Shown: positions 1 through 64,000 of the stretch, in pieces | How positions within the stretch are numbered: position 1 is the first letter of the stretch | How the letters are laid out: each line of letters begins with the position of its first letter | NCBI GenBank assembly: GCA_964575455.1 | Contig: CAZNRX010000002.1 | Span: forward strand, 35,539 to 99,538 | Source: an uncultured Anaerolineales bacterium | GTDB lineage: Bacteria > Chloroflexota > Anaerolineae > B4-G1 | Direction: 5' to 3' | Length of the DNA: 64,000 bases | Program-made: the position numbers and the translations under genes | The notes under the pieces: model-generated | Databases searched by the model: none | Seen by the model: only the letters and a program-made list of their open reading frames with translations | What the model was told of the DNA's origin: nothing

Positions 1-676
1 TTTCCATCAAGTTGATGAAGGTGAACAGAGGGCGTTCCCCTTCGCTGCTTCGCTGGGCGCGGAGGTAGCCGACCACGTCGCGCAACGAGCGCTTGGTGTT
101 CCCCTTGAAGTTGATGCTAGCCTGCCACAGTGGGACGATGAGCGGGTGCATCGCGATGCGCAGCAGCAGGTTGTTGTGGGCGAACTGGTTCTGGAACGGC
201 GCGACAATTCGGCGTGCCAGACGTGTGTATCGCTCCATGAGGCGTCCCAGGATCTTCGGACGCGACTCTTTGATATCCGGGTAGTTTGGGACGGCACCAC
301 CGTAGTTGTAGAACTCGTCAAAGCCGCGATCGAGATCGTTGTCGACGACGCCAAGCAGGGGGTTGTTGCAGAAGCCAACGGTCTTGTAGCCGTCAGCCTG
401 CAGCAGCTCCGTTAGGGTCACCGTGTCTTTCCCCAGGGTGTCGTAGATCTGGGCGGTCATGTGCGTCGTCGGGTATTCCCCGGTGAAGAGTGAGGCGTGC
501 GAGGGAACGGTCCATTGGCCTGGCACGATCGCTCGCTCAAACAGGGTCGCGTCCTCGGCGAATGCGTCGACGAAGGACGTTGTCTGGCGTTCGTAGCCAT
601 AGCAGGACATGCGGTCCGCACGCAAAGTGTCGAGCACGATCAAGACGATGTCAGGTCTAGTCAATGGGTCCTCCAT
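1..676 (-). CDS. Sulfatase-like hydrolase (alkaline phosphatase superfamily), 3' end runs off window
   Basis: Manual translation from ATG at 676: MEDPLTRPDIVLIVLDTLRADRMSCYGY...WTVPSHASLFTGEYP. Not in the ORF track because it has no stop in the window. Overlaps the amt stop. Confidence 0.85.
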   Translation of the reverse strand, partial: MEDPLTRPDIVLIVLDTLRADRMSCYGYERQTTSFVDAFAEDATLFERAIVPGQWTVPSHASLFTGEYPTTHMTAQIYDTLGKDTVTLTELLQADGYKTVGFCNNPLLGVVDNDLDRGFDEFYNYGGAVPNYPDIKESRPKILGRLMERYTRLARRIVAPFQNQFAHNNLLLRIAMHPLIVPLWQASINFKGNTKRSLRDVVGYLRAQRSSEGERPLFTFINLME

Positions 677-2021
677 GTGATACGTCATTCGAATCCCTTC
701 CCCCGTTCTGCTTGCCGATGTAGCGATAGGGCAGGCTCAGGGCGAAGAACGTCAGCCAGCTGGTCAACCAGGCTGGCAGAGCGATGGCGCCCAGCCCAGC
801 CAGTTGGGCGATCAGCTGGCCCCGACCATCGCCGATGAATCCACTTGCTGGCAGGAAACCAGTCACACCCTGGCCAAGGACGGTGTGGTATTCCGTCAGT
901 CCCACGCCGTTCCACCCCTGACCAGAGCGACCGTCGGCGAAAAGGGCAACGGCGAGCAGCCCCCAGGCGCCCGCTGTGATACCCAGAGGGATCGTGGCTG
1001 TGGCGTCCGGCAGGCGCAACATCTGCTCGACCACGAAGACGCCCAGAGGCAAGAGGAGGCCAGCCACAATACCGGTCACTACGGCTGCCCACGGGGGAAC
1101 GAACGGGGCGCCCGCGGAGATGGCGATGAAACCGGCCGCCGTTCCTCGCGCCGACATCAGGGCATCGGCGTGTCCGATGGTGAACCAGCAGTAGGTCTGT
1201 GAAGCGATGGCGGCGCCTGCTCCGGCCAGCAGGCCGTTGATGGCGATGCGGGGGACGTTGAGCTCTGCGCCGGCAGCGTGGAAGGGGGTGCTGAGGGACC
1301 AGCCGAGCCAGCCGAGCCCGAAAAGCAGCGCTCCCAGGTTGGCGAGCAGCGGGAAGTGTGCTGGTGGCATCTCGACGGCGGGCTCCGCTTGTGGACCCTC
1401 CGGTGAGCCGTAGGGCTGCTGACGGCCCAGGCCCATGAAGGAGCCCAACGCCGCGAAGCCGCTCAAGAGGTAGACGACGGCGGAACCGCTGTGATCCACG
1501 AAGCCGTGCCCCTGCCCCAGCGTCGAGCCAAGGTTGGCCAGCCATCCGCCGCCCCAGGCCCAGCAGGCGGCCAACGGAAAGAGCCCGCTTGCTACGAGCA
1601 GCCCTCCGGCTACCATCTGCCAGCCGCGCGCCCGACCGGATAGACTCAGGATGGAAAGGAGCACTGTTGAGACGACCATGGGTACGTAGGCGAGGAACAG
1701 GGCATAGATCTCGGGGCTGGCTTCGTCTCCAGCGAGGAAGAAGCCCGCCAGACCGACCAGGCCCCACTTGCCCCCGCCTTCACCGGCGAAAAGACGGGCT
1801 AGACCGTCGAGCCCCGGATGGTCGCTCATCAGGCTGGCGCCGCCGAGATGGAAGGCGAACCCCACGGTGAAGTATCCCAGGGCGCCCAAAGCCAATGCCA
1901 GCGCGCCTACCGTGGTTGATCGGCGCGCCCGAGCTGGTTCCATGCCTCCCCAGGCCAGGAGAAAGAGACCTATGGGGATGAGGTAGCCAAGGAGGGCAGG
2001 CAACCAAGCCTCAATTGTCAT
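657..2021 (-). CDS. Ammonium transporter (Amt/Mep/Rh) family protein, degenerate
   Basis: About 11 hydrophobic segments; WGGGWL, FVDHSGSAVV and GWLGW motifs align by eye with AmtB, but pore residues are altered. Confidence 0.8.
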   Translation of the reverse strand: MTIEAWLPALLGYLIPIGLFLLAWGGMEPARARRSTTVGALALALGALGYFTVGFAFHLGGASLMSDHPGLDGLARLFAGEGGGKWGLVGLAGFFLAGDEASPEIYALFLAYVPMVVSTVLLSILSLSGRARGWQMVAGGLLVASGLFPLAACWAWGGGWLANLGSTLGQGHGFVDHSGSAVVYLLSGFAALGSFMGLGRQQPYGSPEGPQAEPAVEMPPAHFPLLANLGALLFGLGWLGWSLSTPFHAAGAELNVPRIAINGLLAGAGAAIASQTYCWFTIGHADALMSARGTAAGFIAISAGAPFVPPWAAVVTGIVAGLLLPLGVFVVEQMLRLPDATATIPLGITAGAWGLLAVALFADGRSGQGWNGVGLTEYHTVLGQGVTGFLPASGFIGDGRGQLIAQLAGLGAIALPAWLTSWLTFFALSLPYRYIGKQNGGRDSNDVSHGGPID

Positions 2022-2043
2022 ATTCGTTGCCTTACGGTAGAAT
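2015..2043 (+). promoter_or_regulatory. Putative sigma70-type promoter TTGTCA-17-TAGAAT
   Basis: Near-consensus hexamers with 17-bp spacing upstream of the Mut7-C to sbcC gene run. Confidence 0.5.
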
Positions 2044-2063
2044 GCAGACTGCGTTGATCATAG

Positions 2064-2594
2064 GTGACTATCTTACCAAACTCTAAGGTTTTGCCAAGTA
2101 TGGTGGCGGATCGACCTTCTCAGCAGCCTTCTGAGCCCGAGGCTCCCAGGTTGCTTGCCGACTGCATGCTCGGAAGGCTGGCTAAGTGGCTGCGGTTGCT
2201 TGGCTACGACACCGCTTACGAGAATGATGCGACGGACCACGAGTTGGCGCGGCGCGCGCGCGTCGAGGGACGCATACTTCTGACCCGTGATCAACAGCTT
2301 TCGGATCGCAGGGGGTTGAAGACCCTGTTCATCCGATCCCAGAAGCTAGAGCTGCAGCTGCAGGAGGTCTGCGAAGCTCTCGGCCCGCCGGCCGATCCAT
2401 CTCTTTCGCGGTGCTCTATCTGTAACGTTTTGCTGGAGAGCGTTGCTGCTGAGGACGTGGTTGACCGTGTGCCGCGGTATGTGCTCGAGGCGCACGCTGA
2501 TTTTCGTCACTGTCCTTGCTGTGGGCGGGTCTACTGGTCAGGCAGTCACGTCGACACGATGGACGAGCAATTGGAGGAATTTGACCTTTCCTGA
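2064..2594 (+). CDS. Mut7-C RNase domain protein (PIN-like plus Zn ribbon)
   Basis: LLADCMLGRLAKWLRLLGYDT, RILLTRD, RCSICN...CPCCGRVYWSGSH. True start may be a little downstream. Confidence 0.85.
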   Translation: MTILPNSKVLPSMVADRPSQQPSEPEAPRLLADCMLGRLAKWLRLLGYDTAYENDATDHELARRARVEGRILLTRDQQLSDRRGLKTLFIRSQKLELQLQEVCEALGPPADPSLSRCSICNVLLESVAAEDVVDRVPRYVLEAHADFRHCPCCGRVYWSGSHVDTMDEQLEEFDLS

Positions 2595-2600
2595 GCACGT

Positions 2601-3539
2601 TTGCTACGGGCGGTTTCGGCACCCCTGGGACGAGAGCTCTGGACAGGGAATGGTTGTGAGTGCGGGTGTGGTTTCATGCCCGTCGGGGGAGAGCGCTTCT
2701 TGGGTCTGAGTAGCGTCGGTATTCTGTATAACGCTCACATTCCCGAGGCCCGTTCCCTGGCGACGGAGATGGAAGTGTGGACGGGGGGGCGTGTGGACCA
2801 CGTCGCCGTCTGTGCCATCGACGATGCCTCCGATGTGCTCTGTCTATCGGAGATGGATCTCCTCGTCACGTTGGGCGGAGATGGCTCTATTCTCCAGGCG
2901 GCTCGCCTGGCAGCGCCGCATCGCGCGTTGATCTTAGGGATCAACCTCGGTCGGGTGGGATTCCTCAGCGAGGCCGAGACGCGTGAGTGCACGGAGGTGC
3001 TGTCCTCTGCGCTCGCTGGAGACTACTGGGTCGAGGAGCGCATGATGCTCCGGGTGGTGGCTCAGCGAGGGGGCAAGATACTGGGCGAGGGCGAAGCACT
3101 CAACGACGTGGTCGTCGGACGCGGCGCTCGGGGGCGCGCCGTCCACCTGCGCACCGATGTGGACGGTGGTGAGTTGGCGACCTACGTCGCTGACGGCCTG
3201 ATCGTTGCCACACCAACGGGGAGCACGGCCTATGCGCTGGCCGCCGGCGGCCCGATCCTTCCCCCAGAGTTGCGTAACATCCTGCTGGTGCCGGTCGCGC
3301 CGCACTTGAGCATGAGGCGACCGATTGTGCTGGCTGAGGGCGTCACGGTACGTATCACGGTCGTCGGACGTCGCCCGGCAGTCCTCACGGTGGATGGACT
3401 GCCGGAGGTCGAGCTGGAGAATCGGGACGTGGTGAGCGTGGAGGCCAGCCCGCACGTCGCGCGCTTCGCGCGGGTGCGGGAGCAGACCTATTTCTACAAG
3501 ACGTTGGTCGAGCGGCTAGTGCCGAGGAACAACAGGTAG
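2601..3539 (+). CDS. nadK: NAD(+) kinase
   Basis: LGGDGSIL, GINLGRVGFL, ALNDVVV, DGLIVATPTGSTAYALAAGGP motifs. True start probably near 2700. Confidence 0.92.
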   Translation: MLRAVSAPLGRELWTGNGCECGCGFMPVGGERFLGLSSVGILYNAHIPEARSLATEMEVWTGGRVDHVAVCAIDDASDVLCLSEMDLLVTLGGDGSILQAARLAAPHRALILGINLGRVGFLSEAETRECTEVLSSALAGDYWVEERMMLRVVAQRGGKILGEGEALNDVVVGRGARGRAVHLRTDVDGGELATYVADGLIVATPTGSTAYALAAGGPILPPELRNILLVPVAPHLSMRRPIVLAEGVTVRITVVGRRPAVLTVDGLPEVELENRDVVSVEASPHVARFARVREQTYFYKTLVERLVPRNNR

Positions 3540-3564
3540 GTGATGAGACAAGGCTGTTAATGTC

Positions 3565-4107
3565 ATGAACGAACCTCTGTACTGTGCGAATCATCCCAAG
3601 GTCGAGACGCGTCTGCGCTGCAACAAGTGTGGCAAGCCGATATGTATGCAGTGTGCGGTGCGAACGCCGGTCGGTTACCGCTGTCGAGAGTGTGTCAATG
3701 CACAGCAGCGGACGTTCTACGCTGGCTTCAGATCGAGCTACTACTTGATCGCTGCCGTCGTCGCGCTGCCGCTCTCGCTGGTGGCCGGCTGGCTCATTCC
3801 CCAGTTGGGCTGGTATACCATCTTTCTCGGCCCTGTCGTCGGCGGCGGTATTGCTGAGGCAGCACGATACGCTATCGGTCGCAAACGAGGCCAGTACACG
3901 TGGCTGGTGGTGTGCGGGGCCATCGTTGTGGGCGCGTTGCCGACCTTGCTGTTGTCGCTTCTCTCATTCGTGGGTCTCGTAGCAGGGGCTCCGGGCGTGC
4001 TGACCTATCTGGTCGGTGGACTCGCACGGCTTCTCTGGGTTGGCGTCTACCTGTTGACGGCGATAGGAGCAGCCTATGCTCGCCTGCGCACCGGAAAACG
4101 GGTGTAG
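3565..4107 (+). CDS. B-box-like zinc-finger membrane protein
   Basis: N-terminal CANHP...CNKCGKPICMQC...TPVGYRCREC followed by about 4 TM segments. Confidence 0.7.
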   Translation: MNEPLYCANHPKVETRLRCNKCGKPICMQCAVRTPVGYRCRECVNAQQRTFYAGFRSSYYLIAAVVALPLSLVAGWLIPQLGWYTIFLGPVVGGGIAEAARYAIGRKRGQYTWLVVCGAIVVGALPTLLLSLLSFVGLVAGAPGVLTYLVGGLARLLWVGVYLLTAIGAAYARLRTGKRV

Positions 4108-4116
4108 GAGGTCGCT

Positions 4117-5961
4117 GTGCTGCTAGAACTGCGCATTCGGGACTTTGCCATCATTGACGCGCTCGACCTGCGATTCAGCCCTGGTTTCATTGTGTTGACC
4201 GGTGAGACTGGTGCCGGGAAGTCGATCATCGTCGATGCTGTGGAGTTGGTGCTCGGTGAGTGGGCTGACAGCACGGTGGTGCGTGCTGGGGCGGATCGCA
4301 GTCTGGTGGAGGCGGTGTTCCGTCTGGAGCCTGGTCAGCGGGCCAGAATCGATCCAGTGCTGAGGCGAGAGGGGCTTGAGGGGGACGATGCCGGCCTGTT
4401 GCTCCTCGGACGCGAGGTGCGCCTCAACAGGCGGAATATCTGCCGGGTGAATGGGCGCACGGTCACGCTCACGCTTCTACGCCAGATGACGGAGGGATTG
4501 GTCGATATCCACGGTCAGAGCGAGCATCTCTCGCTGCTGCGGATGACTGAACACCTCAACCTCCTGGATCGGTACGCGGAGTTGGAGGCATTGCGGAGAT
4601 CGGTGACGGACGTCGTGCGTCGGGTGAAAGAGGTGAGAGGGGAGTTGGAGGATCTGAGGCGCGGTGAGCGAGATCTGGCGCACCGTGCCGATCTTCTCAC
4701 GTTCCAGATTGACGAGATCGACTCGGCCGGCCTCGAGGTGGGCGAGGAGGAACTGCTCCGCAAGGAGAGGCCGCGGCTGGTGAATGCTGAGCGACTGACT
4801 GAGCTGATGCACGAAGCGGTCTCCGCGATCGAGGAGAGTGAGCGTCAGACGCCCTCGGCGATAGACCTCTTGGGCACGGCCCTGCGCTCCCTGGCCGAAG
4901 CGGCCCGATTGGATCCGTCGTTGGAATCCCTCCTGGAGGATGGGGAGAGCATCAGCTTCCAGCTAGAGGAATTGGCGAGGCAGTTGCGCGCCTACCGAGG
5001 GGAGATTGAGTCCAGGCATAGTCCCCAACGACTTCAGGAGGTGGAGGAGCGCCTTGTCTTGATCCGGCGATTGGAGCGCAAGTATGGTGAGACGATCGAG
5101 GAGGTGTTGGCCTACGCTGAGGAGGCCGAGCGTGAGTTGGACGCGATCACGCATAGCGATGAGCGCATAGGAGAGCTGGAGGCAGAGGAACAGGACTTGC
5201 TGACCAACCTAAGTGCGCGCGCTTTGGAGCTCTCGGAGCGCCGGCGGGAGGCAGCTGCGGGGTTGGCGAGACGTGTGGAGCGTGAACTGGCCGATCTCAA
5301 TATGGAAGGGGCACGCTTCGGGGTGGGTTTTGAGTGGCGCCCTGACCCTGAGGGGGTTCCGCTACCTCCCTCAACGTCGGATCGGGCCTTCCGGGTCTCG
5401 AGTGCTGGCGTGGAGACCCTGCATGCTGTTGACGAAGGGGATGCTCCACGGGTGGCCTTCGATGGCTCGGGCATCGATCGGGTTGCGTTCCTGGTCTCGG
5501 CGAATCCAGGTGAGCCCCTTAGGCCAATGGCAAAGGTCGCGTCTGGAGGGGAGACGTCGCGGCTGATGCTGGCGCTCAAGGCGGTGCTCTCGCGCGTGGA
5601 CGAGACGCCGACGCTTGTCTTTGACGAGATCGATCAGGGTATAGGAGGGCGGGTGGGGGTGACGGTCGGCGAGAAGCTCTGGGGGTTGGCGGCGCGGGCA
5701 GACGCTTCGAGCCCGCGGCATCAGGTGCTGTGTGTGACGCACCTGCCCCAGTTGGCCAGCTTCGGAGATCAACACCTGCGCGTCGAGAAGCAGGTCGAAC
5801 GGACGGACGACGGGGAGCGCACGGTGACACGCGTCAGACCGCTGGAGGGCGAGGAACGGGTGAGGGAGCTGGCGCAGATGCTGGGCAGCGCTGGTGAGGC
5901 GGCCCGGCGCAGCGCTCAAGAGATCCTGACGCGCGTGGAGGAGCGCAAGGAGCGACGGTGA
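4117..5961 (+). CDS. recN: DNA repair protein RecN
   Basis: GETGAGKS Walker A, IHGQSEH, ASGGETSRLML signature, LVFDEIDQGIGG, CVTHLPQ. Confidence 0.95.
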   Translation: MLLELRIRDFAIIDALDLRFSPGFIVLTGETGAGKSIIVDAVELVLGEWADSTVVRAGADRSLVEAVFRLEPGQRARIDPVLRREGLEGDDAGLLLLGREVRLNRRNICRVNGRTVTLTLLRQMTEGLVDIHGQSEHLSLLRMTEHLNLLDRYAELEALRRSVTDVVRRVKEVRGELEDLRRGERDLAHRADLLTFQIDEIDSAGLEVGEEELLRKERPRLVNAERLTELMHEAVSAIEESERQTPSAIDLLGTALRSLAEAARLDPSLESLLEDGESISFQLEELARQLRAYRGEIESRHSPQRLQEVEERLVLIRRLERKYGETIEEVLAYAEEAERELDAITHSDERIGELEAEEQDLLTNLSARALELSERRREAAAGLARRVERELADLNMEGARFGVGFEWRPDPEGVPLPPSTSDRAFRVSSAGVETLHAVDEGDAPRVAFDGSGIDRVAFLVSANPGEPLRPMAKVASGGETSRLMLALKAVLSRVDETPTLVFDEIDQGIGGRVGVTVGEKLWGLAARADASSPRHQVLCVTHLPQLASFGDQHLRVEKQVERTDDGERTVTRVRPLEGEERVRELAQMLGSAGEAARRSAQEILTRVEERKERR

Positions 5962-8507
5962 TCCCTCAGAAACTCTCGCTGACGAACTTCATGTGCTATC
6001 GTGAGGCGGTGGTGGATTTCACCGGCATTCACGTCGCCTGCCTGGCTGGCGAGAACGGTGCGGGGAAATCGGCGCTGCTGGATGCCGTTACCTGGGCGCT
6101 GTGGGGACATTCTCGCCTGGGGGCTCGCGGCGATGACGACTTGATTCGGCTGGATCAGCACAGCATGCGGGTCGAGTTCACCTTCGAGCTCGGCGGCGAC
6201 GTCTATCGCGTGCTCCGACGGCGCGAAGCCAGTAAGCGCAGCCGCACGCTCCTCGACTTCCAGGTGTGGGACGGCGATCGATGGCGCACGCTCGTCGAAG
6301 GTGGCGTCCGGGCCACACAGCGGAAGATCGAGGACGTGTTGCGCCTCGATCACGATACGTTCGTCAACTCTGCCTTTCTGCGCCAGGGGCACGCCGACGA
6401 GTTCACGGTCAAGACCGCAGCGGAGCGGAAGCGGGTGCTGGGGGATATCCTGGGCCTCGATCGCTGGGCCGTCTATGAGGATCGCGTCAAGCAGCGTCTG
6501 CGGGCCATTGAGACGGAGCGCGAAGCGATCAGATTGCGGCTGGAGGAGATTGAGGCGGAGTTGGGGCGACGTTCCGAGTACCAGGCCCAACTCGCTTCGG
6601 CGCAGGCGGCTGTAGATGAGCTGAGTGATGCTCTGGAGGAGGCACAGGAGGCCTATCAGCAGATCGAGGCCGCCAGGACGGAGCTGCGACATGTCCAAAG
6701 GCAGATAGCCGATCAGGACGAACGAATTAAGCAGGCGGAGCGGGAGTTGGCGGGTCTCACCGAGGAGCGGTCCGCTCGTGAACAGCGGTTGAGAGAGTAC
6801 GAGCGGTTGCTGGTCGAACGGGAGGAGATCGAGGCTGGCTACCAGGCGTATCAAGAGGCGGTCGCCCACGAGCGCAAGCTGGGGGAGAGGTTACGCCAAT
6901 CGGTCGAGTTGGATGAAGTACGGCGAGCGTTGATGTCCGAGATCTCCAAGGCTCGACATCAGCTGGAGGCGAGGCGTGAGGTGTTGCTGCAGCGGGTTGA
7001 TGAGCTCGAAGCACGCTTGCCCAACGAGGAGCTGCTGGAGGAGCTGGAGGATGTGCGGGCCCAGCTGGAGCATCTAGGGCGGCTGTCGGAGGGGCGCGAG
7101 GCGGCGAAGGACGATCTATCAGAGATCGCGGAGAGGCAAGCGGAGCTTCGCGCGCGCAACGAGGGGCTGCGGCGGGAGATGGAGGCCCTGCGGGAGAGGA
7201 TCGAGGTGTTGAAGGAGGCGGATGCCCAGTGTCCGCTTTGCGAGCAGCTCTTGACGGAGGAGCACCGGCTGGAGCTGCTGGATCAAATCGAACGCGAGGG
7301 AAAGGCAAAGGGTGACACCTATCGGGCCAATCAAGCGGCGGTAGAGGAGCTGGACAAGCAGTCTTCGGCGTTGGAGGAGCAGATTGGGCGAGGGGAGCGG
7401 GAGCTTCGGGAGCTGTCACCGCTGCAGCGTCAGGCGGCGGCGCTCACTGAGCGGATTGAGCAGGGACGGCAGGCGGAGGGGGAGCTGGAGGAGACGCGGG
7501 TGGCCCTTCAGGCGCTGGAGGAGCGGTTAGCTGAGGAGGACTACGCCCTGGAGAGCCGGGCTCGGTTGAAGGATGTGTTGGCGGAGGCGGAGCAGCTGGG
7601 TTACGACGCTGAGGCCCACGAGGAGGCTCGTGAGGCCGTGGCGGAGGGACAGGTCTTCGCGGAGCGGAGGGCCCAGCTGGCGACGGTGCAGGAGAGGAGG
7701 GAGGAGGAGCGCGCGGGGCTTGAGCGACTGGTGCAGGTGGAGGAGCGATGGCAGGCGGAGCTCGCGGCCGCCCGTGAGCGTCGGGCGGCGTTGATGGAGG
7801 AGGCTGAGGCCCTTCGAGAGAAGCTCAGGGATGCCCACACGGTGGAGGAGCGTCTGCAGCAGATGCGGGCGAGGGAGTCGGAGGCTCGCCAGAAGTTGGG
7901 GGCGGCCCAGCAGCGGCTCGCAGCCTGTGAGGCCCTGGAGCAGCAGCGGGTGGACAAGCTGGAGCGGAAAGAGGATCTGGCGCGGAGAGAGGGTATCTAC
8001 GATGATCTGAGGATCGCCTTCGGCGTGCGGGGCGTGCCAGCGATGATCATTGAGGCAGCGGTGCCGGAGATCGAGGCGGAGGCGAACCGTCTGCTCTCAC
8101 GGATGACGGATGGCCGCATGCACGTGCGCTTCGATACGCAGCGCGAGACGAAGGCGGGCGAGGTGCGAGAGGCGCTGGAGATCAAAATCTCGGACGAGCT
8201 GGGCACACGGCCCTATGAGAACTACAGCGGTGGCGAGCAGTTCCGCGTCAACTTCGCCATTCGCATCGCCCTATCGAAGCTGCTGGCGCGACGGGCTGGG
8301 GCGCAGCTTCAGACGTTGGTGATTGATGAGGGCTTCGGAACCCAGGATGCACAGGGTCGACAGCGGTTGGTGGAGGCGATCAACGCCATCCAAGACGATT
8401 TTGCGCGTGTGCTGGTGATCACGCACATCGACGCGTTGAAGGACACGTTCCCGGTGCGCATCGAGGTGACGAAGACGCCAGAGGGATCGTCCATCGAGGT
8501 GATGTAG
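5958..8507 (+). CDS. SbcC/Rad50-like SMC ATPase
   Basis: GENGAGKS, long coiled coil, CPLC zinc hook, YSGGE signature, LVIDEGFG Walker B. Confidence 0.88.
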   Translation: MIPQKLSLTNFMCYREAVVDFTGIHVACLAGENGAGKSALLDAVTWALWGHSRLGARGDDDLIRLDQHSMRVEFTFELGGDVYRVLRRREASKRSRTLLDFQVWDGDRWRTLVEGGVRATQRKIEDVLRLDHDTFVNSAFLRQGHADEFTVKTAAERKRVLGDILGLDRWAVYEDRVKQRLRAIETEREAIRLRLEEIEAELGRRSEYQAQLASAQAAVDELSDALEEAQEAYQQIEAARTELRHVQRQIADQDERIKQAERELAGLTEERSAREQRLREYERLLVEREEIEAGYQAYQEAVAHERKLGERLRQSVELDEVRRALMSEISKARHQLEARREVLLQRVDELEARLPNEELLEELEDVRAQLEHLGRLSEGREAAKDDLSEIAERQAELRARNEGLRREMEALRERIEVLKEADAQCPLCEQLLTEEHRLELLDQIEREGKAKGDTYRANQAAVEELDKQSSALEEQIGRGERELRELSPLQRQAAALTERIEQGRQAEGELEETRVALQALEERLAEEDYALESRARLKDVLAEAEQLGYDAEAHEEAREAVAEGQVFAERRAQLATVQERREEERAGLERLVQVEERWQAELAAARERRAALMEEAEALREKLRDAHTVEERLQQMRARESEARQKLGAAQQRLAACEALEQQRVDKLERKEDLARREGIYDDLRIAFGVRGVPAMIIEAAVPEIEAEANRLLSRMTDGRMHVRFDTQRETKAGEVREALEIKISDELGTRPYENYSGGEQFRVNFAIRIALSKLLARRAGAQLQTLVIDEGFGTQDAQGRQRLVEAINAIQDDFARVLVITHIDALKDTFPVRIEVTKTPEGSSIEVM

Positions 8508-8512
8508 GCGTT

Positions 8513-8541
8513 TTGACTTGTCCGATTTGAGAAGGTATAAT
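8513..8541 (+). promoter_or_regulatory. Sigma70-type promoter TTGACT-17-TATAAT
   Basis: Near-perfect consensus about 70 bp upstream of the DUF4388 ATG. Confidence 0.75.
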
Positions 8542-8612
8542 GCCCTGGGGTGGCGCTTATCCTCGACTTGTAGCTCGTGGTCAAGACGCTTTCCTCTTAC
8601 TGGGAGGCAGAC

Positions 8613-9458
8613 ATGGCGCTTAAAGGGAATCTACGCGATTTCAGTATTGTACAGTTGCTCAACCTGATCAACCTGGCCAGGAAGACTGGGACCCTCAGGA
8701 TTGATCGCGGTGTTGAGCAAGCTCATTTGTCCTTCCGAGGGGGAAAGCTTGTCTACGCCACGCTGGATGGGGCTGGTCGGCAGCTGATTCCGGCGCTTAG
8801 AGAGGGTGGCATGATCACGGAGGAGCAGGCTCGCACGATCGGATCCCGCGCCGGTGCACGAAGCGACAAGGAGCTGGGCCTGCTGTTGATCAATGCGGGT
8901 TACGTGAGTCAGAAGGACATTCTCAAGAGCATGCAGGCCCGCGTCTTGGACAACGTCTATCCTCTCTTCAGGTGGGGTGAGGGCTCCTTCCACTTCGAGT
9001 CGGGCGAACCGCAGGTCGATGGCTTGATCACGGTGCGCATCGACCTGGAGAACCTGATTATGCAGGGCACGCGCCGGCTGGAGGAGTGGGAGCGACTCCA
9101 GGAGGACCTGCCAGACCTCCACGTTTCGCTCAAGTTCGCCGATCGGCCACAGACCAGCCTTCGGGATATCAATCTCAATGTGCAGGAATGGCGTGTGATA
9201 TCTTTCATCAATCCCCGCAACACGATTCAACAGATCGCGCAGTACAACAACATGAGTGACTTCCAGATTCGGAAGATCGTGTATGGACTGCTGCAGGCAG
9301 GGCTGGTGGAGATTGTGAGGCCCGAAGCAAAGGAGCCTAGGCGTGCTGGGGTCTCCGAGGTAGGTGCCACGTCGAAGCGGGTTTCCCCCAAGAAACGGCG
9401 CCCGGATGTCAAGCGGAACGTCATTATGAGGCTGATTGACCGCATCCGGGAGCTGTAG
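8613..9458 (+). CDS. DUF4388 domain protein with C-terminal winged-helix-like region
   Basis: MALKGNLRDFSIVQLLNLINLARKTGTL...LFRWGEGSFHF; GGAGG SD before ATG 8613. Confidence 0.8.
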   Translation: MALKGNLRDFSIVQLLNLINLARKTGTLRIDRGVEQAHLSFRGGKLVYATLDGAGRQLIPALREGGMITEEQARTIGSRAGARSDKELGLLLINAGYVSQKDILKSMQARVLDNVYPLFRWGEGSFHFESGEPQVDGLITVRIDLENLIMQGTRRLEEWERLQEDLPDLHVSLKFADRPQTSLRDINLNVQEWRVISFINPRNTIQQIAQYNNMSDFQIRKIVYGLLQAGLVEIVRPEAKEPRRAGVSEVGATSKRVSPKKRRPDVKRNVIMRLIDRIREL

Positions 9459-9459
9459 T

Positions 9460-9993
9460 ATGCAGACTGTAAAAATCGTGGTGACAGGGCCTTTCTCATC
9501 GGGCAAGACCCAGTTCATCCAGACGATCAGCGAGATTGATGTCGTCGCCACGGAGCGAAGGATAACGCGTCCTGAGGAGCGCATCAAGGATCAGACGACG
9601 GTGGCGATGGACTTCGGGCGCATCACGGTGGATCAGGCGTTGGCCCTCTATCTGTTCGGCACCCCCGGCCAGCGACGATTCGACTTCATGTGGGAGGTTC
9701 TCTCCGAGGGGATGTTGGGGTTCGTGGTCCTGCTTGACAGCGTCCGCCCGGAGACGTTCCGAGAGGCTCGTGATATCCTGGCTGCTTTCCGTTCCTACGC
9801 CCCGGTGCCGTACATCGTGGCTGCGAACAAGCAGGATCTGGAGGACGCCTGGTCCCCTGAGGATCTGCGCATTGCGCTTCGCATACCGGAGTCGATCAAG
9901 ATGGTGCCCTGCGTGGCGACTGAGCGGGAGAGCGTCAAACGCACGTTGCTTGAGCTTCTCTATCTGGTTCTGGAGACCGTGGAGGAGGACTAG
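9460..9993 (+). CDS. MglA-like small Ras-type GTPase
   Basis: G1 GPFSSGKT, TTVAMDFG, G3 GTPGQ, G4 NKQD. Confidence 0.88.
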   Translation: MQTVKIVVTGPFSSGKTQFIQTISEIDVVATERRITRPEERIKDQTTVAMDFGRITVDQALALYLFGTPGQRRFDFMWEVLSEGMLGFVVLLDSVRPETFREARDILAAFRSYAPVPYIVAANKQDLEDAWSPEDLRIALRIPESIKMVPCVATERESVKRTLLELLYLVLETVEED

Positions 9994-10404
9994 AATGACC
10001 GCGGATTCGCGATCCGTGGGGAGCAAGAAGGCGTAATCTGAGTTATCGGGACAGGGTAACTGCTGCACGTGCAGCGAGAACGTTGCCTCTGTCCAGCGGG
10101 TTGTTGCGTCGGCGAGCGTCCCTTAGCGGTCGAGCCGTGCCATGGCAGGTTCGGCCGCTGTCGTTGTAAGGGGCGTTAACTTCGCTTTAACGTAACTGCA
10201 ACTGACGCCTCGGGCAGCTTGATGTATCATGAGGGTTGACCTGATGGCGCTTCCCGCCGATGGGAAAGGGCCATCGTGAGACGAGCGGGGACTTATCATT
10301 CTCGGCAACCTTGCGGAGATTGCACGAACCTTCGGAAGGTTTGGCTCGGGGAAAGGGTGCAGCGAATGCCCGGACAGCTTGGGCGTCGGTGAGAGCTGTT
10401 GTTT

Positions 10405-11211
10405 ATGAGTTCGATGGTGACGGACCGTGGCATCGTCCACTACGAGGTCTATGGTCGAGGTAAGCCTGTCATTATGCTGCACGGTTGGCTGGAGTCCTGG
10501 GATCACTGGCGGGGGACCATGGGCTCTCTGGCGCGCACGCACAGGGCCTATGCGCTCGACTTCTGGGGATTCGGTGATTCGGGGAAGCAGGGGGTAGGCT
10601 ATACTGTCCGAGACTACGTTGAGATGGTGGACCAGTTCATGGATCGCCTGGGCATCTGGAGTGCCTCGGTTCTGGGTCACTCGATGGGAGGCACGGTGTC
10701 GCTAGAGCTCGCCCTGGAGCACCCGGATCGGGTCCATCGGGTGGCCGTGGTGGGATCGCCCATCCAGGGGGAGGGATTGGCTCTGTTTCTGCGGCTGGCC
10801 GCCCGACGTTTCTGGGCCAGCCTGGCCTACCATATGCCCGGGGCTGTGCCTCTTGGCGTGAGAGCGTTCTCTCCATTCCTGGCCCGCGACTGGAAGACGT
10901 GGTACCGGATGTTCGAGCGTGATTTCTCGCGCACCACGCTGGAGTCGTTTCACCTAAGCATCGCGTCTCTGTATGAAACCGACCTGAGCCCGCGATTGCA
11001 TGAGATTCAGATGCCCACGCTGGGCATCTATGGTCAGAAGGATCGGATTGTCGATCCCGATCAGGGTGAGGTCCTGGCTGAAGGCGTGCCTGACGCCGAG
11101 GTGCGCCGTTTTGATCGCTCCGGTCACTTCCCCATGCTGGATGAGCCGGAGCGGTTCTACCGGGTGCTGGGGCAATTCCTCAACCATCAAGGTGCTCGCC
11201 ATGTCCACTAA
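10405..11211 (+). CDS. Alpha/beta hydrolase
   Basis: HGWL oxyanion region, GHSMGG nucleophile elbow, GQKD acid, GHFPM catalytic His. Confidence 0.9.
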   Translation: MSSMVTDRGIVHYEVYGRGKPVIMLHGWLESWDHWRGTMGSLARTHRAYALDFWGFGDSGKQGVGYTVRDYVEMVDQFMDRLGIWSASVLGHSMGGTVSLELALEHPDRVHRVAVVGSPIQGEGLALFLRLAARRFWASLAYHMPGAVPLGVRAFSPFLARDWKTWYRMFERDFSRTTLESFHLSIASLYETDLSPRLHEIQMPTLGIYGQKDRIVDPDQGEVLAEGVPDAEVRRFDRSGHFPMLDEPERFYRVLGQFLNHQGARHVH

Positions 11212-11962
11212 CTCATCCGTTGATGCGTCGAGCAGCGTTGAGAGGAAGAAGGATGCCTCCTATTTCTTCCCCAACAAGATGGGACGAATCTTCTTCCTGG
11301 CGTTAGAAGAGGTCTTGGGGAACACGAAGAGGGACACGAAGGCACCCGAGAGCGCCTGGCGCGCGATTCTGAGCTCGGCCAGGCTGCAGGATCGTCTCGA
11401 TGATTATCCCCCTAACGACTTCGCTGCCGAGTTCTCCTTCGACGAGTTGGGGCGGATTCAACAGGCTCTTGAGGCGTTGTACGGTCTCCGTACTGGTCGG
11501 AGACTGGCGAGACGGACTGGCAGGGCGTGTTTTAGAATCGGCGTTGAGGATTTGCGTCCGGTGCTGGGGATTGCCGATCTGGTGCTTCGGATCCTTCCTC
11601 TGCGTATGAGGTTCCGGGTTGGATTCGAGGTGCTGGCCCACATGTTTGATCGCTACTCGGATCACGCGGTGCGGTTGGAGGAGGATGAGCAGTACTTCAG
11701 GTGGGTCACCGAGCGCTGCGGGGTGTGCTGGGGTAGAGAGACTGACGTACCCTGCTGCGATCTGATGGTCGGTCTTCTGGAGGAAGGGCTCTACTGGCTC
11801 AGCGGGGGCGCGAGTTTCTTCATTGAGGAGAGTTCTTGCATAGCTACCGGGGACCCTGCGTGCGTTATCCTGATTGGTAAGCGTCCTCTGGCTGTGGAAC
11901 GACACGAAGAGGGGCGCGAAGGGCGCGAAAAGGGAGACGAAGGGCACGAAGGGGGGGTATGA
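11201..11962 (+). CDS. V4R (4-vinyl reductase-like) domain protein
   Basis: FPNKMGRIFFLALEEV...CGVCWGR...PCC...LYWLSGG...EESSCIATGDPAC; ATG at 11201 overlaps the hydrolase stop. Confidence 0.78.
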   Translation: MSTNSSVDASSSVERKKDASYFFPNKMGRIFFLALEEVLGNTKRDTKAPESAWRAILSSARLQDRLDDYPPNDFAAEFSFDELGRIQQALEALYGLRTGRRLARRTGRACFRIGVEDLRPVLGIADLVLRILPLRMRFRVGFEVLAHMFDRYSDHAVRLEEDEQYFRWVTERCGVCWGRETDVPCCDLMVGLLEEGLYWLSGGASFFIEESSCIATGDPACVILIGKRPLAVERHEEGREGREKGDEGHEGGV

Positions 11963-13257
11963 TGCGGAAGGTCATTCTTAGGGACCGCAGCGACATCTTC
12001 CCATTCAACGAACCAGCCCGCGATCTTCGGGTGTTGAATAAAAAGCTGTACATTCATCAGGGTGACGTCGTCGATAGGGTCCTGGCCCCTGACTATGTCA
12101 CCGCGGTCCGTGAGGTCGACTCGCTGGCTGATCTTGATGCCAGTGAGGTCGAGACGATTGCGTTTCGAGACAACCTGTTCTTCGACGAGCCTTTCTTGAG
12201 CGAGTTCGTCCGCCGAGCCCGTGCGTCGGGAACCGCCTGTCAGGTTGCCTTCTCGCTCGATGATCCGGCGATGACCAAGCACGCTCTCCCTCTGCAGCGC
12301 GGCATTCGCCGGGAGGGAGACGTTTACGTCGCGGACTTGTGGTACTTCCCGCACGGCGTCGAGTCGAACGTGCGCTACCTGGTCGTGGATACCGAGCCGA
12401 GTGAGATGGGCTACTATCACGTTCCAACGCACATGTCGAACGCGATGGGAGATCTCGTCTACTACGTGCCCACCAAGGGCTTCTGCTCTATCGAGCATTG
12501 GGTGCATACCATCACGGCTAATATCGTCTTTGGCGTCTACGCTGAGGGTGCGCGGCTAGATCGCAAGATCGAGCAGAGTGTCGGCAAGAACCTGAGGATA
12601 CTCTGGCGGGCGATGCTTGAGCGGCGACAGCTTCTGGAGTGCTCGGAGGTGGTGCACATAGGCCGCAACTGCAGTATCGACCCTTCGGTCACGATCCGTG
12701 GGCCGACCTACATCGGCGACAATGTCAGCATTGGCCCAGGTGCCGTCATCGACGTCTCCTACATCGGGGATAACGTCGATATTGGAACCGGCGGGCAGGT
12801 CATGCTGAGTGTGGTGTCGGATCGATGTTTTCTGCCGTTTCGAGCAGCCATTTTCATGAGCGTGATGATGGCTGATTCGATGGTGGCGCAGAACACCTGT
12901 CTGCAATTCTGCAGCATCGGTCGCGACACGTTCATCGGGGCTGGAAGCACCTTCACGGATTTCAACCTGGTGCCGGATAAACCCATCAAGGCGATGAACC
13001 GAGGTAAGTTGGAGGAGACCGGAATGCCCGTTCTTGGAGGCTGCGTGGGGCATAACTGCTTCGTCGGCTCTGGGATGGTGGTCTACCCGGCTCGGTCCAT
13101 CGAGTCCGACGTCGTCTTGCTGGCCTCGAACGAGAGAGAACGGTCACGCGTGATTGATCGCACGATCACCTATGAGGATAGCGATCACTTCACGATCAAC
13201 GGGGCTGATTCTCACCGACGATGGTATCCACGGCGAGGAGGGGAGCGTCGGATCTGA
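11959..13257 (+). CDS. Left-handed beta-helix (hexapeptide repeat) protein, GlmU/acyltransferase-like
   Basis: Repeats IGRNCSID, IGDNVSIGPGAVI, IGDNVDIG, IGRDTFIG, VGHNCFVG; N-terminus loosely resembles an NTP-transferase domain. Confidence 0.7.
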   Translation: MMRKVILRDRSDIFPFNEPARDLRVLNKKLYIHQGDVVDRVLAPDYVTAVREVDSLADLDASEVETIAFRDNLFFDEPFLSEFVRRARASGTACQVAFSLDDPAMTKHALPLQRGIRREGDVYVADLWYFPHGVESNVRYLVVDTEPSEMGYYHVPTHMSNAMGDLVYYVPTKGFCSIEHWVHTITANIVFGVYAEGARLDRKIEQSVGKNLRILWRAMLERRQLLECSEVVHIGRNCSIDPSVTIRGPTYIGDNVSIGPGAVIDVSYIGDNVDIGTGGQVMLSVVSDRCFLPFRAAIFMSVMMADSMVAQNTCLQFCSIGRDTFIGAGSTFTDFNLVPDKPIKAMNRGKLEETGMPVLGGCVGHNCFVGSGMVVYPARSIESDVVLLASNERERSRVIDRTITYEDSDHFTINGADSHRRWYPRRGGERRI

Positions 13258-13265
13258 GCACGTCC

Positions 13266-14279
13266 ATGGAGAGCTTCGCGTTTGTCGTCCATCCTCTCGA
13301 TCTCAGGCAGGACGTGGCTCGCCGCTATCCGTTCCTGGCGCGGACGCTGCCCGCGGCGCTGGTTCGCTTTCTTGCCCGCCGATGGCCGCCGCTGCTGCTC
13401 TCTCACGTGAGGGGCTTGCGCTCGCAGCAGAACGGGAGGATGGCCGAGGGTTGGCTGCTGGCTTGTCCTCTGACGGCCGGTCAGATGCTCAAGCTCCCTC
13501 CCCAGGCCGTCTACGACAGGATTGTACAAACGGGACGATTAGCCCAGCGGCAGGGAGCGCGCATCCTTGGACTCGGAGCCTTCACCTCTGTGGTGGGCGA
13601 CGGCGGTGTAACAATCGCCCAGCGGCTGAATATGCCCGTCACCACCGGAAACAGCCTCACTGCGGGTCTGGCGGTTGAGGCGTTGAGAGATGTCTCGGAG
13701 GAGCGAGGGCTGGAGATGGAACGAGCAGCAGGCGCAGTCGTAGGGGCCTCGGGAAGCATCGGCCTGGCGTGCGCGGAGATGCTTGCTCCGGTGCTGGAGA
13801 GACTGATCCTGATTGGGCGACGCGAGATTCGACTCGGCCAAGCGCGAGCGCAGGCGGAGGCTGCGGGGGCGGCAAGAGTGCAGACATCGACGGACCTTGG
13901 CGATGCCGTGGAGGCGGATGTGGTGCTGAGTGCCACCAGCACCGTGCGACCTATCCTGCAACCGTGCCATCTCAAGAGGAACGCGGTCGTCTGTGACGTG
14001 GCGCTTCCACCGGATGTGGCGCCGGCGGTGAAAGAGGAGCGGGGTGATGTGACAGTCATCAGCGGTGGCGTTGTCAGTGTACCTGGCTCCGTTGATTTTG
14101 GCTTCGATTTCGGGCTGCCCGCAGGCCAGGCCTACGCCTGCATGGCAGAGGTGATGGCCTTGGCGTTGGAGGGGCGGTATGAGAGTTTCTCATTGGGGCA
14201 GAAGGTTCACACAGCGAAGGTGCGAGAGATCACGCAACTCGCTCGTAAGCATGGGTTTCGGTTGTGGGACGGCTTCTGA
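13266..14279 (+). CDS. Long-chain acyl-ACP reductase-like (shikimate/semialdehyde dehydrogenase-like) protein
   Basis: FAFVVHPL, LGLGAFTSVVGDGG, VTTGNSLT, VVGASGSIG, CDVALP, YACMAEVMALALEG; pattern of cyanobacterial AAR homologues with the Cys retained. Confidence 0.7.
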   Translation: MESFAFVVHPLDLRQDVARRYPFLARTLPAALVRFLARRWPPLLLSHVRGLRSQQNGRMAEGWLLACPLTAGQMLKLPPQAVYDRIVQTGRLAQRQGARILGLGAFTSVVGDGGVTIAQRLNMPVTTGNSLTAGLAVEALRDVSEERGLEMERAAGAVVGASGSIGLACAEMLAPVLERLILIGRREIRLGQARAQAEAAGAARVQTSTDLGDAVEADVVLSATSTVRPILQPCHLKRNAVVCDVALPPDVAPAVKEERGDVTVISGGVVSVPGSVDFGFDFGLPAGQAYACMAEVMALALEGRYESFSLGQKVHTAKVREITQLARKHGFRLWDGF

Positions 14280-14299
14280 GCTGACCGCGAGGAGGAGAC

Positions 14300-15205
14300 A
14301 TGTCTCAAGGTAGAATTCTGGTCGTTGAAGATGATGCTGATATCTCAAACATGTTGCGCATTTACTTCGAGTCAAAGGGCTACGACGTGTCTTTGGCCCG
14401 GCGTGGTGAGGATGCGCTCGAGATGTGTCGGCATCGGCTGCCGAACGTCATTGTCCTGGATATCATGTTGCCAGACATGGACGGCTATGACGTCTGTCGA
14501 CAGCTGAGGGACAGCCTGCGGAGCAGTCACATCCCCATCATCTTCTTGACCCAGAAGGATGAGCGTTCCGATAAGATTCGAGGCCTCGAGCTGGGCGCCG
14601 ACGACTACATCACGAAGCCCTTCGACGTGGAGGAGCTCAACCTCCGTGTCCGAAATGCCATGGCGCGTTCGAGGTACGAGAGCCTCACCAATCCGACCAC
14701 CGGTCTGCCCAGCGGTCAACTCATCGAGGAGCGCCTGCGGCAGTTGGTGCGAAGGGACGACTGGGGCGTCGTCTACGTCGGCGTCGCGGGCCTTGAAGCG
14801 TTTGGTGAGGCGTATGGCTTCGTGGCCGGGGAGGAGGTCCTGCGGTTCACGGCCATGGTCTTGAGCCAGGCGGTAGATCGTGTCGGAACACTCAACGACT
14901 TCATCGGTCACGTGGGCAGCGATGAGTTCATCGTTGTGACCAGGAAAGGAAAGGCGAATCGCCTGGCAAGGGAGGTGAAGGAGCGTTTCGAGGCGAACGT
15001 GGGCACTCACTACGATTGGCAGGCGCGCGAACGGGGATATCTCATCGTCGAGGATGAGGAGGGCAATGAGACGAAGGCGGATCTCATGAGGCTTGTGGCT
15101 GGCGTGGTCACGGCTGATGAGGGGCCATTCGTCGACATCCGTGAGATCACCGAGGCGGCTGCCAATTCCCGCCGTCAGGCGGTAAGCGCCGATCAAGCGG
15201 AGTGA
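14300..15205 (+). CDS. Response regulator with degenerate GGDEF-like domain
   Basis: REC (VVEDD, LDIMLPD, ITKP) plus TNPTTGLP...GHVGSDEF. Confidence 0.82.
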   Translation: MSQGRILVVEDDADISNMLRIYFESKGYDVSLARRGEDALEMCRHRLPNVIVLDIMLPDMDGYDVCRQLRDSLRSSHIPIIFLTQKDERSDKIRGLELGADDYITKPFDVEELNLRVRNAMARSRYESLTNPTTGLPSGQLIEERLRQLVRRDDWGVVYVGVAGLEAFGEAYGFVAGEEVLRFTAMVLSQAVDRVGTLNDFIGHVGSDEFIVVTRKGKANRLAREVKERFEANVGTHYDWQARERGYLIVEDEEGNETKADLMRLVAGVVTADEGPFVDIREITEAAANSRRQAVSADQAE

Positions 15206-15229
15206 CCCAGCAACGATTCCAGACATAGC

Positions 15230-18200
15230 ATGAGTGACACAGGCAAGAACAAGCGGCTGGCTGAGGCATTTAGCAGCCTCAGGCGTGTTAGCCGGGAGAT
15301 CAACACCACGCTGGATCTGCAGAGGATCCTGGATGTGGTGCTGCAGGCCTCCGTGCGCCTGAGTGGCGCGTCCCGCGGAGCCATTCTCGTGCGGGAATCG
15401 GAGGACAGCGAGTTCGATCTGCGGGTCGCCGCCGGCTACAGCGAGGACGAGAGGACGGACATCCGTGACACCTTGCAGGAGCCTGAAGCCCATCCTGTCC
15501 TCGGGGAGGTTCTGCGCACTGAGCAGGCGTTCAGCTTCCCGGGTGCCTGGGCGAGATCGCCCGTCGTCCCGGATCCAGCCTCAAGGGCGGAGAGGGACCT
15601 GGCAGGAAGCCCGTTTGCCCAGGACGAGTACGTCCCGGATGCGCACGCTATGATGGTCGTCCCAGTCTTCTACGCCCAAGCCCTGACTGGTTTGATCGTT
15701 CTGGAGAGCGAAGATCCGGAGGCGTTTGATCCAGAGTTAAGGCGATTCATTGAGGGCTTGGCCGATCAGGCGGCCACAGCAGTTGGCAACGCGAGGCGAT
15801 ATCAAGAGCAGCTTGAGCGCGGTGAGCTGCTTCAGACGCGTGCGGAACAGCTTGCGTCGGTGCTCGAGGTGGCGAAGGCGCTGCGCTCCGATCGCCCTCT
15901 TGAGGACATCCTGGAGGAGGTTGCTTACGGCATCCAGGAGACGGTGGGGTTCGATCTGGTGCTGGTCAGCGTCGTGAAGGGGGATCCGCCTGTGCAGCAC
16001 CGTGTGGCTGCTGCTGGCATTCCAATTCTGGAGTTTGAGCGTATTCAAGATGTGCACCAGCCGTGGTCCCTCGTCGAGAGGGTGATGGAGGATAGATTCC
16101 GTATCAGTCAGAGCTTCTACATCCCGGCCGAGGGGCGTCCGGCGTGGTTTGATGAGGAACTCGATACCCATGCGATTGAGGACGGCACTCTGCCCAGGCC
16201 GCTCCGGCCCAGGCCGCTCCGGCCCAGCTCCCTGCCTGACCACGATCAGAGCATTGTCCGCGAGCCTGGTCACTGGCACCCCAGAGATATGCTGATTGTG
16301 CCTCTCGTTGGCCCTGGGGGCCACGCGAAGGGCGTCATCTCGCTGGATCAGCCGCGCGATGGCCTGATTCCAGATCGGAGCACCGTCGAGGCCGCGGAGG
16401 TCTTTGCGGCTCAGGCGGCTGTGGCGATCGATAATGCCCAGATGGTTGAGATGCTTCAGCGGCGTGCGGACGTCCTGTCTCTCTTCAACGAGATCAGTCA
16501 GTCTGCCACCGCCAAGCTGGCGTTGGACGAGGTCTTGGACGACGTCGTGGAGACGGCGCCACGTTTGTTGCCCTGCGATCACAGCAGTATCTTCCTTCTT
16601 GACGCCGAGGAGCGGCGCTACGTGCTCCAGGCCGTGCACGGATCCCCACTTGACCCAAGGCGGTCCCCCGCCCGCGGTCTCCCCCCATCGCCCAGGCGGT
16701 CTCCGCCCTCGACCCAGTCTCCGCCCATCTCATTCCTCCCGGGTGAGGGGCTTGTGGGTCAGGTCGCCGAGACGGGTGTCCCTTTGACGATCGACAATGT
16801 GGATCAAGCCCGCGGCCTTCTCCTGGCCTCCAGGATCAACATGAGGACCGCAGCCCTGACGCCGCTGACCGTTGGTCACCAGGTTGTGGGCGTTCTCTGC
16901 GTCGGTCGACACGATCCCAGCGACTTCTCGGCAGCCGAGGTGGCCATGCTCTCGGCGTTGGCCGACCAGGTCTCCGTGGCCGTCGATAACGCTCGTCTCT
17001 TCGAGGAGGTGCGCGGTTTCTCTCAAGAGCTAGAGCAGCGCGTTGAGCAGCGCACAGAGGAGCTTGCCGCAGCCATGGAGGAGCTGGCGGAGGAGCGTGA
17101 TCGGGTGGAGGCGCTCTATCGCATCACGTCTCAACTGTCGGCCAGCCTGGACCTGGATCATGTCTTGAACAAGGCCACCGCCTCCATACTGGACGTTGTG
17201 GGCGCCGATCAGGCCGCCACGTTGCTGGTGGACTCGGAGTCGCGCCAAGGCCGTACACCTCCCCTTATCCTACGGGCCATAGTTGGCGAACTGGGTCGTC
17301 CGCCAAGCCCCCAAGGCCACGACCTGCCTCCGGGCGGAAGGCCGACGCGTTTCTCTGTCGGTGAGGGCTTGGCGGGATGGGTGATTGAGGAGCGCGCCAT
17401 CGCCATCGTGCCGGATCTGCAGCAGGATGATCGCTGGGCCGAGCGACGGGACGAGGGCGGTCATACCCTCTCAGCTCGACCCCGATCCGCGCTGGCCGTC
17501 CCCCTGCTGGTCAGCGGTCAGGTGCTGGGAGCGATACTCCTGCTGGATCGTTCGGTCGAATACTTCCAAGAGGAGCACCTGCGCCTCGTGAAGGCGGCTG
17601 CCGTCCAGATTGCTCAGGCCATCAACAATGCCGAACTCTACAACGTGATTAGAGAACAGGCGGAGCGCCTGGGCAACATGCTCAAGGCTCAGCAGGTCGA
17701 ATCCACCAAGAGCCAGGCCATCCTGGAGGGGGTCGCGGACGGGGTGATGGTCACGGACGCCGATGGCGAGGTCATCCTCTTCAACGCCGCTGCGGAGCGC
17801 ATCCTCGACCTGCCGCGCGAGGAGGCCATGGGACGTACCACCCGGCAGATGCTGGGGCTCTACGGCAGTCAGGCGCAGGATTGGATGGAGACCGTTGCCC
17901 AGTGGCGGGAGCATCCCGAATCCTATGCCAGGGATGACTTCCTGGCCGCGCAGCTGGACATTGAGGAGCGTATCGTAAGCGTACACTTGGCGCCGGTCCT
18001 AATGGGCGCGCGCAGCTCCCTTCCGCAGTTTCTGGGCACCGTATCCGTGTTCCGTGATGTCACTGTGGAGGTGGAGGCTGATCGCGCCAAGACCGAGTTC
18101 GTGTCGATGGTATCGCACGAGTTGCGCACGCCGATGACGTCCATCAAGGGGTACACGGACTTGATGCTCATGGAGTCCGTCGGCTCGTTGAGTGATGGAC

Positions 18201-19579
18201 AGGAGAAATTCCTATCCATCGTGCGCAACAACGTTGACCGCCTGACCATGTTGGTCGATGACCTGCTCGACATCTCGCGCATCGAGAGCGGCCGCCTGGA
18301 GCTCGCGCCACAGCCCATCAGCTTGCAGGCGGCGGTGGATCGAGTGGTCGCGTCGATAGAGGCGCGTGCCAAGGAGAAGGGAGTCCTTCTGCGGTCGCAG
18401 CTGCCATCCGATCTTCCGATGGTTCACGCCGATCCGGATCGCGTGGCCCAGGTTCTCACCAACCTCGTGGGGAACGCCTACCAGTACACGCCGAGTGGGG
18501 GTGAGATTGTTGTGTCGGCCCAGGCAAGGGATGGGGAGGTGCACGTCGCCGTGCAGGACACCGGCATTGGCATCTCGCCGGAGGACCGTGAGAAGATCTT
18601 CCATCGATTCTTCCGCGCCGATAGCCCCGAGGTCCAGCAGACGTCGGGCACTGGATTGGGGCTCCCCATCGTCAAGTCCCTGGTCGAGATGCAGGGCGGG
18701 AGGATCTGGGTGGAGAGCGAGCTCGGCGAGGGAAGTTGCTTCACCTTCACGCTGCCGACCGCCGTAAGCGCGACGACGCCTGAGCCGGTAGCCGTAAGCG
18801 CAGCGACGGGCTCCTCCACATTCCTAGTTGTTGAGGATGACTTGGACATAGCCGAGCTGATCCAGTTCCATCTTTCGGAGGATGGTCGCGAGGTCCTCAT
18901 CGCCCAGCGTGGCGACGAGGCGCTTGCGCTGGCCAGGCAGAAGCAGCCGGATCTGGTCACCCTGGACGTCATGTTGCCCGACATGAGCGGCTTTGAGCTG
19001 CTCGAAGCGCTGAAGGCCGATCCAAGGACGCAGGACATCCCCGTCATCATCGTGTCCGTGGTGCCGGATCGACGGCAGGGGCTGCGTCTGGGGGCGGTCG
19101 ATTACGTCACCAAACCGATCGATGAGAAGAAGCTGCTTGCTGCCGTCCGCCTAGCCCTGAAGCCCGCCCTAGGTGACCGCGTCGACCCGAAGGCCACCAA
19201 CGGCACCATCCTGGTCGTGGACGACGATCGCGATACCCTCTCCCTGCTGGACCACGTCCTGCGGGCCAACGACTTCGCCGTCGAGACCGTGACTCGGGGG
19301 GATGAGGTCCTGGCCCTGGCTCGTGAGGTCCGGCCATCCCTCGTCCTGCTGGATGCGAAACTGCCAGGCCTGGATGGATACACCGTCTTGGAACAGCTCA
19401 AAGCCGATTCAGAGCTTCGTGACGTGCCCGTGATTCTGATGACCAGCAGCGAGATCGTGGGCCATGCCAAGCGACAGAAGGTGCTCGCCTTGGGGGCCGA
19501 GCGCTTCATCGAGAAGCCCTTCTCCGTCGAGGAGCTGGTGGGGCAGATCGAGAGAGCGATGTCATTGCATGAAAGGTGA
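15230..19579 (+). CDS. Cytoplasmic hybrid sensor histidine kinase (about 4 GAF, PAS, HisKA, HATPase, 2 REC)
   Basis: Repeated GAF-ending A.QAA.A..NA.L motifs, SHELRTPMTS H-box, NLVGNA, DTGIGI, GTGLGL, two REC domains with Asp and Lys; no TM segment. Confidence 0.92.
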   Translation: MSDTGKNKRLAEAFSSLRRVSREINTTLDLQRILDVVLQASVRLSGASRGAILVRESEDSEFDLRVAAGYSEDERTDIRDTLQEPEAHPVLGEVLRTEQAFSFPGAWARSPVVPDPASRAERDLAGSPFAQDEYVPDAHAMMVVPVFYAQALTGLIVLESEDPEAFDPELRRFIEGLADQAATAVGNARRYQEQLERGELLQTRAEQLASVLEVAKALRSDRPLEDILEEVAYGIQETVGFDLVLVSVVKGDPPVQHRVAAAGIPILEFERIQDVHQPWSLVERVMEDRFRISQSFYIPAEGRPAWFDEELDTHAIEDGTLPRPLRPRPLRPSSLPDHDQSIVREPGHWHPRDMLIVPLVGPGGHAKGVISLDQPRDGLIPDRSTVEAAEVFAAQAAVAIDNAQMVEMLQRRADVLSLFNEISQSATAKLALDEVLDDVVETAPRLLPCDHSSIFLLDAEERRYVLQAVHGSPLDPRRSPARGLPPSPRRSPPSTQSPPISFLPGEGLVGQVAETGVPLTIDNVDQARGLLLASRINMRTAALTPLTVGHQVVGVLCVGRHDPSDFSAAEVAMLSALADQVSVAVDNARLFEEVRGFSQELEQRVEQRTEELAAAMEELAEERDRVEALYRITSQLSASLDLDHVLNKATASILDVVGADQAATLLVDSESRQGRTPPLILRAIVGELGRPPSPQGHDLPPGGRPTRFSVGEGLAGWVIEERAIAIVPDLQQDDRWAERRDEGGHTLSARPRSALAVPLLVSGQVLGAILLLDRSVEYFQEEHLRLVKAAAVQIAQAINNAELYNVIREQAERLGNMLKAQQVESTKSQAILEGVADGVMVTDADGEVILFNAAAERILDLPREEAMGRTTRQMLGLYGSQAQDWMETVAQWREHPESYARDDFLAAQLDIEERIVSVHLAPVLMGARSSLPQFLGTVSVFRDVTVEVEADRAKTEFVSMVSHELRTPMTSIKGYTDLMLMESVGSLSDGQEKFLSIVRNNVDRLTMLVDDLLDISRIESGRLELAPQPISLQAAVDRVVASIEARAKEKGVLLRSQLPSDLPMVHADPDRVAQVLTNLVGNAYQYTPSGGEIVVSAQARDGEVHVAVQDTGIGISPEDREKIFHRFFRADSPEVQQTSGTGLGLPIVKSLVEMQGGRIWVESELGEGSCFTFTLPTAVSATTPEPVAVSAATGSSTFLVVEDDLDIAELIQFHLSEDGREVLIAQRGDEALALARQKQPDLVTLDVMLPDMSGFELLEALKADPRTQDIPVIIVSVVPDRRQGLRLGAVDYVTKPIDEKKLLAAVRLALKPALGDRVDPKATNGTILVVDDDRDTLSLLDHVLRANDFAVETVTRGDEVLALAREVRPSLVLLDAKLPGLDGYTVLEQLKADSELRDVPVILMTSSEIVGHAKRQKVLALGAERFIEKPFSVEELVGQIERAMSLHER

Positions 19580-19585
19580 AGGAGT

Positions 19586-19969
19586 ATGGTGAAGATCCTC
19601 GTCGCTGAGGACGAGCGAGATATCAGAGACCTGATTCGTTTCACACTCGATCTGGCCGACTTCGAGGTCGTGCTGGCCCAGGACGGCGTGGAGGCTGTTG
19701 AGGAGGCCCTGGCGGAGAGCCCCGACCTCATCCTTCTCGACGTGCGAATGCCCCGCATGTCGGGCTATGAGGCCTGCCGCCGGCTGAAGCATCATCCGTC
19801 AACCAGCGACATCCCCATCGTCTTCCTCTCGGCCAAGGGACAGGAGAGAGAGATCGAGGAGGGGATGGATTCCGGGGCGCTCGACTACATCGTCAAACCC
19901 TTCGCGCCGGACCGGCTGATTGATCAGGTCAGGGACGTTCTGCAGCGGACCGGCGCCCTACCCGGGTGA
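19586..19969 (+). CDS. Single-domain response regulator
   Basis: ILVAEDE, LLDVRMP, FLSAK, YIVKPF; 127 aa. Confidence 0.9.
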   Translation: MVKILVAEDERDIRDLIRFTLDLADFEVVLAQDGVEAVEEALAESPDLILLDVRMPRMSGYEACRRLKHHPSTSDIPIVFLSAKGQEREIEEGMDSGALDYIVKPFAPDRLIDQVRDVLQRTGALPG

Positions 19970-19999
19970 TCTTGAGGACAAGGACGGTCTGACCGAGCT

Positions 20000-20833
20000 A
20001 TGAGTGCCGTCGTCCTGAATAATGGGCTCGTCCACTACGAGGCCATCGGGCGTGGCGCAGGGCCCCTCGTCTTCGTTCACGGCTGGCTGGGATCGTGGCG
20101 CTATTGGGTGCCCGCCATGGAGCAGCTCTCCATCACCCGGCGCACGTATGCTCTTGACCTGTGGGGGTTTGGGGACTCGGACAAGCACCGCGACTACCAC
20201 GTCGCCGCGTACGTTGACCTGCTGCAGGCCTTCCTGGACGAGATGGGCATCCAGCGTGTCGCGCTGGTCGGGCACTCGCTGGGAGGGTTGGTCGCCCTTC
20301 ACCTCGCTGCCCGATCGCCGGAGCGGGTTGGGCAGGTGATGGGCGTCAGCGTCCCTCTTCTGGGGACCTCCATCGATCCCTCGTTTGCCGCATCGGTGAC
20401 CAGGCGAGACCGCCCGTCGACCCGGGTGACCGCGTCGACCCGTTCAGGCAACGGGGATGCCCTGGCCCGGTTGATCGCGCGGCGGGCCAGCTTCCCCGAG
20501 GTGGAGCGTGAGGCCCGCAAGGCGGATCTTCATGCCATCACCACCAGCGTGCGCTCGGCCTTGGAGCTCGATCTTCGCGAGGCATCTCTCCCCTCCTATG
20601 TGCCCGTCCTGCTCGTTCACGGCGAGGAGGATCCGCTCATCCAGGCGCCGCGGCCCGAGCTGCTGCGGGAGTTCGCGCCCAACGCTCGCGTCGTCTTGCT
20701 GAACGGCACCCAACACTTCCCAATGCTGGAGCAGAAAAACAAGTTCAACCGCTTGCTCATGGATTTCCTGAGAGCGGGCGGCGATCTGGATTCGCTGGAG
20801 CTGAAGGAGGAATGGCAACGGCGACTTCGCTGA
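20000..20833 (+). CDS. Alpha/beta hydrolase (paralog of 10405..11211)
   Basis: VHYEAIGRG, HGWLGSW, YALDLWGFGDS, GHSLGG, GEED, QHFPML. Confidence 0.9.
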   Translation: MSAVVLNNGLVHYEAIGRGAGPLVFVHGWLGSWRYWVPAMEQLSITRRTYALDLWGFGDSDKHRDYHVAAYVDLLQAFLDEMGIQRVALVGHSLGGLVALHLAARSPERVGQVMGVSVPLLGTSIDPSFAASVTRRDRPSTRVTASTRSGNGDALARLIARRASFPEVEREARKADLHAITTSVRSALELDLREASLPSYVPVLLVHGEEDPLIQAPRPELLREFAPNARVVLLNGTQHFPMLEQKNKFNRLLMDFLRAGGDLDSLELKEEWQRRLR

Positions 20834-20938
20834 CCGAACAGCTGGTAGGCCTGTGCCAAGGCGAGATCGCCCGCGACCCGCCGCCCCCGCCCGTTGACGT
20901 CATTGGCTCTCGTCTCTAGCCGCTGCTTCCCTCTGACC

Positions 20939-22087
20939 ATGTCCATTCACCGGTTGCTGATTGTCGCACGTAAGGAGTTCTGCCATATCACGCGTGACCT
21001 CCGGCTTCTGTTTCTTGTCACCGTCGCGCCAAGCTTTCTGTTGGTTACCCTCTCGTACGTCTTCGCCCTTGACGTTGGTCGGGTCGATCTCGCCGTGCGC
21101 GACCTCGACCAGACCACGCTTTCCCGAGATCTCGTCTCCCATATCACCGCTGATGGTGACTTTGCAGTTGTCACCTGGTTGGAAGACGTTCGGGAGGTCG
21201 AGCGTCTCTTCACCCACAGGGCGGCTGATATCGTGCTGGTCATCCCGCGAGGCTTCACCAAGACCGTCCTGCAAGGTGAGCCTGCTCAGATCCAATGTAT
21301 CGTCGATGGGGTGGATGCGATCGGCGCCAGTCAGTCCCTGGGGCTTCTTGAGAGCCGCGTCCAAGCCTCTGTCGCGCGCGCGGCGGGATCCAGGGCCGGC
21401 AGGGGCGCCGGGTCCTTAGGTGGCCGCTCTGATCCTGTTGCTACTCAGGGCCTCGCCATCAAGGAGCGCGCGTGGTACAACAAGGCGCTCAAGTCGTTGA
21501 TCAGCATGGTGCCTGGGCTGATGGCCGTGATTCTCTGCATGCCTGCCCTGGCGTTCGCCCTGGCCCTCGCTCGGGAGAAGGAGATGGGCTCCTTCGAGAG
21601 CCTCATCGTCACCCCAGTCCGCGGTGTGGAGTACTTGATCGGCAAGCTGCTGGCCTACGAGGCGGGTGGGGTTGCCAGCGGTATCTTGGCTCTGATGGTG
21701 GCCACGCTTTGGTTTCGGGTGCCTTTCCGCGGGTCCATACCCGCCTTCCTGTTGCTCACGGCCGATTACATGATAGCCAGCACTGGCATCAGCCTGGTCG
21801 TGGCCAGCCTGGTGCGGAATCAGCAGACGGCGATGTTTCTCATTCTGATGATCTTCTTCGTGCCCAGTTTCTTTCTTGCTGGTCTCCTCCGTCCGGTGGC
21901 CGAGGAGCCTATTGCGCGAGCTGTCGCCTATCTTCTGCCGTCGACCCATTTCATCAAGATCTCGCGAGGCCTGTTCCTCAAGGGCCTGAGTCTTTCCGCT
22001 CTGAGGGCGCCCGGGCTGGCGTTGCTGGGGATTGGTCTCGCCTGCCAGCTCATCAGCCTGCTGTTGTTCGATAAGAAACTGACCTGA
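20939..22087 (+). CDS. ABC-2 type transporter permease
   Basis: ARKEFCHITRD, LAREKEMGSFESLIVTP, 6 TM layout. Confidence 0.85.
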   Translation: MSIHRLLIVARKEFCHITRDLRLLFLVTVAPSFLLVTLSYVFALDVGRVDLAVRDLDQTTLSRDLVSHITADGDFAVVTWLEDVREVERLFTHRAADIVLVIPRGFTKTVLQGEPAQIQCIVDGVDAIGASQSLGLLESRVQASVARAAGSRAGRGAGSLGGRSDPVATQGLAIKERAWYNKALKSLISMVPGLMAVILCMPALAFALALAREKEMGSFESLIVTPVRGVEYLIGKLLAYEAGGVASGILALMVATLWFRVPFRGSIPAFLLLTADYMIASTGISLVVASLVRNQQTAMFLILMIFFVPSFFLAGLLRPVAEEPIARAVAYLLPSTHFIKISRGLFLKGLSLSALRAPGLALLGIGLACQLISLLLFDKKLT

Positions 22088-22140
22088 CAGAGGGAAGCTA
22101 TTCTGTCTGACCGAGAGACCAAGCACGGTGGTGGAGCGTC

Positions 22141-23241
22141 ATGATCCTGCGCATCCGAAACCTGATCCGCAAGGAGCTGATACAACTGGGGCGCGATTCG
22201 GTCCTGACGGCCTTCATCATCACCCTTCCCGTCGTCCAGCTGGTTCTTCTCGTTCGTGCCACTGCCTCAAACATCGTCGATCTGAACGTCTCTGTTGTGG
22301 ATCGTGATCGCTCCAGTGCCAGTCGCCGCGCGGTGGAGGCCCTGGGCAACATGGAGGCGTTGGAGATCTACAGTTTCTCGACGACCGTGGAGGAAGCTGG
22401 GCGTCTCCTCGATCAGGGCGATGTCATTCTTGCAGTGGTTATTCCCGAGGGCTTCTCCCAAACAGAAACGCCCTCGATTCAGCTCATCGCCGACGGCAGC
22501 AATGACCTCATAGCGGACATCGCTCTTGGCGCCGCCCGTGAGGCCCTGACCGATTTTGTCCAGGACGAGGCTCTCGGGCGAGGAGCTGGCTCGGCTCAGC
22601 TCGTCGATCTGCGCACCACCGTGCGCTACAACCCCACGTTCGACGTCAAGCTCTTCACGGTTCCCGCGCAGGTGGGCTTCATCGTCTATCAGGTGACTCT
22701 GACGGTCGCTTCGATCGGGTTGGCTCGCGAGCGCGAGTTGGGCACGCTCGAACAGCTGATCGTGATGCCCTTGACCCGACTGGAGCTGGTGATCGGCAAG
22801 GCTCTGCCGGCGTTGATCATAGGAATGGTCAACTTCCTTTCAATGCTGGGAGTGACCGTTTGGGGGTTTGGGGTACCCGTACGAGGTTCCCTCTGGCTTC
22901 TGCTCGGGTTGACGACGCTGTTTGTCGTGGCCGAGATTGGCTATGGGATCTTCATCTCCGGGATAGCCCATACACAGCAGCAGGCGATCCTGATCGTCTT
23001 CGTCCTGGCGATGGTGGACATGGCGTTCTCCGGCTATCTGGTGCCGATCAAGAACCTGCCTGCTGGGCTGCGCGTCATCTCGCGGGCGGTTCCCCTGCGC
23101 CACTACCTCACCATTCTGCGCAGTGTGATGCTCAGAGGCGCCGGGCTGAGCGCGGTGTGGCCTCACGCGGCGGCGATGCTCATTGTGGGTACACTGGTCA
23201 CCGGATTCGCAGTGCGCAATCTGAACCGCCGTTTGGATTAG
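22141..23241 (+). CDS. ABC-2 type transporter permease
   Basis: IRKELIQLGRD, LARERELGTLEQLIVMP, FSGYLVP. Confidence 0.85.
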   Translation: MILRIRNLIRKELIQLGRDSVLTAFIITLPVVQLVLLVRATASNIVDLNVSVVDRDRSSASRRAVEALGNMEALEIYSFSTTVEEAGRLLDQGDVILAVVIPEGFSQTETPSIQLIADGSNDLIADIALGAAREALTDFVQDEALGRGAGSAQLVDLRTTVRYNPTFDVKLFTVPAQVGFIVYQVTLTVASIGLARERELGTLEQLIVMPLTRLELVIGKALPALIIGMVNFLSMLGVTVWGFGVPVRGSLWLLLGLTTLFVVAEIGYGIFISGIAHTQQQAILIVFVLAMVDMAFSGYLVPIKNLPAGLRVISRAVPLRHYLTILRSVMLRGAGLSAVWPHAAAMLIVGTLVTGFAVRNLNRRLD

Positions 23242-23378
23242 GTCGTGAGTGGGGGCGGACGGCACGCTGCTTCAGCGCGTGCCCGACGTGGGGTGCGGCC
23301 TCTTGTTGACGCGCTTTTCAGCGTCTCAGCGCTCTAACGTTCAGACGCTTCGGATTAGCGAAACTGGGAGGAACTCTT

Positions 23379-24695
23379 ATGCGAGAGATCTGTGTCATAG
23401 GCGTCGGCTACGTTGGGCTGGTCACGGGAGCCTGCCTGGCCGATCTGGGCAATCACGTCGTCTGTCTCAACCGGGATCAGAAGAAGTCCGACGATCTGAA
23501 GGAGGGCATCCTGCCTATCTATGAGCCCGGCCTGGAGGAGATTGTGCGGCGCAATAATGCGGCCGGTCGGCTCCACTTCACCACATCGTACGATGAGGCG
23601 ATGGAGGACGCAGCCTTCGTCTTCATCGCCGTGGGCACGCCGTCAGGCGACAGCGGCGAGGCTAACTTGGCCTCCGTTGAGGCCGCTGCCACTGACGTCG
23701 CACGGCGTATCCATCAGCCCTTGATCATCATCAACAAGTCGACGGTGCCCATCGGCACCGGTGACTGGGTGGCCGACATCGTCACCGAGCACATGCCCGA
23801 CCCCGACATCTCCTTCTCAGTCGTCTCCAACCCGGAGTTCCTGCGCGAGGGATCGGCGGTCTACGACTGGATGAATCCCGACCGTGTGGTGCTCGGATCT
23901 ACGGATCAGGAGGCCGCCGAGCGCGTGGCTGAGCTCTACTATCCGCTCCACGCAGAGACGATCATCACCGACCTGCGCACAGCGGAGATGATCAAGTACG
24001 CCTCCAACGCCTTTCTTGCCACCAAGATATCGTTCATCAACGAGATGGCCAACGTCTGTGAGGTGCTGGGAGCAGATGTGAAGGAGGTGGCGCGAGGCAT
24101 GGGGACGGACCATCGCATCAGCCCCCACTTCCTGGGTGCCGGGATCGGCTGGGGCGGCTCGTGCTTCCCCAAGGACGTCAAGGCGCTGGCCCACATGGCG
24201 GCGACCCACGGCACCCATCCGCAGATGCTGCGGGCGGTGATGGAGATCAACTACGATCAACGCAAGCGGTTCGTGACCAAGCTCCGTGACGTTTTAGGCG
24301 GCCTGCGGGACAAGACGATCGGGCTCCTGGGGCTCTCCTTCAAGCCCAACACCGACGATATGCGGGACGCCCCCTCCGTTGAGATTATCCACTTGCTGCG
24401 GTACGAGGGAGCCAAGATCCAGGCCTATGACCCGGTGGCCATGGAGAACGCCGAGCGCATCCTGGGGGACGACGTGGCCTACTGCGAGGACCCCTACCAG
24501 GCGGCGGAGGGCGCCGACGCGCTGCTGCTCGTGGCCGAGTGGAACGAGTTCAAGCAGCTGAACATGGAACGGGTTAAGGGGCTGATGCGCGCGCCGGTGC
24601 TGCTCGATGGCCGCAATATTTATGATCCTGAGCGCATGCGGAAGCTGGGGTTCACCTACCGGGGGATGGGGCGAGGGTACAACAAGGGCGGCTAA
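23379..24695 (+). CDS. ugd: UDP-glucose 6-dehydrogenase
   Basis: [45 protein letters not shown]. Confidence 0.93.
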
Positions 24696-24727
24696 GCGGC
24701 TTGAGGTGGTGTTCATCCACGTCTCAT

Positions 24728-25822
24728 TCACCACCAGGGCATGAAGAACGTCTGCGTGTTGTCCGTCAGGCCCTCATAGGTGACGGTGACGTCGATCACG
24801 ACCCGCTCCCCCACTGGCGGTGAAGGGATATCGAAGCTAGAGCGCGTGAAACCCGCGGCGTCGGTTGGCCTTGGGGTGCACGTCATGGGTTCCGGCTGAT
24901 AGTGGACGGTCAGGGTGACCTCTGCCCCGGCGATTGGTCGCCCATCCTGGTCGTTGACGTAGATGAAGGCGGTCTGGGTCCCCGTTTGTCCTGTGATGGG
25001 ATAGCGCACCGAGGCGCTGGCCTCCAACTCCGTGGCCTTGGTGCTTGGCGCCGTTGGGCTTGGCTGGATGGGAGATGGAGGTGGCGTCCCGGGCCTGGCG
25101 CCCGCCAGGATGAGGGGCAGGAAGACTCGGTAGGGGTGGCGGTTGGGTGCTGTCTCCGGTGGCTCCCCCCGCGCGGGAGGGGGAAGCGGAACCTCGACGT
25201 CCCCCGGGACGTCGAAGCGCTCGATGTACCGCTCCCCCATGTTGGTGAGGACGATCTGTTGGCCTGGCGCTTTGCTATGGTGCCATTCCATCCGTGCGCG
25301 CTGGAAATACTGGACGATCAGGCCCTCCTCGTAGACCATCTCCGAACGAGGGTAGCCGAAGATGTCCAGGCCGCCGTGGTCGCGAAAGAAATCGAGAAAG
25401 GTGTAGGAGACCACGTGCTGGGTCTGAGGGAAGTAGTGGTGAGAGGCGTCATCGGGGTCCGGTAGCTCGTCCTGATCCGCCGGAGGGTAGATATGGCCCA
25501 GTTCGTCCACCAGCAGTCCCAGTTGCACGTCATAGGGCGGCTGGTTGTAGGGATGCTCCTCCATGCGAGCACGCTGGAAGTACTGGACGCGCAGGCCGCT
25601 GTGCGTGGGGTCGATGAAGGCCTCGGTCGTGGGATAGCCGAAGATAGGTAGGCTCCCTCGCGTCTCGAAGAAGTCCAAGAACTTGTCGCACACGTAGTGG
25701 CCTGTCTTGGGGAAGAAGCGACACCTGCCTGCTGGCACAGTCGGCGATTGCGCCACAGACGCGCCGCCGAGGAGGGCGATGCTCACGATGGTGATGATCG
25801 TCAGATAGCGGACGCTCTTCAT
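24728..25822 (-). CDS. Secreted cell-surface protein with Chloroflexi-type (YFPxTGH, LGFP-like) repeats, Pro-rich linker and Ig-like C-terminus
   Basis: Signal peptide; two FFPKTGH/YFPQTQH...FGYP...VQYFQRARME repeats. Confidence 0.7.
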   Translation of the reverse strand: MKSVRYLTIITIVSIALLGGASVAQSPTVPAGRCRFFPKTGHYVCDKFLDFFETRGSLPIFGYPTTEAFIDPTHSGLRVQYFQRARMEEHPYNQPPYDVQLGLLVDELGHIYPPADQDELPDPDDASHHYFPQTQHVVSYTFLDFFRDHGGLDIFGYPRSEMVYEEGLIVQYFQRARMEWHHSKAPGQQIVLTNMGERYIERFDVPGDVEVPLPPPARGEPPETAPNRHPYRVFLPLILAGARPGTPPPSPIQPSPTAPSTKATELEASASVRYPITGQTGTQTAFIYVNDQDGRPIAGAEVTLTVHYQPEPMTCTPRPTDAAGFTRSSFDIPSPPVGERVVIDVTVTYEGLTDNTQTFFMPWW

Positions 25823-26117
25823 TGCGGTGTCGTTGCCCCGTCTGTTAGCTCACGTGATCCGCAGGATAGAGGCGTTATCGCTCTTCAGAGTACCTGAAGC
25901 GACCCGGATCGTGCTGGCTAGAGTGTACCATCCCTTCTCTCGTTGATCTGAGCAGAGGCTTACACGTCCCTGACAACGCGCTGACGTCGCTGACAGGGGG
26001 CGACGCAGTCACCGAGGTCTCTGCGGGACATAGATATCAGCGGTTGCTGGCTCCTATTGCATGAGCGGCTGCTCGACGTTCTTGTCCAATTCGACTCTGC
26101 TCCCGTCTCCGTTGTGT

Positions 26118-26540
26118 TCACTCCGCGTGATGCCCCGCTGGCTCGCTGTCTCTTCTGGGAAGCAGGTGCTTCTCAAGCTGTGGCAGCAGGTCCGAACGGA
26201 GCTTCCAGATGCATGCGCACGCCTCCGCCCCAGCTCTCATGACGGCTCGGCGATAGGACTCGTGGTCTAGGGACACCAGGGCAAAGATCGGTGCGACGGG
26301 TTGAGCAGCCTTCATCGCACGTACGCTCTCAACGCCGTTCTTTCCCAGGTTGGAGATATCCATTAGCACCACATCCGGCGATCTAGATCGGTTCAAGAAG
26401 ACGCCGTCGCTGTAGTCGCTGGTCTCAATCAGCCGGACCTCTGGAAACGTCATAGCCAGCCAGTCGCGTAGCGAATCGAGGATCACGCTGCTTTCCTCGA
26501 TCAGCAGGAGCGATGGGCTATCCTGAGCTACGGCATCCAT
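26118..26540 (-). CDS. Atypical receiver-only protein (NarL-like REC)
   Basis: ATG 26540 after GGAGG; LLLIEES, PDVVLMDI, IWK; no output domain. Confidence 0.65.
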   Translation of the reverse strand: MDAVAQDSPSLLLIEESSVILDSLRDWLAMTFPEVRLIETSDYSDGVFLNRSRSPDVVLMDISNLGKNGVESVRAMKAAQPVAPIFALVSLDHESYRRAVMRAGAEACACIWKLRSDLLPQLEKHLLPRRDSEPAGHHAE

Positions 26541-26823
26541 CAGTAGCCTCCTCGGTGGTCGTAATGGGGCAAGAGGGGCTTGGAGCACCTTGCCCTGAGG
26601 GAGTTCCTGGAGATCCCGCGCCGCAAGCAAGTGTCTGCTCCAAGCAGGCCTCCAGCGTACCACGTCCGCCTCCTCCAGGAAAAACGTGTTGGAGCGGTGG
26701 CAGGACGCTCTCATACGACCATTATAGCACAGAGACACCGATTTGTATGTAGTTTAAGTTAGACATCTTTGTGGCGTGACTTAGACTCGGCGTGTGGCGC
26801 ATGTTTGATGGTCAGCCATTGTC

Positions 26824-27279
26824 CTATTCCAGATCTGTCAGCCCATGGCGGATGGCGAACTTGACCAGCGTCGGCATGTCGCTGATGTCGAGCTTCTTCA
26901 TCAGACGGCTGCGATAGGTGTTGACGGTGTGCACCGCTTTGACCAGTTCTTTGCCGGCTGACTCCTTCGCCACAAAGCCGCTTGCTCCAGCTTGCAGCGC
27001 GCGAAAGACGTGCTCGTTTGAAGCGTGCATCGAGAGAATGATGATACGCGTGGATGCGTGCCGGTCGTTGACTTGCTCCGTGGCCTCGATCCCGTCTAAC
27101 TCGGGCATGCCGATGTCCAGAACGGCCACGTCGGGCTGAAGGATCGTGATCTGCTTCACAGCATCCCGGCCGTTGTCAGCTTCACCGATGACTACAACGC
27201 CAGGCTCAGCGTCAAGGTAGGCTCGCAATCCCGCTCTAACGACACCGTGGTCGTCGTCAAGGAAGACAGAGATCGTCAC
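26824..27279 (-). pseudogene. NarL/LuxR response regulator with in-frame internal deletion of most of the HTH
   Basis: Complete REC joined directly (AVHTV/NTYRSRLMKKL) to the LuxR recognition helix; 151 aa. Confidence 0.7.
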
Positions 27280-27364
27280 ATCATCACCTCCACAAGCGTT
27301 ATGGTCTCCGGTCCCCTCGCCGGGCTAGTGTCTCAGGCTCGGCGGGGAATGGACGGTGTCCGGT

Positions 27365-28570
27365 CTATGGCAAGGTTGCCAGGGCTTGCTCCAGGTCCTC
27401 CAGTAGATCCTCCACAGCTTCGATGCCCACGGACATGCGCACCAGGCCCTCGCCGATTCCGATACGGGCCCGTTCCTCGGGGCTCAGCGCTCGATGGGAC
27501 GCATGGGCGGGATAGAGCAGCAGGCTGTGAACGTCGCCAAGGGTCGTGGCGGGCACACAGAGGTTGAGTGCCTCGAAGAAACGGAACACCTCGCGTTGGC
27601 CTGCACCGGCGATCTCGAACGAGACCATGCCTCCGTATCTCTGCCCTTCGAACAGCTCCTTTGCCAGCGCGTGCTGGGGATGGAAGGGCAGGCCGGGGTA
27701 GTGAACGTGCGTCACGCGAGGATGGCCCTCCAACCAGCGAGCCACGCTCGTGGCGTTGTCACAATGCTTCTGCATGCGGAGCATCAGTGTCCGCATGCCC
27801 CGCAGCGCGAGCCACGCCTGTTCGGGACCGAGGTTGCCGCCTGTCACCTTGAGCACTTCCATGAGTTCGGCCCGGAGTGCTTCAGAGGTGACCACCACGC
27901 CGCCGAGCACGTCGCCGTGCCCGGCCAGGTACTTGGTGGCGCTGTGGATCACGGCATCGGCGCCCAGGGTCAGAGGCCGGACGAGGGCAGGCGTGGCGAA
28001 GGTGCTGTCCACCAGGAAAGCGGCGCCACAGCGGTGTGCTGCGTCGGCAAGGGCGGGGAGGTTGGCCACCTTCAGCAGCGGGTTGGAGACGGTCTCTACC
28101 AGGAGGGCCACCGGTTCCAGCTCCATGCAGGTTGCCTCTACGGACTCAGGCTCGTTTGCGTCCACGAAGTGGACGGTGACGCCCTGGCTCTGCATCAACT
28201 GGCTGAGCAGGCTGTGCGTAGCGCCGTAGAGATCCTGGGCTGCCACGACGGTTGAGCCGCTGCGTGCCCCCACCGCCAGGAGGCTAGCGTGGATAGCGGC
28301 CATCCCCGAGGCGAAGGCGAGAGCTGCTTCACCCTCCTCCAGTGCGGCCACGGCGGCCTCAAACGCGGTGACCGTCGGCGTGCCGTAGCGTGCGTAGACG
28401 TATCCCTCTCGGTCTCCGGCGAAGACCTGGTCCAGAGCCTCCATTGAGGGATAGCGGTACGTCACCGATCGATGGATCGGCGGAACTGTAGGCGTGAAGC
28501 CGGCGTTCGGCAAGGGCTTCCCGGCGTGCACCGCTCGCGTCGCCAATTGCCATGCTTTGGTCGTTGCCAT
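27365..28570 (-). CDS. PLP-dependent transsulfuration enzyme (cystathionine gamma-synthase / methionine gamma-lyase family)
   Basis: YARYGTPT, FASGMAAI, ETVSNP, HSATKYLAGHGD, LVRMSVGIE. Confidence 0.9.
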   Translation of the reverse strand: MATTKAWQLATRAVHAGKPLPNAGFTPTVPPIHRSVTYRYPSMEALDQVFAGDREGYVYARYGTPTVTAFEAAVAALEEGEAALAFASGMAAIHASLLAVGARSGSTVVAAQDLYGATHSLLSQLMQSQGVTVHFVDANEPESVEATCMELEPVALLVETVSNPLLKVANLPALADAAHRCGAAFLVDSTFATPALVRPLTLGADAVIHSATKYLAGHGDVLGGVVVTSEALRAELMEVLKVTGGNLGPEQAWLALRGMRTLMLRMQKHCDNATSVARWLEGHPRVTHVHYPGLPFHPQHALAKELFEGQRYGGMVSFEIAGAGQREVFRFFEALNLCVPATTLGDVHSLLLYPAHASHRALSPEERARIGIGEGLVRMSVGIEAVEDLLEDLEQALATLP

Positions 28571-28610
28571 CCTGACCTCGCGGTTCTTGTATGTAGCTCT
28601 TCCTGCTCCC

Positions 28611-28696
28611 GGCGGGTTGCGAATCTGCCGGAGCGGATGTTTACCATTGCTCCCTCCGGATCCGCGCTCCGGAGGCTGGCGGATTGCGGATTCGCC
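28611..28696. repeat. REP/BIME-like palindrome cluster
   Basis: GGCGGGTTGCGAATCTGCC (28611-28629), CCTCCGGA-7-TCCGGAGG (28653-28675), GGCGGATTGCGGATTCGCC (28678-28696). Confidence 0.55.
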
Positions 28697-28705
28697 TTGC
28701 CCGAC

Positions 28706-29779
28706 CTAACCGCTCTCGGGCGTTCTACGCCAGTGGAGCCAGCGCATGGCCGCCAGGACCCGCGGCACGATGGCTCTGTAGAGATCATACCCCGCGCTGG
28801 ACGTGGGATAGTCCCAGGCGCCGATGTGCTCCACGAACTCTCCCCCGAAGCCCTTCTTGAATCGATAGACGCCCCACAAGGGATCCGATTCATCCAGTTC
28901 ATCCGGGGCGCCCCACATATCGTAGACGGTGCAGCCGCGTTCCTTGGCCCACTGCATCGCTTCCCACTGCAGCAGATTGTTGGGCATCTTGTCGCGGTGG
29001 TCGATCAAGGAGGCACCATACATGTAGATCGCACGTCTTCCAAAGCGATAGACGATCACCATGGCCACCGGCTGCTCCTCCACCTCGGCGATCAAAGGCT
29101 GGGCCAGGCCCTCCTCTATGAAGGAGCCCCAGGCATCGTGGTAGTAGGCCTCCGGGCGGATGACGAAGCCGGCCCGGTTGGCCGTCTCCTGGTACATATC
29201 GTAGAGCAGCGACAGGTCGTCGCGGGTTCCCTGGCGCACGGTGACGCCCTTGCGCTTCGCCAGGCGTACGTTGTAGCGCCACTTTGACTTCATGCCCATC
29301 AGGAGATCGTCCAGATCAGGTCTCAGGTCGAGCAGAACTGTGTTCTGGAACTGGATATCCTCTTCCGAACGGCGCCATCCACGGCGACGGAGGCAGGCCA
29401 GGACATCCTGTCCCTCGGGCGCGACAGGCTCCACGTCCGGGTCGATCTTCACGAAGAGTGCGCGCTCCCGTCGCGCTGTCCTCTCCAGCCCGCCCAGGAC
29501 GCGGTTGAGGAGCGCTTCGTCCGTGTAGTCGAGGAGAGGGCCTTTTGGAATGTACATCACGCGGATCGGCAGATAGCTCACACGACGTGTGAGCAACGAG
29601 GCAGCTGCCTGAGGTTCGCCTGCCTCTTGATCTACCCACAGGTAGCGCGAAGGATCCCACCCATGGCGCGACTTGAACGCGCCCCATTCCCAGGTCTGGA
29701 GGAGGTGTGGGGCGGGTAACTTGAGCAACGCCCGGTTCCAGGTTGTCTGGGTCGTTGGCTGCTTCACCTGCAAATTCAC
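28706..29779 (-). CDS. FemAB/FemX-like peptidoglycan bridge aminoacyltransferase
   Basis: HLLQTWEWGAFK, YIPKGP, MKSKWRYNVRLA, YMYGAS, YDMWG, GVYRFKKGFGG; GTG start overlapping the upstream stop. Confidence 0.88.
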   Translation of the reverse strand: MNLQVKQPTTQTTWNRALLKLPAPHLLQTWEWGAFKSRHGWDPSRYLWVDQEAGEPQAAASLLTRRVSYLPIRVMYIPKGPLLDYTDEALLNRVLGGLERTARRERALFVKIDPDVEPVAPEGQDVLACLRRRGWRRSEEDIQFQNTVLLDLRPDLDDLLMGMKSKWRYNVRLAKRKGVTVRQGTRDDLSLLYDMYQETANRAGFVIRPEAYYHDAWGSFIEEGLAQPLIAEVEEQPVAMVIVYRFGRRAIYMYGASLIDHRDKMPNNLLQWEAMQWAKERGCTVYDMWGAPDELDESDPLWGVYRFKKGFGGEFVEHIGAWDYPTSSAGYDLYRAIVPRVLAAMRWLHWRRTPESG

Positions 29780-30840
29780 GACTCGGTGTCCCTCAGTCGG
29801 CGTCGAAGGATGAGGGCGCCCCTGTAGAGTTGGTAGCGAAGGGGCGCGTAGACGCGATCCCACGTTCCGATGGTGCGCACCAGCTTGCCACCGAAGCCTC
29901 GCTTGAAGCGGTAGACGCCCCAGAGCCCGTCGCTTCGTTCGGTGAACTGATCCTCCAGCGTCTCTCGGTCTTCATCCGGGACGCCCCACATATCGTAGGT
30001 CTTGCAGCCGCGGGACTTCGCCCAGCGCATGGCCTCCCATTGGAGCAGATAGGTGGGCATCTTCTCGCGGTGCGCGCTGGTGGAAGCGCCGTAGAAGTAC
30101 CAGGATCGAGGAGGGAGCGTGAAGACCATCAGCCCGGCGACCGCCTGGCCGTCCACCTCGGCCAGGAGGACCCCTGCCCAGTCGCGAGGGGCGAACAGCT
30201 GATAGGCGGTCTCGTAGTAGGCTGGGGGATGAATGCCGAAATCGGCCCGCTCGGCAGTGGCGGTCAGCATGTGGTTGAAGGTCGAGACGTCGTCGGCCCC
30301 GCCCTCCCGCACGACGACGCCCTTCCGCCCGGCCAGGCGGATGTTGTAGCGGGTTTTCGACTTCATCGCCATTAGGATGTCGTCCTCGTCCGCCGTCACG
30401 TCGACGACGAGCGTGCGCCGCGGCTGAATGGCGCTGAACGGAGCGGGGCGAAAGCGAAGCGAGCGAAGCCGTCTTCGGCGGGCCGGCTCGTCCATCCTGT
30501 TGGGCTCGATGGTGACGGCGACGGCTCGCCGCGACCGAGTTATCTGATCGACGGCGGCCAGGAGCAGCTCCGTCTCCTCCTGGCTGGACCAATCGACCAG
30601 CGGGCCCTTCGGTATATAGGCTAACTGCCCAAGGCCAGCAGGGAGGGGGCGAAACAGGATCTGGGCTCCAGCGATGAGGTCGCCGCCTTGCATCAGTCCC
30701 ACGCGGGCGTGGGACCACCCAAACTGCGCCTTGAGGGCCCCCCAGGGGCTTGTCTGTAGGACATGACCGTCGGGGCGCTCGGCGACGAAGCGGTCCCAGA
30801 GGTCGGGTTGGACAGAAAGGACGGGCTTTAACGTGGTGAT
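29776..30840 (-). CDS. FemAB/FemX-like aminoacyltransferase; start codon non-canonical or frameshifted
   Basis: Reading frame stays open upstream of the track start (30702) through WDRFV...GHVLQTSPWGALKAQFGW; MKSKTRYNIRLA and GVYRFKRGFGG. Confidence 0.8.
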   Translation of the reverse strand: MTTLKPVLSVQPDLWDRFVAERPDGHVLQTSPWGALKAQFGWSHARVGLMQGGDLIAGAQILFRPLPAGLGQLAYIPKGPLVDWSSQEETELLLAAVDQITRSRRAVAVTIEPNRMDEPARRRRLRSLRFRPAPFSAIQPRRTLVVDVTADEDDILMAMKSKTRYNIRLAGRKGVVVREGGADDVSTFNHMLTATAERADFGIHPPAYYETAYQLFAPRDWAGVLLAEVDGQAVAGLMVFTLPPRSWYFYGASTSAHREKMPTYLLQWEAMRWAKSRGCKTYDMWGVPDEDRETLEDQFTERSDGLWGVYRFKRGFGGKLVRTIGTWDRVYAPLRYQLYRGALILRRRLRDTES

Positions 30841-30870
30841 CGTGGCATCTCCTTCGGTGATTACGTCTGA

Positions 30871-31740
30871 CTATCGGTGAGCTACGATGAGCAGGCCACC
30901 GCCTTTGCTACCCGGCTTCACGTCCATCTCGTAGTAGGGCCGCCATCGTTGGCTGAGGCGCTTCACGACGAGCCGGCGCAGGAGCGGCTGGACTCCCAGA
31001 GGGCGGAGGCGAGGCGAGACGAGCAAGCGCCACAGGATCGTAGGCCACGTCGGGAGTAGACGCCATTCTGAGGAGAGTCGTTGACCCACCCCGTAGCGGG
31101 CGTTCATACGGTCCCAGAGGCGTTCTACCTCCTCAGGCATGTAGTACCTGGCTTCCAGCAGCGTCAGCCCAGCCCTGGACAACAGCTCTTGCCATTCGTC
31201 GGGTGTGTGATAGTGGTGATGTTCGAGACGCTGGTCGACGCTCAGGGCGTACGCTTCGGCGCCCTGCGGGTCACCCACTGCCATCCGCCTGTGGTAACCA
31301 TCCAGCATGTGTCGGAAGGCATCGGACGGCACAGTGAAGATGAGACGTCCTCCGGGCCTGAGGACGCGTCCTACCTCGTGCAGCACGGGCTCAAGGTCGG
31401 CAATGTGCTCCAGGACCGAGTTGCTGAAGATGGTGGCGAAGCTGCCCTCGGGGTAGGGGAGCGCCCGACCATCCGCTTGATCGACGTGTCGGTAGATGTC
31501 CGCAGCTGCCGCCTCGCGCAGCTGACCCGCCCATGGATCAAGTCCAACGTCCACCGTCCCCGAGGTCCGAAACAGGATCCGCCCGATCATCCCGTCGCCA
31601 CAGCCGAGGTCGAGGAGCGGTCGCTCTGACCTCCGGCAGGGCTCGGACGCGGCCCTGAGCTCGACCGCGCGCCAGAGGGCTACCGGTGGGGCGAACCAAT
31701 AGGCCGACAGCAGCTCAACAAGGTAATCTCGGGTCATCAT
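30871..31740 (-). CDS. Class I SAM-dependent methyltransferase
   Basis: LLDLGCGDG, VGLD, ADGRALPY, FSNSVLEH, LRPGG. Confidence 0.88.
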   Translation of the reverse strand: MMTRDYLVELLSAYWFAPPVALWRAVELRAASEPCRRSERPLLDLGCGDGMIGRILFRTSGTVDVGLDPWAGQLREAAAADIYRHVDQADGRALPYPEGSFATIFSNSVLEHIADLEPVLHEVGRVLRPGGRLIFTVPSDAFRHMLDGYHRRMAVGDPQGAEAYALSVDQRLEHHHYHTPDEWQELLSRAGLTLLEARYYMPEEVERLWDRMNARYGVGQRLSSEWRLLPTWPTILWRLLVSPRLRPLGVQPLLRRLVVKRLSQRWRPYYEMDVKPGSKGGGLLIVAHR

Positions 31741-31753
31741 TGCGTGAGAGGAC

Positions 31754-31782
31754 AGTATACCGCAGGCGAGGCATCGTGTCAA
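31754..31782 (-). promoter_or_regulatory. Sigma70-type promoter TTGACA-17-TATACT
   Basis: Reverse complement of TGTCAA (31777-31782) and AGTATA (31754-31759). Confidence 0.72.
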
Positions 31783-31804
31783 AGGTGGGAACTTATGGTA
31801 GAAT
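31776..31804 (+). promoter_or_regulatory. Putative promoter GTGTCA-17-TAGAAT with extended -10 TG
   Basis: Sits just upstream of the epimerase SD; overlaps the opposite-strand -35. Confidence 0.5.
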
Positions 31805-31822
31805 AGCGCGAGAGGAGGTTCT

Positions 31823-32749
31823 ATGCGTTTTCTCATCACTGGCGGCGCCGGGTTTCTTGGCGCCGCGCTTTCCAATCGGCTGTGTCGCGAGGGGCATCAG
31901 GTGCGGGTCATCGATGATCTGAGCGCTGGCGATCCGGGTCGGCTCGACGAAGCTGTGCTCTTTACCCGGGGTGATGTCGCCGATCGCCCCAAGCTCTGGA
32001 CGCTGCTTCAGGACGTGGATTGTGTCTATCACCTGGCGGCGCGCGTGCTGGTGAGCGAGTCGATTCTCTATCCTCGTCAGTACAATGAGGTCAACGTGGG
32101 GGGGACGGTGAGCGTGATGGAGGCGATGCGGGATGCTGGCGTGCAGCGTGTGGTGCTCACGTCCTCCGGCGCGGTCTACGGCGAGCAGGCGGAGCAGCCG
32201 GTGCGGGAGGACCAACAGCCCAATCCTCAGTCCCCCTACGCCGTGAGCAAGCTGGCGGCGGAGTATTACGTGCGCACGATCGGCGCGCTCTGGGGGCTGG
32301 AGACGGTGATTCTGCGAGTGTTCAACGCGTATGGCCCTGGTCAGCGGCTGCCTCCATCCCATCCTCCGGTTGTGCCGCGCTTCCTGCAGCAGGCTCAGCA
32401 GGGGGGATCGTTGGTCATCTTTGGCGGTGGGGGGCAGACGCGCGACTTCGTTTACGTGGATGATGTGGTCGAGGCGCTTATGGCGGCCTCAAGCGCCTCC
32501 AACGTGGACCGGCGCATCATCAACGTGGGCAGCGGTCACGAGACGACGATCAATGATCTGGCCGCTCTGGTGGCCGAGGTGGTGGAGGCGGAGACGGAGG
32601 TGCTCCATAGCCCGGCCCAGAGCGGGGGGGTGGCCCGGCTCTGCGCCGACATCGCAGCCGCACGGCGCTTGCTGGGGTATGAGCCTCAGGTCGATCTGCC
32701 CGATGGGCTCCGTCTCACGTTGGAACGAGACCCTCGGTTCCAGGAGTAG
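31823..32749 (+). CDS. NAD-dependent epimerase/dehydratase (GalE-like extended SDR)
   Basis: ITGGAGFLG, HLAA, SSGAVYG, YAVSK, RDFVYVDD. Confidence 0.9.
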   Translation: MRFLITGGAGFLGAALSNRLCREGHQVRVIDDLSAGDPGRLDEAVLFTRGDVADRPKLWTLLQDVDCVYHLAARVLVSESILYPRQYNEVNVGGTVSVMEAMRDAGVQRVVLTSSGAVYGEQAEQPVREDQQPNPQSPYAVSKLAAEYYVRTIGALWGLETVILRVFNAYGPGQRLPPSHPPVVPRFLQQAQQGGSLVIFGGGGQTRDFVYVDDVVEALMAASSASNVDRRIINVGSGHETTINDLAALVAEVVEAETEVLHSPAQSGGVARLCADIAAARRLLGYEPQVDLPDGLRLTLERDPRFQE

Positions 32750-32755
32750 GCAGGG

Positions 32756-33394
32756 ATGGCCACTCTCCCTACGCGTCTGAAACGAGCCTTCTTCGCCCGA
32801 GACACGCTGACCGTGGCGCGAGACCTCTTGGGAAGGCGGTTGGTGCGAGTGTTGGAGGGTGAGCGGGTTTCGGGCAGGATCGTTGAGACCGAGGCCTACA
32901 TCGGGGAGGAGGACGAGGCCTCACACGCCAGCCCAGGCCCCACGGAGCGCAACGCCTCGATGTACAAGCGGCCAGGATACGCTTACGTCTATCTGATCTA
33001 CGGGATGTACCACTGCTTCAACGTGGTGACCGAGCGCGAGGGCTTCCCGGCGGCGGTGCTGATTCGGGCTTTGGAGCCGCTGGAGGGTCTGGACGGGATG
33101 CGCGAGCGGCGTGACCGGGTGGAGGCAGGCGGCACGAGGAGCAGGGAGGACCTCAGGAAGCTGACGGGTGGGCCGGGGCGGCTCTGCCAGGCGTTAGCCA
33201 TTGACCGACGCCACGACGGCGCCGATCTCTGTGCGGCAGAGACCTCGCGCCAGACGCTGTTCCTGGAGGTGGGCGAGCGCGTTCCCGACGCTGCCGTGGT
33301 CACCAGTCCGCGGATCAACGTGCGCGGTGACGACGTTGCCGTAAGCGCTCCGTGGCGATTCTATGTGGAGGGGAATCCCTGTGTCTCGCGCTGA
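32756..33394 (+). CDS. DNA-3-methyladenine glycosylase (MPG/AAG family)
   Basis: GRIVETEAY, ASH, YVYLIYGMYHCFNVV, AAVLIRALEP, GPGRLCQAL. Confidence 0.92.
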   Translation: MATLPTRLKRAFFARDTLTVARDLLGRRLVRVLEGERVSGRIVETEAYIGEEDEASHASPGPTERNASMYKRPGYAYVYLIYGMYHCFNVVTEREGFPAAVLIRALEPLEGLDGMRERRDRVEAGGTRSREDLRKLTGGPGRLCQALAIDRRHDGADLCAAETSRQTLFLEVGERVPDAAVVTSPRINVRGDDVAVSAPWRFYVEGNPCVSR

Positions 33395-33485
33395 TGATGA
33401 ATGACCAGCGCTTGCGATTTGACCCTGGCGAGAATGATAAAGCCCTTGTCGCGTCACCACTATGGTTTCCCGATTGCATGTCCCA

Positions 33486-33494
33486 TGATATAAT
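33486..33494 (+). promoter_or_regulatory. Extended -10 element TGATATAAT
   Basis: TGnTATAAT about 30 bp upstream of the minC GTG. Confidence 0.55.
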
Positions 33495-33522
33495 ACCTTC
33501 GACCGTGGAGAGGCAGGGGCGT

Positions 33523-34227
33523 GTGAATTCAAATCGAATCAGCATCAAAGGTATTCGGCAGGGTCTGCTTGTCACCCTCGGCGGCGGTGACTGGGGGCGG
33601 GTGCTGGATGCATTGGAGGCTCACCTCGGTGAGAATCCTGCCTTCTTTCGCGGCGGCCGCCTCGCTTTGGACGTAGGGGACCGGGCGTTGACCCACACTC
33701 AGATCGGAGATGTGCGCGCCATGGTGGCGCGCCATCAGGTTGAGATGTGGGCTCTGGTGAGCACGAACGCTGTCACCCGGGCGGCGGCGCGAGAGTCGGG
33801 TTTGGTGATCGATCTTGGCGGGAGTGACGTTTACTCCTCACCCGAGCTTGGGCGCGTGGCCGAGGGCGCTAAGCGCGAAGGGCACGAAAGAGCCCGCGGC
33901 GAGACGGTGATGATCCGCCGCACGCTTCGTTCTGGTCAGACGCTGCGGCATCCCGGCCATATCGTGATCATAGGCGACGTCAACCCGGGCGCGGAGGTCG
34001 TGGCCGGAGGGGACATCTTGGTGTGGGGAAGGGCGCGTGGACTGGTGCACGCTGGAGCCCTGGGCGACGAGAATGCTGTCATCTGTGCCCTTGATCTGGC
34101 TCCTACGCAGCTTCGCATTGGGGGTCGCATTGCGCGCTCGCCCGAGGATCGGCCGGCCCAACCTATGCCCGAGAAGGCCTCGGTGCGTGATGGGCAGATC
34201 GTGGCGATCCCGTGGCCTGGTGAATGA
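33523..34227 (+). CDS. minC: Septum site-determining protein MinC
   Basis: ISIKGIRQGL, RTLRSGQ, GDVNPGAEVVAGGDILVWGRARGLVHAG. Confidence 0.92.
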   Translation: MNSNRISIKGIRQGLLVTLGGGDWGRVLDALEAHLGENPAFFRGGRLALDVGDRALTHTQIGDVRAMVARHQVEMWALVSTNAVTRAAARESGLVIDLGGSDVYSSPELGRVAEGAKREGHERARGETVMIRRTLRSGQTLRHPGHIVIIGDVNPGAEVVAGGDILVWGRARGLVHAGALGDENAVICALDLAPTQLRIGGRIARSPEDRPAQPMPEKASVRDGQIVAIPWPGE

Positions 34228-34336
34228 GGCTCAGTAGATCCAAGATTGCTCCAATGTAATCGCCAGATGCATGGAGCACATTGGGTCTAATGAGACTGGG
34301 CGGAGGAGAGGTCGTTAGGCTTTCAAGGGGGAGGAA

Positions 34337-35221
34337 ATGGACACGGAACCACACGAGAGGCACGAAACAGAAGCGAGAGTGGTGACGGTCACGTCTGGCA
34401 AGGGAGGGGTCGGCAAGACGACCCTTACGGCCAACCTGGGCGCCGCTTTGGCCATGAGGGGACAGCGGGTCGTCGTGGTCGACGCTGACGTCGGCCTCCG
34501 GAATCTGGACGTGATGCTGGGGCTTGAGAATCGTATCGTCTACGATCTGGTGGACGTGATTGAGGAGCGGTGCCGTTTGCGGCAGGGCCTCGTGCGGCAT
34601 AAGCATCTCTCGGGGCTCTTCCTCCTCCCTGCGGCGCAGACCCATGACAAGACCGCCGTCCAGGTGGATGATATGGTTCGCATTTGCAAACAGCTGCGGG
34701 AGCAGGGGGATAGACGCTCCCCCTTCGACGTCATCTTGATCGACTCGCCCGCAGGGATCGAGCGGGGCTTCCGCTATGCATTGGCACCGGCGAATGAAGT
34801 CCTGATCGTCACCAATCCGGAGGTCCCTGCCGCGCGCGATGCTGATCGCGTCATTGGCCTGATCGAGGCGGAGGAGAAGGGGCCGGCCCGCTTGGTCATC
34901 AATCGGGTCAAGCCAAAGATGGTGGAGCGAGGCGAGATGCTCAGCATCGCCGATGTGGTCGAACTGTTGGCGATAGAGTTGATCGGTGTCGTACCGGAGG
35001 ATCAGGAGATCCTGATCTCTGCAAACCGTGGCCAGCCCTTGGCTATGTCGGCCAATAGCGGCAGTGGACGGCACTCCTTGGCGGGTCATGCTTTCCACAA
35101 CATTGCTCGGCGCATGCTGGGCGAGGAGGTGCCGTTTCAGCCACTTCGGCAACCGGGCATGTTTGAGCGGTTCTTGCGCTTTGTTAGTCCGGGAGGAGTT
35201 GATCAGGATGGGATTGCTTAA
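34337..35221 (+). CDS. minD: Septum site-determining ATPase MinD
   Basis: TSGKGGVGKTT, DADVGLRNLD, IDSPAGIE, C-terminal amphipathic GMFERFLRF. Confidence 0.95.
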   Translation: MDTEPHERHETEARVVTVTSGKGGVGKTTLTANLGAALAMRGQRVVVVDADVGLRNLDVMLGLENRIVYDLVDVIEERCRLRQGLVRHKHLSGLFLLPAAQTHDKTAVQVDDMVRICKQLREQGDRRSPFDVILIDSPAGIERGFRYALAPANEVLIVTNPEVPAARDADRVIGLIEAEEKGPARLVINRVKPKMVERGEMLSIADVVELLAIELIGVVPEDQEILISANRGQPLAMSANSGSGRHSLAGHAFHNIARRMLGEEVPFQPLRQPGMFERFLRFVSPGGVDQDGIA

Positions 35222-35525
35222 GCGTTTGTTGGGACGCCGCGAGCCGTCCAGTAGGAGGGTGGCAAAGGAGCGCCTACGCCTCGTGCTGACGCAAGATCGA
35301 GCTGGCATCTCGCCAGCATTGCTGGACACGCTGAAGGACGAGATCATCATGGTCATCTCTCGCCACGTCGATGTCGACGTTGACGGCGTTCAGGTGACGG
35401 TCACCCAGAGCAACCGTGAATCGAGCCTCGTCGCCGATATTCCGCTGACGGATCGGGGGAGTAGAAGCCGCTCCCAGGGTGCAGGGTCGGTGCGATCTTC
35501 GAAGGACAGGCAGTCACGCCCGTGA
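35208..35525 (+). CDS. minE: Cell division topological specificity factor MinE
   Basis: VAKERLRLVLTQDR, LKDEIIMVISRHV, LVADIP; ATG at 35208. Confidence 0.9.
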   Translation: MGLLKRLLGRREPSSRRVAKERLRLVLTQDRAGISPALLDTLKDEIIMVISRHVDVDVDGVQVTVTQSNRESSLVADIPLTDRGSRSRSQGAGSVRSSKDRQSRP

Positions 35526-36706
35526 TTGAACTGCGGCTCTGGCGACACTTCGACTACGTTCTGCTCATCACTGTCGTGCTGCTCACCGCCTTCGGGGTGG
35601 TGATGATCTACAGCGCCAACCTTGGGAGCCTCGATCCGCGTCTGCAGGATCTGTGGCGGCGTCAGGCGATCTTTGGAGCGGTGGGTATTGGGTTGATCCT
35701 CCTGTTGGCCTCGTTTCCCAGGGATTTTCATTGGCTGGGTGACTTCTGGTGGCTGATCTATCTGGTGGCTCTGGCTTTGCTCGTGCTGGTGCTCTTCTTT
35801 GGGCGGAGCGAGATAGGTCGTGTGCGCAGCTGGTTCGATCTGGGCTTCGTGCGGTTTCAGCCCTCCTTCCTGGCGATGAACTTGCTAGCGCTTTCGGTGG
35901 GGGCTGTCCTCAGTCGTCAGCGAAAGCAGCGTTCATCCTCCATGCCGCTCTTTGGAGCGCCCAAGACGAGCTTGGCCGCCGCGTTGTCGGAGGGGGTTGG
36001 GCTGGCCAACTACGTTGCCTCTCTTGCAATGACGCTCGTGCTGGCAGCCCTGGTCTTCGGGCAGCCGGACATGGGAACGGCCGCCGTGTTGGTTGCGATG
36101 TGGTTGGCGATGGTGTTCGAATCCGATCTTGGCGTGCGCTATCTCGTTGTGACCGCTCTCGTCGGACTGGGGGCTGCGTACCCCATCTGGAAGGTGATGG
36201 AAGCCCTCGATTTCGGGTATATGCAGGAGCGAATCCTGGGCTTCATCGACCCCAGCAGTAACCCCGATGTCGCGTATCAGCTGCAGCAGGCGGCGATCGC
36301 CATTGGTTCGGGTGGGATGTGGGGCAAGGGGCTCGCTCAGGGTACGCAGAGCCAGTTGCGCTATCTGCCGGTGCGTCATACGGACTTCATCTTCGCCGTC
36401 ATCGCTGAGGAGTTGGGCTTCGCCGGCGTGATGGTCCTGTTTCTGCTCTACCTTGTCCTCTTCTACCGCTTGCTGCGCATCGTCTTTATCGCTTCGGATG
36501 CCTTTGGACGGATGATCGCGACGGGAACGCTGGCGATGATTCTGTTCCAGGCGGTGGTCAATATTGGCATGAATCTGAGGCTATTGCCGGTGGCGGGTCT
36601 ACCGCTGCCCTTCATCAGCTACGGGCCGGCGGCTCTGTTGACCACGATGATTGGTATTGGATTGTCTGAAAACGTGGTCATGCGTCATCGGAAGCTGGAG
36701 TTCTAA
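35522..36706 (+). CDS. rodA: SEDS family peptidoglycan polymerase RodA/FtsW
   Basis: [34 protein letters not shown]; follows minE. Confidence 0.82.
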
Positions 36707-36777
36707 GCAACGGGGCGGCGCTCCGGCTGTTCGAGCCTGTCACTGCGAGCCGCACTACGAGCGAAGGAGTTTCAAGT

Positions 36778-38490
36778 ATGGCGAACGAGGAGAGATCTGA
36801 TTTTATCCGCGATATCGTCGAGCGGGACATTGAGGAGGGGGTGTTCGACGGGCCGGTTCACACCCGTTTTCCCCCGGAGCCGAACGGCTACCTTCATGTC
36901 GGACACGCGAAGGCGATCTCCATCAACTTTGGCGTGGCCGAGGCGTTCGATGGGCTCTGCAATCTGCGGATGGACGACACTGATCCCACCAAGGAGGAAT
37001 GGGAGTACGTCGAGGCTGTCAAGAGGGACATCCGTTGGCTCGGCTTCGATTGGGAGGACCGTTTCTTCTTCGCCTCGGATTACTTCGAGCAGCTCTATGA
37101 CTGGGCTGTTGAGCTGATCAAGAAGGGGAAGGCCTACGTCGACGATCTGAGCGCGGAGCAGATCTCGGCCTACCGTGGCGACTTCACCACACTGGGCCGC
37201 GAGAGCCCATACCGAGACCGATCGGTCGAGGAGAACTTGGAGCTGTTCAAGCGCATGCGCGCCGGTGAGTATGAGGAGGGCGAGCGCGTCCTTCGGGCGA
37301 AGATCGATATGTCGTCGCCCAACATGAACATGCGCGATCCGGTGATGTACCGCATCCTGTATGAGACGCACTATAAGCAGGGTGACGACTGGTGTATCTA
37401 TCCGACCTACGACTGGACGCACGGCCAGTCGGATTCGATTGAGGGGATCACGCACTCGCTCTGTTCTCTTGAGTTCGAGGACCATCGTCCGCTCTATAAT
37501 TGGTTCCTGGAGGCGTTGGGGATCCGCGAACCGGGAGAAAACGGCGTCCCCAAGCAGATTGAGTTCGCGCGGCTCAATTTGAGCCATACGGTGATGAGCA
37601 AGCGGTATCTTCTGCAGTTGGTCGAGGAGGAGCAGGTCGAAGGCTGGGACGATCCGCGCATGCCTACTATCTCCGGTATGCGGAGGCGCGGCTATCCGCC
37701 CAGCGCCATTCGTGCTTTCTTGGATGAGGTCGGCGTGGCAAAATCTGATAGCTTGATCGACATGCACATGTTGGAGCACTTCGTCCGTGATGAGTTGAAC
37801 AGGACCGCTCCTCGCGTGATGGCTGTGATGGATCCGCTCAAGGTGGTCATTGAGAACTACCCGGAGGATCAGGTCGATGTCTTTGAGGTGGATATCAACC
37901 CCGAGGATCCGGACTCCGGGAAGCGGAAGGTGCCGTTCTCCCGCGTGCTCTACATCGAGCGGGGCGACTTCCGCGAGGATCCGCCGAAGAAGTTCCAGCG
38001 TCTGGCGCCGGGCCGGGAGGTGCGGCTCAAGCGGGCCTATCTCATCACCTGCCAGGAGGTGGTGAAGCAGGAAGGGCCTGATGGTGAGGGCGAGGTGGTC
38101 GAGCTCCGCTGCACGTACGATCCGGAGACGAAAGGCGGCGTGGCGCCGGACGGACGGTACGTGCGCACGCTTCATTGGGTCTCCGCCGAGCACGCGCTCG
38201 ACGTCGATGTGCGGCTCTACGACCGGCTCTTCACCAAGGCGGATATGGGCGACATCCCCGACGACAGGTCATTCGCGGACTACCTGAACCCGGATTCGCT
38301 GAAGCTGACCACGGCCAAGGCCGAGCCCAGCCTGGCGGATGCCGAAGCGGGCGAGCGCTTCCAGTTCTATCGCAAGAGCTACGTCTGCGTCGATCCGGAC
38401 TCGACGGAGGAGCGTCTGGTCTTCAACCGCACCGTGCCGTTGCGCAGCACGTGGGCCAAGATCGAGAAGCGGCTCAAGCGACAGAAGTAG
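36778..38490 (+). CDS. glnS: Glutamine--tRNA ligase
   Basis: [48 protein letters not shown]. Confidence 0.93.
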
Positions 38491-38502
38491 GAAGGAGAGA
38501 GT

Positions 38503-40116
38503 ATGTCCGTTCAGGTGACTGCGTCGAACCGGGTGACTGCGTCGACCCAGGTGACTGCGTCGACCCAGGTGACTGCGTCGACCCGGGTTCGTTTTGCCCC
38601 CAGTCCGACAGGGGAACCGCACATTGGCAATATCCGCACCGTGGTGTTCAACTGGCTCTTTGCAAGGCAGCAGGGTGGTCAGTTTATCTTGCGCATTGAG
38701 GATACGGACCGGGAGCGGTATCAGCCCGAGACCGTTCCGGTGATCATGGATGGCCTGCGCTGGCTGGGGTTGGCGTGGGATGAGGGGCCCAGCCAGGAGG
38801 CGCTGAAGCGCTCTGGCGTGCGGGAGGTGGAGGGGCGTCCGTTGTCCAACGGCGGCTCGCTGTCCGCGTACGCCGTAGGCGGACCGCACGGGCCCTACGT
38901 TCAATCCGAGCGGCTGGACATGTATCGCGAGGTCGCTGAGGCGTTGATCAAGCGGGGTTGGGCCTACCGCTGCAATTGCACGCCAGAGCGCCTGGCCCAG
39001 GTGCGCGAGCGTCAGCGAGCCGCGGGCGAGCACGTCATGTACGATCGCCATTGTCGAGATCTGGCCGTGCCCGTATCCCCTGACGAGCCCCACGTGGTCC
39101 GGCTCAAGGTCCCCCTGGAGGGTGAGACGGTCGTCCATGATGCGATCCGGGGGGACATGGCCTTCGACAACAAGCTGGTCGACGACCAGATCCTTCTCAA
39201 GTCTGATGGCTTTCCCACCTATCATCTGGCGGTGGTGGTGGACGATCACGGCATGGAGATCAGCCACGTCATCCGCGGCGACGACTGGATCTCCAGCACG
39301 CCCAAGCGGATCCTCATCTATCGGGCCATGGGCTGGGAGGTTCCGACCTACTGCCACGTTCCCCTGGTGAATGGGCCTGATGGGCAGAAGCTGTCGAAGC
39401 GGCACGGCGCCACGTCGATCACCGAGTTTCAGGATCAGGGGTATCTGCCGGAGGCCCTGTTCAACTTCCTGGCGCTGCTCGGCTGGTCGCCGGGTGAGGG
39501 GGAGGAACAGGAGATCTTCAGCCGCGAGGAGCTGATCGAGCGCTTCGACCTGTTTCGGGTCAACACCTCCCCAGCAACATTCTCCTACGAGAAGCTGAAC
39601 TGGATGAACGGCGTCTACATCCGGAACCTCTCGGAGGAGGAGCTGGTGGAGCGGCTACTTCCCTTCTGGCAGCGGGCGGGGCTGGTGCCCGAGCCCTGTT
39701 CGGAGGATATGCGACCTCGGCTGAGATTGGCCGCGTCGCTGGTACAGGAGCGGCTGAAGACGCTGGGTGAGGTCGTCGAGTGGACGGATTTCATGTTTGG
39801 CGAGATCGAGATGCCGCCGATGGAGCGCTTGGTCCCCAAGAAGATGACGCCGGAGGAGAGCGCCGAGATGCTGCGGGGCGCGCGGCATCTGCTAGCGGAG
39901 ATTGAGCCCTTTGAGGCGGAGAGCATCGAACAGCCGCTGCGCGATCTGACCGATGAGCTGGGCGTCAGCGTGGGGCAGCTGCTTGGCACGCTGCGCTGGG
40001 TCACGACGAACAAAAAGGCGACCCCGCCGCTCTTCGGCACCATGGCCGCCATCGGGCGCGAGCGGGTGCTGAGGCGGCTGGACGCGGCGATTGCGCGGCT
40101 AGAAGAACGTACGTAG
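38503..40116 (+). CDS. gltX: Glutamate--tRNA ligase
   Basis: RFAPSPTG.PHIGN, LRIEDTD, DGFPTYHLA, KLSKRHG. Confidence 0.95.
   Translation: MSVQVTASNRVTASTQVTASTQVTASTRVRFAPSPTGEPHIGNIRTVVFNWLFARQQGGQFILRIEDTDRERYQPETVPVIMDGLRWLGLAWDEGPSQEALKRSGVREVEGRPLSNGGSLSAYAVGGPHGPYVQSERLDMYREVAEALIKRGWAYRCNCTPERLAQVRERQRAAGEHVMYDRHCRDLAVPVSPDEPHVVRLKVPLEGETVVHDAIRGDMAFDNKLVDDQILLKSDGFPTYHLAVVVDDHGMEISHVIRGDDWISSTPKRILIYRAMGWEVPTYCHVPLVNGPDGQKLSKRHGATSITEFQDQGYLPEALFNFLALLGWSPGEGEEQEIFSREELIERFDLFRVNTSPATFSYEKLNWMNGVYIRNLSEEELVERLLPFWQRAGLVPEPCSEDMRPRLRLAASLVQERLKTLGEVVEWTDFMFGEIEMPPMERLVPKKMTPEESAEMLRGARHLLAEIEPFEAESIEQPLRDLTDELGVSVGQLLGTLRWVTTNKKATPPLFGTMAAIGRERVLRRLDAAIARLEERT
38515..38586 (+). repeat. 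4 x 18-bp tandem repeat GTGACTGCGTCGA(A/C)CC(G/A)G at the gltX 5' end
   Basis: Encodes VTASNR-VTASTQ-VTASTQ-VTASTR. Confidence 0.95.
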
Positions 40117-40187
40117 CCTATCCTCGGAGGACGATGCGAGTGGACGTCACTCCTTGGACGACATCGTAGCTTTGCTGGACAACGCCG

Positions 40188-41696
40188 ATGAGGCTTACCC
40201 AGACCCTGAAACAGAGGCCAACGGTATCTCCGCAGCTGATTCTGGCGAATCGGCTGCTCCAGTTCTCGTCGCTTGAACTGGAGCAGGCCATCGCTCAGGA
40301 GTTGGCCGAGAATCCGGCGCTGGATCTGCGCGAGGTTCAACGATGTCCCGTGTGCGGTGCGGCGATATCGGCCGGCACATGTCCCACGTGTGGGGCGGTC
40401 GAAGCTCAGGTCAGGGAGGCGGAGCTTTACCGACGCGAGGTCTTCGAAGGAGGTGGTGGCGCCTTCTCGGGAAACGGCGCTGCGGGCGAGTGGAGCGATC
40501 CCATCTCCCGCTTGCCGTCGAGCACCACGCTGACCGAGCATCTCCTGCGGCAGGCGCGTCTCAGCCTGGCAGGGGAGGACGTTCCCATCGCGCGCCACGT
40601 GATTGGGAGCCTCGATGATCGGGGGTACTTCTCGGGCGACGTGGACGATCTGGCCTCCGAGCTCGGCGTCAAGCGAGGGCGCGTGGAGGAGGTCCTGGCC
40701 GTTATCCAGACACTGGAGCCGGTGGGTATCGCCGCGCGGGATGCTCGCGAGTGTCTCTTGATACAAATCGCGGACCTGGGGAGTGAGAGCCAGCCCCACC
40801 CGGATCGTGTCGAGCGGTCAGTGGCGGAATGTCTGATTCGCGATCACTGGGATAGCCTGGGACGCTCCTCCCTGGTCAGCCTGGGGCGGGAGGTGGGTGC
40901 CTCGGTTGACGAGGTGCGGGGCGCCCTCCGTTTCATCAGAGAGAACCTCAATCCGTTCCCGACGCACACTTGCTGGGCCGATGCGCGGCGGGCGACCTCG
41001 AATGACGAAGCGAAGTGTCCGCAGCCGGACGTCATCATCCGCGAGCGTGAGACCCCAAAGGGGGGTTACGACATCGAGCTGCCGAAGGCGGGCAGCTACA
41101 GCCTGCGCGTCAGAGCATCGTATCGTCGGGCGATGGAGGATGGAGCGAGACGACACGCCTCGAATGGCAATAATGGCTCGCTGGTGCCTGGTCAGCCGAG
41201 TTCGTCGCCCCGCGATCGTGAGGGATGGAAGCGTTGGCAGGAGCTCTGTGGGCGCGCCCGTCTGTTTATGAAGAGCATTGAGCAGCGTTGGGAAACGCTC
41301 TATGAGCTGATGTGCTGTCTGGTCGATTATCAACGCGACTTCCTGATCCACGGCGAGCGGCGTTTGAAGCCTCTGACCCGCGCTCAGGTGGCTGAGATCA
41401 TGGGGGTGCACGAATCGACGGTGAGTCGGGCTGTGGCCGGGAAGTACGTTGAGCTCCCGTGCGGCGAGGTCGTTTCGCTGGACACTTTCTTCGATAGCGC
41501 GGCGCCCCTGAAGCATATGATCGAGGAGCTGATCAATCACGAGGAGACGCCTCTCAGCGATCGGGCGATTGCGGACAGGCTGGCCAAGCGGGGCTACGAT
41601 GTCTCTCGCCGAACAGTGGCGAAGTATCGGAATGCCCTGAACATCCTTCCCTCGACGCTGCGCAAACGGAGCAAGGAGCTTCGCGCGCCGCGATGA
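40188..41696 (+). CDS. rpoN: RNA polymerase sigma-54 factor
   Basis: Gln/Leu-rich region I, LQFSSLEL...ENPAL, EPVGIAARD, HESTVSRA HTH, RpoN box SRRTVAKYR. Confidence 0.95.
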   Translation: MRLTQTLKQRPTVSPQLILANRLLQFSSLELEQAIAQELAENPALDLREVQRCPVCGAAISAGTCPTCGAVEAQVREAELYRREVFEGGGGAFSGNGAAGEWSDPISRLPSSTTLTEHLLRQARLSLAGEDVPIARHVIGSLDDRGYFSGDVDDLASELGVKRGRVEEVLAVIQTLEPVGIAARDARECLLIQIADLGSESQPHPDRVERSVAECLIRDHWDSLGRSSLVSLGREVGASVDEVRGALRFIRENLNPFPTHTCWADARRATSNDEAKCPQPDVIIRERETPKGGYDIELPKAGSYSLRVRASYRRAMEDGARRHASNGNNGSLVPGQPSSSPRDREGWKRWQELCGRARLFMKSIEQRWETLYELMCCLVDYQRDFLIHGERRLKPLTRAQVAEIMGVHESTVSRAVAGKYVELPCGEVVSLDTFFDSAAPLKHMIEELINHEETPLSDRAIADRLAKRGYDVSRRTVAKYRNALNILPSTLRKRSKELRAPR

Positions 41697-41700
41697 AAAC

Positions 41701-43047
41701 GTGGATGCCACAACTCTCGGTTCTCGACTCAGAATAGACCGGGCTCACGAACAACTTCTGTCTCTGGGGCATCGGGATTGCTCTGAGACGAGCATAGATG
41801 CTACGAGGATGTTCTTGAACGCTTACCTAGATACCAAGAACCTTCTCCTCGCGTGTCCTCTGTTGATTCTGATGCCTATCATCGTCGTTCTTGGCCTCGT
41901 AGGATGTCTCTCTGAGCCCGAGACCGGCGAAGGTCTATCCCCATCATCAGGTCAGACGCTCTACGTCTCTAGTTCCTCCCATTGCGCCGGTCGACGTCCC
42001 TGCTATGCGAGCATTCAGGACGCCGTGGATGCTGCCTCTGAAGGGGATGTGATCAAGGTCGCACGAGGCATCTACACGACGACTTCAGAGTCGCAGGTGG
42101 TCAGCATTGAGCAAGGTCTCCGGCTGGTGGGCGGATACCGGGTTGACGACTGGTCTCGATCCTGCCCGACCGTCGAGCCGGCGATCATCGACGCTGGTCA
42201 GGTGTCGGGGCGCCGTGGCGTCTCTATCGATGGGAACGGTGTCTCGACGATCACGGTGAAAGGCTTTCTGATACGGCACGGGGGCGTCGGGGTATCCGAC
42301 GGAGGGGGTGTCCACGTGGCGGGTGGGTCGGTTGTCCTGGAGGACGATGTGATCGAGGCGTGCACCGCCGACGCTCGTGGGGGTGCTCTATTCATCGCCG
42401 ATGGTGACGTCCGACTCAGACACAACACCTTAAGGGGCAATGCGGCGCGGTACGGCGGTGCTCTCTACGTCGATGGGGGGAGCGTCGTGCTGGCGCGCAA
42501 CATCGTTATGCACAACGAGGCACCGCCGGTAGGTGGAGCGATTGCCATCAATGGGGGAATCGTGACGGGGACCAATGATGTCGTGGCCGAGAACGCGCTG
42601 GCGGGCGCGGGCATCTATCTATCTGGTGGTCACCTCACGGCCAGCCACTGGACCCTCGTCAACAACGGTCGCTACGGCATCATCGCTGATCTTGGTGTCG
42701 ACATCGAGAGCGGCTCGGTCACCCTGCATAAGAGCATCATTGCCTCGCACAAGGGGGGGCTTTGTGGGGCTGGCGTGGAAGCCCGACAAACCCTCTTTCA
42801 TCGTGTGAGTGATCCGTGTATCGCGGGGGCTTCATGCGTGAACAATCTCTTTGGCGACCCGAAGTTCGTCGATCCGTCGGCCGGCGACTATCACATCGCA
42901 GCTGGTTCGGCCGCTGTGGATCGGGGCTACAGCCTGGATGTCGCCCAGGATATGGACGGGGACATGCGACCGGTTGGGACAGCTTCCGATATCGGCGCCG
43001 ACGAGACTGAGCCGCACCGGGTGTATCTGCCGCTGGTGGTCCGATAG
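41701..43047 (+). CDS. Secreted/lipoprotein right-handed beta-helix protein with C-terminal VYLPLVVR motif
   Basis: Hydrophobic segment ending LVGC, SIQDAVDAA, GG-rich repeats, DPKFVDP..GDYHI...S.AVD.G, DIGADE; start uncertain (may be near 41810-41875). Confidence 0.65.
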   Translation: MDATTLGSRLRIDRAHEQLLSLGHRDCSETSIDATRMFLNAYLDTKNLLLACPLLILMPIIVVLGLVGCLSEPETGEGLSPSSGQTLYVSSSSHCAGRRPCYASIQDAVDAASEGDVIKVARGIYTTTSESQVVSIEQGLRLVGGYRVDDWSRSCPTVEPAIIDAGQVSGRRGVSIDGNGVSTITVKGFLIRHGGVGVSDGGGVHVAGGSVVLEDDVIEACTADARGGALFIADGDVRLRHNTLRGNAARYGGALYVDGGSVVLARNIVMHNEAPPVGGAIAINGGIVTGTNDVVAENALAGAGIYLSGGHLTASHWTLVNNGRYGIIADLGVDIESGSVTLHKSIIASHKGGLCGAGVEARQTLFHRVSDPCIAGASCVNNLFGDPKFVDPSAGDYHIAAGSAAVDRGYSLDVAQDMDGDMRPVGTASDIGADETEPHRVYLPLVVR

Positions 43048-43088
43048 GTCGGCTCCCGTAGGCCCTCAGCCATCCGCTGAGTGGGGAT

Positions 43089-43117
43089 TTGACAATATCG
43101 TCCAGTTTCACTATAAC
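43089..43117 (+). promoter_or_regulatory. Sigma70-type promoter TTGACA-17-TATAAC
   Basis: Near-consensus, about 60 bp upstream of the NtrC-family gene. Confidence 0.75.
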
Positions 43118-43177
43118 TCATTGGTGGACACGAAGGGCACGAAGGAGGCTTCAGGCGCTATCTGAGGGAGGCGAGGG

Positions 43178-44563
43178 ATGACGGCTACAATTCTGACCAT
43201 TGATGACGATGAGATGATACGCTCCTTCTTTGGCGATATCCTCGAGGAGGAGGGATATGAGGTTCTCTCGGCCGCGACAGGGGCTGAGGGTCAGACCATC
43301 TTGCGCCAGAAACCGGTGGACATCGTCTTGCTCGATCTGCGTCTCCCCGACGTCGATGGTCTGGTTATCTTGCGAAGGATCAGGCGGCAGGCGTTGAACG
43401 TTCACGTCATCGTGCTAACCGCCTACGGCGCTGTGCCCAGCGCGGTAGAGGCGATGAAACTGGGAGCGTATGACTACATCGACAAGCCGTCCGACGCCTC
43501 GAAGCTGAAGCTGGTTATCAAGAGGGCGCTCAGAGAGCTCGCCATGCAGCGAGAGATCGAGCGCCTGCGAGAGAAAGCCAGTGGCTACTCCGGGGGATGG
43601 ATCATTGGGGAGCACGAGGAGATGCGGCGCATCGCAAGGCTGGTCGATAAGGTGGCCAAGGGCAAGGCCACGGTCCTCCTTCAGGGTGAGAGCGGGACCG
43701 GCAAGGAGGTCGTCGCGCGTGCGATCCACGAACAGAGCCCTCGCGACGAGAGGCCCTTCACGCCCATCAACTGTGCCGCCATACCTGAGGACCTCCTGGA
43801 GAGCGAGCTTTTTGGTTTCGAGGAGGGGGCTTTCACCGGAGCGACGCGTCGCAAGAGGGGCCTGCTCGAGGTGGCCGACGGAGGGACGTTGTTCCTGGAT
43901 GAGATCGGAGAGATGCCGCCGAAGATGCAGGCGAAGATGCTGCGGGTCGTGGAGACGCAGACGCTTCGCCGCATTGGTGGGACCAGGGATGTCAAGGTCG
44001 ACGTTCGATTCATCGCTGCCTCCAATCGGGACTTGAAAGCGGCCATCGAGGAGGGGGCCTTCCGCGAGGATCTCTACTATCGCCTTGGGGTGGTCGTCAT
44101 AGATCTGCCGCCGCTCCGTGAAAGGATGGAGGACCTGGAGCTCTTCGTGGCGGCCTTCATCGACGAGTTCAACCGGGCGATGGGGAGAAGCATCGCAGGC
44201 GTTAGCAGGGAGGCCCTCCGGGTGATGAGGCGTTATTCCTGGCCGGGGAACATCCGGGAGCTGCGGAACGTGATTGAGCGCGCAATGGTGCTCTGCGAGC
44301 AGGAGGAGATACAGACGGCCCATCTGCCCGCTGAGCTCAGTAGGTCAGGGTTGCTTCCCGACGTTGATCCTGACGGTCTAAGATCCCCCCAAAACCTGCC
44401 ACCTGACGGTCTCGATCTCACGGACGTGGTGGTCAGCTTGGAGCAACGTTTCATTGAGGAGGCTCTGGAGCGCACCGGCGGGAACCAGACGGAGGCCGCG
44501 AAGCTCCTCTCTATCTCTCGGGATCAACTGCGGTACCGCCTTGAGAAGTACGGCCTGGTCTGA
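43178..44563 (+). CDS. Sigma54-dependent response regulator (NtrC/AtoC family bEBP)
   Basis: REC, GESGTGKE, intact GAFTGA, LFLDEIGE, WPGNIRELRN, Fis-type HTH. Confidence 0.95.
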   Translation: MTATILTIDDDEMIRSFFGDILEEEGYEVLSAATGAEGQTILRQKPVDIVLLDLRLPDVDGLVILRRIRRQALNVHVIVLTAYGAVPSAVEAMKLGAYDYIDKPSDASKLKLVIKRALRELAMQREIERLREKASGYSGGWIIGEHEEMRRIARLVDKVAKGKATVLLQGESGTGKEVVARAIHEQSPRDERPFTPINCAAIPEDLLESELFGFEEGAFTGATRRKRGLLEVADGGTLFLDEIGEMPPKMQAKMLRVVETQTLRRIGGTRDVKVDVRFIAASNRDLKAAIEEGAFREDLYYRLGVVVIDLPPLRERMEDLELFVAAFIDEFNRAMGRSIAGVSREALRVMRRYSWPGNIRELRNVIERAMVLCEQEEIQTAHLPAELSRSGLLPDVDPDGLRSPQNLPPDGLDLTDVVVSLEQRFIEEALERTGGNQTEAAKLLSISRDQLRYRLEKYGLV

Positions 44564-44881
44564 GCGCGGGAGTAGACGCCACTCCTGAGCAGTTCGACGG
44601 CGTGTGGATTTTTCCCCAACCTGGGGAAAATCTCTCCCATCCTCGCTTTCCGTCCCCAAAGAAGCACCCTGTGCTCTCGCTGCTCTTGGGTCCTATGAGG
44701 GGCATTTCGCCTCTTGCCGCTGCTGATCGGCTTTCATCTCCCTTTTTTGTCGGCTGTAACCATTGTCTCAGTTGGCCGTCCACGCATGTTAGGGCCTGAG
44801 TTCCTCTCTGCCCGTTGCCATTTTCTCAACTGATCATCAACACGATGACTTCTTGGAATCCACGCCCCTCGGGGGAGGGTC

Positions 44882-44896
44882 TGGCACGCTTCTTGC
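44882..44896 (+). promoter_or_regulatory. Sigma54 (-24/-12) promoter TGGCACGCTTCTTGC
   Basis: Exact TGGCAC-N5-TTGC, GG and GC 10 bp apart, about 50 bp upstream of the kinase ORF. Confidence 0.85.
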
Positions 44897-44946
44897 GACA
44901 ATAATAGAGTGAATCAACTTGAGTTCTGATCTCACAGGGGTATGAC

Positions 44947-47900
44947 ATGAGTTTTGAGATTTGGGTGCCTTGGAAGAGCTTAGTCTTTCTTGATCCGACT
45001 GGTATGGAGATCGCGCTTCTCGCCCTCACCGGGCTGGGGGCGATCCTGCTTTTCCTCTCCTCCCGTCGTGAGTGTGTAGAGGCCGTGCGATCCCGTCGGG
45101 GCGCGTTCTTGCTCGTGGGGCTCGCCATGCTTCCGCTGGTCACCACCCGCCTTCTGGCGGTTCGTCTCTCGGCGATGAGCCCGCCGCCGCTTCCCAACAT
45201 CCCGTTGAACCCCACGTTGCCCTTCGCGGCGTTGCTGACGGTCTGGCCGATTCTCGCCGCTGGGATCTGGCTTGGCGCAGGATCCGCGCTTCTGGTGGGC
45301 GGAGTCAGTGGCCTGCTGCGGGCCGGTACCGTGACCAGCGGCATCGCAGATCCGCTTCACCTCGCTCTGTTTGGCTTCCTCGTGGCTCGCCTCTTGCGGC
45401 AGCGGCGTCAAGGTTGGCTGGAGCAGTTGGCTCGCCAACCTCTTGCCGCATCCCTGCTGGCGACGCCCATTGCAGGAGGCTTGCTGTTCCTTTCGGCTTG
45501 GGCTCGCGTGGCGCACTCAGGGCTGGCCGGTTTTGACTATGCTCTGCAGTTCGCGCAGGTGCGCACCGGCGGTCTTCTGCTCGAGGCCCTATCGGCAGGC
45601 GCTGTTGCTCAGATACTCTTCTCCATCAATCCGTCGTTACGTCCGGTTCAGGAAGCGGATCGTCTTTCCTGGTTCCGCCGCAGCCTCCATCGGAAGCTCC
45701 TGGTCGTTGTGGTGCCTCTGATCTTGGTTACGACCTTCGTGCTCCTCTACGCTGTGACGACCGTGACGCTGCGCGGGGCGAGGGCGGAGGCCGTGAAAGA
45801 CCTGGCGCGTGACGCTCACAGTGCCGCTGATGAGATTCCTAACTTCATTCATACCGGTCAGGGGCTCCTTGCGGAGTTCGCCAAGGATGAGCGACTATCG
45901 AGCGACGATCGTGACGAGCTGGAGGCGCTCTTGGAGAGCGATCTTCGCATGGGGGCGTTCTTCGATCATCTCATGCTGTTCGACCCCGATGGAGAGCTGG
46001 TGTCCATGTATCCCCCGGCACCGACGGGCAACCCGGAGCTGACCGTTCAGGAAGAGGATCTGTTGGCACGGGTCTTGATGAACGGCGCTCCCCAGATTAG
46101 CTCGGGACATAAGTCGCATTGGGATGAGGCACTTCTGTCGTTCCTGATGCCGACAAGGTCGAGGACGGGGGACCCGTCGCGTTTCGGTGCCCTGGTTGGA
46201 CGCACGCATCTCCAGGCCAATCCCGCCATGGAGGGCATACTCGCAGATCTCCAGTGGGCCAGCGGCCGCGGCGAGGGGTTTGTGGTGGATGAGGGAGGAC
46301 ACATCGTAGCTCATCCTGATCCCGGCATGGTCCTGTCCCTATGGCAGAAGGATCAATATCGCGACTGCATCGCCGACGCAGGGCCTCAGGGTCTCGTCTG
46401 TGAGGGTCGCGATCCGGTGCGCAATACCCGTGAGTTGCTCTACTACCTGCCGGCTGATGGGTATCCTTGGTCCGTGGTGATTCGTCTTCCCTATGAGGTT
46501 GTCCTTAACCAGGCCAGAAAGGTCGCTGTGCCTCTGCTTGTGCTGCAAGGTGTCTTTGGAGCTGGGCTAGTGCTTGCCATTGTCCTCGTCGTCGGTCGTA
46601 TGACAGGCCCGCTCAAGCAACTGGCGAACGCTGCTGAGCGCATCGCGAAGGGCGGCCTCATGAAGTCAATCGACGTAAGCGGGGCCGATGAGGTGGGCCG
46701 GCTGGGGCTCACGCTTGAGGAGATGCGCGCGCGGCTTCAGGACCGCATGAGCGATCTATCCTTGCTCCTCGAAGTCAGTCAGGCGGTATCATCGACGTTG
46801 GATCTCTCAACAGGCCTTTCATTTGTGCTCGAAGGCGCTTTGGAAGGAACGAATGCCGACGTGGCGCGCGCTGTGCTCGTCGGCGATGGGAATCCCTCGG
46901 AGACGGTGATTTCCAGGGGGGAAGCCATCGAGGGCCTGGATGAGATCGAACGCGCTCTGGTCGCACAGGTCGAGGATCGAGGGAGCCCGGTCGCCTTCCC
47001 AGGCCTGGGAGAGGCTGCGGAGTTGATCAGATCCCAGGGGCTTGCCGGACCCATTGAAGCGGCCGTCGCGCTGCCGGTGTGCACCAAGGACCGAATGCTG
47101 GCCGTAATCTGGATAGGATACACAGGTGCCCACCGATTCGAGATGTCGAAGATGAATTTCCTGTCAATGTTGACCAATCAAGTAGCGGTCTTGGTCGAGA
47201 ACGCTCGTCTCTTCCAGGCGGTCGAGGGCGAAAGGACGCGGCTGGCGGCGATCTTGGAGAGTGTCTCCGATGTGGTTCTGGTCACTGACCAGGAGGATCG
47301 GGTGTTGTTGGTCAACTCTGCTGCGGAACAAGCGTTTGACATCAAGTCCGAGGCCGTCCTGGGCCGGAGGCTAGAGCAGACAGATCTGGCGCCCGAGGTA
47401 GTGGACGCCATCGTAGGAGCATCTTCCACAGAGGCGCCGTCGCGGGAGCTTTTGCTTCCCAGTGGGCGTGTGTTGTACGCCGATGTGTCCACGATAGAGA
47501 GCTCTCAAGGTGAGCAGTTGGGGCGGGTGGTCGTCATGCGCGATATCACGCGCTTCAAGGAGCTGGATGATATGAAATCCGAGTTCCTGGCCACTGTATC
47601 CCACGATCTCCGGGCGCCGCTGACCTTCATGCGTGGCTATGCTGATCGACTCGACGTGGTCGGCGAGCTTAACGAGAAGCAGGAGCTCTACGTCGAGAGT
47701 ATTCTGAAGGGCGTGCAGCGGATCGATGACCTGGTGCTTGAGCTGCTTGACCTGAGCCGCATCGAGGCTGGCTTGGGTGTGGAGAGAAGGCCTTGCCACC
47801 TGGGTGTGATCGTGGCTGAGGCTGTGAGCAGCCTGCGGGCGCGAGCGACGGAGAAAGGCGTCTCATTGCAGATCCAGCCTCCGCTCAACCTCTCAGATGG

Positions 47901-48309
47901 GGGAGGAGACGGCCTAGTCTCTGGCGATAGAGCGCTTCTTCGCCAGGCGATTGTCAACTTGCTGGATAACGCGATTAAGTACACGTCGCCTGGCGGGAAA
48001 GTGGCGGCAGGCTTGTCGATCAAGGCGCGCAACGGCAGGAATCAGGCTACGATCCACGTGACAGATACGGGTATTGGCATCGGGCCTGATGAGCAGGTAC
48101 GTCTCTTCGAGAAGTTCTACCGCACAAAGCGGGGCGATCAGTCGGGGGCTTCGGGAACGGGGCTGGGGCTGGCCATCGTTAAGTCGGTCGTGGAACGGCA
48201 CGAGGGCAAGGTGTGGGTGGAAAGCGAGGTGGACGCGGGCAGCACGTTCTATGTCAGCCTGCCGCTCGTCACGGATGAGTCGTTCAATGTGGAGACGTCG
48301 CATCAATGA
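44947..48309 (+). CDS. Membrane sensor histidine kinase (multi-TM, Cache-like, HAMP, GAF, PAS, HisKA, HATPase)
   Basis: SHDLRAPLT H-box, NLLDNAIKY, DTGIGI, GTGLGL; DEVGRLG HAMP motif. Confidence 0.9.
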   Translation: MSFEIWVPWKSLVFLDPTGMEIALLALTGLGAILLFLSSRRECVEAVRSRRGAFLLVGLAMLPLVTTRLLAVRLSAMSPPPLPNIPLNPTLPFAALLTVWPILAAGIWLGAGSALLVGGVSGLLRAGTVTSGIADPLHLALFGFLVARLLRQRRQGWLEQLARQPLAASLLATPIAGGLLFLSAWARVAHSGLAGFDYALQFAQVRTGGLLLEALSAGAVAQILFSINPSLRPVQEADRLSWFRRSLHRKLLVVVVPLILVTTFVLLYAVTTVTLRGARAEAVKDLARDAHSAADEIPNFIHTGQGLLAEFAKDERLSSDDRDELEALLESDLRMGAFFDHLMLFDPDGELVSMYPPAPTGNPELTVQEEDLLARVLMNGAPQISSGHKSHWDEALLSFLMPTRSRTGDPSRFGALVGRTHLQANPAMEGILADLQWASGRGEGFVVDEGGHIVAHPDPGMVLSLWQKDQYRDCIADAGPQGLVCEGRDPVRNTRELLYYLPADGYPWSVVIRLPYEVVLNQARKVAVPLLVLQGVFGAGLVLAIVLVVGRMTGPLKQLANAAERIAKGGLMKSIDVSGADEVGRLGLTLEEMRARLQDRMSDLSLLLEVSQAVSSTLDLSTGLSFVLEGALEGTNADVARAVLVGDGNPSETVISRGEAIEGLDEIERALVAQVEDRGSPVAFPGLGEAAELIRSQGLAGPIEAAVALPVCTKDRMLAVIWIGYTGAHRFEMSKMNFLSMLTNQVAVLVENARLFQAVEGERTRLAAILESVSDVVLVTDQEDRVLLVNSAAEQAFDIKSEAVLGRRLEQTDLAPEVVDAIVGASSTEAPSRELLLPSGRVLYADVSTIESSQGEQLGRVVVMRDITRFKELDDMKSEFLATVSHDLRAPLTFMRGYADRLDVVGELNEKQELYVESILKGVQRIDDLVLELLDLSRIEAGLGVERRPCHLGVIVAEAVSSLRARATEKGVSLQIQPPLNLSDGGGDGLVSGDRALLRQAIVNLLDNAIKYTSPGGKVAAGLSIKARNGRNQATIHVTDTGIGIGPDEQVRLFEKFYRTKRGDQSGASGTGLGLAIVKSVVERHEGKVWVESEVDAGSTFYVSLPLVTDESFNVETSHQ

Positions 48310-48323
48310 TCGGAGGGATAGAC

Positions 48324-48638
48324 ATGAAGATTACAACTCTCCAAGCCATCATGGCAGTGTGTATGTTCTTGCTGGGGCTGTCCTCGTGCATAGCTGGGTT
48401 GTGGACGATTCTATCAAGGCAGTATCAGAGGATGTTGAAGAGTATCTCCGCTCAATCGGCGAAGGTCAGCAGTAAAGCGGTCACAGATATAGGCCTGGCA
48501 CCCCTCATCGAGGCGATGTCGGGTCTCGTGGAGGCGATCGACAGATTGGTTCGCACGTCGATCGGCGTGGGGGTCTTCCTCTGTCTGGCAGGAGTGCTTT
48601 TGTGTGTTGCGTCCTTCTGGATGCTCTCGATGCTTTAG
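48324..48638 (+). CDS. Small two-TM hypothetical protein
   Basis: SD plus ATG, two hydrophobic helices, tight spacing within the gene run. Confidence 0.65.
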   Translation: MKITTLQAIMAVCMFLLGLSSCIAGLWTILSRQYQRMLKSISAQSAKVSSKAVTDIGLAPLIEAMSGLVEAIDRLVRTSIGVGVFLCLAGVLLCVASFWMLSML

Positions 48639-48647
48639 GAGACGCTT

Positions 48648-51600
48648 ATGATTGACATTGAGAAGCGAGAGAGCCGAGTCGGGCACCATCACGACTTGGC
48701 TGTGGCTCACCGCGAGTCTGGGTCCGACAAGGAGGCGATGGCCGAATACCGAAGCGCTCTCCATGAGGCGGACCACCTCTATGCGAGGATCTCTCTCGAA
48801 CTGGGTCTGGTGTTTCAGAGCCGCGGGAGCTACGAGAAGGCGTTGGACGCCTTCGAGCGCGGCCTGTCTCGCGTGCCGGATGAGGTCTCCTGTCTCTTCG
48901 CGGCAGGCGTCACGTTGAACCGGCTCGGTCGCTGCGAGGAAGCCCTGGGGAAGCTGGAACAAGCCCTCGATCATGATGTGGATCGAGCGGCGATCTACCA
49001 GGAGATCGGTCAGGCCTATGGGAGGCGCGGTTGGTACAGCGAGGCCTTACAGGCCCTGCAGCAGGCGCTTGAGTTGAGGTCGGCGCAGTCACCGGATCGG
49101 CAGGCGGGGTCGCGTGCGCAAGCGCAGAGACATCTGGGAGCGAGAAGGGCACCGCTCCATCGTGATACCGCTGCTGTCCTGAGCAAGCTCGGGAGACGTG
49201 AGGAGGCCATTGCCCATCTAGAGCAGGCCCTGGAGCTGCTGCCTGAGGAGGCCGCTGAGTCGCCAGCAGGCGGGTTGCCAACCGTTTACCTGACACCCGG
49301 GATCGCCATCAGCGCTCAAATCCCTGAGTCGGGAGCGGAGGTTGTGCCGACGCAGGCTGCCTGGCAGTGCGAATTGGGGGCGCTGTACGAGGATGCGGGG
49401 CGTCTGCGGGAGGCCGTTGATGCCTATCGCGAGGCTGTGTCGCTGCAGCCCAACCATCCTGTTTGCAACCACTATCTTGGTGCGGCCCACAGACGTCTGG
49501 GTGAGCCCAGGTCGACGGCGTCAACCGATGAGGCTGTGCGCTACCTGCGTCGTGCGGTCGAGCTCTCCCCGAATCAAGCCGAGTGGCGCGCCGAGTTGGC
49601 CGAGGCCCTGGCCGCTTCAGAGAGATGGAAACAGGCGCTGAACGAGTACCGTCGTGCCATTGAGATCGACGCTGAAGAAGCTCTCTATCATTATGGTGCC
49701 GGACGCGTGCTCCATCAGCTGGGCGACTATGGCCCGGCACTGCAGGAGCTGGAACGGGCCACGTCGTTATCCCCCAGTCATGCGGCGTCGCATCATCAGA
49801 TCGGTTTGATACACGAGTCTCAAGGGCGATGGGAGGAGGCGCTTGAGCAGTATCAGCTGGCATGTGCCCTGGCGCCGGATCAATCCGTCTACTACAGGGA
49901 TCTCGGTGTGGCGCATGGTCGGCTGCGCAAGCGTGATGGGGACGGTCGCTATCCCAAGGATGGTGATTATCCCCGGGCACTCGAGGCTCTGCGAAAGGCC
50001 GCCCATCTGGAGGAGTCCGCTGATGTCTATGGGCAGCAAGGGATGGTCCACGAGGACTACGAGGCGTACGACGAGGCGCTGAAGGCTTATCGAAAGGCCG
50101 CTCGGTTGGAGCCTGAGAGAGGAGGTGCCTATCGGCTGCGGGCGGGCTTGGTCTGCCAACGTCTGGGACGACATGAGGAAGCGTTGGAGTTCTTGACAGA
50201 GGCCTGTGACCTGCTGCCGCAGGACCCGACGTCTCACTATCATCTGGGCCGAAGCTATGATTGTCTGGGCAGGACGGATGAGGCTCTGGGCGCTTACCGG
50301 AGGGCGGCCAATCTAGCCCCTCACGAGCCAGTCTATCGGCTGGAGCTGGGACGCGCTGCCCACCGTCTTGGCCGATTGAACGAGGCTCAGAATGAGACGC
50401 GGCGGGCGCTCCAGTTGCACCACGATGACGCCGAGATCAGGGCTCAATTGGGGGCCATTGCCGACGCCAGAGGGGATCGTGATGAGGCGCTGGCTCATTA
50501 CCAACGGGCTGCAGAGCTGGGCCCCGACCAGGCGCGCTACGCGATGAAGGTCGCCGCGCTCTATCGGCGGATGGGCCGGTGCGAGGAGGCCCTGGAGGCG
50601 CTCGAAAAGGGCCTACGGGCGGATCCCAAGGATGCCGATCTCCACAATGAGCTGGGCAGACTCCACCAGGATCAGGGCGACGATGAGAGAGCGCTGAAGG
50701 CCTATGAGGAGGCTGTCGCGCTGCAGCCAGGGGAACCGAGGTACCATCGCAACAGGGCCTCTGCCCTCAGAAAGCTGGGGCGCGTTGACGAGGCAGCGAG
50801 CGCGTTGCGGAAGGCGATTCAGCTCGATGATGAATCCGCGGCAGCATATCACCAGTTGGGCGTTGTCCTTGCGCTTCAGGTAGATAGAGGCCATCTGCAG
50901 CGAAAAGAGGAGGCGCTGGAGGCCTTCCGGACGGCGCTGAAGCTCTCGCCGGAGCGTGCAGAGGCGTACTACGATTACGGCCGGTACTGTCAGCGCCTGG
51001 GCGATCATGGAGAGGCGATCAAGGCCTTGAAGCACGCGCTCGATCCTGCTGGCAACGAGCACGGGGGGCGCGACGATGAACGCGCGTCTCGTAGCCGCCT
51101 CGCGCGGGGCCTGGAACACCAGGGACATGATGCGACGCTGGAACGTGCAAGGCACCGGGACAAGCGTCTTCGCCGGTCAGGCTGGCCCGAGGCCTACTAT
51201 CACCTTGGCCGATCCTATCAGTCGAGGGGGGATACGGAGCAGGCTTTGCGGAACTACAGGCGGGCGGCCGAGCTGGCCCCTCAGGAGGCGGCCTACGCAC
51301 GTGCGATCGGTTTGGTCTATCGCAAGTTGGGCAGGATAGACGATGCGATTAGTCGGCTGGAGGAGGCTGTTGCGCTGCGGCCGGAGGATGCTTCGCTGCG
51401 CAGAGAGTTGGGCGACACGTTTGTCGCCAGAAGATGGTTGCCTGAGGCCCTAGATCAGTATCAGGAGGCGGCTCGGCTGGCTCCAGAGGACGCTGTCTGC
51501 CATCGAAGTGTCGGAACGACGTGGCGCGAGCTGGGCGAGCCCGCAAAGGCGATCGACTCCCTTGAGAGAGCGGTTGGGGTGAATCCCGATGATCCGGAGG

Positions 51601-54419
51601 CGCACTTTGAGCTGGGCCGGACGTACCGCCGCTTCGGCCGAGACTGTGAAGCGGTGGCTGAGTATCAGATGGCTGCGAAGTTGGCCCAGGAGAGGCCGGG
51701 ATGTGATGCCACTCCAGTGTATCATCTCCACCTTGCCGAGGCCCTGCACAGCGTCGGTGAGCGAATGGAGGCTACGGAGGCTCTGTCGAAGGCGATCAGC
51801 CTGGATCCAAGCGACGCTCAAGCTCACTATCGTCTGGGCGTGATGCTTGAGGAGGAGGGTGACCTTGAGAGAGCGCTTGCTGAGTATCGGGAAGCGTCGT
51901 CGATCCGCCCGGATCACGTCCGCTATCGTCACAGCATCGGCTCGGTTCTCTATCGTCTGGGGGATTACGGACAGGCCATAGAGGTCCTGCAGGAGGCATT
52001 GGCGCGCCCGCGCTCCCCCCGGGACGGCGGGGATGCCCATGCCCCGTTGGGGCACGCCTACGCCTTGTTGGGGCGCGCTCATGCGGCGTTGGGTGAGCAT
52101 CCCGAGGCCGTCAAAGCCTATCAGCGGGCGATTGCCTTGGCGCCAGAGGCCGCAGCTTACCATCGTGACCTGGGGTGTCTCTTCCAGGAGCTGGGCGACC
52201 GTGAGGCTGCTGCGGAATCCCTGCAGGAAGCGATCTCTCTCGATGAGAACGACGCCGAAGCGCATCAGGCGCTGGGCGAACTCTGGGAAGCGAGCGCAAA
52301 AGGGGACACGAAGGGCGCGAAAGATGGCGATGCCTCGGCTCTGGAAGCGGCGCTTTCCGAGTATCGTCAGGCGGCCGATCTGGCTCCCCATGCGGTGAGG
52401 AGTCTGCGGGCGTGTGGACGGGTTCTTCGCAAGCTCGGGCGCTATGAGGAGGCCGGGGAGGCCTTGGAGGAGGCTCTGAGGGTCGACCGAGAGCATGCAG
52501 CGTCGCACTATGAGCTAGGGCTCACGCTTGAGGCCCAGGATCAGTGTGAGGCTGCGCGCTCGCACTACAAGGACGCCATTGCGTTGAGCCCCGACAGACC
52601 GGAGTATCGCGTCCGATTGGGCGCTGTCTGGCGGAAGATCGGGCTAAGAGAGCGCGTGCTGCAGCAGGTGGGGGCGTCTGATAGGTGCGTCGCACCAACG
52701 GCAGGTGCAACGCACCGGGGTGAACGCGACCTCGACGAGGGGATTGCCTCTCTTCAGACGGCTGTGGAGCTGGGGGAGGAGTCACCAGCTCTCCATGCAG
52801 AGCTCGGCACACTTCTGTTCTTGCGCGGCCGCCTGGATGAGGCGGTGCCCAAGCTGCGCAGGGCGCTCGAAGCAGCGCCCGAGAACGCTTTCCCCCATCG
52901 GGCGTTGGGCATGGCCTATCGGGAAATCGGTGACTACGAGGGCAGCGTTCGGGAGCTGCGCATGGCGGAGAGCCTTGAGCCTGAGTCCGCTGAGACTCAG
53001 TATGAGCTGGCTCTCACGTTGGAGGGACACGAAGAGGAACACGAAGGGCACGAAAGGGGACACAAAGGGCGCGAAGAAGGACACGAAAGAACCGAGGTCG
53101 GTGCTTCGAAGGGCGAGGCTTTGGAGGCTTTCAGGCGGGCGACGCATCTGGCTCCATCCTGTGCGATCTATCATTATGCCCTGGGCGAGAGGTTGCTGAG
53201 AAGCGGTCGCTATGATCAGGCTGAGGCCTCGCTGGAGGAGGCTTTGAAGCTAGAGCCTGGTGTTGCCTCCTGGTCCGCCACGCTGGGTGACGTGTACGCC
53301 GAGCAGAGCCGTTATGACGTCGCCCTGGAGCAGTATGAGCAGGCCTTGGAGTCGCAGCCGGAGGAGGTGGCCTACCTCCATCGAGCGGCTCTGGCCCACA
53401 ATCACCTTGGGCGCGAGGGGCAGGGTGGTTGGCGTCGCAGCCGTGAGCTGCTGGAGCAGGCCGTGGCGCTGGATCCGGGCAACGCCGAGATCCTCTCCGA
53501 TCTCGGTGACGTCTACTACCGTCAGGGCCAGTATCGCGACGCTGAGGAGATGTACACCCGGGCGGCTCAGCTGGAGCCAGAGAATCCGTCCCACCTGCTT
53601 GATCTCGGCCAGGTGGCCATTGAGCAGGGCGAAACTGACGAGGCCTTGAGCAAATTCAAGGAAGCTGTTGAGCGGGGCGAGGACTACACGCCAGCGTATG
53701 AGCGCATAGGCGCATTGTACGAGCGGAAGCAGCAGTGGGGCAAGTCTCTAGAGGCGTATCGCCAGGCGATAGCCCTACAGCCCGATCATGCTCTCTTCCA
53801 TTTCAAGGTCGGCGGCATTCATAAGCACCTGGGCCAGTACGAGGAGGCCGCTGAACAGCTGGAGAGGGCGGTCGAGCTGGATCCCACGATGACCGAGGGC
53901 TATGGCCAGTTGGGCGAGGCGTATGAGGCCCAACAGCGGTACGACGAAGCGATGCAGGCGTACGAACACGCGATTGTGATAGCTCCGCAGGAGGCGGCTC
54001 ATCACGAACGCATGGGCAGGCTCTGTCGCAGGCTTGGGCATCTGGACAAGGCCCTGGTCCACCTCCGCGAGCTGGTCGAGCTCGATCCGGAGGATCCGAC
54101 AGCCTATTACGAGCTGGGTAAGGTCTATGAAGCCCGTGAGGCGTGTGACGATGCGCTGGAGGCCTACCTGGAGGCGTGCGAACGGGATGCCGGCGAGGCC
54201 GAATATCACTACAGCGCCGGCGTGATGTACAAGCATCTGAAGCGGTATCCGGAGGCTGCTGCCAAGCTGCGCAGGGCTATCAAGCTGCAGCCTGGTCACG
54301 CTGATGCTTACAAGCAGTGGGCTGCGGTGAGCGCTATGTCATTTATCTGGCGCGAACGTAGGGAGACGACGGGGGCAGGGAGCGGGGGAAGGGGTGGAGG
54401 TGCGTCGCACGCGGCTTAG
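48648..54419 (+). CDS. Giant tetratricopeptide repeat protein (1923 aa)
   Basis: Dozens of consecutive roughly 34-aa repeats (..LG..Y...G....A...Y..A..L.P); no signal peptide or catalytic domain seen. Confidence 0.92.
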   Translation: MIDIEKRESRVGHHHDLAVAHRESGSDKEAMAEYRSALHEADHLYARISLELGLVFQSRGSYEKALDAFERGLSRVPDEVSCLFAAGVTLNRLGRCEEALGKLEQALDHDVDRAAIYQEIGQAYGRRGWYSEALQALQQALELRSAQSPDRQAGSRAQAQRHLGARRAPLHRDTAAVLSKLGRREEAIAHLEQALELLPEEAAESPAGGLPTVYLTPGIAISAQIPESGAEVVPTQAAWQCELGALYEDAGRLREAVDAYREAVSLQPNHPVCNHYLGAAHRRLGEPRSTASTDEAVRYLRRAVELSPNQAEWRAELAEALAASERWKQALNEYRRAIEIDAEEALYHYGAGRVLHQLGDYGPALQELERATSLSPSHAASHHQIGLIHESQGRWEEALEQYQLACALAPDQSVYYRDLGVAHGRLRKRDGDGRYPKDGDYPRALEALRKAAHLEESADVYGQQGMVHEDYEAYDEALKAYRKAARLEPERGGAYRLRAGLVCQRLGRHEEALEFLTEACDLLPQDPTSHYHLGRSYDCLGRTDEALGAYRRAANLAPHEPVYRLELGRAAHRLGRLNEAQNETRRALQLHHDDAEIRAQLGAIADARGDRDEALAHYQRAAELGPDQARYAMKVAALYRRMGRCEEALEALEKGLRADPKDADLHNELGRLHQDQGDDERALKAYEEAVALQPGEPRYHRNRASALRKLGRVDEAASALRKAIQLDDESAAAYHQLGVVLALQVDRGHLQRKEEALEAFRTALKLSPERAEAYYDYGRYCQRLGDHGEAIKALKHALDPAGNEHGGRDDERASRSRLARGLEHQGHDATLERARHRDKRLRRSGWPEAYYHLGRSYQSRGDTEQALRNYRRAAELAPQEAAYARAIGLVYRKLGRIDDAISRLEEAVALRPEDASLRRELGDTFVARRWLPEALDQYQEAARLAPEDAVCHRSVGTTWRELGEPAKAIDSLERAVGVNPDDPEAHFELGRTYRRFGRDCEAVAEYQMAAKLAQERPGCDATPVYHLHLAEALHSVGERMEATEALSKAISLDPSDAQAHYRLGVMLEEEGDLERALAEYREASSIRPDHVRYRHSIGSVLYRLGDYGQAIEVLQEALARPRSPRDGGDAHAPLGHAYALLGRAHAALGEHPEAVKAYQRAIALAPEAAAYHRDLGCLFQELGDREAAAESLQEAISLDENDAEAHQALGELWEASAKGDTKGAKDGDASALEAALSEYRQAADLAPHAVRSLRACGRVLRKLGRYEEAGEALEEALRVDREHAASHYELGLTLEAQDQCEAARSHYKDAIALSPDRPEYRVRLGAVWRKIGLRERVLQQVGASDRCVAPTAGATHRGERDLDEGIASLQTAVELGEESPALHAELGTLLFLRGRLDEAVPKLRRALEAAPENAFPHRALGMAYREIGDYEGSVRELRMAESLEPESAETQYELALTLEGHEEEHEGHERGHKGREEGHERTEVGASKGEALEAFRRATHLAPSCAIYHYALGERLLRSGRYDQAEASLEEALKLEPGVASWSATLGDVYAEQSRYDVALEQYEQALESQPEEVAYLHRAALAHNHLGREGQGGWRRSRELLEQAVALDPGNAEILSDLGDVYYRQGQYRDAEEMYTRAAQLEPENPSHLLDLGQVAIEQGETDEALSKFKEAVERGEDYTPAYERIGALYERKQQWGKSLEAYRQAIALQPDHALFHFKVGGIHKHLGQYEEAAEQLERAVELDPTMTEGYGQLGEAYEAQQRYDEAMQAYEHAIVIAPQEAAHHERMGRLCRRLGHLDKALVHLRELVELDPEDPTAYYELGKVYEAREACDDALEAYLEACERDAGEAEYHYSAGVMYKHLKRYPEAAAKLRRAIKLQPGHADAYKQWAAVSAMSFIWRERRETTGAGSGGRGGGASHAA

Positions 54420-54464
54420 CTTCGCACGCTGGGCACGTGCAACGCACCGGTGGGAGGTAAGGAT

Positions 54465-56627
54465 ATGTCGTCAGCGACCAGGTCGACCCAAGATCAGGGG
54501 GCGAAGGTGGTGCAGGAAGCGCAGATGGAGGTGGATCGTCTGATCGCCACGCTCGCCAGCGACGGGCCGACGGGGGACACGAAAGACAACGCGAAGGACA
54601 CGAAGGACACGAGAGCGCCTGAGCACGCTGTGCAGGTGCCGTGGCCGGACGGCGCGTTTGAGAGCATAGAGCTTGGGAACACGAGGGACACGAACGGCGC
54701 GAAGGCACCCGAGGCGGATGAGCCTCGCCTGGCGAGCTCAGACACTGCGTTTGTGCATCTGATCATCTCCAGCAAACGAGCGCTGACGAGGAGATATGGC
54801 AGGCTTGGTTTTCAGCAGCTGGACAGCGATCTGCGCGACCTCAAACAGGCGATCGAGGCTGGGAGTAGGCGGTCTGGGGGCGGACTGCACGTCGGAAGTG
54901 AAAGCCAACCCGGGAGTACACGGCACTCCGGGAGTACACGGCACTCCTATGCTGATCTGGAGGTTATCGTAGCTTACGTCGATGATGAGGCGTCTATGGC
55001 CCGATTTGGGCTCCAGCCTGTGGATCCGACCAACCCATGGCAGGTAAAGAAGCTCGTGGACAGCCTGGATGCTCGGCTCGCTGAGCAAGGGGGGGAGGTC
55101 CGATACTTGCTGATCGTTGGCGGGGATGGGATCATCCCTTTTCATCGCTTGCCCAACCCGGTCGACGACCAGGATTCGGATGTCCCTTCTGACAATCCGT
55201 ACGCCAGTCGGGATGCCAACTATCTGATACCGGAGCGAGCGGTTGGTAGGATGCCTGATGGTGAGAAGGATGGCGCCGGATTCCTCCATAACCTCATTCG
55301 GACCGCGGCGGAGGCCCATCGTCAGTATGGGAGCTCCACCCAGGATAGCCCCCTCAGTGCGGCATCCAAGGGGTTGCTCAGTGTCTTGAGCGCAGTCCTT
55401 GACAGGATAAGACAGCCTGATAGGAACGGCCACGAGCTGGGGTATTCGGCCAGCATCTGGCGGAAGGCATCGCGTGCAGTTTTTCGCGTTATTGCTGATG
55501 ATGTCGATGTGCAATTGAGGACGTGTCCGCCTCTGACGTATGAGGGCTTCCAAGTCGTGGAATCGCCCCATCTCAGCTATTTCAACCTGCACGGTATTGA
55601 GGATGGGCCAAACTGGTACGGACAGCGGGATACTCTCTTCCCGGCTGACTACCCGCTCTTTCCATTGGCTCTGCGACCTCAGGATCCAGGCATCGATGAG
55701 CACGCCAACTCCGTGGTCTTCACCGAGGCTTGCTACGGGGCGAACATCCTGGGGAAGAGCGAGGGCGACTCGATTGCGCTGCGGTTGATGGGTGTGGGGG
55801 CGTTGGCCGTGGTCGGCTCGACTAAGGTCTCCTATGGCTCGATCGCTCCACCTCTGCTGAGTGCAGATCTCGTTGGTAAGCACTTCTGGGAGGGACTGCT
55901 GGTCGGGAGCAAGCGCCATGCCAAGGGGGTAGAGGACGCTCCTATGACGGTTGGCGAGGCCTTGCGACATGCCAAGGTGAGCCTGGCAAGCGAGATGCAG
56001 GAGCGAGAGGGCTACCTGGACGATGAGGATCAGAAGGCCCTTATTAGCTTCGTTCTGTATGGAGATCCTTCGCTGCCGATCACCTCGATTCACGTGGGGG
56101 CGGCGGTGAGCGCCTCGTCTGCTCGTCTCTGTTCTCCGATCATCTGTTCGGACAGGGCGGGTGTCTATCTCGATGCGGTCACGCCGGGGCTAGACGCCAC
56201 GTCTGTGCAGAAGGGTCTACCAGCGAAGCCTGCCTCGGACGAGCTGGTGACCAGGGTGAAGGCTCGCATTGAGACGAGCCTGCCCCATATGTCGCACGCA
56301 AAGGTGCGAGCGAGGCCGTTGACGATGTGCACCGTCGTGTGCGAGGACGGCGACTGTTACCTGTTCGATGAGGGGAGGCGAAGGGGGACGGGGGGGCGTC
56401 GTGCTGTCAGCACCTTCGACGTGCCGCTCTCGCTCGAGCAGAAGGGCTTGAACCGGGAGGGAAGGGGCTGGGCTCTGACGCTGCAGAAGGACATTGCGGT
56501 TAGCGAGTACGAAGGGGACATGCGAGGCGGCGGGCGAGATCGCCCAGGCCCCCACGCGCACCATCAGGTGGTCAAGGTGGTTGTGGACAAGAGTGGGCAT
56601 ATACTGAAGATGGCTGTATCGAAGTAG
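54465..56627 (+). CDS. Cytoplasmic peptidase C25 (gingipain/caspase-hemoglobinase fold) family protein
   Basis: YLLIVGGDGIIPF, SDNPYA, AVGRMP, FNLHG (His, 55590), TEACYG (Cys, 55731), VGEAL..AK, FVLYGDP; no signal peptide. Confidence 0.8.
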   Translation: MSSATRSTQDQGAKVVQEAQMEVDRLIATLASDGPTGDTKDNAKDTKDTRAPEHAVQVPWPDGAFESIELGNTRDTNGAKAPEADEPRLASSDTAFVHLIISSKRALTRRYGRLGFQQLDSDLRDLKQAIEAGSRRSGGGLHVGSESQPGSTRHSGSTRHSYADLEVIVAYVDDEASMARFGLQPVDPTNPWQVKKLVDSLDARLAEQGGEVRYLLIVGGDGIIPFHRLPNPVDDQDSDVPSDNPYASRDANYLIPERAVGRMPDGEKDGAGFLHNLIRTAAEAHRQYGSSTQDSPLSAASKGLLSVLSAVLDRIRQPDRNGHELGYSASIWRKASRAVFRVIADDVDVQLRTCPPLTYEGFQVVESPHLSYFNLHGIEDGPNWYGQRDTLFPADYPLFPLALRPQDPGIDEHANSVVFTEACYGANILGKSEGDSIALRLMGVGALAVVGSTKVSYGSIAPPLLSADLVGKHFWEGLLVGSKRHAKGVEDAPMTVGEALRHAKVSLASEMQEREGYLDDEDQKALISFVLYGDPSLPITSIHVGAAVSASSARLCSPIICSDRAGVYLDAVTPGLDATSVQKGLPAKPASDELVTRVKARIETSLPHMSHAKVRARPLTMCTVVCEDGDCYLFDEGRRRGTGGRRAVSTFDVPLSLEQKGLNREGRGWALTLQKDIAVSEYEGDMRGGGRDRPGPHAHHQVVKVVVDKSGHILKMAVSK

Positions 56628-56646
56628 GTGTGGGGCTCGAAAGACG

Positions 56647-57117
56647 ATGTTGATAGGTGAATTTCGCTGCAGCACTGACGGTGAGGGCCGCTTGATGATC
56701 CCCTCGGCGTTCCGTGACGACCTCGTCGAGGGCGCGACGGTGACGCGCGGCATCGAACGGTGTCTGTTGGTCTATCCTGCCACCGAGTGGCGGACGCTTG
56801 CAGAGAGGATACGGCGTCTGCCCCTGACTAATCAGTCTGCCCGTGCCTTCAATCGCTTCATCTTCTCGGGAGCTGCGGTCTGCCCATGCGGTCATACCGG
56901 GAAGACGAAGAGCGCGAAGGACGCGAATGAGTTGCCGAGCAGGCTGCCTTTGCCCGATCAGCTGCGCCGGTACGCGCACATTGAGGAGGAGGCCATCGTC
57001 GTCGGTCTTCTCTCTCACCTGGAAATATGGTCTCCCGAGCGGTGGCGGAGAGCCAAGTCCTCCTTCGTCGAAGAGGGCGTTGCTCTGGCGGAGGCGTTGA
57101 GTGAATCTGGGATCTAG
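56647..57117 (+). CDS. mraZ: MraZ-like transcriptional regulator
   Basis: MLIGEF...DGEGRLMIP..FR, TRGIERCLLVYP..EW, LEIWSPERW. Confidence 0.85.
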   Translation: MLIGEFRCSTDGEGRLMIPSAFRDDLVEGATVTRGIERCLLVYPATEWRTLAERIRRLPLTNQSARAFNRFIFSGAAVCPCGHTGKTKSAKDANELPSRLPLPDQLRRYAHIEEEAIVVGLLSHLEIWSPERWRRAKSSFVEEGVALAEALSESGI

Positions 57118-57194
57118 AACACGAAGACACGAGAGACACGAACTGGAAGCTGAAGAGCGCGAAGAGCACAGAATGGAGCAGGGGGAGGTCAATC

Positions 57195-58523
57195 ATGGGT
57201 GAAGTGATGAGGGGGATAGGCACCAAACACGAAGAACGCGAAATCTCGGGGCTGGGCGGCGTTCCTGAGCTTGTGAAAGGGTCGGGGCGGCAGGCAGCAT
57301 CTGATAGGTGCCCCGCACGCACGGAACGTGCAGGGCACCGAGGTGGCGCATCCATCAAGGTGATCGGTTTGGGCGGTGCTGGCAGCAACGCGGTCGATCG
57401 GATGATTCAGGTGGGCATCCCGGAGGTCGACTTCATCGCTGCTAACACGGATGCCCAGGCGTTGACCAGATCGGAAGCGCCGTGTAAGATCGTGCTGGGC
57501 GAGAGGTTCGCCGGCGGCTTAGGAGCTGGCGGAGATCCCCTTGTCGGAACTGAGGCCGCTGAGCGGAGCCGGGAGAGGCTCTGCGAGGCGCTTCGTGGTG
57601 CTGACATGGTCTTCATCGCCGCGGGAATGGGAGGTGGCACGGGCACGGGGGCCTCCCCCGTCGTGGCTCAAGTCGCCCGAGAACAGGATGCACTCACGAT
57701 TGCGGTGGTCACGCGGCCCTTCTCGTTCGAGGGGAGCCGGCGCGAGGCAGTGGCTGAGGAGGGGATCAGGCATCTCCAGAAGGAGGTGGATACCCTGGTG
57801 GTCGTCTCCAACGATCGGCTGCTTGACGTGGTCAACCAACGGGTCTCCCTGGACGTCGCCTTCCGCATCGCCGATGAGGTGCTGCGCCAGGGCATTCAAG
57901 GTATCTCTGAGCTGGTGACCCAGCCTGGGTTGATCAACCTCGACTTCGCCGACGTCAAGTCGATCATGGTCGGTCGCCCGGGAACCCGAAAGGCGCGAAA
58001 GGGATGTATGGGAGCGCTGGTATCCATCGGCTGTGGAGAGGGGAAGGACAAAGCGCTGGAGGCAGCCAGGATAGCGCTTGGCAGCCCACTCCTCGACGTT
58101 GCGTCGGTGAAGGGAAGCGATGGTCTGCTGGTCAACTTGACGGGAGGCGAGGATCTCACCTTGGCGGAGGTAGACAGTGCCATGCAGATGATATCTGGTG
58201 CGGCGATGCCGCACGCCGAGATCCTCTTCGGGGCTGTCATCGATCCGAAGATGGAGAATCGCGTTCAGATCACGCTGATCGCTACCGGCCTGGCGATTGA
58301 CGACGAAAAGCACGGAGAGAGTGAACGGCCTGGGGACGGGCGCCGCGCCGGGAGTGAACGCCACTCCGGGAGTAACCACCACTCCCAGCATCCTCGAGCA
58401 TCCACTCCAGTGCCGTTTGACTCGGCCGTGATGTTCGGCCCGGGCATGGGCCGCGAGAGAGGGCTGCTTGCGGAGGCTGTGCCGGCTTTCTTGCGCCAGA
58501 GAGAGGCTGGGAGGCAGGGCTGA
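57195..58523 (+). CDS. ftsZ: Cell division protein FtsZ
   Basis: [30 protein letters not shown] tubulin signature, INLDFADV T7 loop, C-terminal VPAFLR. Confidence 0.93.
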
Positions 58524-58525
58524 CA

Positions 58526-58849
58526 ATGGTTGAGATGGAGGATCGATACGTCGACAAGGCAAGGGAGCTGGTGCTTGAGAGGTTCCCGGAGATGGTTGGT
58601 GCCGAAACGTCTGTGAACACGAAGGGCGCAAGGAGCACGAAACGCGCGAAGGGGGCGCCTGGTCACCCTGGCTCTGCCCAGCGAGGTGGTTCGAGGCAGG
58701 CCGACCTCGCGGGCTCAGGGCCCTGCGGGCGGTATGTGATCACTTTTGAAAAGGACGTCTGCCTGCCCGGAGGCCACAGCCTGAAGCGATTGGTGCGCGT
58801 CACGATGGATAGGTCTGGAGAGGTGGTCAGAATCACGTCTTCGAAGTAG
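58526..58849 (+). CDS. Small hypothetical protein resembling the C-terminal domain of the upstream C25 peptidase
   Basis: ITFEKDV...LVRVTMDRSGEVVRITSSK vs LTLQKDI...VVKVVVDKSGHILKMAVSK. Confidence 0.7.
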   Translation: MVEMEDRYVDKARELVLERFPEMVGAETSVNTKGARSTKRAKGAPGHPGSAQRGGSRQADLAGSGPCGRYVITFEKDVCLPGGHSLKRLVRVTMDRSGEVVRITSSK

Positions 58850-58854
58850 CGTCG

Positions 58855-59631
58855 TCAGCCTTCGAAGCGGTATCCCATGCCGTGCTCCGTCAGGATGTAA
58901 CGGGGGTTGCTTGGATCAGGTTCAATCTTCTGCCGCAGCCGCCAGATGTAAAGGCGCACGTACCCCTTCTCGTCGGTGTACTCGAAGCCCCAGACGTTTT
59001 CGAGGATCTGTTCGAAGCTCAGCAGTCGACCGCAATTCTGGATAAGGTAGAAGAGCAACTTCTGTTCTGTGGGCGTCAGGTCGACGATCTCGTCGTTGCG
59101 TCGTACCTCTGCCCGCTCGGTGTCGACCACGAGGTGATCGTCCGAGTAGGCCACCTTCTCCTCCTGGCCCGGCTGCGAGGATCGTGAGCGCCGCAGGACG
59201 GCCTCGATGCGGGCCTCAAGCTCTCGCATGCTGAAGGGCTTGGAGACGTAGTCGTCGGCGCCCAGCTTGAGCCCCTTGACCCGCTCGGTCTCCGCTCCGC
59301 GGGCTGTGAGCATGATGACGGGCAGGTCGGTCATCTCTCGGATGCGTCTCAACACCTCCCATCCGTCGATGCCGGGCATCATGACGTCGAGGCAGACCAG
59401 GTCAGGATGGGTTTCGTAGAGCTTGCGCAGGCCCTCGCTTCCCTTTTGAGCTTTGATGACGTGATAGCCGTGCCGGCCGAAGTAGAGCTCCAGGGCACGG
59501 AGAAGTCCTTCGTCATCGTCGACGATGAGCAGTTTCCGCTTAGTGTCGTCGCCCAAAGCTGCGCTCCCGTTCCTTTTGAGTTGAGTGGTCGAGTGGTCGG
59601 TCCAACGTGACCCTTCTGAGGCATGGTACAC
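58855..59631 (-). CDS. OmpR/PhoB family response regulator
   Basis: LLIVDDD, CLDVMMP, MLTARG, VSKPFS, LTPTE, YIWRLRQKIE...TEHGMGYRF; start may be further downstream. Confidence 0.92.
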   Translation of the reverse strand: MYHASEGSRWTDHSTTQLKRNGSAALGDDTKRKLLIVDDDEGLLRALELYFGRHGYHVIKAQKGSEGLRKLYETHPDLVCLDVMMPGIDGWEVLRRIREMTDLPVIMLTARGAETERVKGLKLGADDYVSKPFSMRELEARIEAVLRRSRSSQPGQEEKVAYSDDHLVVDTERAEVRRNDEIVDLTPTEQKLLFYLIQNCGRLLSFEQILENVWGFEYTDEKGYVRLYIWRLRQKIEPDPSNPRYILTEHGMGYRFEG

Positions 59632-59838
59632 TCACTTTGCATATTTAGCAAGGAGTTGCTCATCCTTTCCCCTCGTTTGGACTTGCGCTTTTTCAGATAC
59701 GGGAGTAGACTAGGGCTTGTTCAGAGTTCTCCGCGGCCCTCGGCAGCGCCCTCAACAGGCTACGGGCAGGCTCGGGGGATACGCGGGATCTCTGCTTGCT
59801 GGCGGCGCATCGTCGGGCAGCCGTGAGTGTTGTAGTTC

Positions 59839-60498
59839 GTGAAGTCGGATGAGGAGCAGTGGAACAAGCGCTATCCCATGAACCAGGGCACGATGATCGT
59901 TGTCGGTGTGTCGTTGCTTCTCGTCGTGTGGTACGTCGCCGGTCACATCCACAATCGTCGGCGCGGCCTCCGCCACCGCCGCTGGTTGGAGGCTGGCCTT
60001 GAGGCGCTGGACGGTGAGAGAGAGGCTGGCTGGATCGGCTCGCCGGCCTCGGGTGTGCGGGTCAACATCAGGCGTGCGAAGGACCCCTTTCGGCGTCTGG
60101 AGATCACTCTGCTGCTGGAGAACCGCGAGATCCCCCTTCTATGGCTGTTGGATCGTTTGCGCGGAAGGCGGGACAGGATTATAATGCGTGGTACACTTCG
60201 CTCACCTAGACGTGGGGAGGTCGAGGTGGCCTCCAACTGGCGGAAGGATCGGCAGGCGGATTCATGGACGTGGCAAGAGGGACCGCATGGGCTCCACGTT
60301 GGACATCGGGGCCACCACGGTCAGCGAATGGCGACCACTTTGGAGCCCTGGCTCGACACCTACGGGTCTCACCTGGATCGCTTCTGTTGGCGCAAGCAAG
60401 ATCCTCACATCAACCTTCAATTGAGCATCGCTGGATTACTCGAGACGAAAGCCGAGACATTTCTTATTGACCTGAGCGCTGCATTGCGGGCGAGTTGA
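59839..60498 (+). CDS. Hypothetical protein with N-terminal membrane anchor
   Basis: 219-aa ORF with one hydrophobic helix; no family recognised. Confidence 0.55.
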   Translation: MKSDEEQWNKRYPMNQGTMIVVGVSLLLVVWYVAGHIHNRRRGLRHRRWLEAGLEALDGEREAGWIGSPASGVRVNIRRAKDPFRRLEITLLLENREIPLLWLLDRLRGRRDRIIMRGTLRSPRRGEVEVASNWRKDRQADSWTWQEGPHGLHVGHRGHHGQRMATTLEPWLDTYGSHLDRFCWRKQDPHINLQLSIAGLLETKAETFLIDLSAALRAS

Positions 60499-60660
60499 CA
60501 AGCGCGACGTTTCTGGACCCTATCCAGGATAGAGTACCCCCTTGGGGGCTTATCATCGGGGGCAGAAGGAGGTGGTGAAAGAAGGCGATAGGTACCCCCA
60601 GCATCAGGTGTGAATCGTGTCAGTGACTCTCGGTCTAATGCAAAAAGGAGGCAATAGAGC

Positions 60661-62379
60661 ATGAATGCGATCGTCGTTCTGATTATCGCGGCCATTGGTC
60701 TCGGTGTGGGCTACTTCCTCTACGCTCGAAGCATCAACCGGAACATCATCCAGCCCGACGACAGCAGGGCCACGCCAGCGAAAATGTACATGGACGGTGT
60801 CGACTTCACACCGGCCAGTCGTAACGTCCTATTTGGTTATCAGTTCAAGTCGATTGCGGCGCTGGGTCCCATTGGGGGGCCCATCGTAGCGGCGCAGTAC
60901 GGTTGGCTCCCCGGGCTCTTGTGGATCATCCTGGGCACGTTCTTCATCGGTTGGGTTCAGGACTACGCCAGCATCGTGGTCCCCATGCGCGAGGAGGGCG
61001 ATACCTTCGGCGCCCTGAGCTATAAGCTCATCTCGCCGCGGGCCCGGAATATCCTCCTGATCTTCATCTACCTCTATCTGCTCCTCATCATGGGCGCCTT
61101 CGGCCAGGTGATCGGCGTCAACTTCATGTCGAACCCCAAGGTGCCCTTTGGGCTCCTCTCCATTCTGCTGATGGGGATCCTGGCGGGGCAGATGACGTAC
61201 AAGTGGAAACAGGACATCATCCTCACCACGGTGATCACCGTGATTGTCGCGCTGGGCGGCATCGTGTTGGGGCAGACACCCTTTGTGAGCGGCATCTTCG
61301 AAGGGATGAATAGTGCCCTGGCTAACTTCAGCTTCCTGGGCAACACAGGGATCCAATGGGTCTGGCCCATCATCTTCGCCATCATCTGCTACCTGGGCGC
61401 CGTGCTTCCCATCTGGCGCTGGGCGCAGCCCACCAACTACGTCTCCTTCTGGATCGTCGCACTGGGCATGGCCGCCGGCGTCTTGGGCATGATCGTCTGG
61501 ACCTTCCAGGGCGGCGCCACCTTCGGCGACTTCCCGGCCTTCACCAGCTTCACTGTCGCCGGGCTAGGCCCCCTGTGGCCGATCCTGTTCGTCACCATCG
61601 CCTGTGGTGCCATCTCAGGTTGGCACAGCCTGGTATCCAGCTCCGGTACGGCCCGGCAGATCGAGAAGGAGAGCGACGCGCTCCCCGTCGGCGGCGGAGC
61701 TATGTGGATGGAGATGATCGTGGCCGTCATCGCCCTGCTGACGGCGACCGCGGCCACAGGAGGTTGGGAGGCCTACCAGGAAGCCTATACCGGTGGTAAG
61801 TTCGGCGTTTTCGCGGTGGGTCTCGCCGAGTTCATGAACCGCGTCGGGATTCCGCTGGGCTTCGGCAACGCCTACGGCATGGTCTTCCTGACCATCATGG
61901 GCTTGACCATCTGCTACCTGGTGGTGCGCTTCATGCGCGTGGCCAGCGCGGAGTTCCTGGGCGGCGCGATTCCGATCCTGAAGAACATTCATATTGGCGC
62001 CATCGTGGCCCTGCTGCTGTCGCTCCTGGTCATCTGGACAGGCGTCTGGCAGACAATCTGGGTGCTCTTCGGTGGAGCGAATCAGATGATGGCGTCCCTG
62101 GCGCTGATGATCATCACCATCTGGCTGACGTCCAAGGGCAGGATAGCGACTTGGACCTTCTGGCCTGGCGTGTTCATGTACGTCACAACCATCGCCGCTT
62201 TGGCCTATACGGGTTACAACGCTTTGGCACAGGCGTTCACCGGTGCCAGCGTGACAGGCAACCTCATCGCCGGCGTCATCGCTGCGATCCTGATCGTCTG
62301 CGCGCTGATCCTCGGCTACGACGGCGTGCAGGCGCTCAACCGGGAGCGCAGAGCGGCCCCCGCTACGGCTTCGAAGTAG
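60661..62379 (+). CDS. cstA: Carbon starvation CstA family (peptide/pyruvate) transporter
   Basis: TPA..YMDGVDF, LFGYQFKSIAALGPIGGP, ITIACGAISGWHSL-type motif, FGGANQMMA. Confidence 0.88.
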   Translation: MNAIVVLIIAAIGLGVGYFLYARSINRNIIQPDDSRATPAKMYMDGVDFTPASRNVLFGYQFKSIAALGPIGGPIVAAQYGWLPGLLWIILGTFFIGWVQDYASIVVPMREEGDTFGALSYKLISPRARNILLIFIYLYLLLIMGAFGQVIGVNFMSNPKVPFGLLSILLMGILAGQMTYKWKQDIILTTVITVIVALGGIVLGQTPFVSGIFEGMNSALANFSFLGNTGIQWVWPIIFAIICYLGAVLPIWRWAQPTNYVSFWIVALGMAAGVLGMIVWTFQGGATFGDFPAFTSFTVAGLGPLWPILFVTIACGAISGWHSLVSSSGTARQIEKESDALPVGGGAMWMEMIVAVIALLTATAATGGWEAYQEAYTGGKFGVFAVGLAEFMNRVGIPLGFGNAYGMVFLTIMGLTICYLVVRFMRVASAEFLGGAIPILKNIHIGAIVALLLSLLVIWTGVWQTIWVLFGGANQMMASLALMIITIWLTSKGRIATWTFWPGVFMYVTTIAALAYTGYNALAQAFTGASVTGNLIAGVIAAILIVCALILGYDGVQALNRERRAAPATASK

Positions 62380-62391
62380 TCGTCTACGCCT

Positions 62392-62430
62392 TGTCGATGG
62401 GAGGGATCGCCCCCGAGCCTCCCATCGACA
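62392..62430 (+). repeat. Perfect 13-bp inverted repeat after cstA
   Basis: TGTCGATGGGAGG-13 nt-CCTCCCATCGACA, no U-tract. Confidence 0.8.
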
Positions 62431-62450
62431 GGCAGGACGGGATGTGCGGT

Positions 62451-62750
62451 ATGGAGACACCTAGCTGGAGGGAGATCGAGGCCAAGCTGGGTGACGTCGC
62501 CAAGGCGGCACGCGAGATCCTATACGGGATGAGCGTGTATGAGTGGGTGCGAGGAGCCCGTAAGTCTCGAGGCGAACTGGAGCGCGTCTTCATCCTGATT
62601 GTGTTCGGCGATCTGCTGGGCGTTCCCATTCTACCCCCCTACTACACACTGCGGCTGCTGCCCTACGTCGTTCCGCGCCTCGAGACCTGGCGGCGCAGCA
62701 TGCTCAGGGAGCGGGACCTGACGGATCTTTTCGACGAGGATATCGGTTAA
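62451..62750 (+). CDS. Small CstA/ArsA-cluster helical protein (paralog 1)
   Basis: ...ELERVFILIVFGDLLGVPILPPYYTLRLLPYVVP...RERDLTD. Confidence 0.75.
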   Translation: METPSWREIEAKLGDVAKAAREILYGMSVYEWVRGARKSRGELERVFILIVFGDLLGVPILPPYYTLRLLPYVVPRLETWRRSMLRERDLTDLFDEDIG

Positions 62751-62778
62751 CGTGAATAGGCGATTAAGGAGAATCGAT

Positions 62779-63057
62779 ATGACCGAGGAAGAGAGAAGGA
62801 GTATTCTGAAGCGGTTAGGCGGCTCCGTCAAGGAGTTCCTGTACGGCATGGCCGGCCACGACATGACGCGGTTTGCGCTCAAGACGCGTGGGAGTATGGA
62901 GCACTTGTTCATCTTGATTACGATGGGTGATCTGCTTGGCGTGCCTATTCTCCCCCCCTACTATTCCCTGCGTCTACTTCCGTACGTCGTGCCCCAGATC
63001 AGCACCTGGAAGCGGCGCATGCTGCGCGAGCGGGATCTGACGGACGCACTTGCGTGA
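62779..63057 (+). CDS. Small CstA/ArsA-cluster helical protein (paralog 2)
   Basis: ...MEHLFILITMGDLLGVPILPPYYSLRLLPYVVP...RERDLTD; AAGGAG SD. Confidence 0.75.
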   Translation: MTEEERRSILKRLGGSVKEFLYGMAGHDMTRFALKTRGSMEHLFILITMGDLLGVPILPPYYSLRLLPYVVPQISTWKRRMLRERDLTDALA

Positions 63058-63069
63058 AAGGAGCAACCA

Positions 63070-64000
63070 TTGTCACTTGCAAAGATCTTCAAGGAAAACC
63101 CCGAGCGTCGCTACGTCATGTACGGCGGCAAGGGGGGTCTGGGTAAGACCACGTTCTCCGCTGCGACCGCCTACTGGTTGGCCAAGCAGGGGCATAAGGT
63201 CCTGGTCTTCTCCGTGGATCCGCAGGCATCGCTCACGGACATCTTCGAGCAGGACATCTTCGGCAAGGGGCCGGTGGAGATCGTACCCAACCTCTACGCA
63301 CAGGAGATCGACGCCGACCAGCACATCCAGGAGTATCAAGAGGAGATCCGGCAGAAGATTCGGGACATGTACGGCTTCGAGGAGGTGCCGGAGGAGGTCG
63401 AGAGTTACATCCAGGCCGCCGCGGCCGAGCCGGCGATGGAGGAGAGCGCCATCTTCGACAAGGTGGTGGACATCATCGTTGGCGGCGAGTACGACTACTA
63501 CATCTACGACCTGGTCCCGCTGGGACATGCGCTCTACTATCTGAGCATGGCCAGCGTCTACGACGAGTGGATCGAGAAGATCACCACGCTCCGAGAGGAG
63601 ATGCAAGAGTACTCGCAGGTCGCCGCCATCCTCGAGCGGGAGGAGGAGACCGAAGAGGATCAGATCCTTGCCGAGCTGCAGGACATTCGATACCGGATCA
63701 ACACCTCTTCCAGCATCCTCACCGATAATCAGAAGACAGCTTTCTTCTTCGTCATCATCCCTGAGGAGATGGCCCTGGTCGACACGCAGAAGGCCGCCAC
63801 GAAGTTCGCTGAGTTCGACGTCCCGCTGATCGGCTACATCGTCAACCGGGTGCTCCCGCCGGAGCTGGCGGATGAGGACATCCCCGTGTACTTGGAGAAC
63901 CGGATTGCGATGCAGAGAGAGTACCTGGCGAAGATCGACAATCTCTTTGGCGCCGAGGTCTTGGCCAGAGTCCCGGAGTTCGAGCGAGACATCACTGGAC
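63070..64000 (+). CDS. ArsA/GET3 (TRC40) family ATPase, partial
   Basis: Manual translation from TTG after AAGGAG: GGKGGLGKTT, SVDPQASL, DLVPLGH, PEEMAL, IVNRVLP; runs off the window. Confidence 0.88.
   Translation, partial: MSLAKIFKENPERRYVMYGGKGGLGKTTFSAATAYWLAKQGHKVLVFSVDPQASLTDIFEQDIFGKGPVEIVPNLYAQEIDADQHIQEYQEEIRQKIRDMYGFEEVPEEVESYIQAAAAEPAMEESAIFDKVVDIIVGGEYDYYIYDLVPLGHALYYLSMASVYDEWIEKITTLREEMQEYSQVAAILEREEETEEDQILAELQDIRYRINTSSSILTDNQKTAFFFVIIPEEMALVDTQKAATKFAEFDVPLIGYIVNRVLPPELADEDIPVYLENRIAMQREYLAKIDNLFGAEVLARVPEFERDITG

Follow-up and report, generated by a model that had tools for sequence, protein, structure and literature searches.

Dispersed CACGAAG micro-repeats within genes of an Anaerolineae lineage, and their possible kinship with GxxExxY-associated hairpins

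Several kinds of short dispersed repeat are familiar from bacterial genomes. Repetitive extragenic palindromes (REP) and the REPIN-RAYT system reportedly go together with an IS200/IS605-like Y1 transposase, Rickettsia palindromic elements (RPEs) are said to be single palindromic elements of ~100–150 bp, and cyanobacterial STRRs are described as dispersed tandem heptanucleotide repeats; for the last, we know of no associated gene. Here we consider tandem arrays built on the heptamer CACGAAG that lie at 14 loci of the window, by which we mean the whole 64-kb stretch of Anaerolineae DNA that was analyzed. We found no description in the literature of CACGAAG arrays or of the inverted-repeat arms that they form around GxxExxY, a small and widespread nuclease gene.

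Each known system resembles part of what is seen here. A GxxExxY system found in other genomes recalls REPIN-RAYT in its many dispersed hairpin repeats, in a small gene placed between inverted copies and in the greater abundance of gene-less copies, but its protein is a ~125-aa PD-(D/E)XK protein rather than an HUH/Y1 enzyme, and its hairpin arm is made of three heptamer units, with a heptamer that differs between subfamilies. The window arrays differ from REPIN-RAYT in being one-armed, unstructured and mostly coding, and no RAYT (Y1/HUH transposase) gene flanked by repeats is present in the window. A parallel with RPEs, drawn in the preliminary description of this DNA, is apt as far as the in-frame position goes: the window repeat lies in-frame in unrelated genes, essential ones included, is lineage-specific and is tolerated at the protein surface, and the insertions in MraZ, FtsZ, MinC, MinD, a C25-like protein and a TPR protein are absent from orthologues. 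The parallel fails on structure, as the window arrays are neither palindromic nor folded and are much shorter; they are direct tandem arrays of 18–67 bp, without self-complementarity, that use all three frames and vary in copy number between relatives. As in coding VNTRs or minisatellites, the units are multiples of 3 nt (9 or 12 nt), and the arrays differ in length from those of a sister lineage by 30–45 nt without loss of frame, a pattern that fits replication slippage. A VNTR, however, usually has a unit of its own and is confined to a single locus, whereas the unit seen here is shared by 14 loci that include non-coding DNA and unrelated genes read in three frames. STRRs, too, are heptamer-based tandem repeats scattered over the genome, but they repeat every 7 nt, differ in sequence, lie between genes and come from cyanobacteria.

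One motif, one strand and three reading frames

The preliminary description listed a 9-bp repeat family at 14 loci, and the repeat is found at all 14 of them. The repeat is real, but its unit is more aptly seen as a core heptamer, CACGAAG or CGCGAAG, joined to a purine linker of 2–5 nt, and it recurs every 9 or 12 nt; the units are spaced by 9 or 12 nt within ORFs and by 8/9 nt in the mraZ-ftsZ spacer. As RCRCGAAGG the motif occurs 19 times in the window, 17 times on the + strand and twice on the - strand, compared with 3.3 ± 1.6 copies in dinucleotide shuffles. When a cluster is defined as at least two units [AG]C[AG]CGA[AG] within 16 nt, the whole window holds 14 clusters on the + strand vs 1 on the - strand, in agreement with the single orientation claimed earlier. 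The sole - strand cluster, at 20691, has a spacing of 13, lies in ordinary coding sequence conserved in the sister lineage and is a chance occurrence. The strand that carries all of the arrays has positive GC skew, an arrangement that replication-linked and gene-orientation causes fit alike.

The clusters far exceed what codon usage would produce: the + strand genes of the window contain 12, vs 0.61 ± 0.71 after codon-order shuffling (maximum 3; n = 200) and 1.93 ± 1.21 after synonymous-codon shuffling with every protein kept (maximum 6; n = 200). Among 80 other loci fetched via their FtsZ genes, mostly from Chloroflexota and other bacteria, there are 8 + and 10 - clusters in 1.37 Mb, a density ~30-fold lower than that of the window. 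Four arrays recur without any change when run SRR7048220 is assembled independently (Logan), and thus the arrays are not an assembly artefact. They are also unevenly placed, with 9 of the 14 packed within 6.4 kb, a concentration reached in 1 of 20000 uniform simulations.

Translated, the arrays give different peptides. Six are read in a T-K frame (11321, 52293, 54573, 54676, 56901 and 58615), five in an H-E frame (11901, 33871, 34340, 53024 and 57226) and one in a third, R-K frame (57981), and two are non-coding (43126 and 57118), all on the + strand. Three reading frames together with two non-coding arrays argue for an origin at the level of DNA rather than protein, as had been proposed, and the DNA is also far more regular than synonymous-codon shuffles allow. 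The motif contains no stop codon in any frame. Its three sense frames yield the strongly hydrophilic tripeptides HEG, TKD and TRR (mean hydropathy -2.4 to -3.2), while its antisense frames correspond to PSC, LRV and FVS (0.0 to +2.1), and the coding arrays are located at protein termini, inter-domain linkers and loops.

Could selection for charged, low-complexity linkers such as HEG and TKD have produced the arrays, with the DNA likeness a by-product of codon bias? All coding arrays do encode hydrophilic peptides at linkers, termini and loops, and another genome (L195) has a cation-efflux protein whose His-rich loop, (HEA)8, may be of such a kind. Nevertheless, as an origin of the window arrays we consider this very improbable: one DNA motif is read in three frames to give three unrelated peptides, two arrays encode nothing, and shuffles that preserve every protein produce 1.9 clusters rather than the 12 observed.

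As a separate point on orientation, peptide selection alone may fall short of accounting for the 14:0 bias of the arrays, given that both non-coding arrays also face forward and that the bias elsewhere is modest.

Array sites and their change between relatives

The window was compared with a sister lineage (L082, L526 and L527; 90–93% nucleotide identity) and with outgroups from two lineages (L083, L523 and L525; 75–83% identity; 34.8 kb in all). The arrays cluster most densely around a block of TPR, C25-like, mraZ and ftsZ genes. One loop of the 1923-aa TPR protein carries 2–3 units at 52293–52323 (peptide SAKGDTKGAKDGD), where the sister reads SAKRDTKGTKDGD and outgroup L083 has a different repeat family; another loop carries the longest array, ~7 units at 53024–53090 (EGHEEEHEGHERGHKGREEGHERTE), which is shorter by 36 nt (12 aa) in L082. 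The next protein (54450–56627) had been labelled C25, a name that holds only through precomputed matches of its orthologues; we call it C25-like. It has 4 units in its N-terminal region at 54573–54620 (GDTKDNAKDTKDTRAPE; longer by 42 nt, or 14 aa, in L082) and 3 units at 54676–54713 (GNTRDTNGAKAPE; longer by 30 nt, or 10 aa, in the sister, where the array ends in CACGGAG-type units), and the outgroup is without an array at both sites. Between the two MraZ domains, ~3 units at 56901–56930 (GKTKSAKDANE) encode ~9 of the 13 residues of an insert that the window and L082 share and L083 lacks. The non-coding array of the mraZ-ftsZ spacer, at 57118–57173, consists of 3 units at 8/9-nt spacing plus 1–2 more; it is rearranged in the sister, and there is none in the outgroup spacer.

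Two arrays belong to ftsZ. The first, 2 units at 57226–57243, lies in a predicted 50-aa N-terminal extension that only the window and the sister have and that is modelled with pLDDT < 50 for residues 1–50; this array would be a 5' leader if the true FtsZ start lies downstream. The second, a degenerate pair of units at 57981–58003, falls in the H8-S7 loop of the globular core, where it makes an insert of 10 aa that 18 of 21 aligned homologues lack; two FtsZ proteins, P0002 and P0003, have a different 5-aa insert at that site, and the sister has the canonical AACACGAAAGGCGCGAAAGGG. In the FtsZ model the insert sits between helix 251–259 and strand 272–282, with pLDDT < 50 at 265–271, and a low-confidence loop and disordered termini would be positions at which arrays are tolerated. 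Downstream of ftsZ, a 107-aa protein carries ~4 units at 58615–58653 (VNTKGARSTKRAKGAPG; VDTKGARNTKNTKGMSG in the sister).

The remaining arrays lie farther upstream. ORF 11201–11962 (253 aa), earlier labelled V4R, has no Pfam match to support that label; it contains 2 units at 12-nt spacing at 11321–11350 (GNTKRDTKAPE), to which L526 adds 15 residues (GGTKGNTKSTKRGTEGTKKRDTMVPE), and ~5 units in its C-terminal tail at 11901–11953 (ERHEEGREGREKGDEGHEGGV, ending at the stop codon), a tail that differs in length and sequence in the sister. The copies at 11321 and 54676 do have the common ends GGGAACACGA...GAAGGCACCCGAG pointed out before, and these look like degenerate units, not element termini. 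In the MinC inter-domain linker, 2 units at 33871–33890 (AKREGHERAR) are kept in L527 (RARREGHERPG) and missing in L523 and L525. The MinD N-terminus bears an array at 34340–34370 (MDTEPHERHETEA) that is the same in L527. Of 12 aligned MinD homologues, 6 have an N-terminus that is shorter by 5 aa and 6 have one that is shorter by 10 aa. The repeat is present both here and at 57981, but in degenerate form. Finally, 2 units (GGACACGAAGGGCACGAAGGA) at 43126–43146 lie 32 nt upstream of the start of a sigma-54 activator gene (43178); this array is intergenic, and the description of it as a bEBP leader does not stand. In outgroup L523 this site is occupied by a stretch of about equal length with no relation to the array, so the array replaces rather than lengthens, and L523 has its own GGCARGA array ~40 nt further upstream of the equivalent position.

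Taken across sites, arrays are present in the sister at 13 of 13 checkable positions, with a copy number that differs at ~6, and the differences in length from the window (45, 36, 42 and 30 nt at 11321, 53024, 54573 and 54676, respectively) are whole multiples of 3 nt. In the outgroups, arrays are missing at 10 of 11 compared sites, and their 34.8 kb contain zero CACGAAG clusters on either strand. The lineage-specific, in-frame nature of the insertions, suspected at the outset, is borne out by gaps relative to homologues in MraZ, FtsZ, MinD and the C25-like protein and by outgroups that lack the arrays in the MinC linker, two TPR loops, the FtsZ N-terminus and the mraZ-ftsZ spacer; distant orthologues do not carry the peptides. 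The missing arrays of the outgroups and the copy-number differences of the sister therefore describe lineage-specific, frame-neutral VNTR behavior. The arrays arose on the branch leading to the window organism and one sister lineage. A narrow Anaerolineae lineage thus carries arrays of one DNA motif in many unrelated genes, FtsZ, MraZ, MinC and MinD among them.

Other repeats in the clade change as well. An unrelated 18-bp coding repeat in GluRS is present in ~4 copies in the window vs 1 in the sister, and the outgroup has same-strand families of its own, partly at the same sites: an 18-mer, and GGCARGA arrays, of which 17 lie on the + strand and none on the - strand. This clade therefore makes dispersed arrays without a visible tie to GxxExxY genes.

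GxxExxY genes and CACGAAG hairpins in other genomes

A link between such repeats and GxxExxY genes, suggested in the preliminary description, holds in other genomes. In an unselected sample of 80 GxxExxY genes, CACGAA arrays occur within 120 bp upstream of 17 and downstream of 19, vs 0 of 148 control windows, and 34 of 76 GxxExxY (PF13366) genes (~45%) have an arrayed 6-mer upstream with its reverse complement arrayed downstream. HEGHE-type peptides are found there too, in over-long ORF calls that read HEKHERHE. The gene, usually multi-copy per genome, encodes the PD-(D/E)XK protein (TIGR04256/PF13366) and is situated in the hairpin loop in L163, L177 and L183 and between two hairpins in L107. 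The hairpins occur alone or around the gene, and gene-less copies outnumber gene-bearing ones. The three-unit CACGAAG pattern is present at at least 120 loci in many phyla, ~50 of which are hairpins with 3 + 3 units; such hairpins, with three units per arm, also occur in viral contigs. Four examples, folded as single-stranded DNA, have z-scores of -8 to -15, and the heptamer is CACGAAG, CACAGAG or CACGGAG depending on the hairpin subfamily. Anaerolineae genomes with GxxExxY cassettes are among the carriers (L249, L257, L263 and L267), and in-frame arrays recur in real proteins from other Chloroflexota, namely a GyrA tail (L131) and a C25-like protein (L126), the latter with the first unit CCACGAA, as in hairpin arms. 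In-gene sense bias in other genomes is modest (18:8 and 32:22, from crude gene calls).

The arrangement of these copies bears on whether the arrays might be functional cis-elements, i.e. oriented sites for a protein that binds DNA or RNA, or purine-rich mRNA elements with an effect on translation or stability, selected, for example, to co-regulate the division cluster. Such a role would suit the strict single orientation, which extends to the two non-coding copies, the concentration around mraZ-ftsZ-minCD, the forward array that abuts the start codon in GxxExxY cassettes and the one-armed, intergenic triple arrays in viral contigs L534 and L582, several per contig on one strand. We nevertheless regard it as improbable, since window and sister have diverged freely in both the number and the sequence of the repeat copies, the outgroups manage without arrays, and orientation to neighboring genes is inconsistent elsewhere (9 sense and 21 antisense in genomes; 20 and 8 in viral contigs). 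Additionally, no Rfam family matches the CACGAAG repeats, and the E. coli MraZ operator, which consists of TGGGN repeats, is unrelated in sequence.

Proposed origin and spread of the window arrays

How closely, then, do the window arrays match the hairpin arms? Core and period agree: spacings in window and sister are 9 nt (29 cases) or 12 nt (9), vs 9 (305) or 10 (112) elsewhere. The flank profile is similar to that of hairpin units, although both sets were selected with one core pattern, so part of the similarity is forced and only flanks and period are independent. Neither the 64-kb window nor 39 kb of sister DNA contains an inverted partner array, a hairpin or a GxxExxY gene, and two window arrays fold with z-scores of +1.7 and +0.4. 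The outermost arm signature, (A/T)CCACGAAG after A/T-rich TTCAC or TTATC, is missing in the window, where arrays start with GG(G)A(A)CACGAAG. No GxxExxY gene was detected in the window, L082 or L083, nor by Pfam in any window ORF; with no transposase, reverse transcriptase, RAYT or GxxExxY gene found in the window, the earlier remark that it contains no mobilizer is upheld. It is the identity of the motif, and only this, that suggests a tie between the one-armed arrays and the GxxExxY system.

A possible, if somewhat unlikely, alternative is that the arrays are endogenous and have no such tie. Hypervariable, disordered segments would duplicate in tandem, one type would be copied between sites by ectopic gene conversion or template switching, a form of concerted evolution, each lineage would come to be dominated by a purine-rich family of its own, and the likeness to CACGAAG hairpins elsewhere would be coincidence or shared mutational bias. 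The reciprocal families fit this well, with CACGAAG only in window and sister, GGCARGA only in the outgroup, all on the + strand and partly in the same loops; other coding tandem repeats (QVTAST in GluRS; the 18-mer) also vary between window and sister, the arrays cluster within 6.4 kb, and the searched window and sister DNA is free of hairpins and GxxExxY genes. However, this heptamer at this 9-nt period is a real element, not a product of chance, in different phyla and in viral contigs, Anaerolineae carry GxxExxY cassettes, and unrelated proteins of Chloroflexota again contain CACGAAG arrays in-frame; a coincidence of 7-nt core and period is possible but is not the simplest reading.

We give a probability of about 0.5 to the reading that the arrays are dispersed DNA-level micro-repeats, single arms or fragments of the GxxExxY hairpin family, that spread locally and were resized as VNTRs. 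Under this proposal, single arms or fragments of CACGAAG hairpins would have been seeded into hypervariable protein segments, copied and pasted between arrays by ectopic gene conversion or template switching and resized by replication slippage. They would have survived within genes through a 9/12-nt period that keeps the frame, a motif without stop codons and hydrophilic sense peptides that termini, inter-domain linkers and surface loops tolerate. We infer that the arrays are mobile.

A broader and more tentative idea is that GxxExxY genes and their hairpins constitute an undescribed REPIN-RAYT-like system, single arms of which may have invaded Anaerolineae coding sequence as frame-neutral VNTRs. 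If this is true, a ~125-aa PD-(D/E)XK protein would maintain or mobilize hairpins in many bacterial phyla and viral contigs, and frame-neutral insertions of hydrophilic peptides would reach even MraZ, MinC, MinD and the core of FtsZ.

A dispersed heptamer array with a DNA-level origin

The dispersed repeat family noticed in the preliminary description of this DNA is real and the reading given there is supported; tandem CACGAAG/CGCGAAG heptamer units with purine linkers are found at all 14 loci that it named (arrays are called here by their window start coordinate, from 11321 to 58615). The nonamer RCRCGAAGG occurs 19 times in the window, 17 of them on the + strand, as compared with 3.3 ± 1.6 expected from dinucleotide shuffles. 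With a cluster defined as at least two units of [AG]C[AG]CGA[AG] within 16 nt, this looser unit gives 14 clusters on the + strand and one on the - strand; the latter, at 20691 with a spacing of 13, is a chance match, because it is conserved as ordinary coding sequence in a sister lineage. Units are spaced 9 or 12 nt within ORFs and 8/9 nt in the mraZ–ftsZ spacer. Across 80 other loci fetched via their FtsZ genes, mostly from Chloroflexota and other bacteria, 8 + and 10 - clusters were counted in 1.37 Mb, and the + strand density of the window is ∼30 times that of this comparison set. The arrays are also locally clustered, with nine of them within 6.4 kb, an arrangement reached by 1 of 20000 uniform simulations, and four are reproduced exactly in the Logan assembly of run SRR7048220.

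What accounts for the 14:0 strand ratio? All arrays lie on the strand of positive GC skew, where nearly all genes share one direction, and thus gene orientation and replication direction are confounded as its cause. The - strand genes of the window hold no array in ∼11 kb versus ∼2.4 expected, a shortfall that is not significant and that the tight grouping of the arrays also confounds. Elsewhere, crude gene calls give conflicting orientations relative to neighboring genes, 9:21 in genomes and 20:8 in viral contigs. Long array-bearing "ORFs" in high-GC genomes (loci L182 and L130) were rejected as antisense artifacts.

The array hosts are unrelated: MinC, MinD, a 1923-aa TPR protein, MraZ, FtsZ, a C25-like protein (54450–56627), a 107-aa protein, and ORF 11201–11962, whose earlier "V4R" label is unsupported, Pfam giving no match. 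The motif is read as ACG-AAG (T-K) at six sites, as CAC-GAA (H-E) at five, and as CGA-AAG (R-K) in the FtsZ core, and two arrays are non-coding. Genes on the + strand contain 12 clusters versus 0.61 ± 0.71 after codon-order shuffling; when synonymous codons are shuffled such that the proteins are unchanged, 1.93 ± 1.21 clusters remain (maximum 6 in 200 shuffles), and the regularity is therefore a property of the DNA that the peptides do not account for. In other words, the DNA-level origin proposed from sequence inspection is borne out by three frames, two non-coding arrays and the excess over synonymous-codon shuffles, and it held up both against the codon-shuffled null, which the motif frequency exceeds, and against distant orthologues, which do not carry the same peptides at the array sites.

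Within proteins, arrays fall at the N-termini of MinD and FtsZ and in the C-terminal tail of ORF 11201–11962, and internally in linkers of MinC, MraZ and the N-terminal region of the C25-like protein, in inter-repeat loops of the TPR protein and in one FtsZ core loop. An AlphaFold model of FtsZ (22 sequences, mean pLDDT 64) places the core insert between helix 251–259 and strand 272–282, with pLDDT below 50 at 265–271, and residues 1–50 and 369–442 are predicted to be disordered. All six frames of the motif are free of stop codons; its sense frames (GHE, DTK and TRR) have a mean hydropathy of -2.4 to -3.2 versus 0.0 to +2.1 for the antisense frames (PSC, LRV and FVS), and units of 9 or 12 nt always leave the reading frame intact.

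Lineage-specific gain and in-frame length change

The source organism belongs to the Chloroflexota and is Anaerolineae-like, and its closest FtsZ in the species-level genome collection matches at only 58%. Protein searches yielded the sister lineage, in JGI sample 3300035158 (loci L082, L526 and L527; 39 kb), with 90–93% nucleotide identity to the window. Two outgroups, GCA_964421785.1 (L083 and L523; 32 kb) and L525 (2.5 kb), share 75–83% nucleotide identity with the window; L525 was ruled out as a sister sequence at ∼81% despite coming from the same JGI sample, and is thus the second outgroup. The sister lineage has arrays at all 13 checkable sites. The outgroup loci (L083, L523 and L525), which provide sequence for 11 sites (all except 11321, 11901 and 58615), contain no array cluster on either strand. 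Gene order is conserved in the clade (window 48306–58849, L082 and L083) and is unusual: histidine kinase, 110-aa membrane protein, giant TPR protein, C25-like protein, MraZ, FtsZ and the 107-aa protein, with ftsZ directly after mraZ and the usual mraW, ftsL and mur genes not between them.

The suggestion that the arrays are lineage-specific in-frame insertions agrees with the outgroup sequences, which differ from the window in the MinC linker, MraZ, FtsZ, both C25-like sites, both TPR loops and the mraZ–ftsZ spacer. Outgroup MraZ lacks a 13-aa inter-domain insert, ∼9 residues of which are array-encoded. In FtsZ, a 10-aa insert between H8 and S7 is missing from 18 of 21 aligned sequences, two others having a different 5-aa insert, and a 50-aa N-terminal extension is confined to the window and sister. 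The MinD N-terminus is longer by 5 aa than six of 12 aligned homologues and by 10 aa than the other six. At 43126, upstream of a sigma-54 activator gene, the array stands in place of outgroup sequence of about the same length and adds none. In the L083 FtsZ, the GTPase domain contains a 6-aa insert of its own, GDGVYR (alignment A1 columns 171–176), and the H8–S7 loop a 5-aa insert unlike that of the window; the same FtsZ loops therefore take different inserts in different lineages.

Between window and sister, array length differs by 45 nt at 11321, 36 nt at 53024, 42 nt at 54573 and 30 nt at 54676, and the 11901 C-terminal tail and mraZ–ftsZ spacer are likewise changed; every intragenic change keeps the frame. 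Units drift by A/G transitions, the sister including CACGGAG-type units. A further coding VNTR, an unrelated 18-bp tandem repeat, CAGGTGACTGCGTCGACC, is present in 4.3 copies at 38512–38588, at the N-terminus of a class I Glu/Gln-tRNA synthetase gene (38503–40116), and encodes (QVTAST)n; it has ∼4 copies in the window versus one in the sister (L527 7680–7790), and in-frame tandem length change is thus common in this lineage. This gene adjoins a second class I Glu/Gln-type synthetase gene (36778–38490), one of the pair having GlnRS-type C-terminal domains and the other an Anticodon_2 (GluRS-type) domain.

A second dispersed in-frame repeat, the 18-bp unit CTCCGGGAGTRNACRCCAC, contains a small palindrome (CACTCC/GGAGTG) and is always on the + strand, in the window at 54910–54947, 58348–58385 and about 35060–35080, and in L083 at 9032–9110, 9323–9365 and 11078–11145. 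The encoded peptides are SGSTRHS or TPGVxxT, and the host proteins are the C25-like protein, FtsZ (in its C-terminal linker) and MinD (as SGSGRHS); the outgroup has eight copies in 11.5 kb, far above the window, and the FtsZ copy is missing from the sister through a 45-nt deletion. Outgroup GCA_964421785.1 also has its own purine-rich GGCARGA arrays with a period of 7 (e.g. GGCAAGAGGCAGGAAGCAAG), at 4657–4714, 5328–5369, 9006–9047, 11095–11136 and 11243–11286 in L083 and 10844–10878, 15964–16043, 17512–17591 and 18825–18880 in L523. These lie in coding DNA (MinD tail, TPR, C25-like and FtsZ linker) and intergenic DNA, include a 66-nt intergenic repeat in two copies (94% identity), and number 17 copies on the + strand and 0 on the - strand. 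The GGCARGA family is absent from window and sister, which have CACGAAG; the two are therefore reciprocal families, partly at the same loops, and with CTCCGGGAGTRNACRCCAC also at some of these loops, the clade makes several kinds of dispersed arrays.

CACGAAG hairpins and GxxExxY genes in other genomes

A three-unit scan of 185,579 species genomes returned at least 120 loci, among those listed Verrucomicrobiota, Planctomycetota, Acidobacteriota, Desulfobacterota, methanotrophs, cyanobacteria and Chloroflexota, where the arrays are mostly intergenic. At ∼50 of the listed loci the array forms one of the two arms of a hairpin, laid out as (A/T)CCACGAAG-NN-CACGAAG-NN-CACGAAG, a 13–190 bp spacer and the reverse complement; among the examples read, complementarity between the arms takes in much of the linkers and, in some, extends beyond the arrays. 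For four hairpins, folding as single-stranded DNA yielded z-scores between -8 and -15. A fourth genome scan (CACGAAGRRGRRCRCGAAGG) gave one match per locus and nothing lineage-specific among the matches listed, and a metagenome scan (RCRCGAAGAGGRRCRCGAAGG) for array-rich relatives likewise listed nothing lineage-specific, the matches examined being mostly chance high-GC coding sequence of EREEEREG type.

A ∼125-aa gene occupies the hairpin loop at L163, L177 and L183, and at L107 one is bracketed by two hairpins. The L107 protein matches TIGR04256 "GxxExxY" (E 1e-43) and PF13366 PDDEXK_3 (E 3e-42), the latter listed as "Unknown" (PMC3424549); the other three, from HMMER searches seeded on the L107 gene, align with it and share the GxxExxY motif. 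At L107 (Syntrophobacter sp. SbD1, 974–1637), the cassette separates two ABC-transporter ATPase genes similar to livG and livF, and looks like an operon insertion.

For an unbiased test, 80 GxxExxY loci were fetched by protein alone. CACGAA arrays occur within 120 bp upstream in 17/80 and downstream, on the reverse strand, in 19/80, versus 0/148 control windows, and over-long ORF calls read HEKHERHE; the preliminary mention of similar repeats at GxxExxY genes was thus correct. For 34 of 76 GxxExxY genes, the upstream and downstream arrays are built on one exact 6-mer and its reverse complement, respectively (CACGAA in 11, CACAGA in 8 and CACGGA in 7). GxxExxY protein similarity tracks heptamer type (0/2000 permutations); it follows that gene and arms are co-inherited. 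The only cargo found between inverted arrays was GxxExxY. Rfam has no family for the hairpins, the viral-contig arrays or the window, and we found no description of these repeats or this architecture in literature on the GxxExxY family, the peptides or the DNA arrays.

Viral contigs also have arrays, often as one-armed triplets on a single strand. Viral and metagenome loci L534, L582, L579 and L350 contain intergenic mosaics of GTCAGAA, CACAGATGAA and GACGCGGAGAAC heptamer arrays beside CACGAAG triplets, and in L534 four one-armed triplets, nearly identical and all on the same strand, each directly follow an ORF end.

Relation to the window arrays and outlook

The window arrays resemble, and probably derive from, the CACGAAG hairpin/GxxExxY family. 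Core, purine linkers and a predominant period of 9 nt are common to them and the hairpin arms; GxxExxY cassettes occur in Anaerolineae genomes; and in-frame arrays are found in other Chloroflexota proteins, namely a GyrA tail (L131) and a distant C25-like protein (L126), the latter with a first unit of the arm type CCACGAA. Against this link, window and sister (39 kb) contain no inverted partner, hairpin or GxxExxY gene, the arm-end signature is missing from the window arrays, and the outgroup has its own same-strand GGCARGA and 18-mer families at some of the same loops. Two of four features of the hairpin family (inverted hairpin arms and arm-end signature) are thus lacking, and what we claim is therefore a resemblance and a probable derivation, and not membership. 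As the preliminary description had said of mobilizers, no transposase, reverse transcriptase, RAYT or GxxExxY gene was found in the 64 kb. Readings as a DGR, a CRISPR or an MraZ operator were rejected, since the window lacks reverse transcriptase and cas genes and its repeat motif is unrelated to all three.

The arrays may have originated as single arms of the CACGAAG hairpin/GxxExxY family, would spread locally by copy-paste between arrays at nearby sites and be resized by slippage, and would persist as frame-neutral, stop-free sequence that is hydrophilic in sense. As in-frame dispersed repeats they are like RPEs, and they are also like coding VNTRs; the architecture seen in other genomes is REPIN–RAYT-like.

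One short DNA repeat can enter and persist in conserved division proteins (MraZ, MinC, MinD and the globular core of FtsZ), adding variable disordered peptides over a very short evolutionary distance; protein length thereby varies in a way that annotation pipelines will take for low-complexity sequence. With reciprocal families at the same loops, the clade is a natural system for micro-repeat seeding and homogenization. Following the motif also revealed a conserved architecture at a large protein family of unknown function (PF13366/TIGR04256), in which inverted arms of three heptamer units each stand around the gene or by themselves; it offers a hypothesis, concrete and testable, about the target of GxxExxY proteins.

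Follow-up and report, generated by a model that had tools for sequence, protein, structure and literature searches.

Among the questions raised by this locus, the foremost is whether an ftsZ gene that closes an apparent sigma-54-driven operon, behind genes for a giant TPR protein and a caspase-fold protease, serves the ordinary division of the cell or a separate programme. The operon lies in a window of 64,000 nt (the whole stretch of DNA analysed) from an uncultured Anaerolineales bacterium, and a first-pass annotation had proposed that it provides a second FtsZ for an alternative division, differentiation or cell-death programme. Our analyses bear out the architecture that was described, a sigma-54/bEBP-headed operon linking a TPR protein, a clan-CD protease, MraZ and FtsZ, with every gene found where it had been placed; the interpretation as a whole is partly supported. 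We consider instead, with a probability of roughly 0.6, that this locus holds the principal ftsZ of a broad clade of Anaerolineae, most of them uncultured, and that a collapsed remnant of the dcw cluster has there been placed under a two-component/sigma-54 switch and has acquired lineage-specific partners. The combination of sigma-54, TPR protein, protease and mraZ-ftsZ had been put forward as new, and we found no published description of it in the literature.

The run is encoded on the forward strand and is headed by an exact -24/-12 site, behind which lie genes for a sensor histidine kinase, a protein with two transmembrane (TM) helices (TM110), a 1923-aa TPR protein, a clan-CD (C25-like) cysteine protease homologue, MraZ, FtsZ and a 107-aa protein (S107). 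Intergenic gaps in the window range from -4 to 77 nt, a spacing from which we infer co-transcription of the whole run. Upstream on the same strand are rpoN (40188-41696), whose 502-aa product has the Sigma54_AID, CBD and DBD domains and the RpoN box SRRTVAKYR, and the gene for an NtrC-type activator, or bEBP (43178-44563; 461 aa), in which REC, sigma-54 AAA+ and HTH_8 domains are recognised (Pfam Sigma54_activat at 239 bits, with Response_reg, AAA_lid_14 and HTH_8) and GAFTGA occurs at residue 217; the sigma factor and the intact activator are thus both present as first annotated. Both also accompany the cluster in relatives. Orthologues of the activator, 45-86% identical, are found upstream of the operon; rpoN and the bEBP gene are adjacent in the window and in loci L005, L086 and L087, and in these three and several metagenomic loci rpoN immediately precedes the activator/kinase genes.

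The promoter itself, TGGCACgcttcTTGC (44882-44896, forward strand; -24 TGGCAC, -12 TTGC), is the sole exact match in the window and lies on the coding strand at the head of the operon, as had been claimed, 51 nt before the kinase ATG and with a predicted transcription start at about 44908. Taken alone, this lone match is only weakly significant, shuffling giving 0.08 expected matches and at least one match in 8 of 100 shuffles. The strong evidence is conservation at orthologous positions: exact sites are found in L002, L003, L086, L087 and L088, and a version with two mismatches in L005; the operon head carries an exact TGGCAC-N5-TTGC in six independent lineages; in many metagenomic loci an exact site stands 51-103 nt upstream of the TM110 gene; and such sites persist where the protease is only 34-60% identical. 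In eight distant loci a second exact site occurs 11-56 nt before the TPR-C25 gene. The locus hence combines the -24 GG/-12 GC spacing of a sigma-54 promoter and its orthologous conservation with a sigma-54 and a GAFTGA activator encoded by the same genome. Between activator and promoter is a conserved palindromic element (44603-44634; TGTGGA-TTTT-TCCCCA-ACC-TGGGGAAAATCTC) containing a perfect 9-nt inverted repeat, TTTTCCCCA/TGGGGAAAA, at 44610-44630; it is retained just past the bEBP stop codon in L002, L003, L087 and L088, 190-420 nt upstream of the -24/-12 site, and is a candidate activator site (UAS) or MraZ operator.

The kinase (44947-48309; 1120 aa) has, by Pfam and a hydropathy scan, a multi-TM N-terminus followed by dCache-like, HAMP, GAF, PAS, HisKA and HATPase domains; its orthologue is likewise the first operon gene in L002, L003, L089 and L090, and sits upstream beside the bEBP gene in L005, L086 and L088. 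TM110 (48306-48638; 110 aa) has TM segments at approximately residues 7-37 and 80-110 in a hydropathy scan, flanking a soluble segment; it matched no Pfam or NCBIfam family, and belongs to a small family of 79 representative clusters, all of about 100-115 aa. In the loci compared, its gene is always immediately upstream of the giant TPR gene. The latter (48648-54419) encodes a cytoplasmic protein in which TPR family matches span the full 1923 aa and a hydropathy scan detects no TM segment; orthologues of 1737-2218 aa occupy the same position in relatives.

The protease gene (54450-56627; 725 aa) probably has its true start at the ATG at 54465. It had been called a C25 peptidase without a signal peptide and with an intact His/Cys dyad; dyad and missing signal peptide are as described, but the window protein itself gives no Pfam match even at E<=10, and the assignment to C25 is based on its orthologues, its predicted fold and the invariance of His381 and Cys428. 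Three orthologues (P0002, P0017 and P0106) match PF01364 at 46-53 bits against a cut-off of 23, across profile positions 250-373 only. The AlphaFold model (mean pLDDT only 60, core above 85) is matched best by Foldseek to gingipains R and K, the top structures being 1cvr (gingipain R, E 1.6e-11), 4rbm and 6i9a, to E 2e-9; separase and the TPR-CHAT protein of Craspase form a second tier at E 5e-5 to 1e-2. The model thus predicts a caspase-hemoglobinase fold with a His-Gly ... Ala-Cys dyad, and both residues, His381 (YFNLHG) and Cys428 (TEACYG), are invariant in 18 sequences. No signal peptide, hydrophobic N-terminus or TM segment was detected by hydropathy scan, and fold and sequence together indicate a cytoplasmic clan-CD (C25-like) cysteine protease homologue. 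At its C-terminus is a motif, the S-domain, that is shared with the 107-aa protein encoded after ftsZ, and in distant lineages (P0059, P0110, P0116) TPR repeats are fused to its N-terminus. The resemblance to the gingipains RgpB and Kgp of Porphyromonas (MEROPS C25) extends to the best fold match (E 1e-11 to 2e-9, TM-score to target 0.52-0.58), the dyad and orthologues above the PF01364 threshold. Gingipains, however, are virulence proteases that the cell secretes and that carry a prodomain, Ig-like domains and, at the C-terminus, a T9SS domain, whereas the window protease lacks a signal peptide, ends in the S-domain, is only about 14% identical and fails the Pfam model.

Behind the protease gene, after a gap of 19 nt, lies mraZ (56647-57117; 156 aa), which is followed directly by ftsZ and so does not head a dcw cluster. 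MraZ is divergent: both halves match PF02381, TIGR00242 is only just passed (98.4 bits against a cut-off of 98.35), and the first DXXXR motif is intact (DGEGR) while the second is absent, being represented by GHTGK with a 14-aa insertion and in several orthologues by D..GQ; these motifs were aligned with an approximate E. coli reference, for orientation only. In more distant lineages MraZ is missing and another protein, P455, takes its place. FtsZ (57195-58523; 442 aa) is canonical. It has an N-terminal extension of about 50 aa, the Tubulin and FtsZ_C domains (PF00091 at 162 bits, PF12327 at 97 bits), GGGTGTG at residue 146 and the T7 synergy loop NLDFAD at residue 248; it passes the TIGR00065 equivalog model with 389 bits against a cut-off of 295 and aligns with solved structures of FtsZ along its entire length. 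The C-terminal peptide AVPAFLRQ (VPAFLR) is of the type that binds partners or membrane tethers, and the motif (D)[LIV]P[AT]F[LM]R is kept in nearly all FtsZ of the operon type. S107 (58526-58849; 107 aa) follows ftsZ in the window, L002, L003, L005, L087, L088 and the Leptolinea locus L037. It matched no Pfam or NCBIfam family; its layout is a helix, a disordered linker and a beta-sheet, and the predicted structure (pLDDT 73), a helix with four strands, has no PDB match at E<0.1.

The first-pass annotation had called for a survey of synteny, and the result was strongly positive. A homologue of the protease, 34-59% identical, is encoded at 80 metagenomic loci: ftsZ lies 0.4-4.6 kb downstream on the same strand at 50 of these, and upstream of TM110-TPR-C25, again on the same strand, at four; the flank is too short to tell at 25, and one is without ftsZ. 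Protease and ftsZ are therefore found together on one strand in 54 of 55 informative loci. Nine further loci, reached by exact protein, agree, with TM110, TPR, C25, P455 and/or MraZ, FtsZ and S. Because the order is kept in relatives, the operon is not an accident of one genome, and it has been kept through rearrangements that moved the kinase gene and exchanged MraZ and P455. Downstream in relatives are M23 and SpoIID genes for peptidoglycan (PG) remodelling. Of the canonical dcw order mraZ-rsmH-ftsL-ftsI-mur...-ftsQ-ftsA-ftsZ, only mraZ and ftsZ are present at the locus; an FtsW/RodA-family gene is separate (35522-36706). None of about 90 operon loci contains ftsA, rsmH or a second ftsZ. P455-ftsZ-S is also present in cultured Leptolinea, without the TPR and protease genes, and this, with the position of mraZ beside ftsZ, ties the locus to the ancestral division locus.

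These observations bear directly on the proposal of a second, specialised FtsZ for an inducible programme of fragmentation, propagule formation or regulated death, with a housekeeping ftsZ and ftsA elsewhere. An on/off type of promoter would suit such a programme, as would the lack of ftsA at every operon locus, and ftsA is found near ftsZ in MAGs labelled Anaerolineae (L009, L014, L029) that may be of the same order. In a neighbour-joining tree, moreover, FtsZ from the operon and from Leptolinea form a clade of their own, set apart from other Chloroflexota by a fairly long branch, a picture that a paralogue would also give, and the operon type is slightly more diverged from other phyla (core identity 51%, as against 54% for ftsA-linked Chloroflexota FtsZ); this divergence is nevertheless small beside that of known FtsZ paralogues. 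Against the proposal, the equivalog threshold is met and the GTPase motifs, T7 loop and C-terminal peptide are kept across the clade. All three close homologues chosen by an FtsZ search alone (59-72% identical) proved to be operon-linked, as did the FtsZ at each of the seven loci found by way of the protease (57-75% identical); ftsZ is bordered by mraZ and by PG-hydrolase genes, as at a normal division locus; and Leptolinea has P455-ftsZ-S in the absence of the TPR and protease genes. Since FtsZ is canonical, its homologues are operon-linked, the flanks are PG genes and the loci have neither ftsA nor a second ftsZ, the reading as a second FtsZ is not supported, and we regard it as improbable. 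The arrangement is more likely to be the main division locus of the lineage than a spare one, and its ftsZ is presumably the sole copy of the genome. The first-pass annotation had named a sole ftsZ as the finding that would speak against its own interpretation, which on that measure is probably wrong.

It is also unlikely that the genes are mere neighbours, ftsZ (with mraZ or P455, and S) being transcribed mainly from internal constitutive promoters while TM110, the TPR protein and the protease do envelope or signalling work. In favour of this view, the ftsZ of model bacteria is served by several promoters located within the genes before it; mraZ and ftsZ are 77 nt apart in the window and 200 nt apart in L088; and at the four loci noted above ftsZ precedes TM110-TPR-C25. 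A scan for sigma-70-like sites, which covers one promoter type only, found none above chance between the -24/-12 site and ftsZ, and promoters inside coding regions could make ftsZ constitutive. Functional coupling is favoured by linkage at 54 of 55 loci despite the movement of the kinase and the MraZ/P455 exchange, by gaps of 8-20 nt throughout L087, by the second sigma-54 site of distant lineages, which immediately precedes the protease gene and is oriented towards ftsZ, and by the homology of the protease C-terminus with the product encoded right after ftsZ. Far less probable still is the view that the operon serves conflict or abortive infection in multicellular bacteria, with a TPR sensor and a caspase-like effector that would act on an FtsZ-type effector or target. 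Such systems often combine TPR with caspase-fold proteases, rare effector domains of the FtsZ/tubulin type have been reported in them (PMC7159879), and Craspase TPR-CHAT is among the fold matches; yet PADLOC returns generic TPR matches only, inheritance is vertical with stable synteny across the whole clade, FtsZ is an equivalog of full length that retains its C-terminal peptide, and the neighbours are division and PG genes rather than mobile elements.

The closest known arrangement to the principal division locus that we favour is the compact dcw remnant mraZ-rsmH(mraW)-ftsA-ftsZ of Dehalococcoidia and Mollicutes (PMC10608941), which is also present in L042, L011, L021, L026, L028, L036 and L056. 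In Dehalococcoidia, of the same phylum, mraZ and a canonical ftsZ have likewise been drawn together by loss of mur and fts genes; unlike that remnant, the operon is also without rsmH and ftsA, its mraZ is divergent or replaced by P455, and the pair stands at the end of a sigma-54 operon that also encodes TM110, a giant TPR protein and a clan-CD protease. A protease of this clan is tied to FtsZ-dependent division in another filamentous, multicellular bacterium, Anabaena, where HetF, with a caspase-hemoglobinase fold, is a divisome component that works only under certain conditions and cleaves the division inhibitor PatU3 (PMC8406250, PMC9457339). HetF itself resides in the membrane and functions at the FtsI step, and its gene is not beside ftsZ, whereas the window protease is predicted to be cytoplasmic and closest in fold to gingipains, is encoded in the ftsZ operon and is paired with a giant TPR protein. 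Separase and TPR-CHAT (Csx29, type III-E CRISPR) also pair a caspase-fold protease with a large helical or TPR module, separate or fused; that match is at the level of the fold only, and a separase-like role in the cell cycle would be an analogy. The regulatory part resembles other sigma-54/bEBP regulons for development and the envelope, for example those of the NtrC-family two-component type, in its cognate kinase, its REC-AAA+-HTH activator with GAFTGA, its upstream palindrome and its -24/-12 promoter. A survey of sigma-54 contexts found no enrichment of cell-division genes, and sigma-54 in only some Chloroflexi (PMC3162934); in contrast to the regulons surveyed, rpoN itself belongs to the conserved ftsZ neighbourhood here.

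We envisage that a Chloroflexota remnant, mraZ-rsmH-ftsA-ftsZ, lost rsmH and ftsA and came to form the 3' end of a sigma-54 operon. The membrane kinase, with its dCache, GAF and PAS domains, would sense a signal and phosphorylate the NtrC-type activator, which would bind upstream, possibly at the TGGGGA/TCCCCA palindrome, and open the complex of sigma-54 holoenzyme at 44882-44896. A single transcript would then yield the 2-TM protein, the giant TPR protein, the clan-CD protease, MraZ, FtsZ and the S protein. TM110 and the TPR protein may constitute a membrane-attached scaffold at the division site, and the protease, which shares the domain of the S protein at its C-terminus, may process a division component or inhibitor, by analogy with HetF.

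For a large group of filamentous Chloroflexota (Anaerolineae), then, ftsZ ends a conserved sigma-54-controlled operon. A further and quite tentative possibility is that an environmental signal, relayed by the two-component system and a largely dedicated sigma-54, licenses division in these bacteria, that a new Z-ring apparatus has replaced FtsA, with TM110 and the TPR protein tethering or scaffolding FtsZ at the membrane, and that a protease targeted by the S-domain, perhaps restrained by free S protein, cleaves FtsZ or a division inhibitor. If true, this would represent a separase/securin-like or HetF-like proteolytic checkpoint that sets where and when filaments septate or fragment.

The -24/-12 site TGGCAC-N5-TTGC (44882-44896) lies in the 383-nt intergenic region between an NtrC-type activator gene (43178-44563, GAFTGA intact) and a gene for a 1120-aa sensor kinase, 51 nt before the ATG of the latter. 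Behind the kinase, the first gene downstream of the site, follow with gaps of -4 to 77 nt the genes for TM110 (110 aa, two transmembrane helices), a 1923-aa protein composed of TPR repeats only, a 725-aa protein, MraZ, FtsZ and the 107-aa protein S107; neither a signal peptide nor a transmembrane segment was found in the TPR protein or the four proteins after it. The run ends at 58849, since the next gene, for an OmpR-type regulator, is on the opposite strand. Upstream of the activator are rpoN (40188-41696), whose product has all three sigma-54 domains and the RpoN box, and, directly after it, a gene for a non-conserved beta-helix protein (41701-43047). An ORF map and domain scans thus located every gene listed in the first-pass annotation. 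The rest of the window contains no ftsA, no second ftsZ and no further sigma-54 activator. An FtsW/RodA/SpoVE-family gene (35522-36706) and a FemAB-family gene (28706-29863, minus strand) are situated 8-16 kb upstream, so that cell-wall genes are near, yet outside the operon. Tandem class-I synthetase genes of GlnRS and GluRS type (36778-40116) lie immediately 5' of rpoN, and a response regulator with GGDEF followed by a 1449-aa hybrid kinase (four GAF, one PAS and two receiver domains) occupies 14300-19579. No Rfam family was found across the whole window.

The promoter motif has this one exact match in the window, where shuffled sequences predict 0.08 per 64 kb. Exact sites also stand at the operon head in five relatives (L002, L003, L086, L087 and L088), L005 has a version with two mismatches, and metagenomic loci carry exact or one-mismatch sites 51-103 nt before the TM110 gene. 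Given the low expectation and this recurrence at orthologous positions, sequence comparison indicates that chance cannot be its source. Distant lineages have a second exact site immediately 5' of the protease gene, within the giant TPR gene or shortly past its end (9619-9633 in L005); in eight loci (L122, L123, L124, L128, L140, L148, L167 and L169) it is 11-56 nt before the fused TPR-C25 ORF, and it suggests a sub-operon of protease, P455 (a family of about 455 aa), ftsZ and S, the family of S107. In the window, as in L005, L086 and L087, rpoN itself belongs to the operon neighbourhood. According to a published survey, sigma-54 occurs in only part of the Chloroflexi, and division genes are not enriched in sigma-54 contexts (PMC3162934). 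Scans of 43-60 kb for sigma-70 promoters and terminators gave matches at or below chance, with no plus-strand sigma-70-like site between the -24/-12 site and ftsZ, although this counts for little, as the scan covers a single promoter type.

Relatives were compared through loci obtained via the exact protein, in order of decreasing similarity to the window. The activator gene followed by kinase, TM110, TPR, C25, MraZ, FtsZ and S recurs in L002 and L003 (protease identity 61% and 54%), and the same run from kinase to S in L089 and L090 (47% and 51%). L087 (46%) has rpoN and activator, then the order from TM110 to S and an M23 peptidase gene; L088 (47%) has kinase and activator, then a response regulator, TM110, TPR, a TPR/C25 fusion, P452, P176, MraZ, FtsZ, S and SpoIID. 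The most divergent, L005 (37%) and L086 (35%), begin with rpoN, kinase and activator and continue with TM110, TPR, TPR/C25, a P455-family gene (P458 in L005, a remnant in L086), FtsZ and S. Searching JGI metagenomes with the protease alignment yielded 80 loci, 25 of which had too little flank for ftsZ to be judged. ftsZ lies downstream of the protease gene on the same strand in 50 of the 80, at 0.4-4.6 kb, upstream on the same strand in four and is absent from one, amounting to same-strand linkage in 54 of 55 informative loci. In four distant loci (L126, L130, L134 and L146) the arrangement is reversed, P455-ftsZ preceding TM110-TPR-protease by about 9 kb on the same strand. Between protease and ftsZ, 22 loci have MraZ, 24 have P455 and four have both. 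Since the linkage outlasts relocation of the kinase, exchange of MraZ for P455 and fusion of TPR to protease, its persistence argues for functional coupling over inertia. The synteny survey proposed by the first-pass annotation therefore bears out its observation, and relatives' gene order and promoters lend support far beyond what a single window could give.

Several further features of these loci were recorded. The giant TPR gene (5807-10004) and ftsZ (14210-15039) of L086 are broken into several ORFs on a 384-kb contig, probably through assembly frameshift errors and not as pseudogenes. Relatives also share, 3' of cstA, two conserved DUF7990 genes, after which come two genes for ArsA/ParA-like ATPases and one for a small TPR protein (L002 17673-20863, L003 17551-20394, L090 14633-17300). 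Using the window TPR protein as a tblastn query (22-31% identity), we also found a TPR-containing ORF directly 5' of ftsZ in Melainabacteria, Obscuribacterales and Cyanobacteria (about 8000-9650, before ftsZ at about 10001, in L015-L017, L019, L023, L024, L027, L034 and L035), possibly an unrelated TPR division protein.

The 725-aa protein had been called a C25 peptidase. The window copy itself has no match in Pfam or NCBIfam, and its identity was therefore settled through orthologues: three of these, scanned directly, score 46-53 bits against PF01364 (cut-off 23), and PF01364 is the precomputed domain of the best-scoring 120 of more than 1500 family members. Across 18 aligned members with identity as low as 38%, His381 (YFNLHG) and Cys428 (TEACYG) never vary, and they give the His-Gly and Ala-Cys pattern of clan CD. 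Modelled with AlphaFold (mean pLDDT 60, core above 85), the protein is closest in fold to gingipains R and K (E 1.6e-11 to 2e-9), followed by separase and Craspase TPR-CHAT; PDB sequences gave nothing significant against the family profile. Because of the orthologue scores, the invariant dyad and the gingipain-like model, the protein is predicted to be a cytoplasmic gingipain-like clan-CD protease homologue. Gingipains are secreted, whereas this protein, as first noted, has no signal peptide and is not a secreted gingipain. Distant lineages carry about 200-340 TPR residues fused to its N-terminus.

The first-pass annotation suggested that FtsZ may be a second copy serving an alternative programme. 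A neighbour-joining tree, in which operon and Leptolinea FtsZ form a separate clade on a rather long branch, and the occurrence of ftsA near ftsZ in some MAGs labelled Anaerolineae are in keeping with such specialisation. The other evidence favours a main copy. On the FtsZ equivalog model the window protein reaches 389 bits (cut-off 295), and its alignment with solved structures of FtsZ spans the full length. GGGTGTG and NLDFAD are present, as is the C-terminal peptide AVPAFLRQ, which is kept across operon-type FtsZ. Identity of the core to FtsZ of other phyla is 51%, compared with 54% for ftsA-linked FtsZ of Chloroflexota. All named sequences among its best 120 matches (55-86% identical) are from Anaerolineae. 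All three FtsZ homologues picked independently of the protease (the window copy and two at 59% and 72% identity) are operon-linked, as are those of seven loci reached via the protease (57-75%). Cultured Leptolinea carries P455-ftsZ-S, a synteny that connects the operon gene with a normal chromosomal ftsZ locus, and M23 and SpoIID genes lie downstream of operon ftsZ in relatives. A second, specialised FtsZ is hence probably the wrong reading, and we put the probability that the operon gene is the sole or principal ftsZ at about three in four. A peptide-pattern genome scan for ftsZ gave, among the matches listed, FtsZ of other lineages at no more than 58% identity and no orthologues; it served to supply outgroup contexts. 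Other Chloroflexota loci have the order mraZ-rsmH-ftsA-ftsZ, a known compact remnant (PMC10608941), of which the window mraZ-ftsZ pair seems a still more reduced form. Window FtsZ begins with about 50 extra residues (57195-57350) that only P0121, its closest homologue, shares, and other orthologues are 357-412 aa long; the true start may consequently lie further downstream, widening the mraZ-ftsZ gap.

The window MraZ (56647-57117) has lost its second DXXXR motif (GHTGK with a 14-aa insertion), as in L002; several orthologues have D..GQ in place of D..GR, and L087 has an R-to-W change in the first motif, so DNA binding by this MraZ may be altered. Just after the activator stop codon is a palindromic non-coding element, TGGGGA-N4-TCCCCA-N3-TGGGGAAAATC (44603-44634), with a perfect 9-nt inverted repeat. 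Relatives have it at the same place (L002 ~310-345, L003 ~400-435, L087 ~3515-3550, L088 ~1865-1900), 190-420 nt upstream of the sigma-54 site. As it was seen only in lineages that also have MraZ, it may as well be an MraZ operator as an upstream activating sequence of the activator.

The C-terminal domain of the protease (about 130 residues; 56250-56627) is homologous to the whole of S107 (58526-58849), the shared domain consisting of an N-terminal helix and a beta-meander ending V(R/K)VxxDxxGxhhKhxxSK. The gene after ftsZ encodes a free S protein in the window, L002, L003, L005, L087, L088 and Leptolinea (L037); in L086 it was matched by tblastn and not by the motif search. That one domain occurs both on the protease and on the product of the gene next after ftsZ suggests that the two bind a common partner or compete for one. 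The domain belongs to no family: S107 has no Pfam or NCBIfam match, and its model, confident in folded parts, matched no PDB fold at E<0.1, for which reason a PepSY-like assignment was dropped. TM110, of a small family of about 100-115 aa, and P219 likewise have no match in Pfam or NCBIfam. P455, unannotated and absent from the window, is immediately 5' of ftsZ in Leptolinea and distant operon lineages (L037 8576-9934, L081 8549-9901, L005 12517-13893, L088 12741-14099). It has no match in Pfam or PDB sequences and shares about 35% identity with the N-terminal portion of an L088 protein that has a SpoIID domain; comparison with the protease found no homology.

In the best-supported reading, the kinase would activate the activator and sigma-54 would then transcribe the operon, so that FtsZ would be made along with a membrane protein, a giant scaffold of TPR repeats and a clan-CD protease whose target would be some component of division. 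Functionally, the closest precedent comes from Anabaena, where the caspase-fold protease HetF belongs to the divisome and cuts the inhibitor PatU3 (PMC8406250, PMC9457339). Separase and TPR-CHAT resemble the operon protease by analogy, at fold level only. That the cluster is instead a defence system is unlikely, PADLOC models giving generic TPR matches only.

Anaerolineae are filamentous and abundant in sediments, digesters and activated sludge; to our knowledge, almost nothing is known of their division. The first-pass annotation knew of no description of this gene combination, and our literature searches likewise found no publication describing it. What remains is a clade-wide variant of the division locus, not previously described, with unusual control and several unannotated partners. 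Its tight linkage across the clade points to uncharacterised divisome components where the ftsZ locus is without ftsA, the candidates being the cytoplasmic clan-CD protease, the TPR protein of about 2000 aa and the three unannotated families TM110, S and P455. The promoter, the candidate operator, the catalytic Cys and the candidate shared targeting domain are concrete, testable parts. The locus would also be a second, independent case, after cyanobacterial HetF, in which multicellular bacteria couple division to proteolysis by a caspase-fold enzyme. If a sigma-54 promoter served by its own kinase and activator does control the clade's sole ftsZ, signals would govern septation directly, which would be unusual for an essential gene and outside the known themes of sigma-54 regulons.
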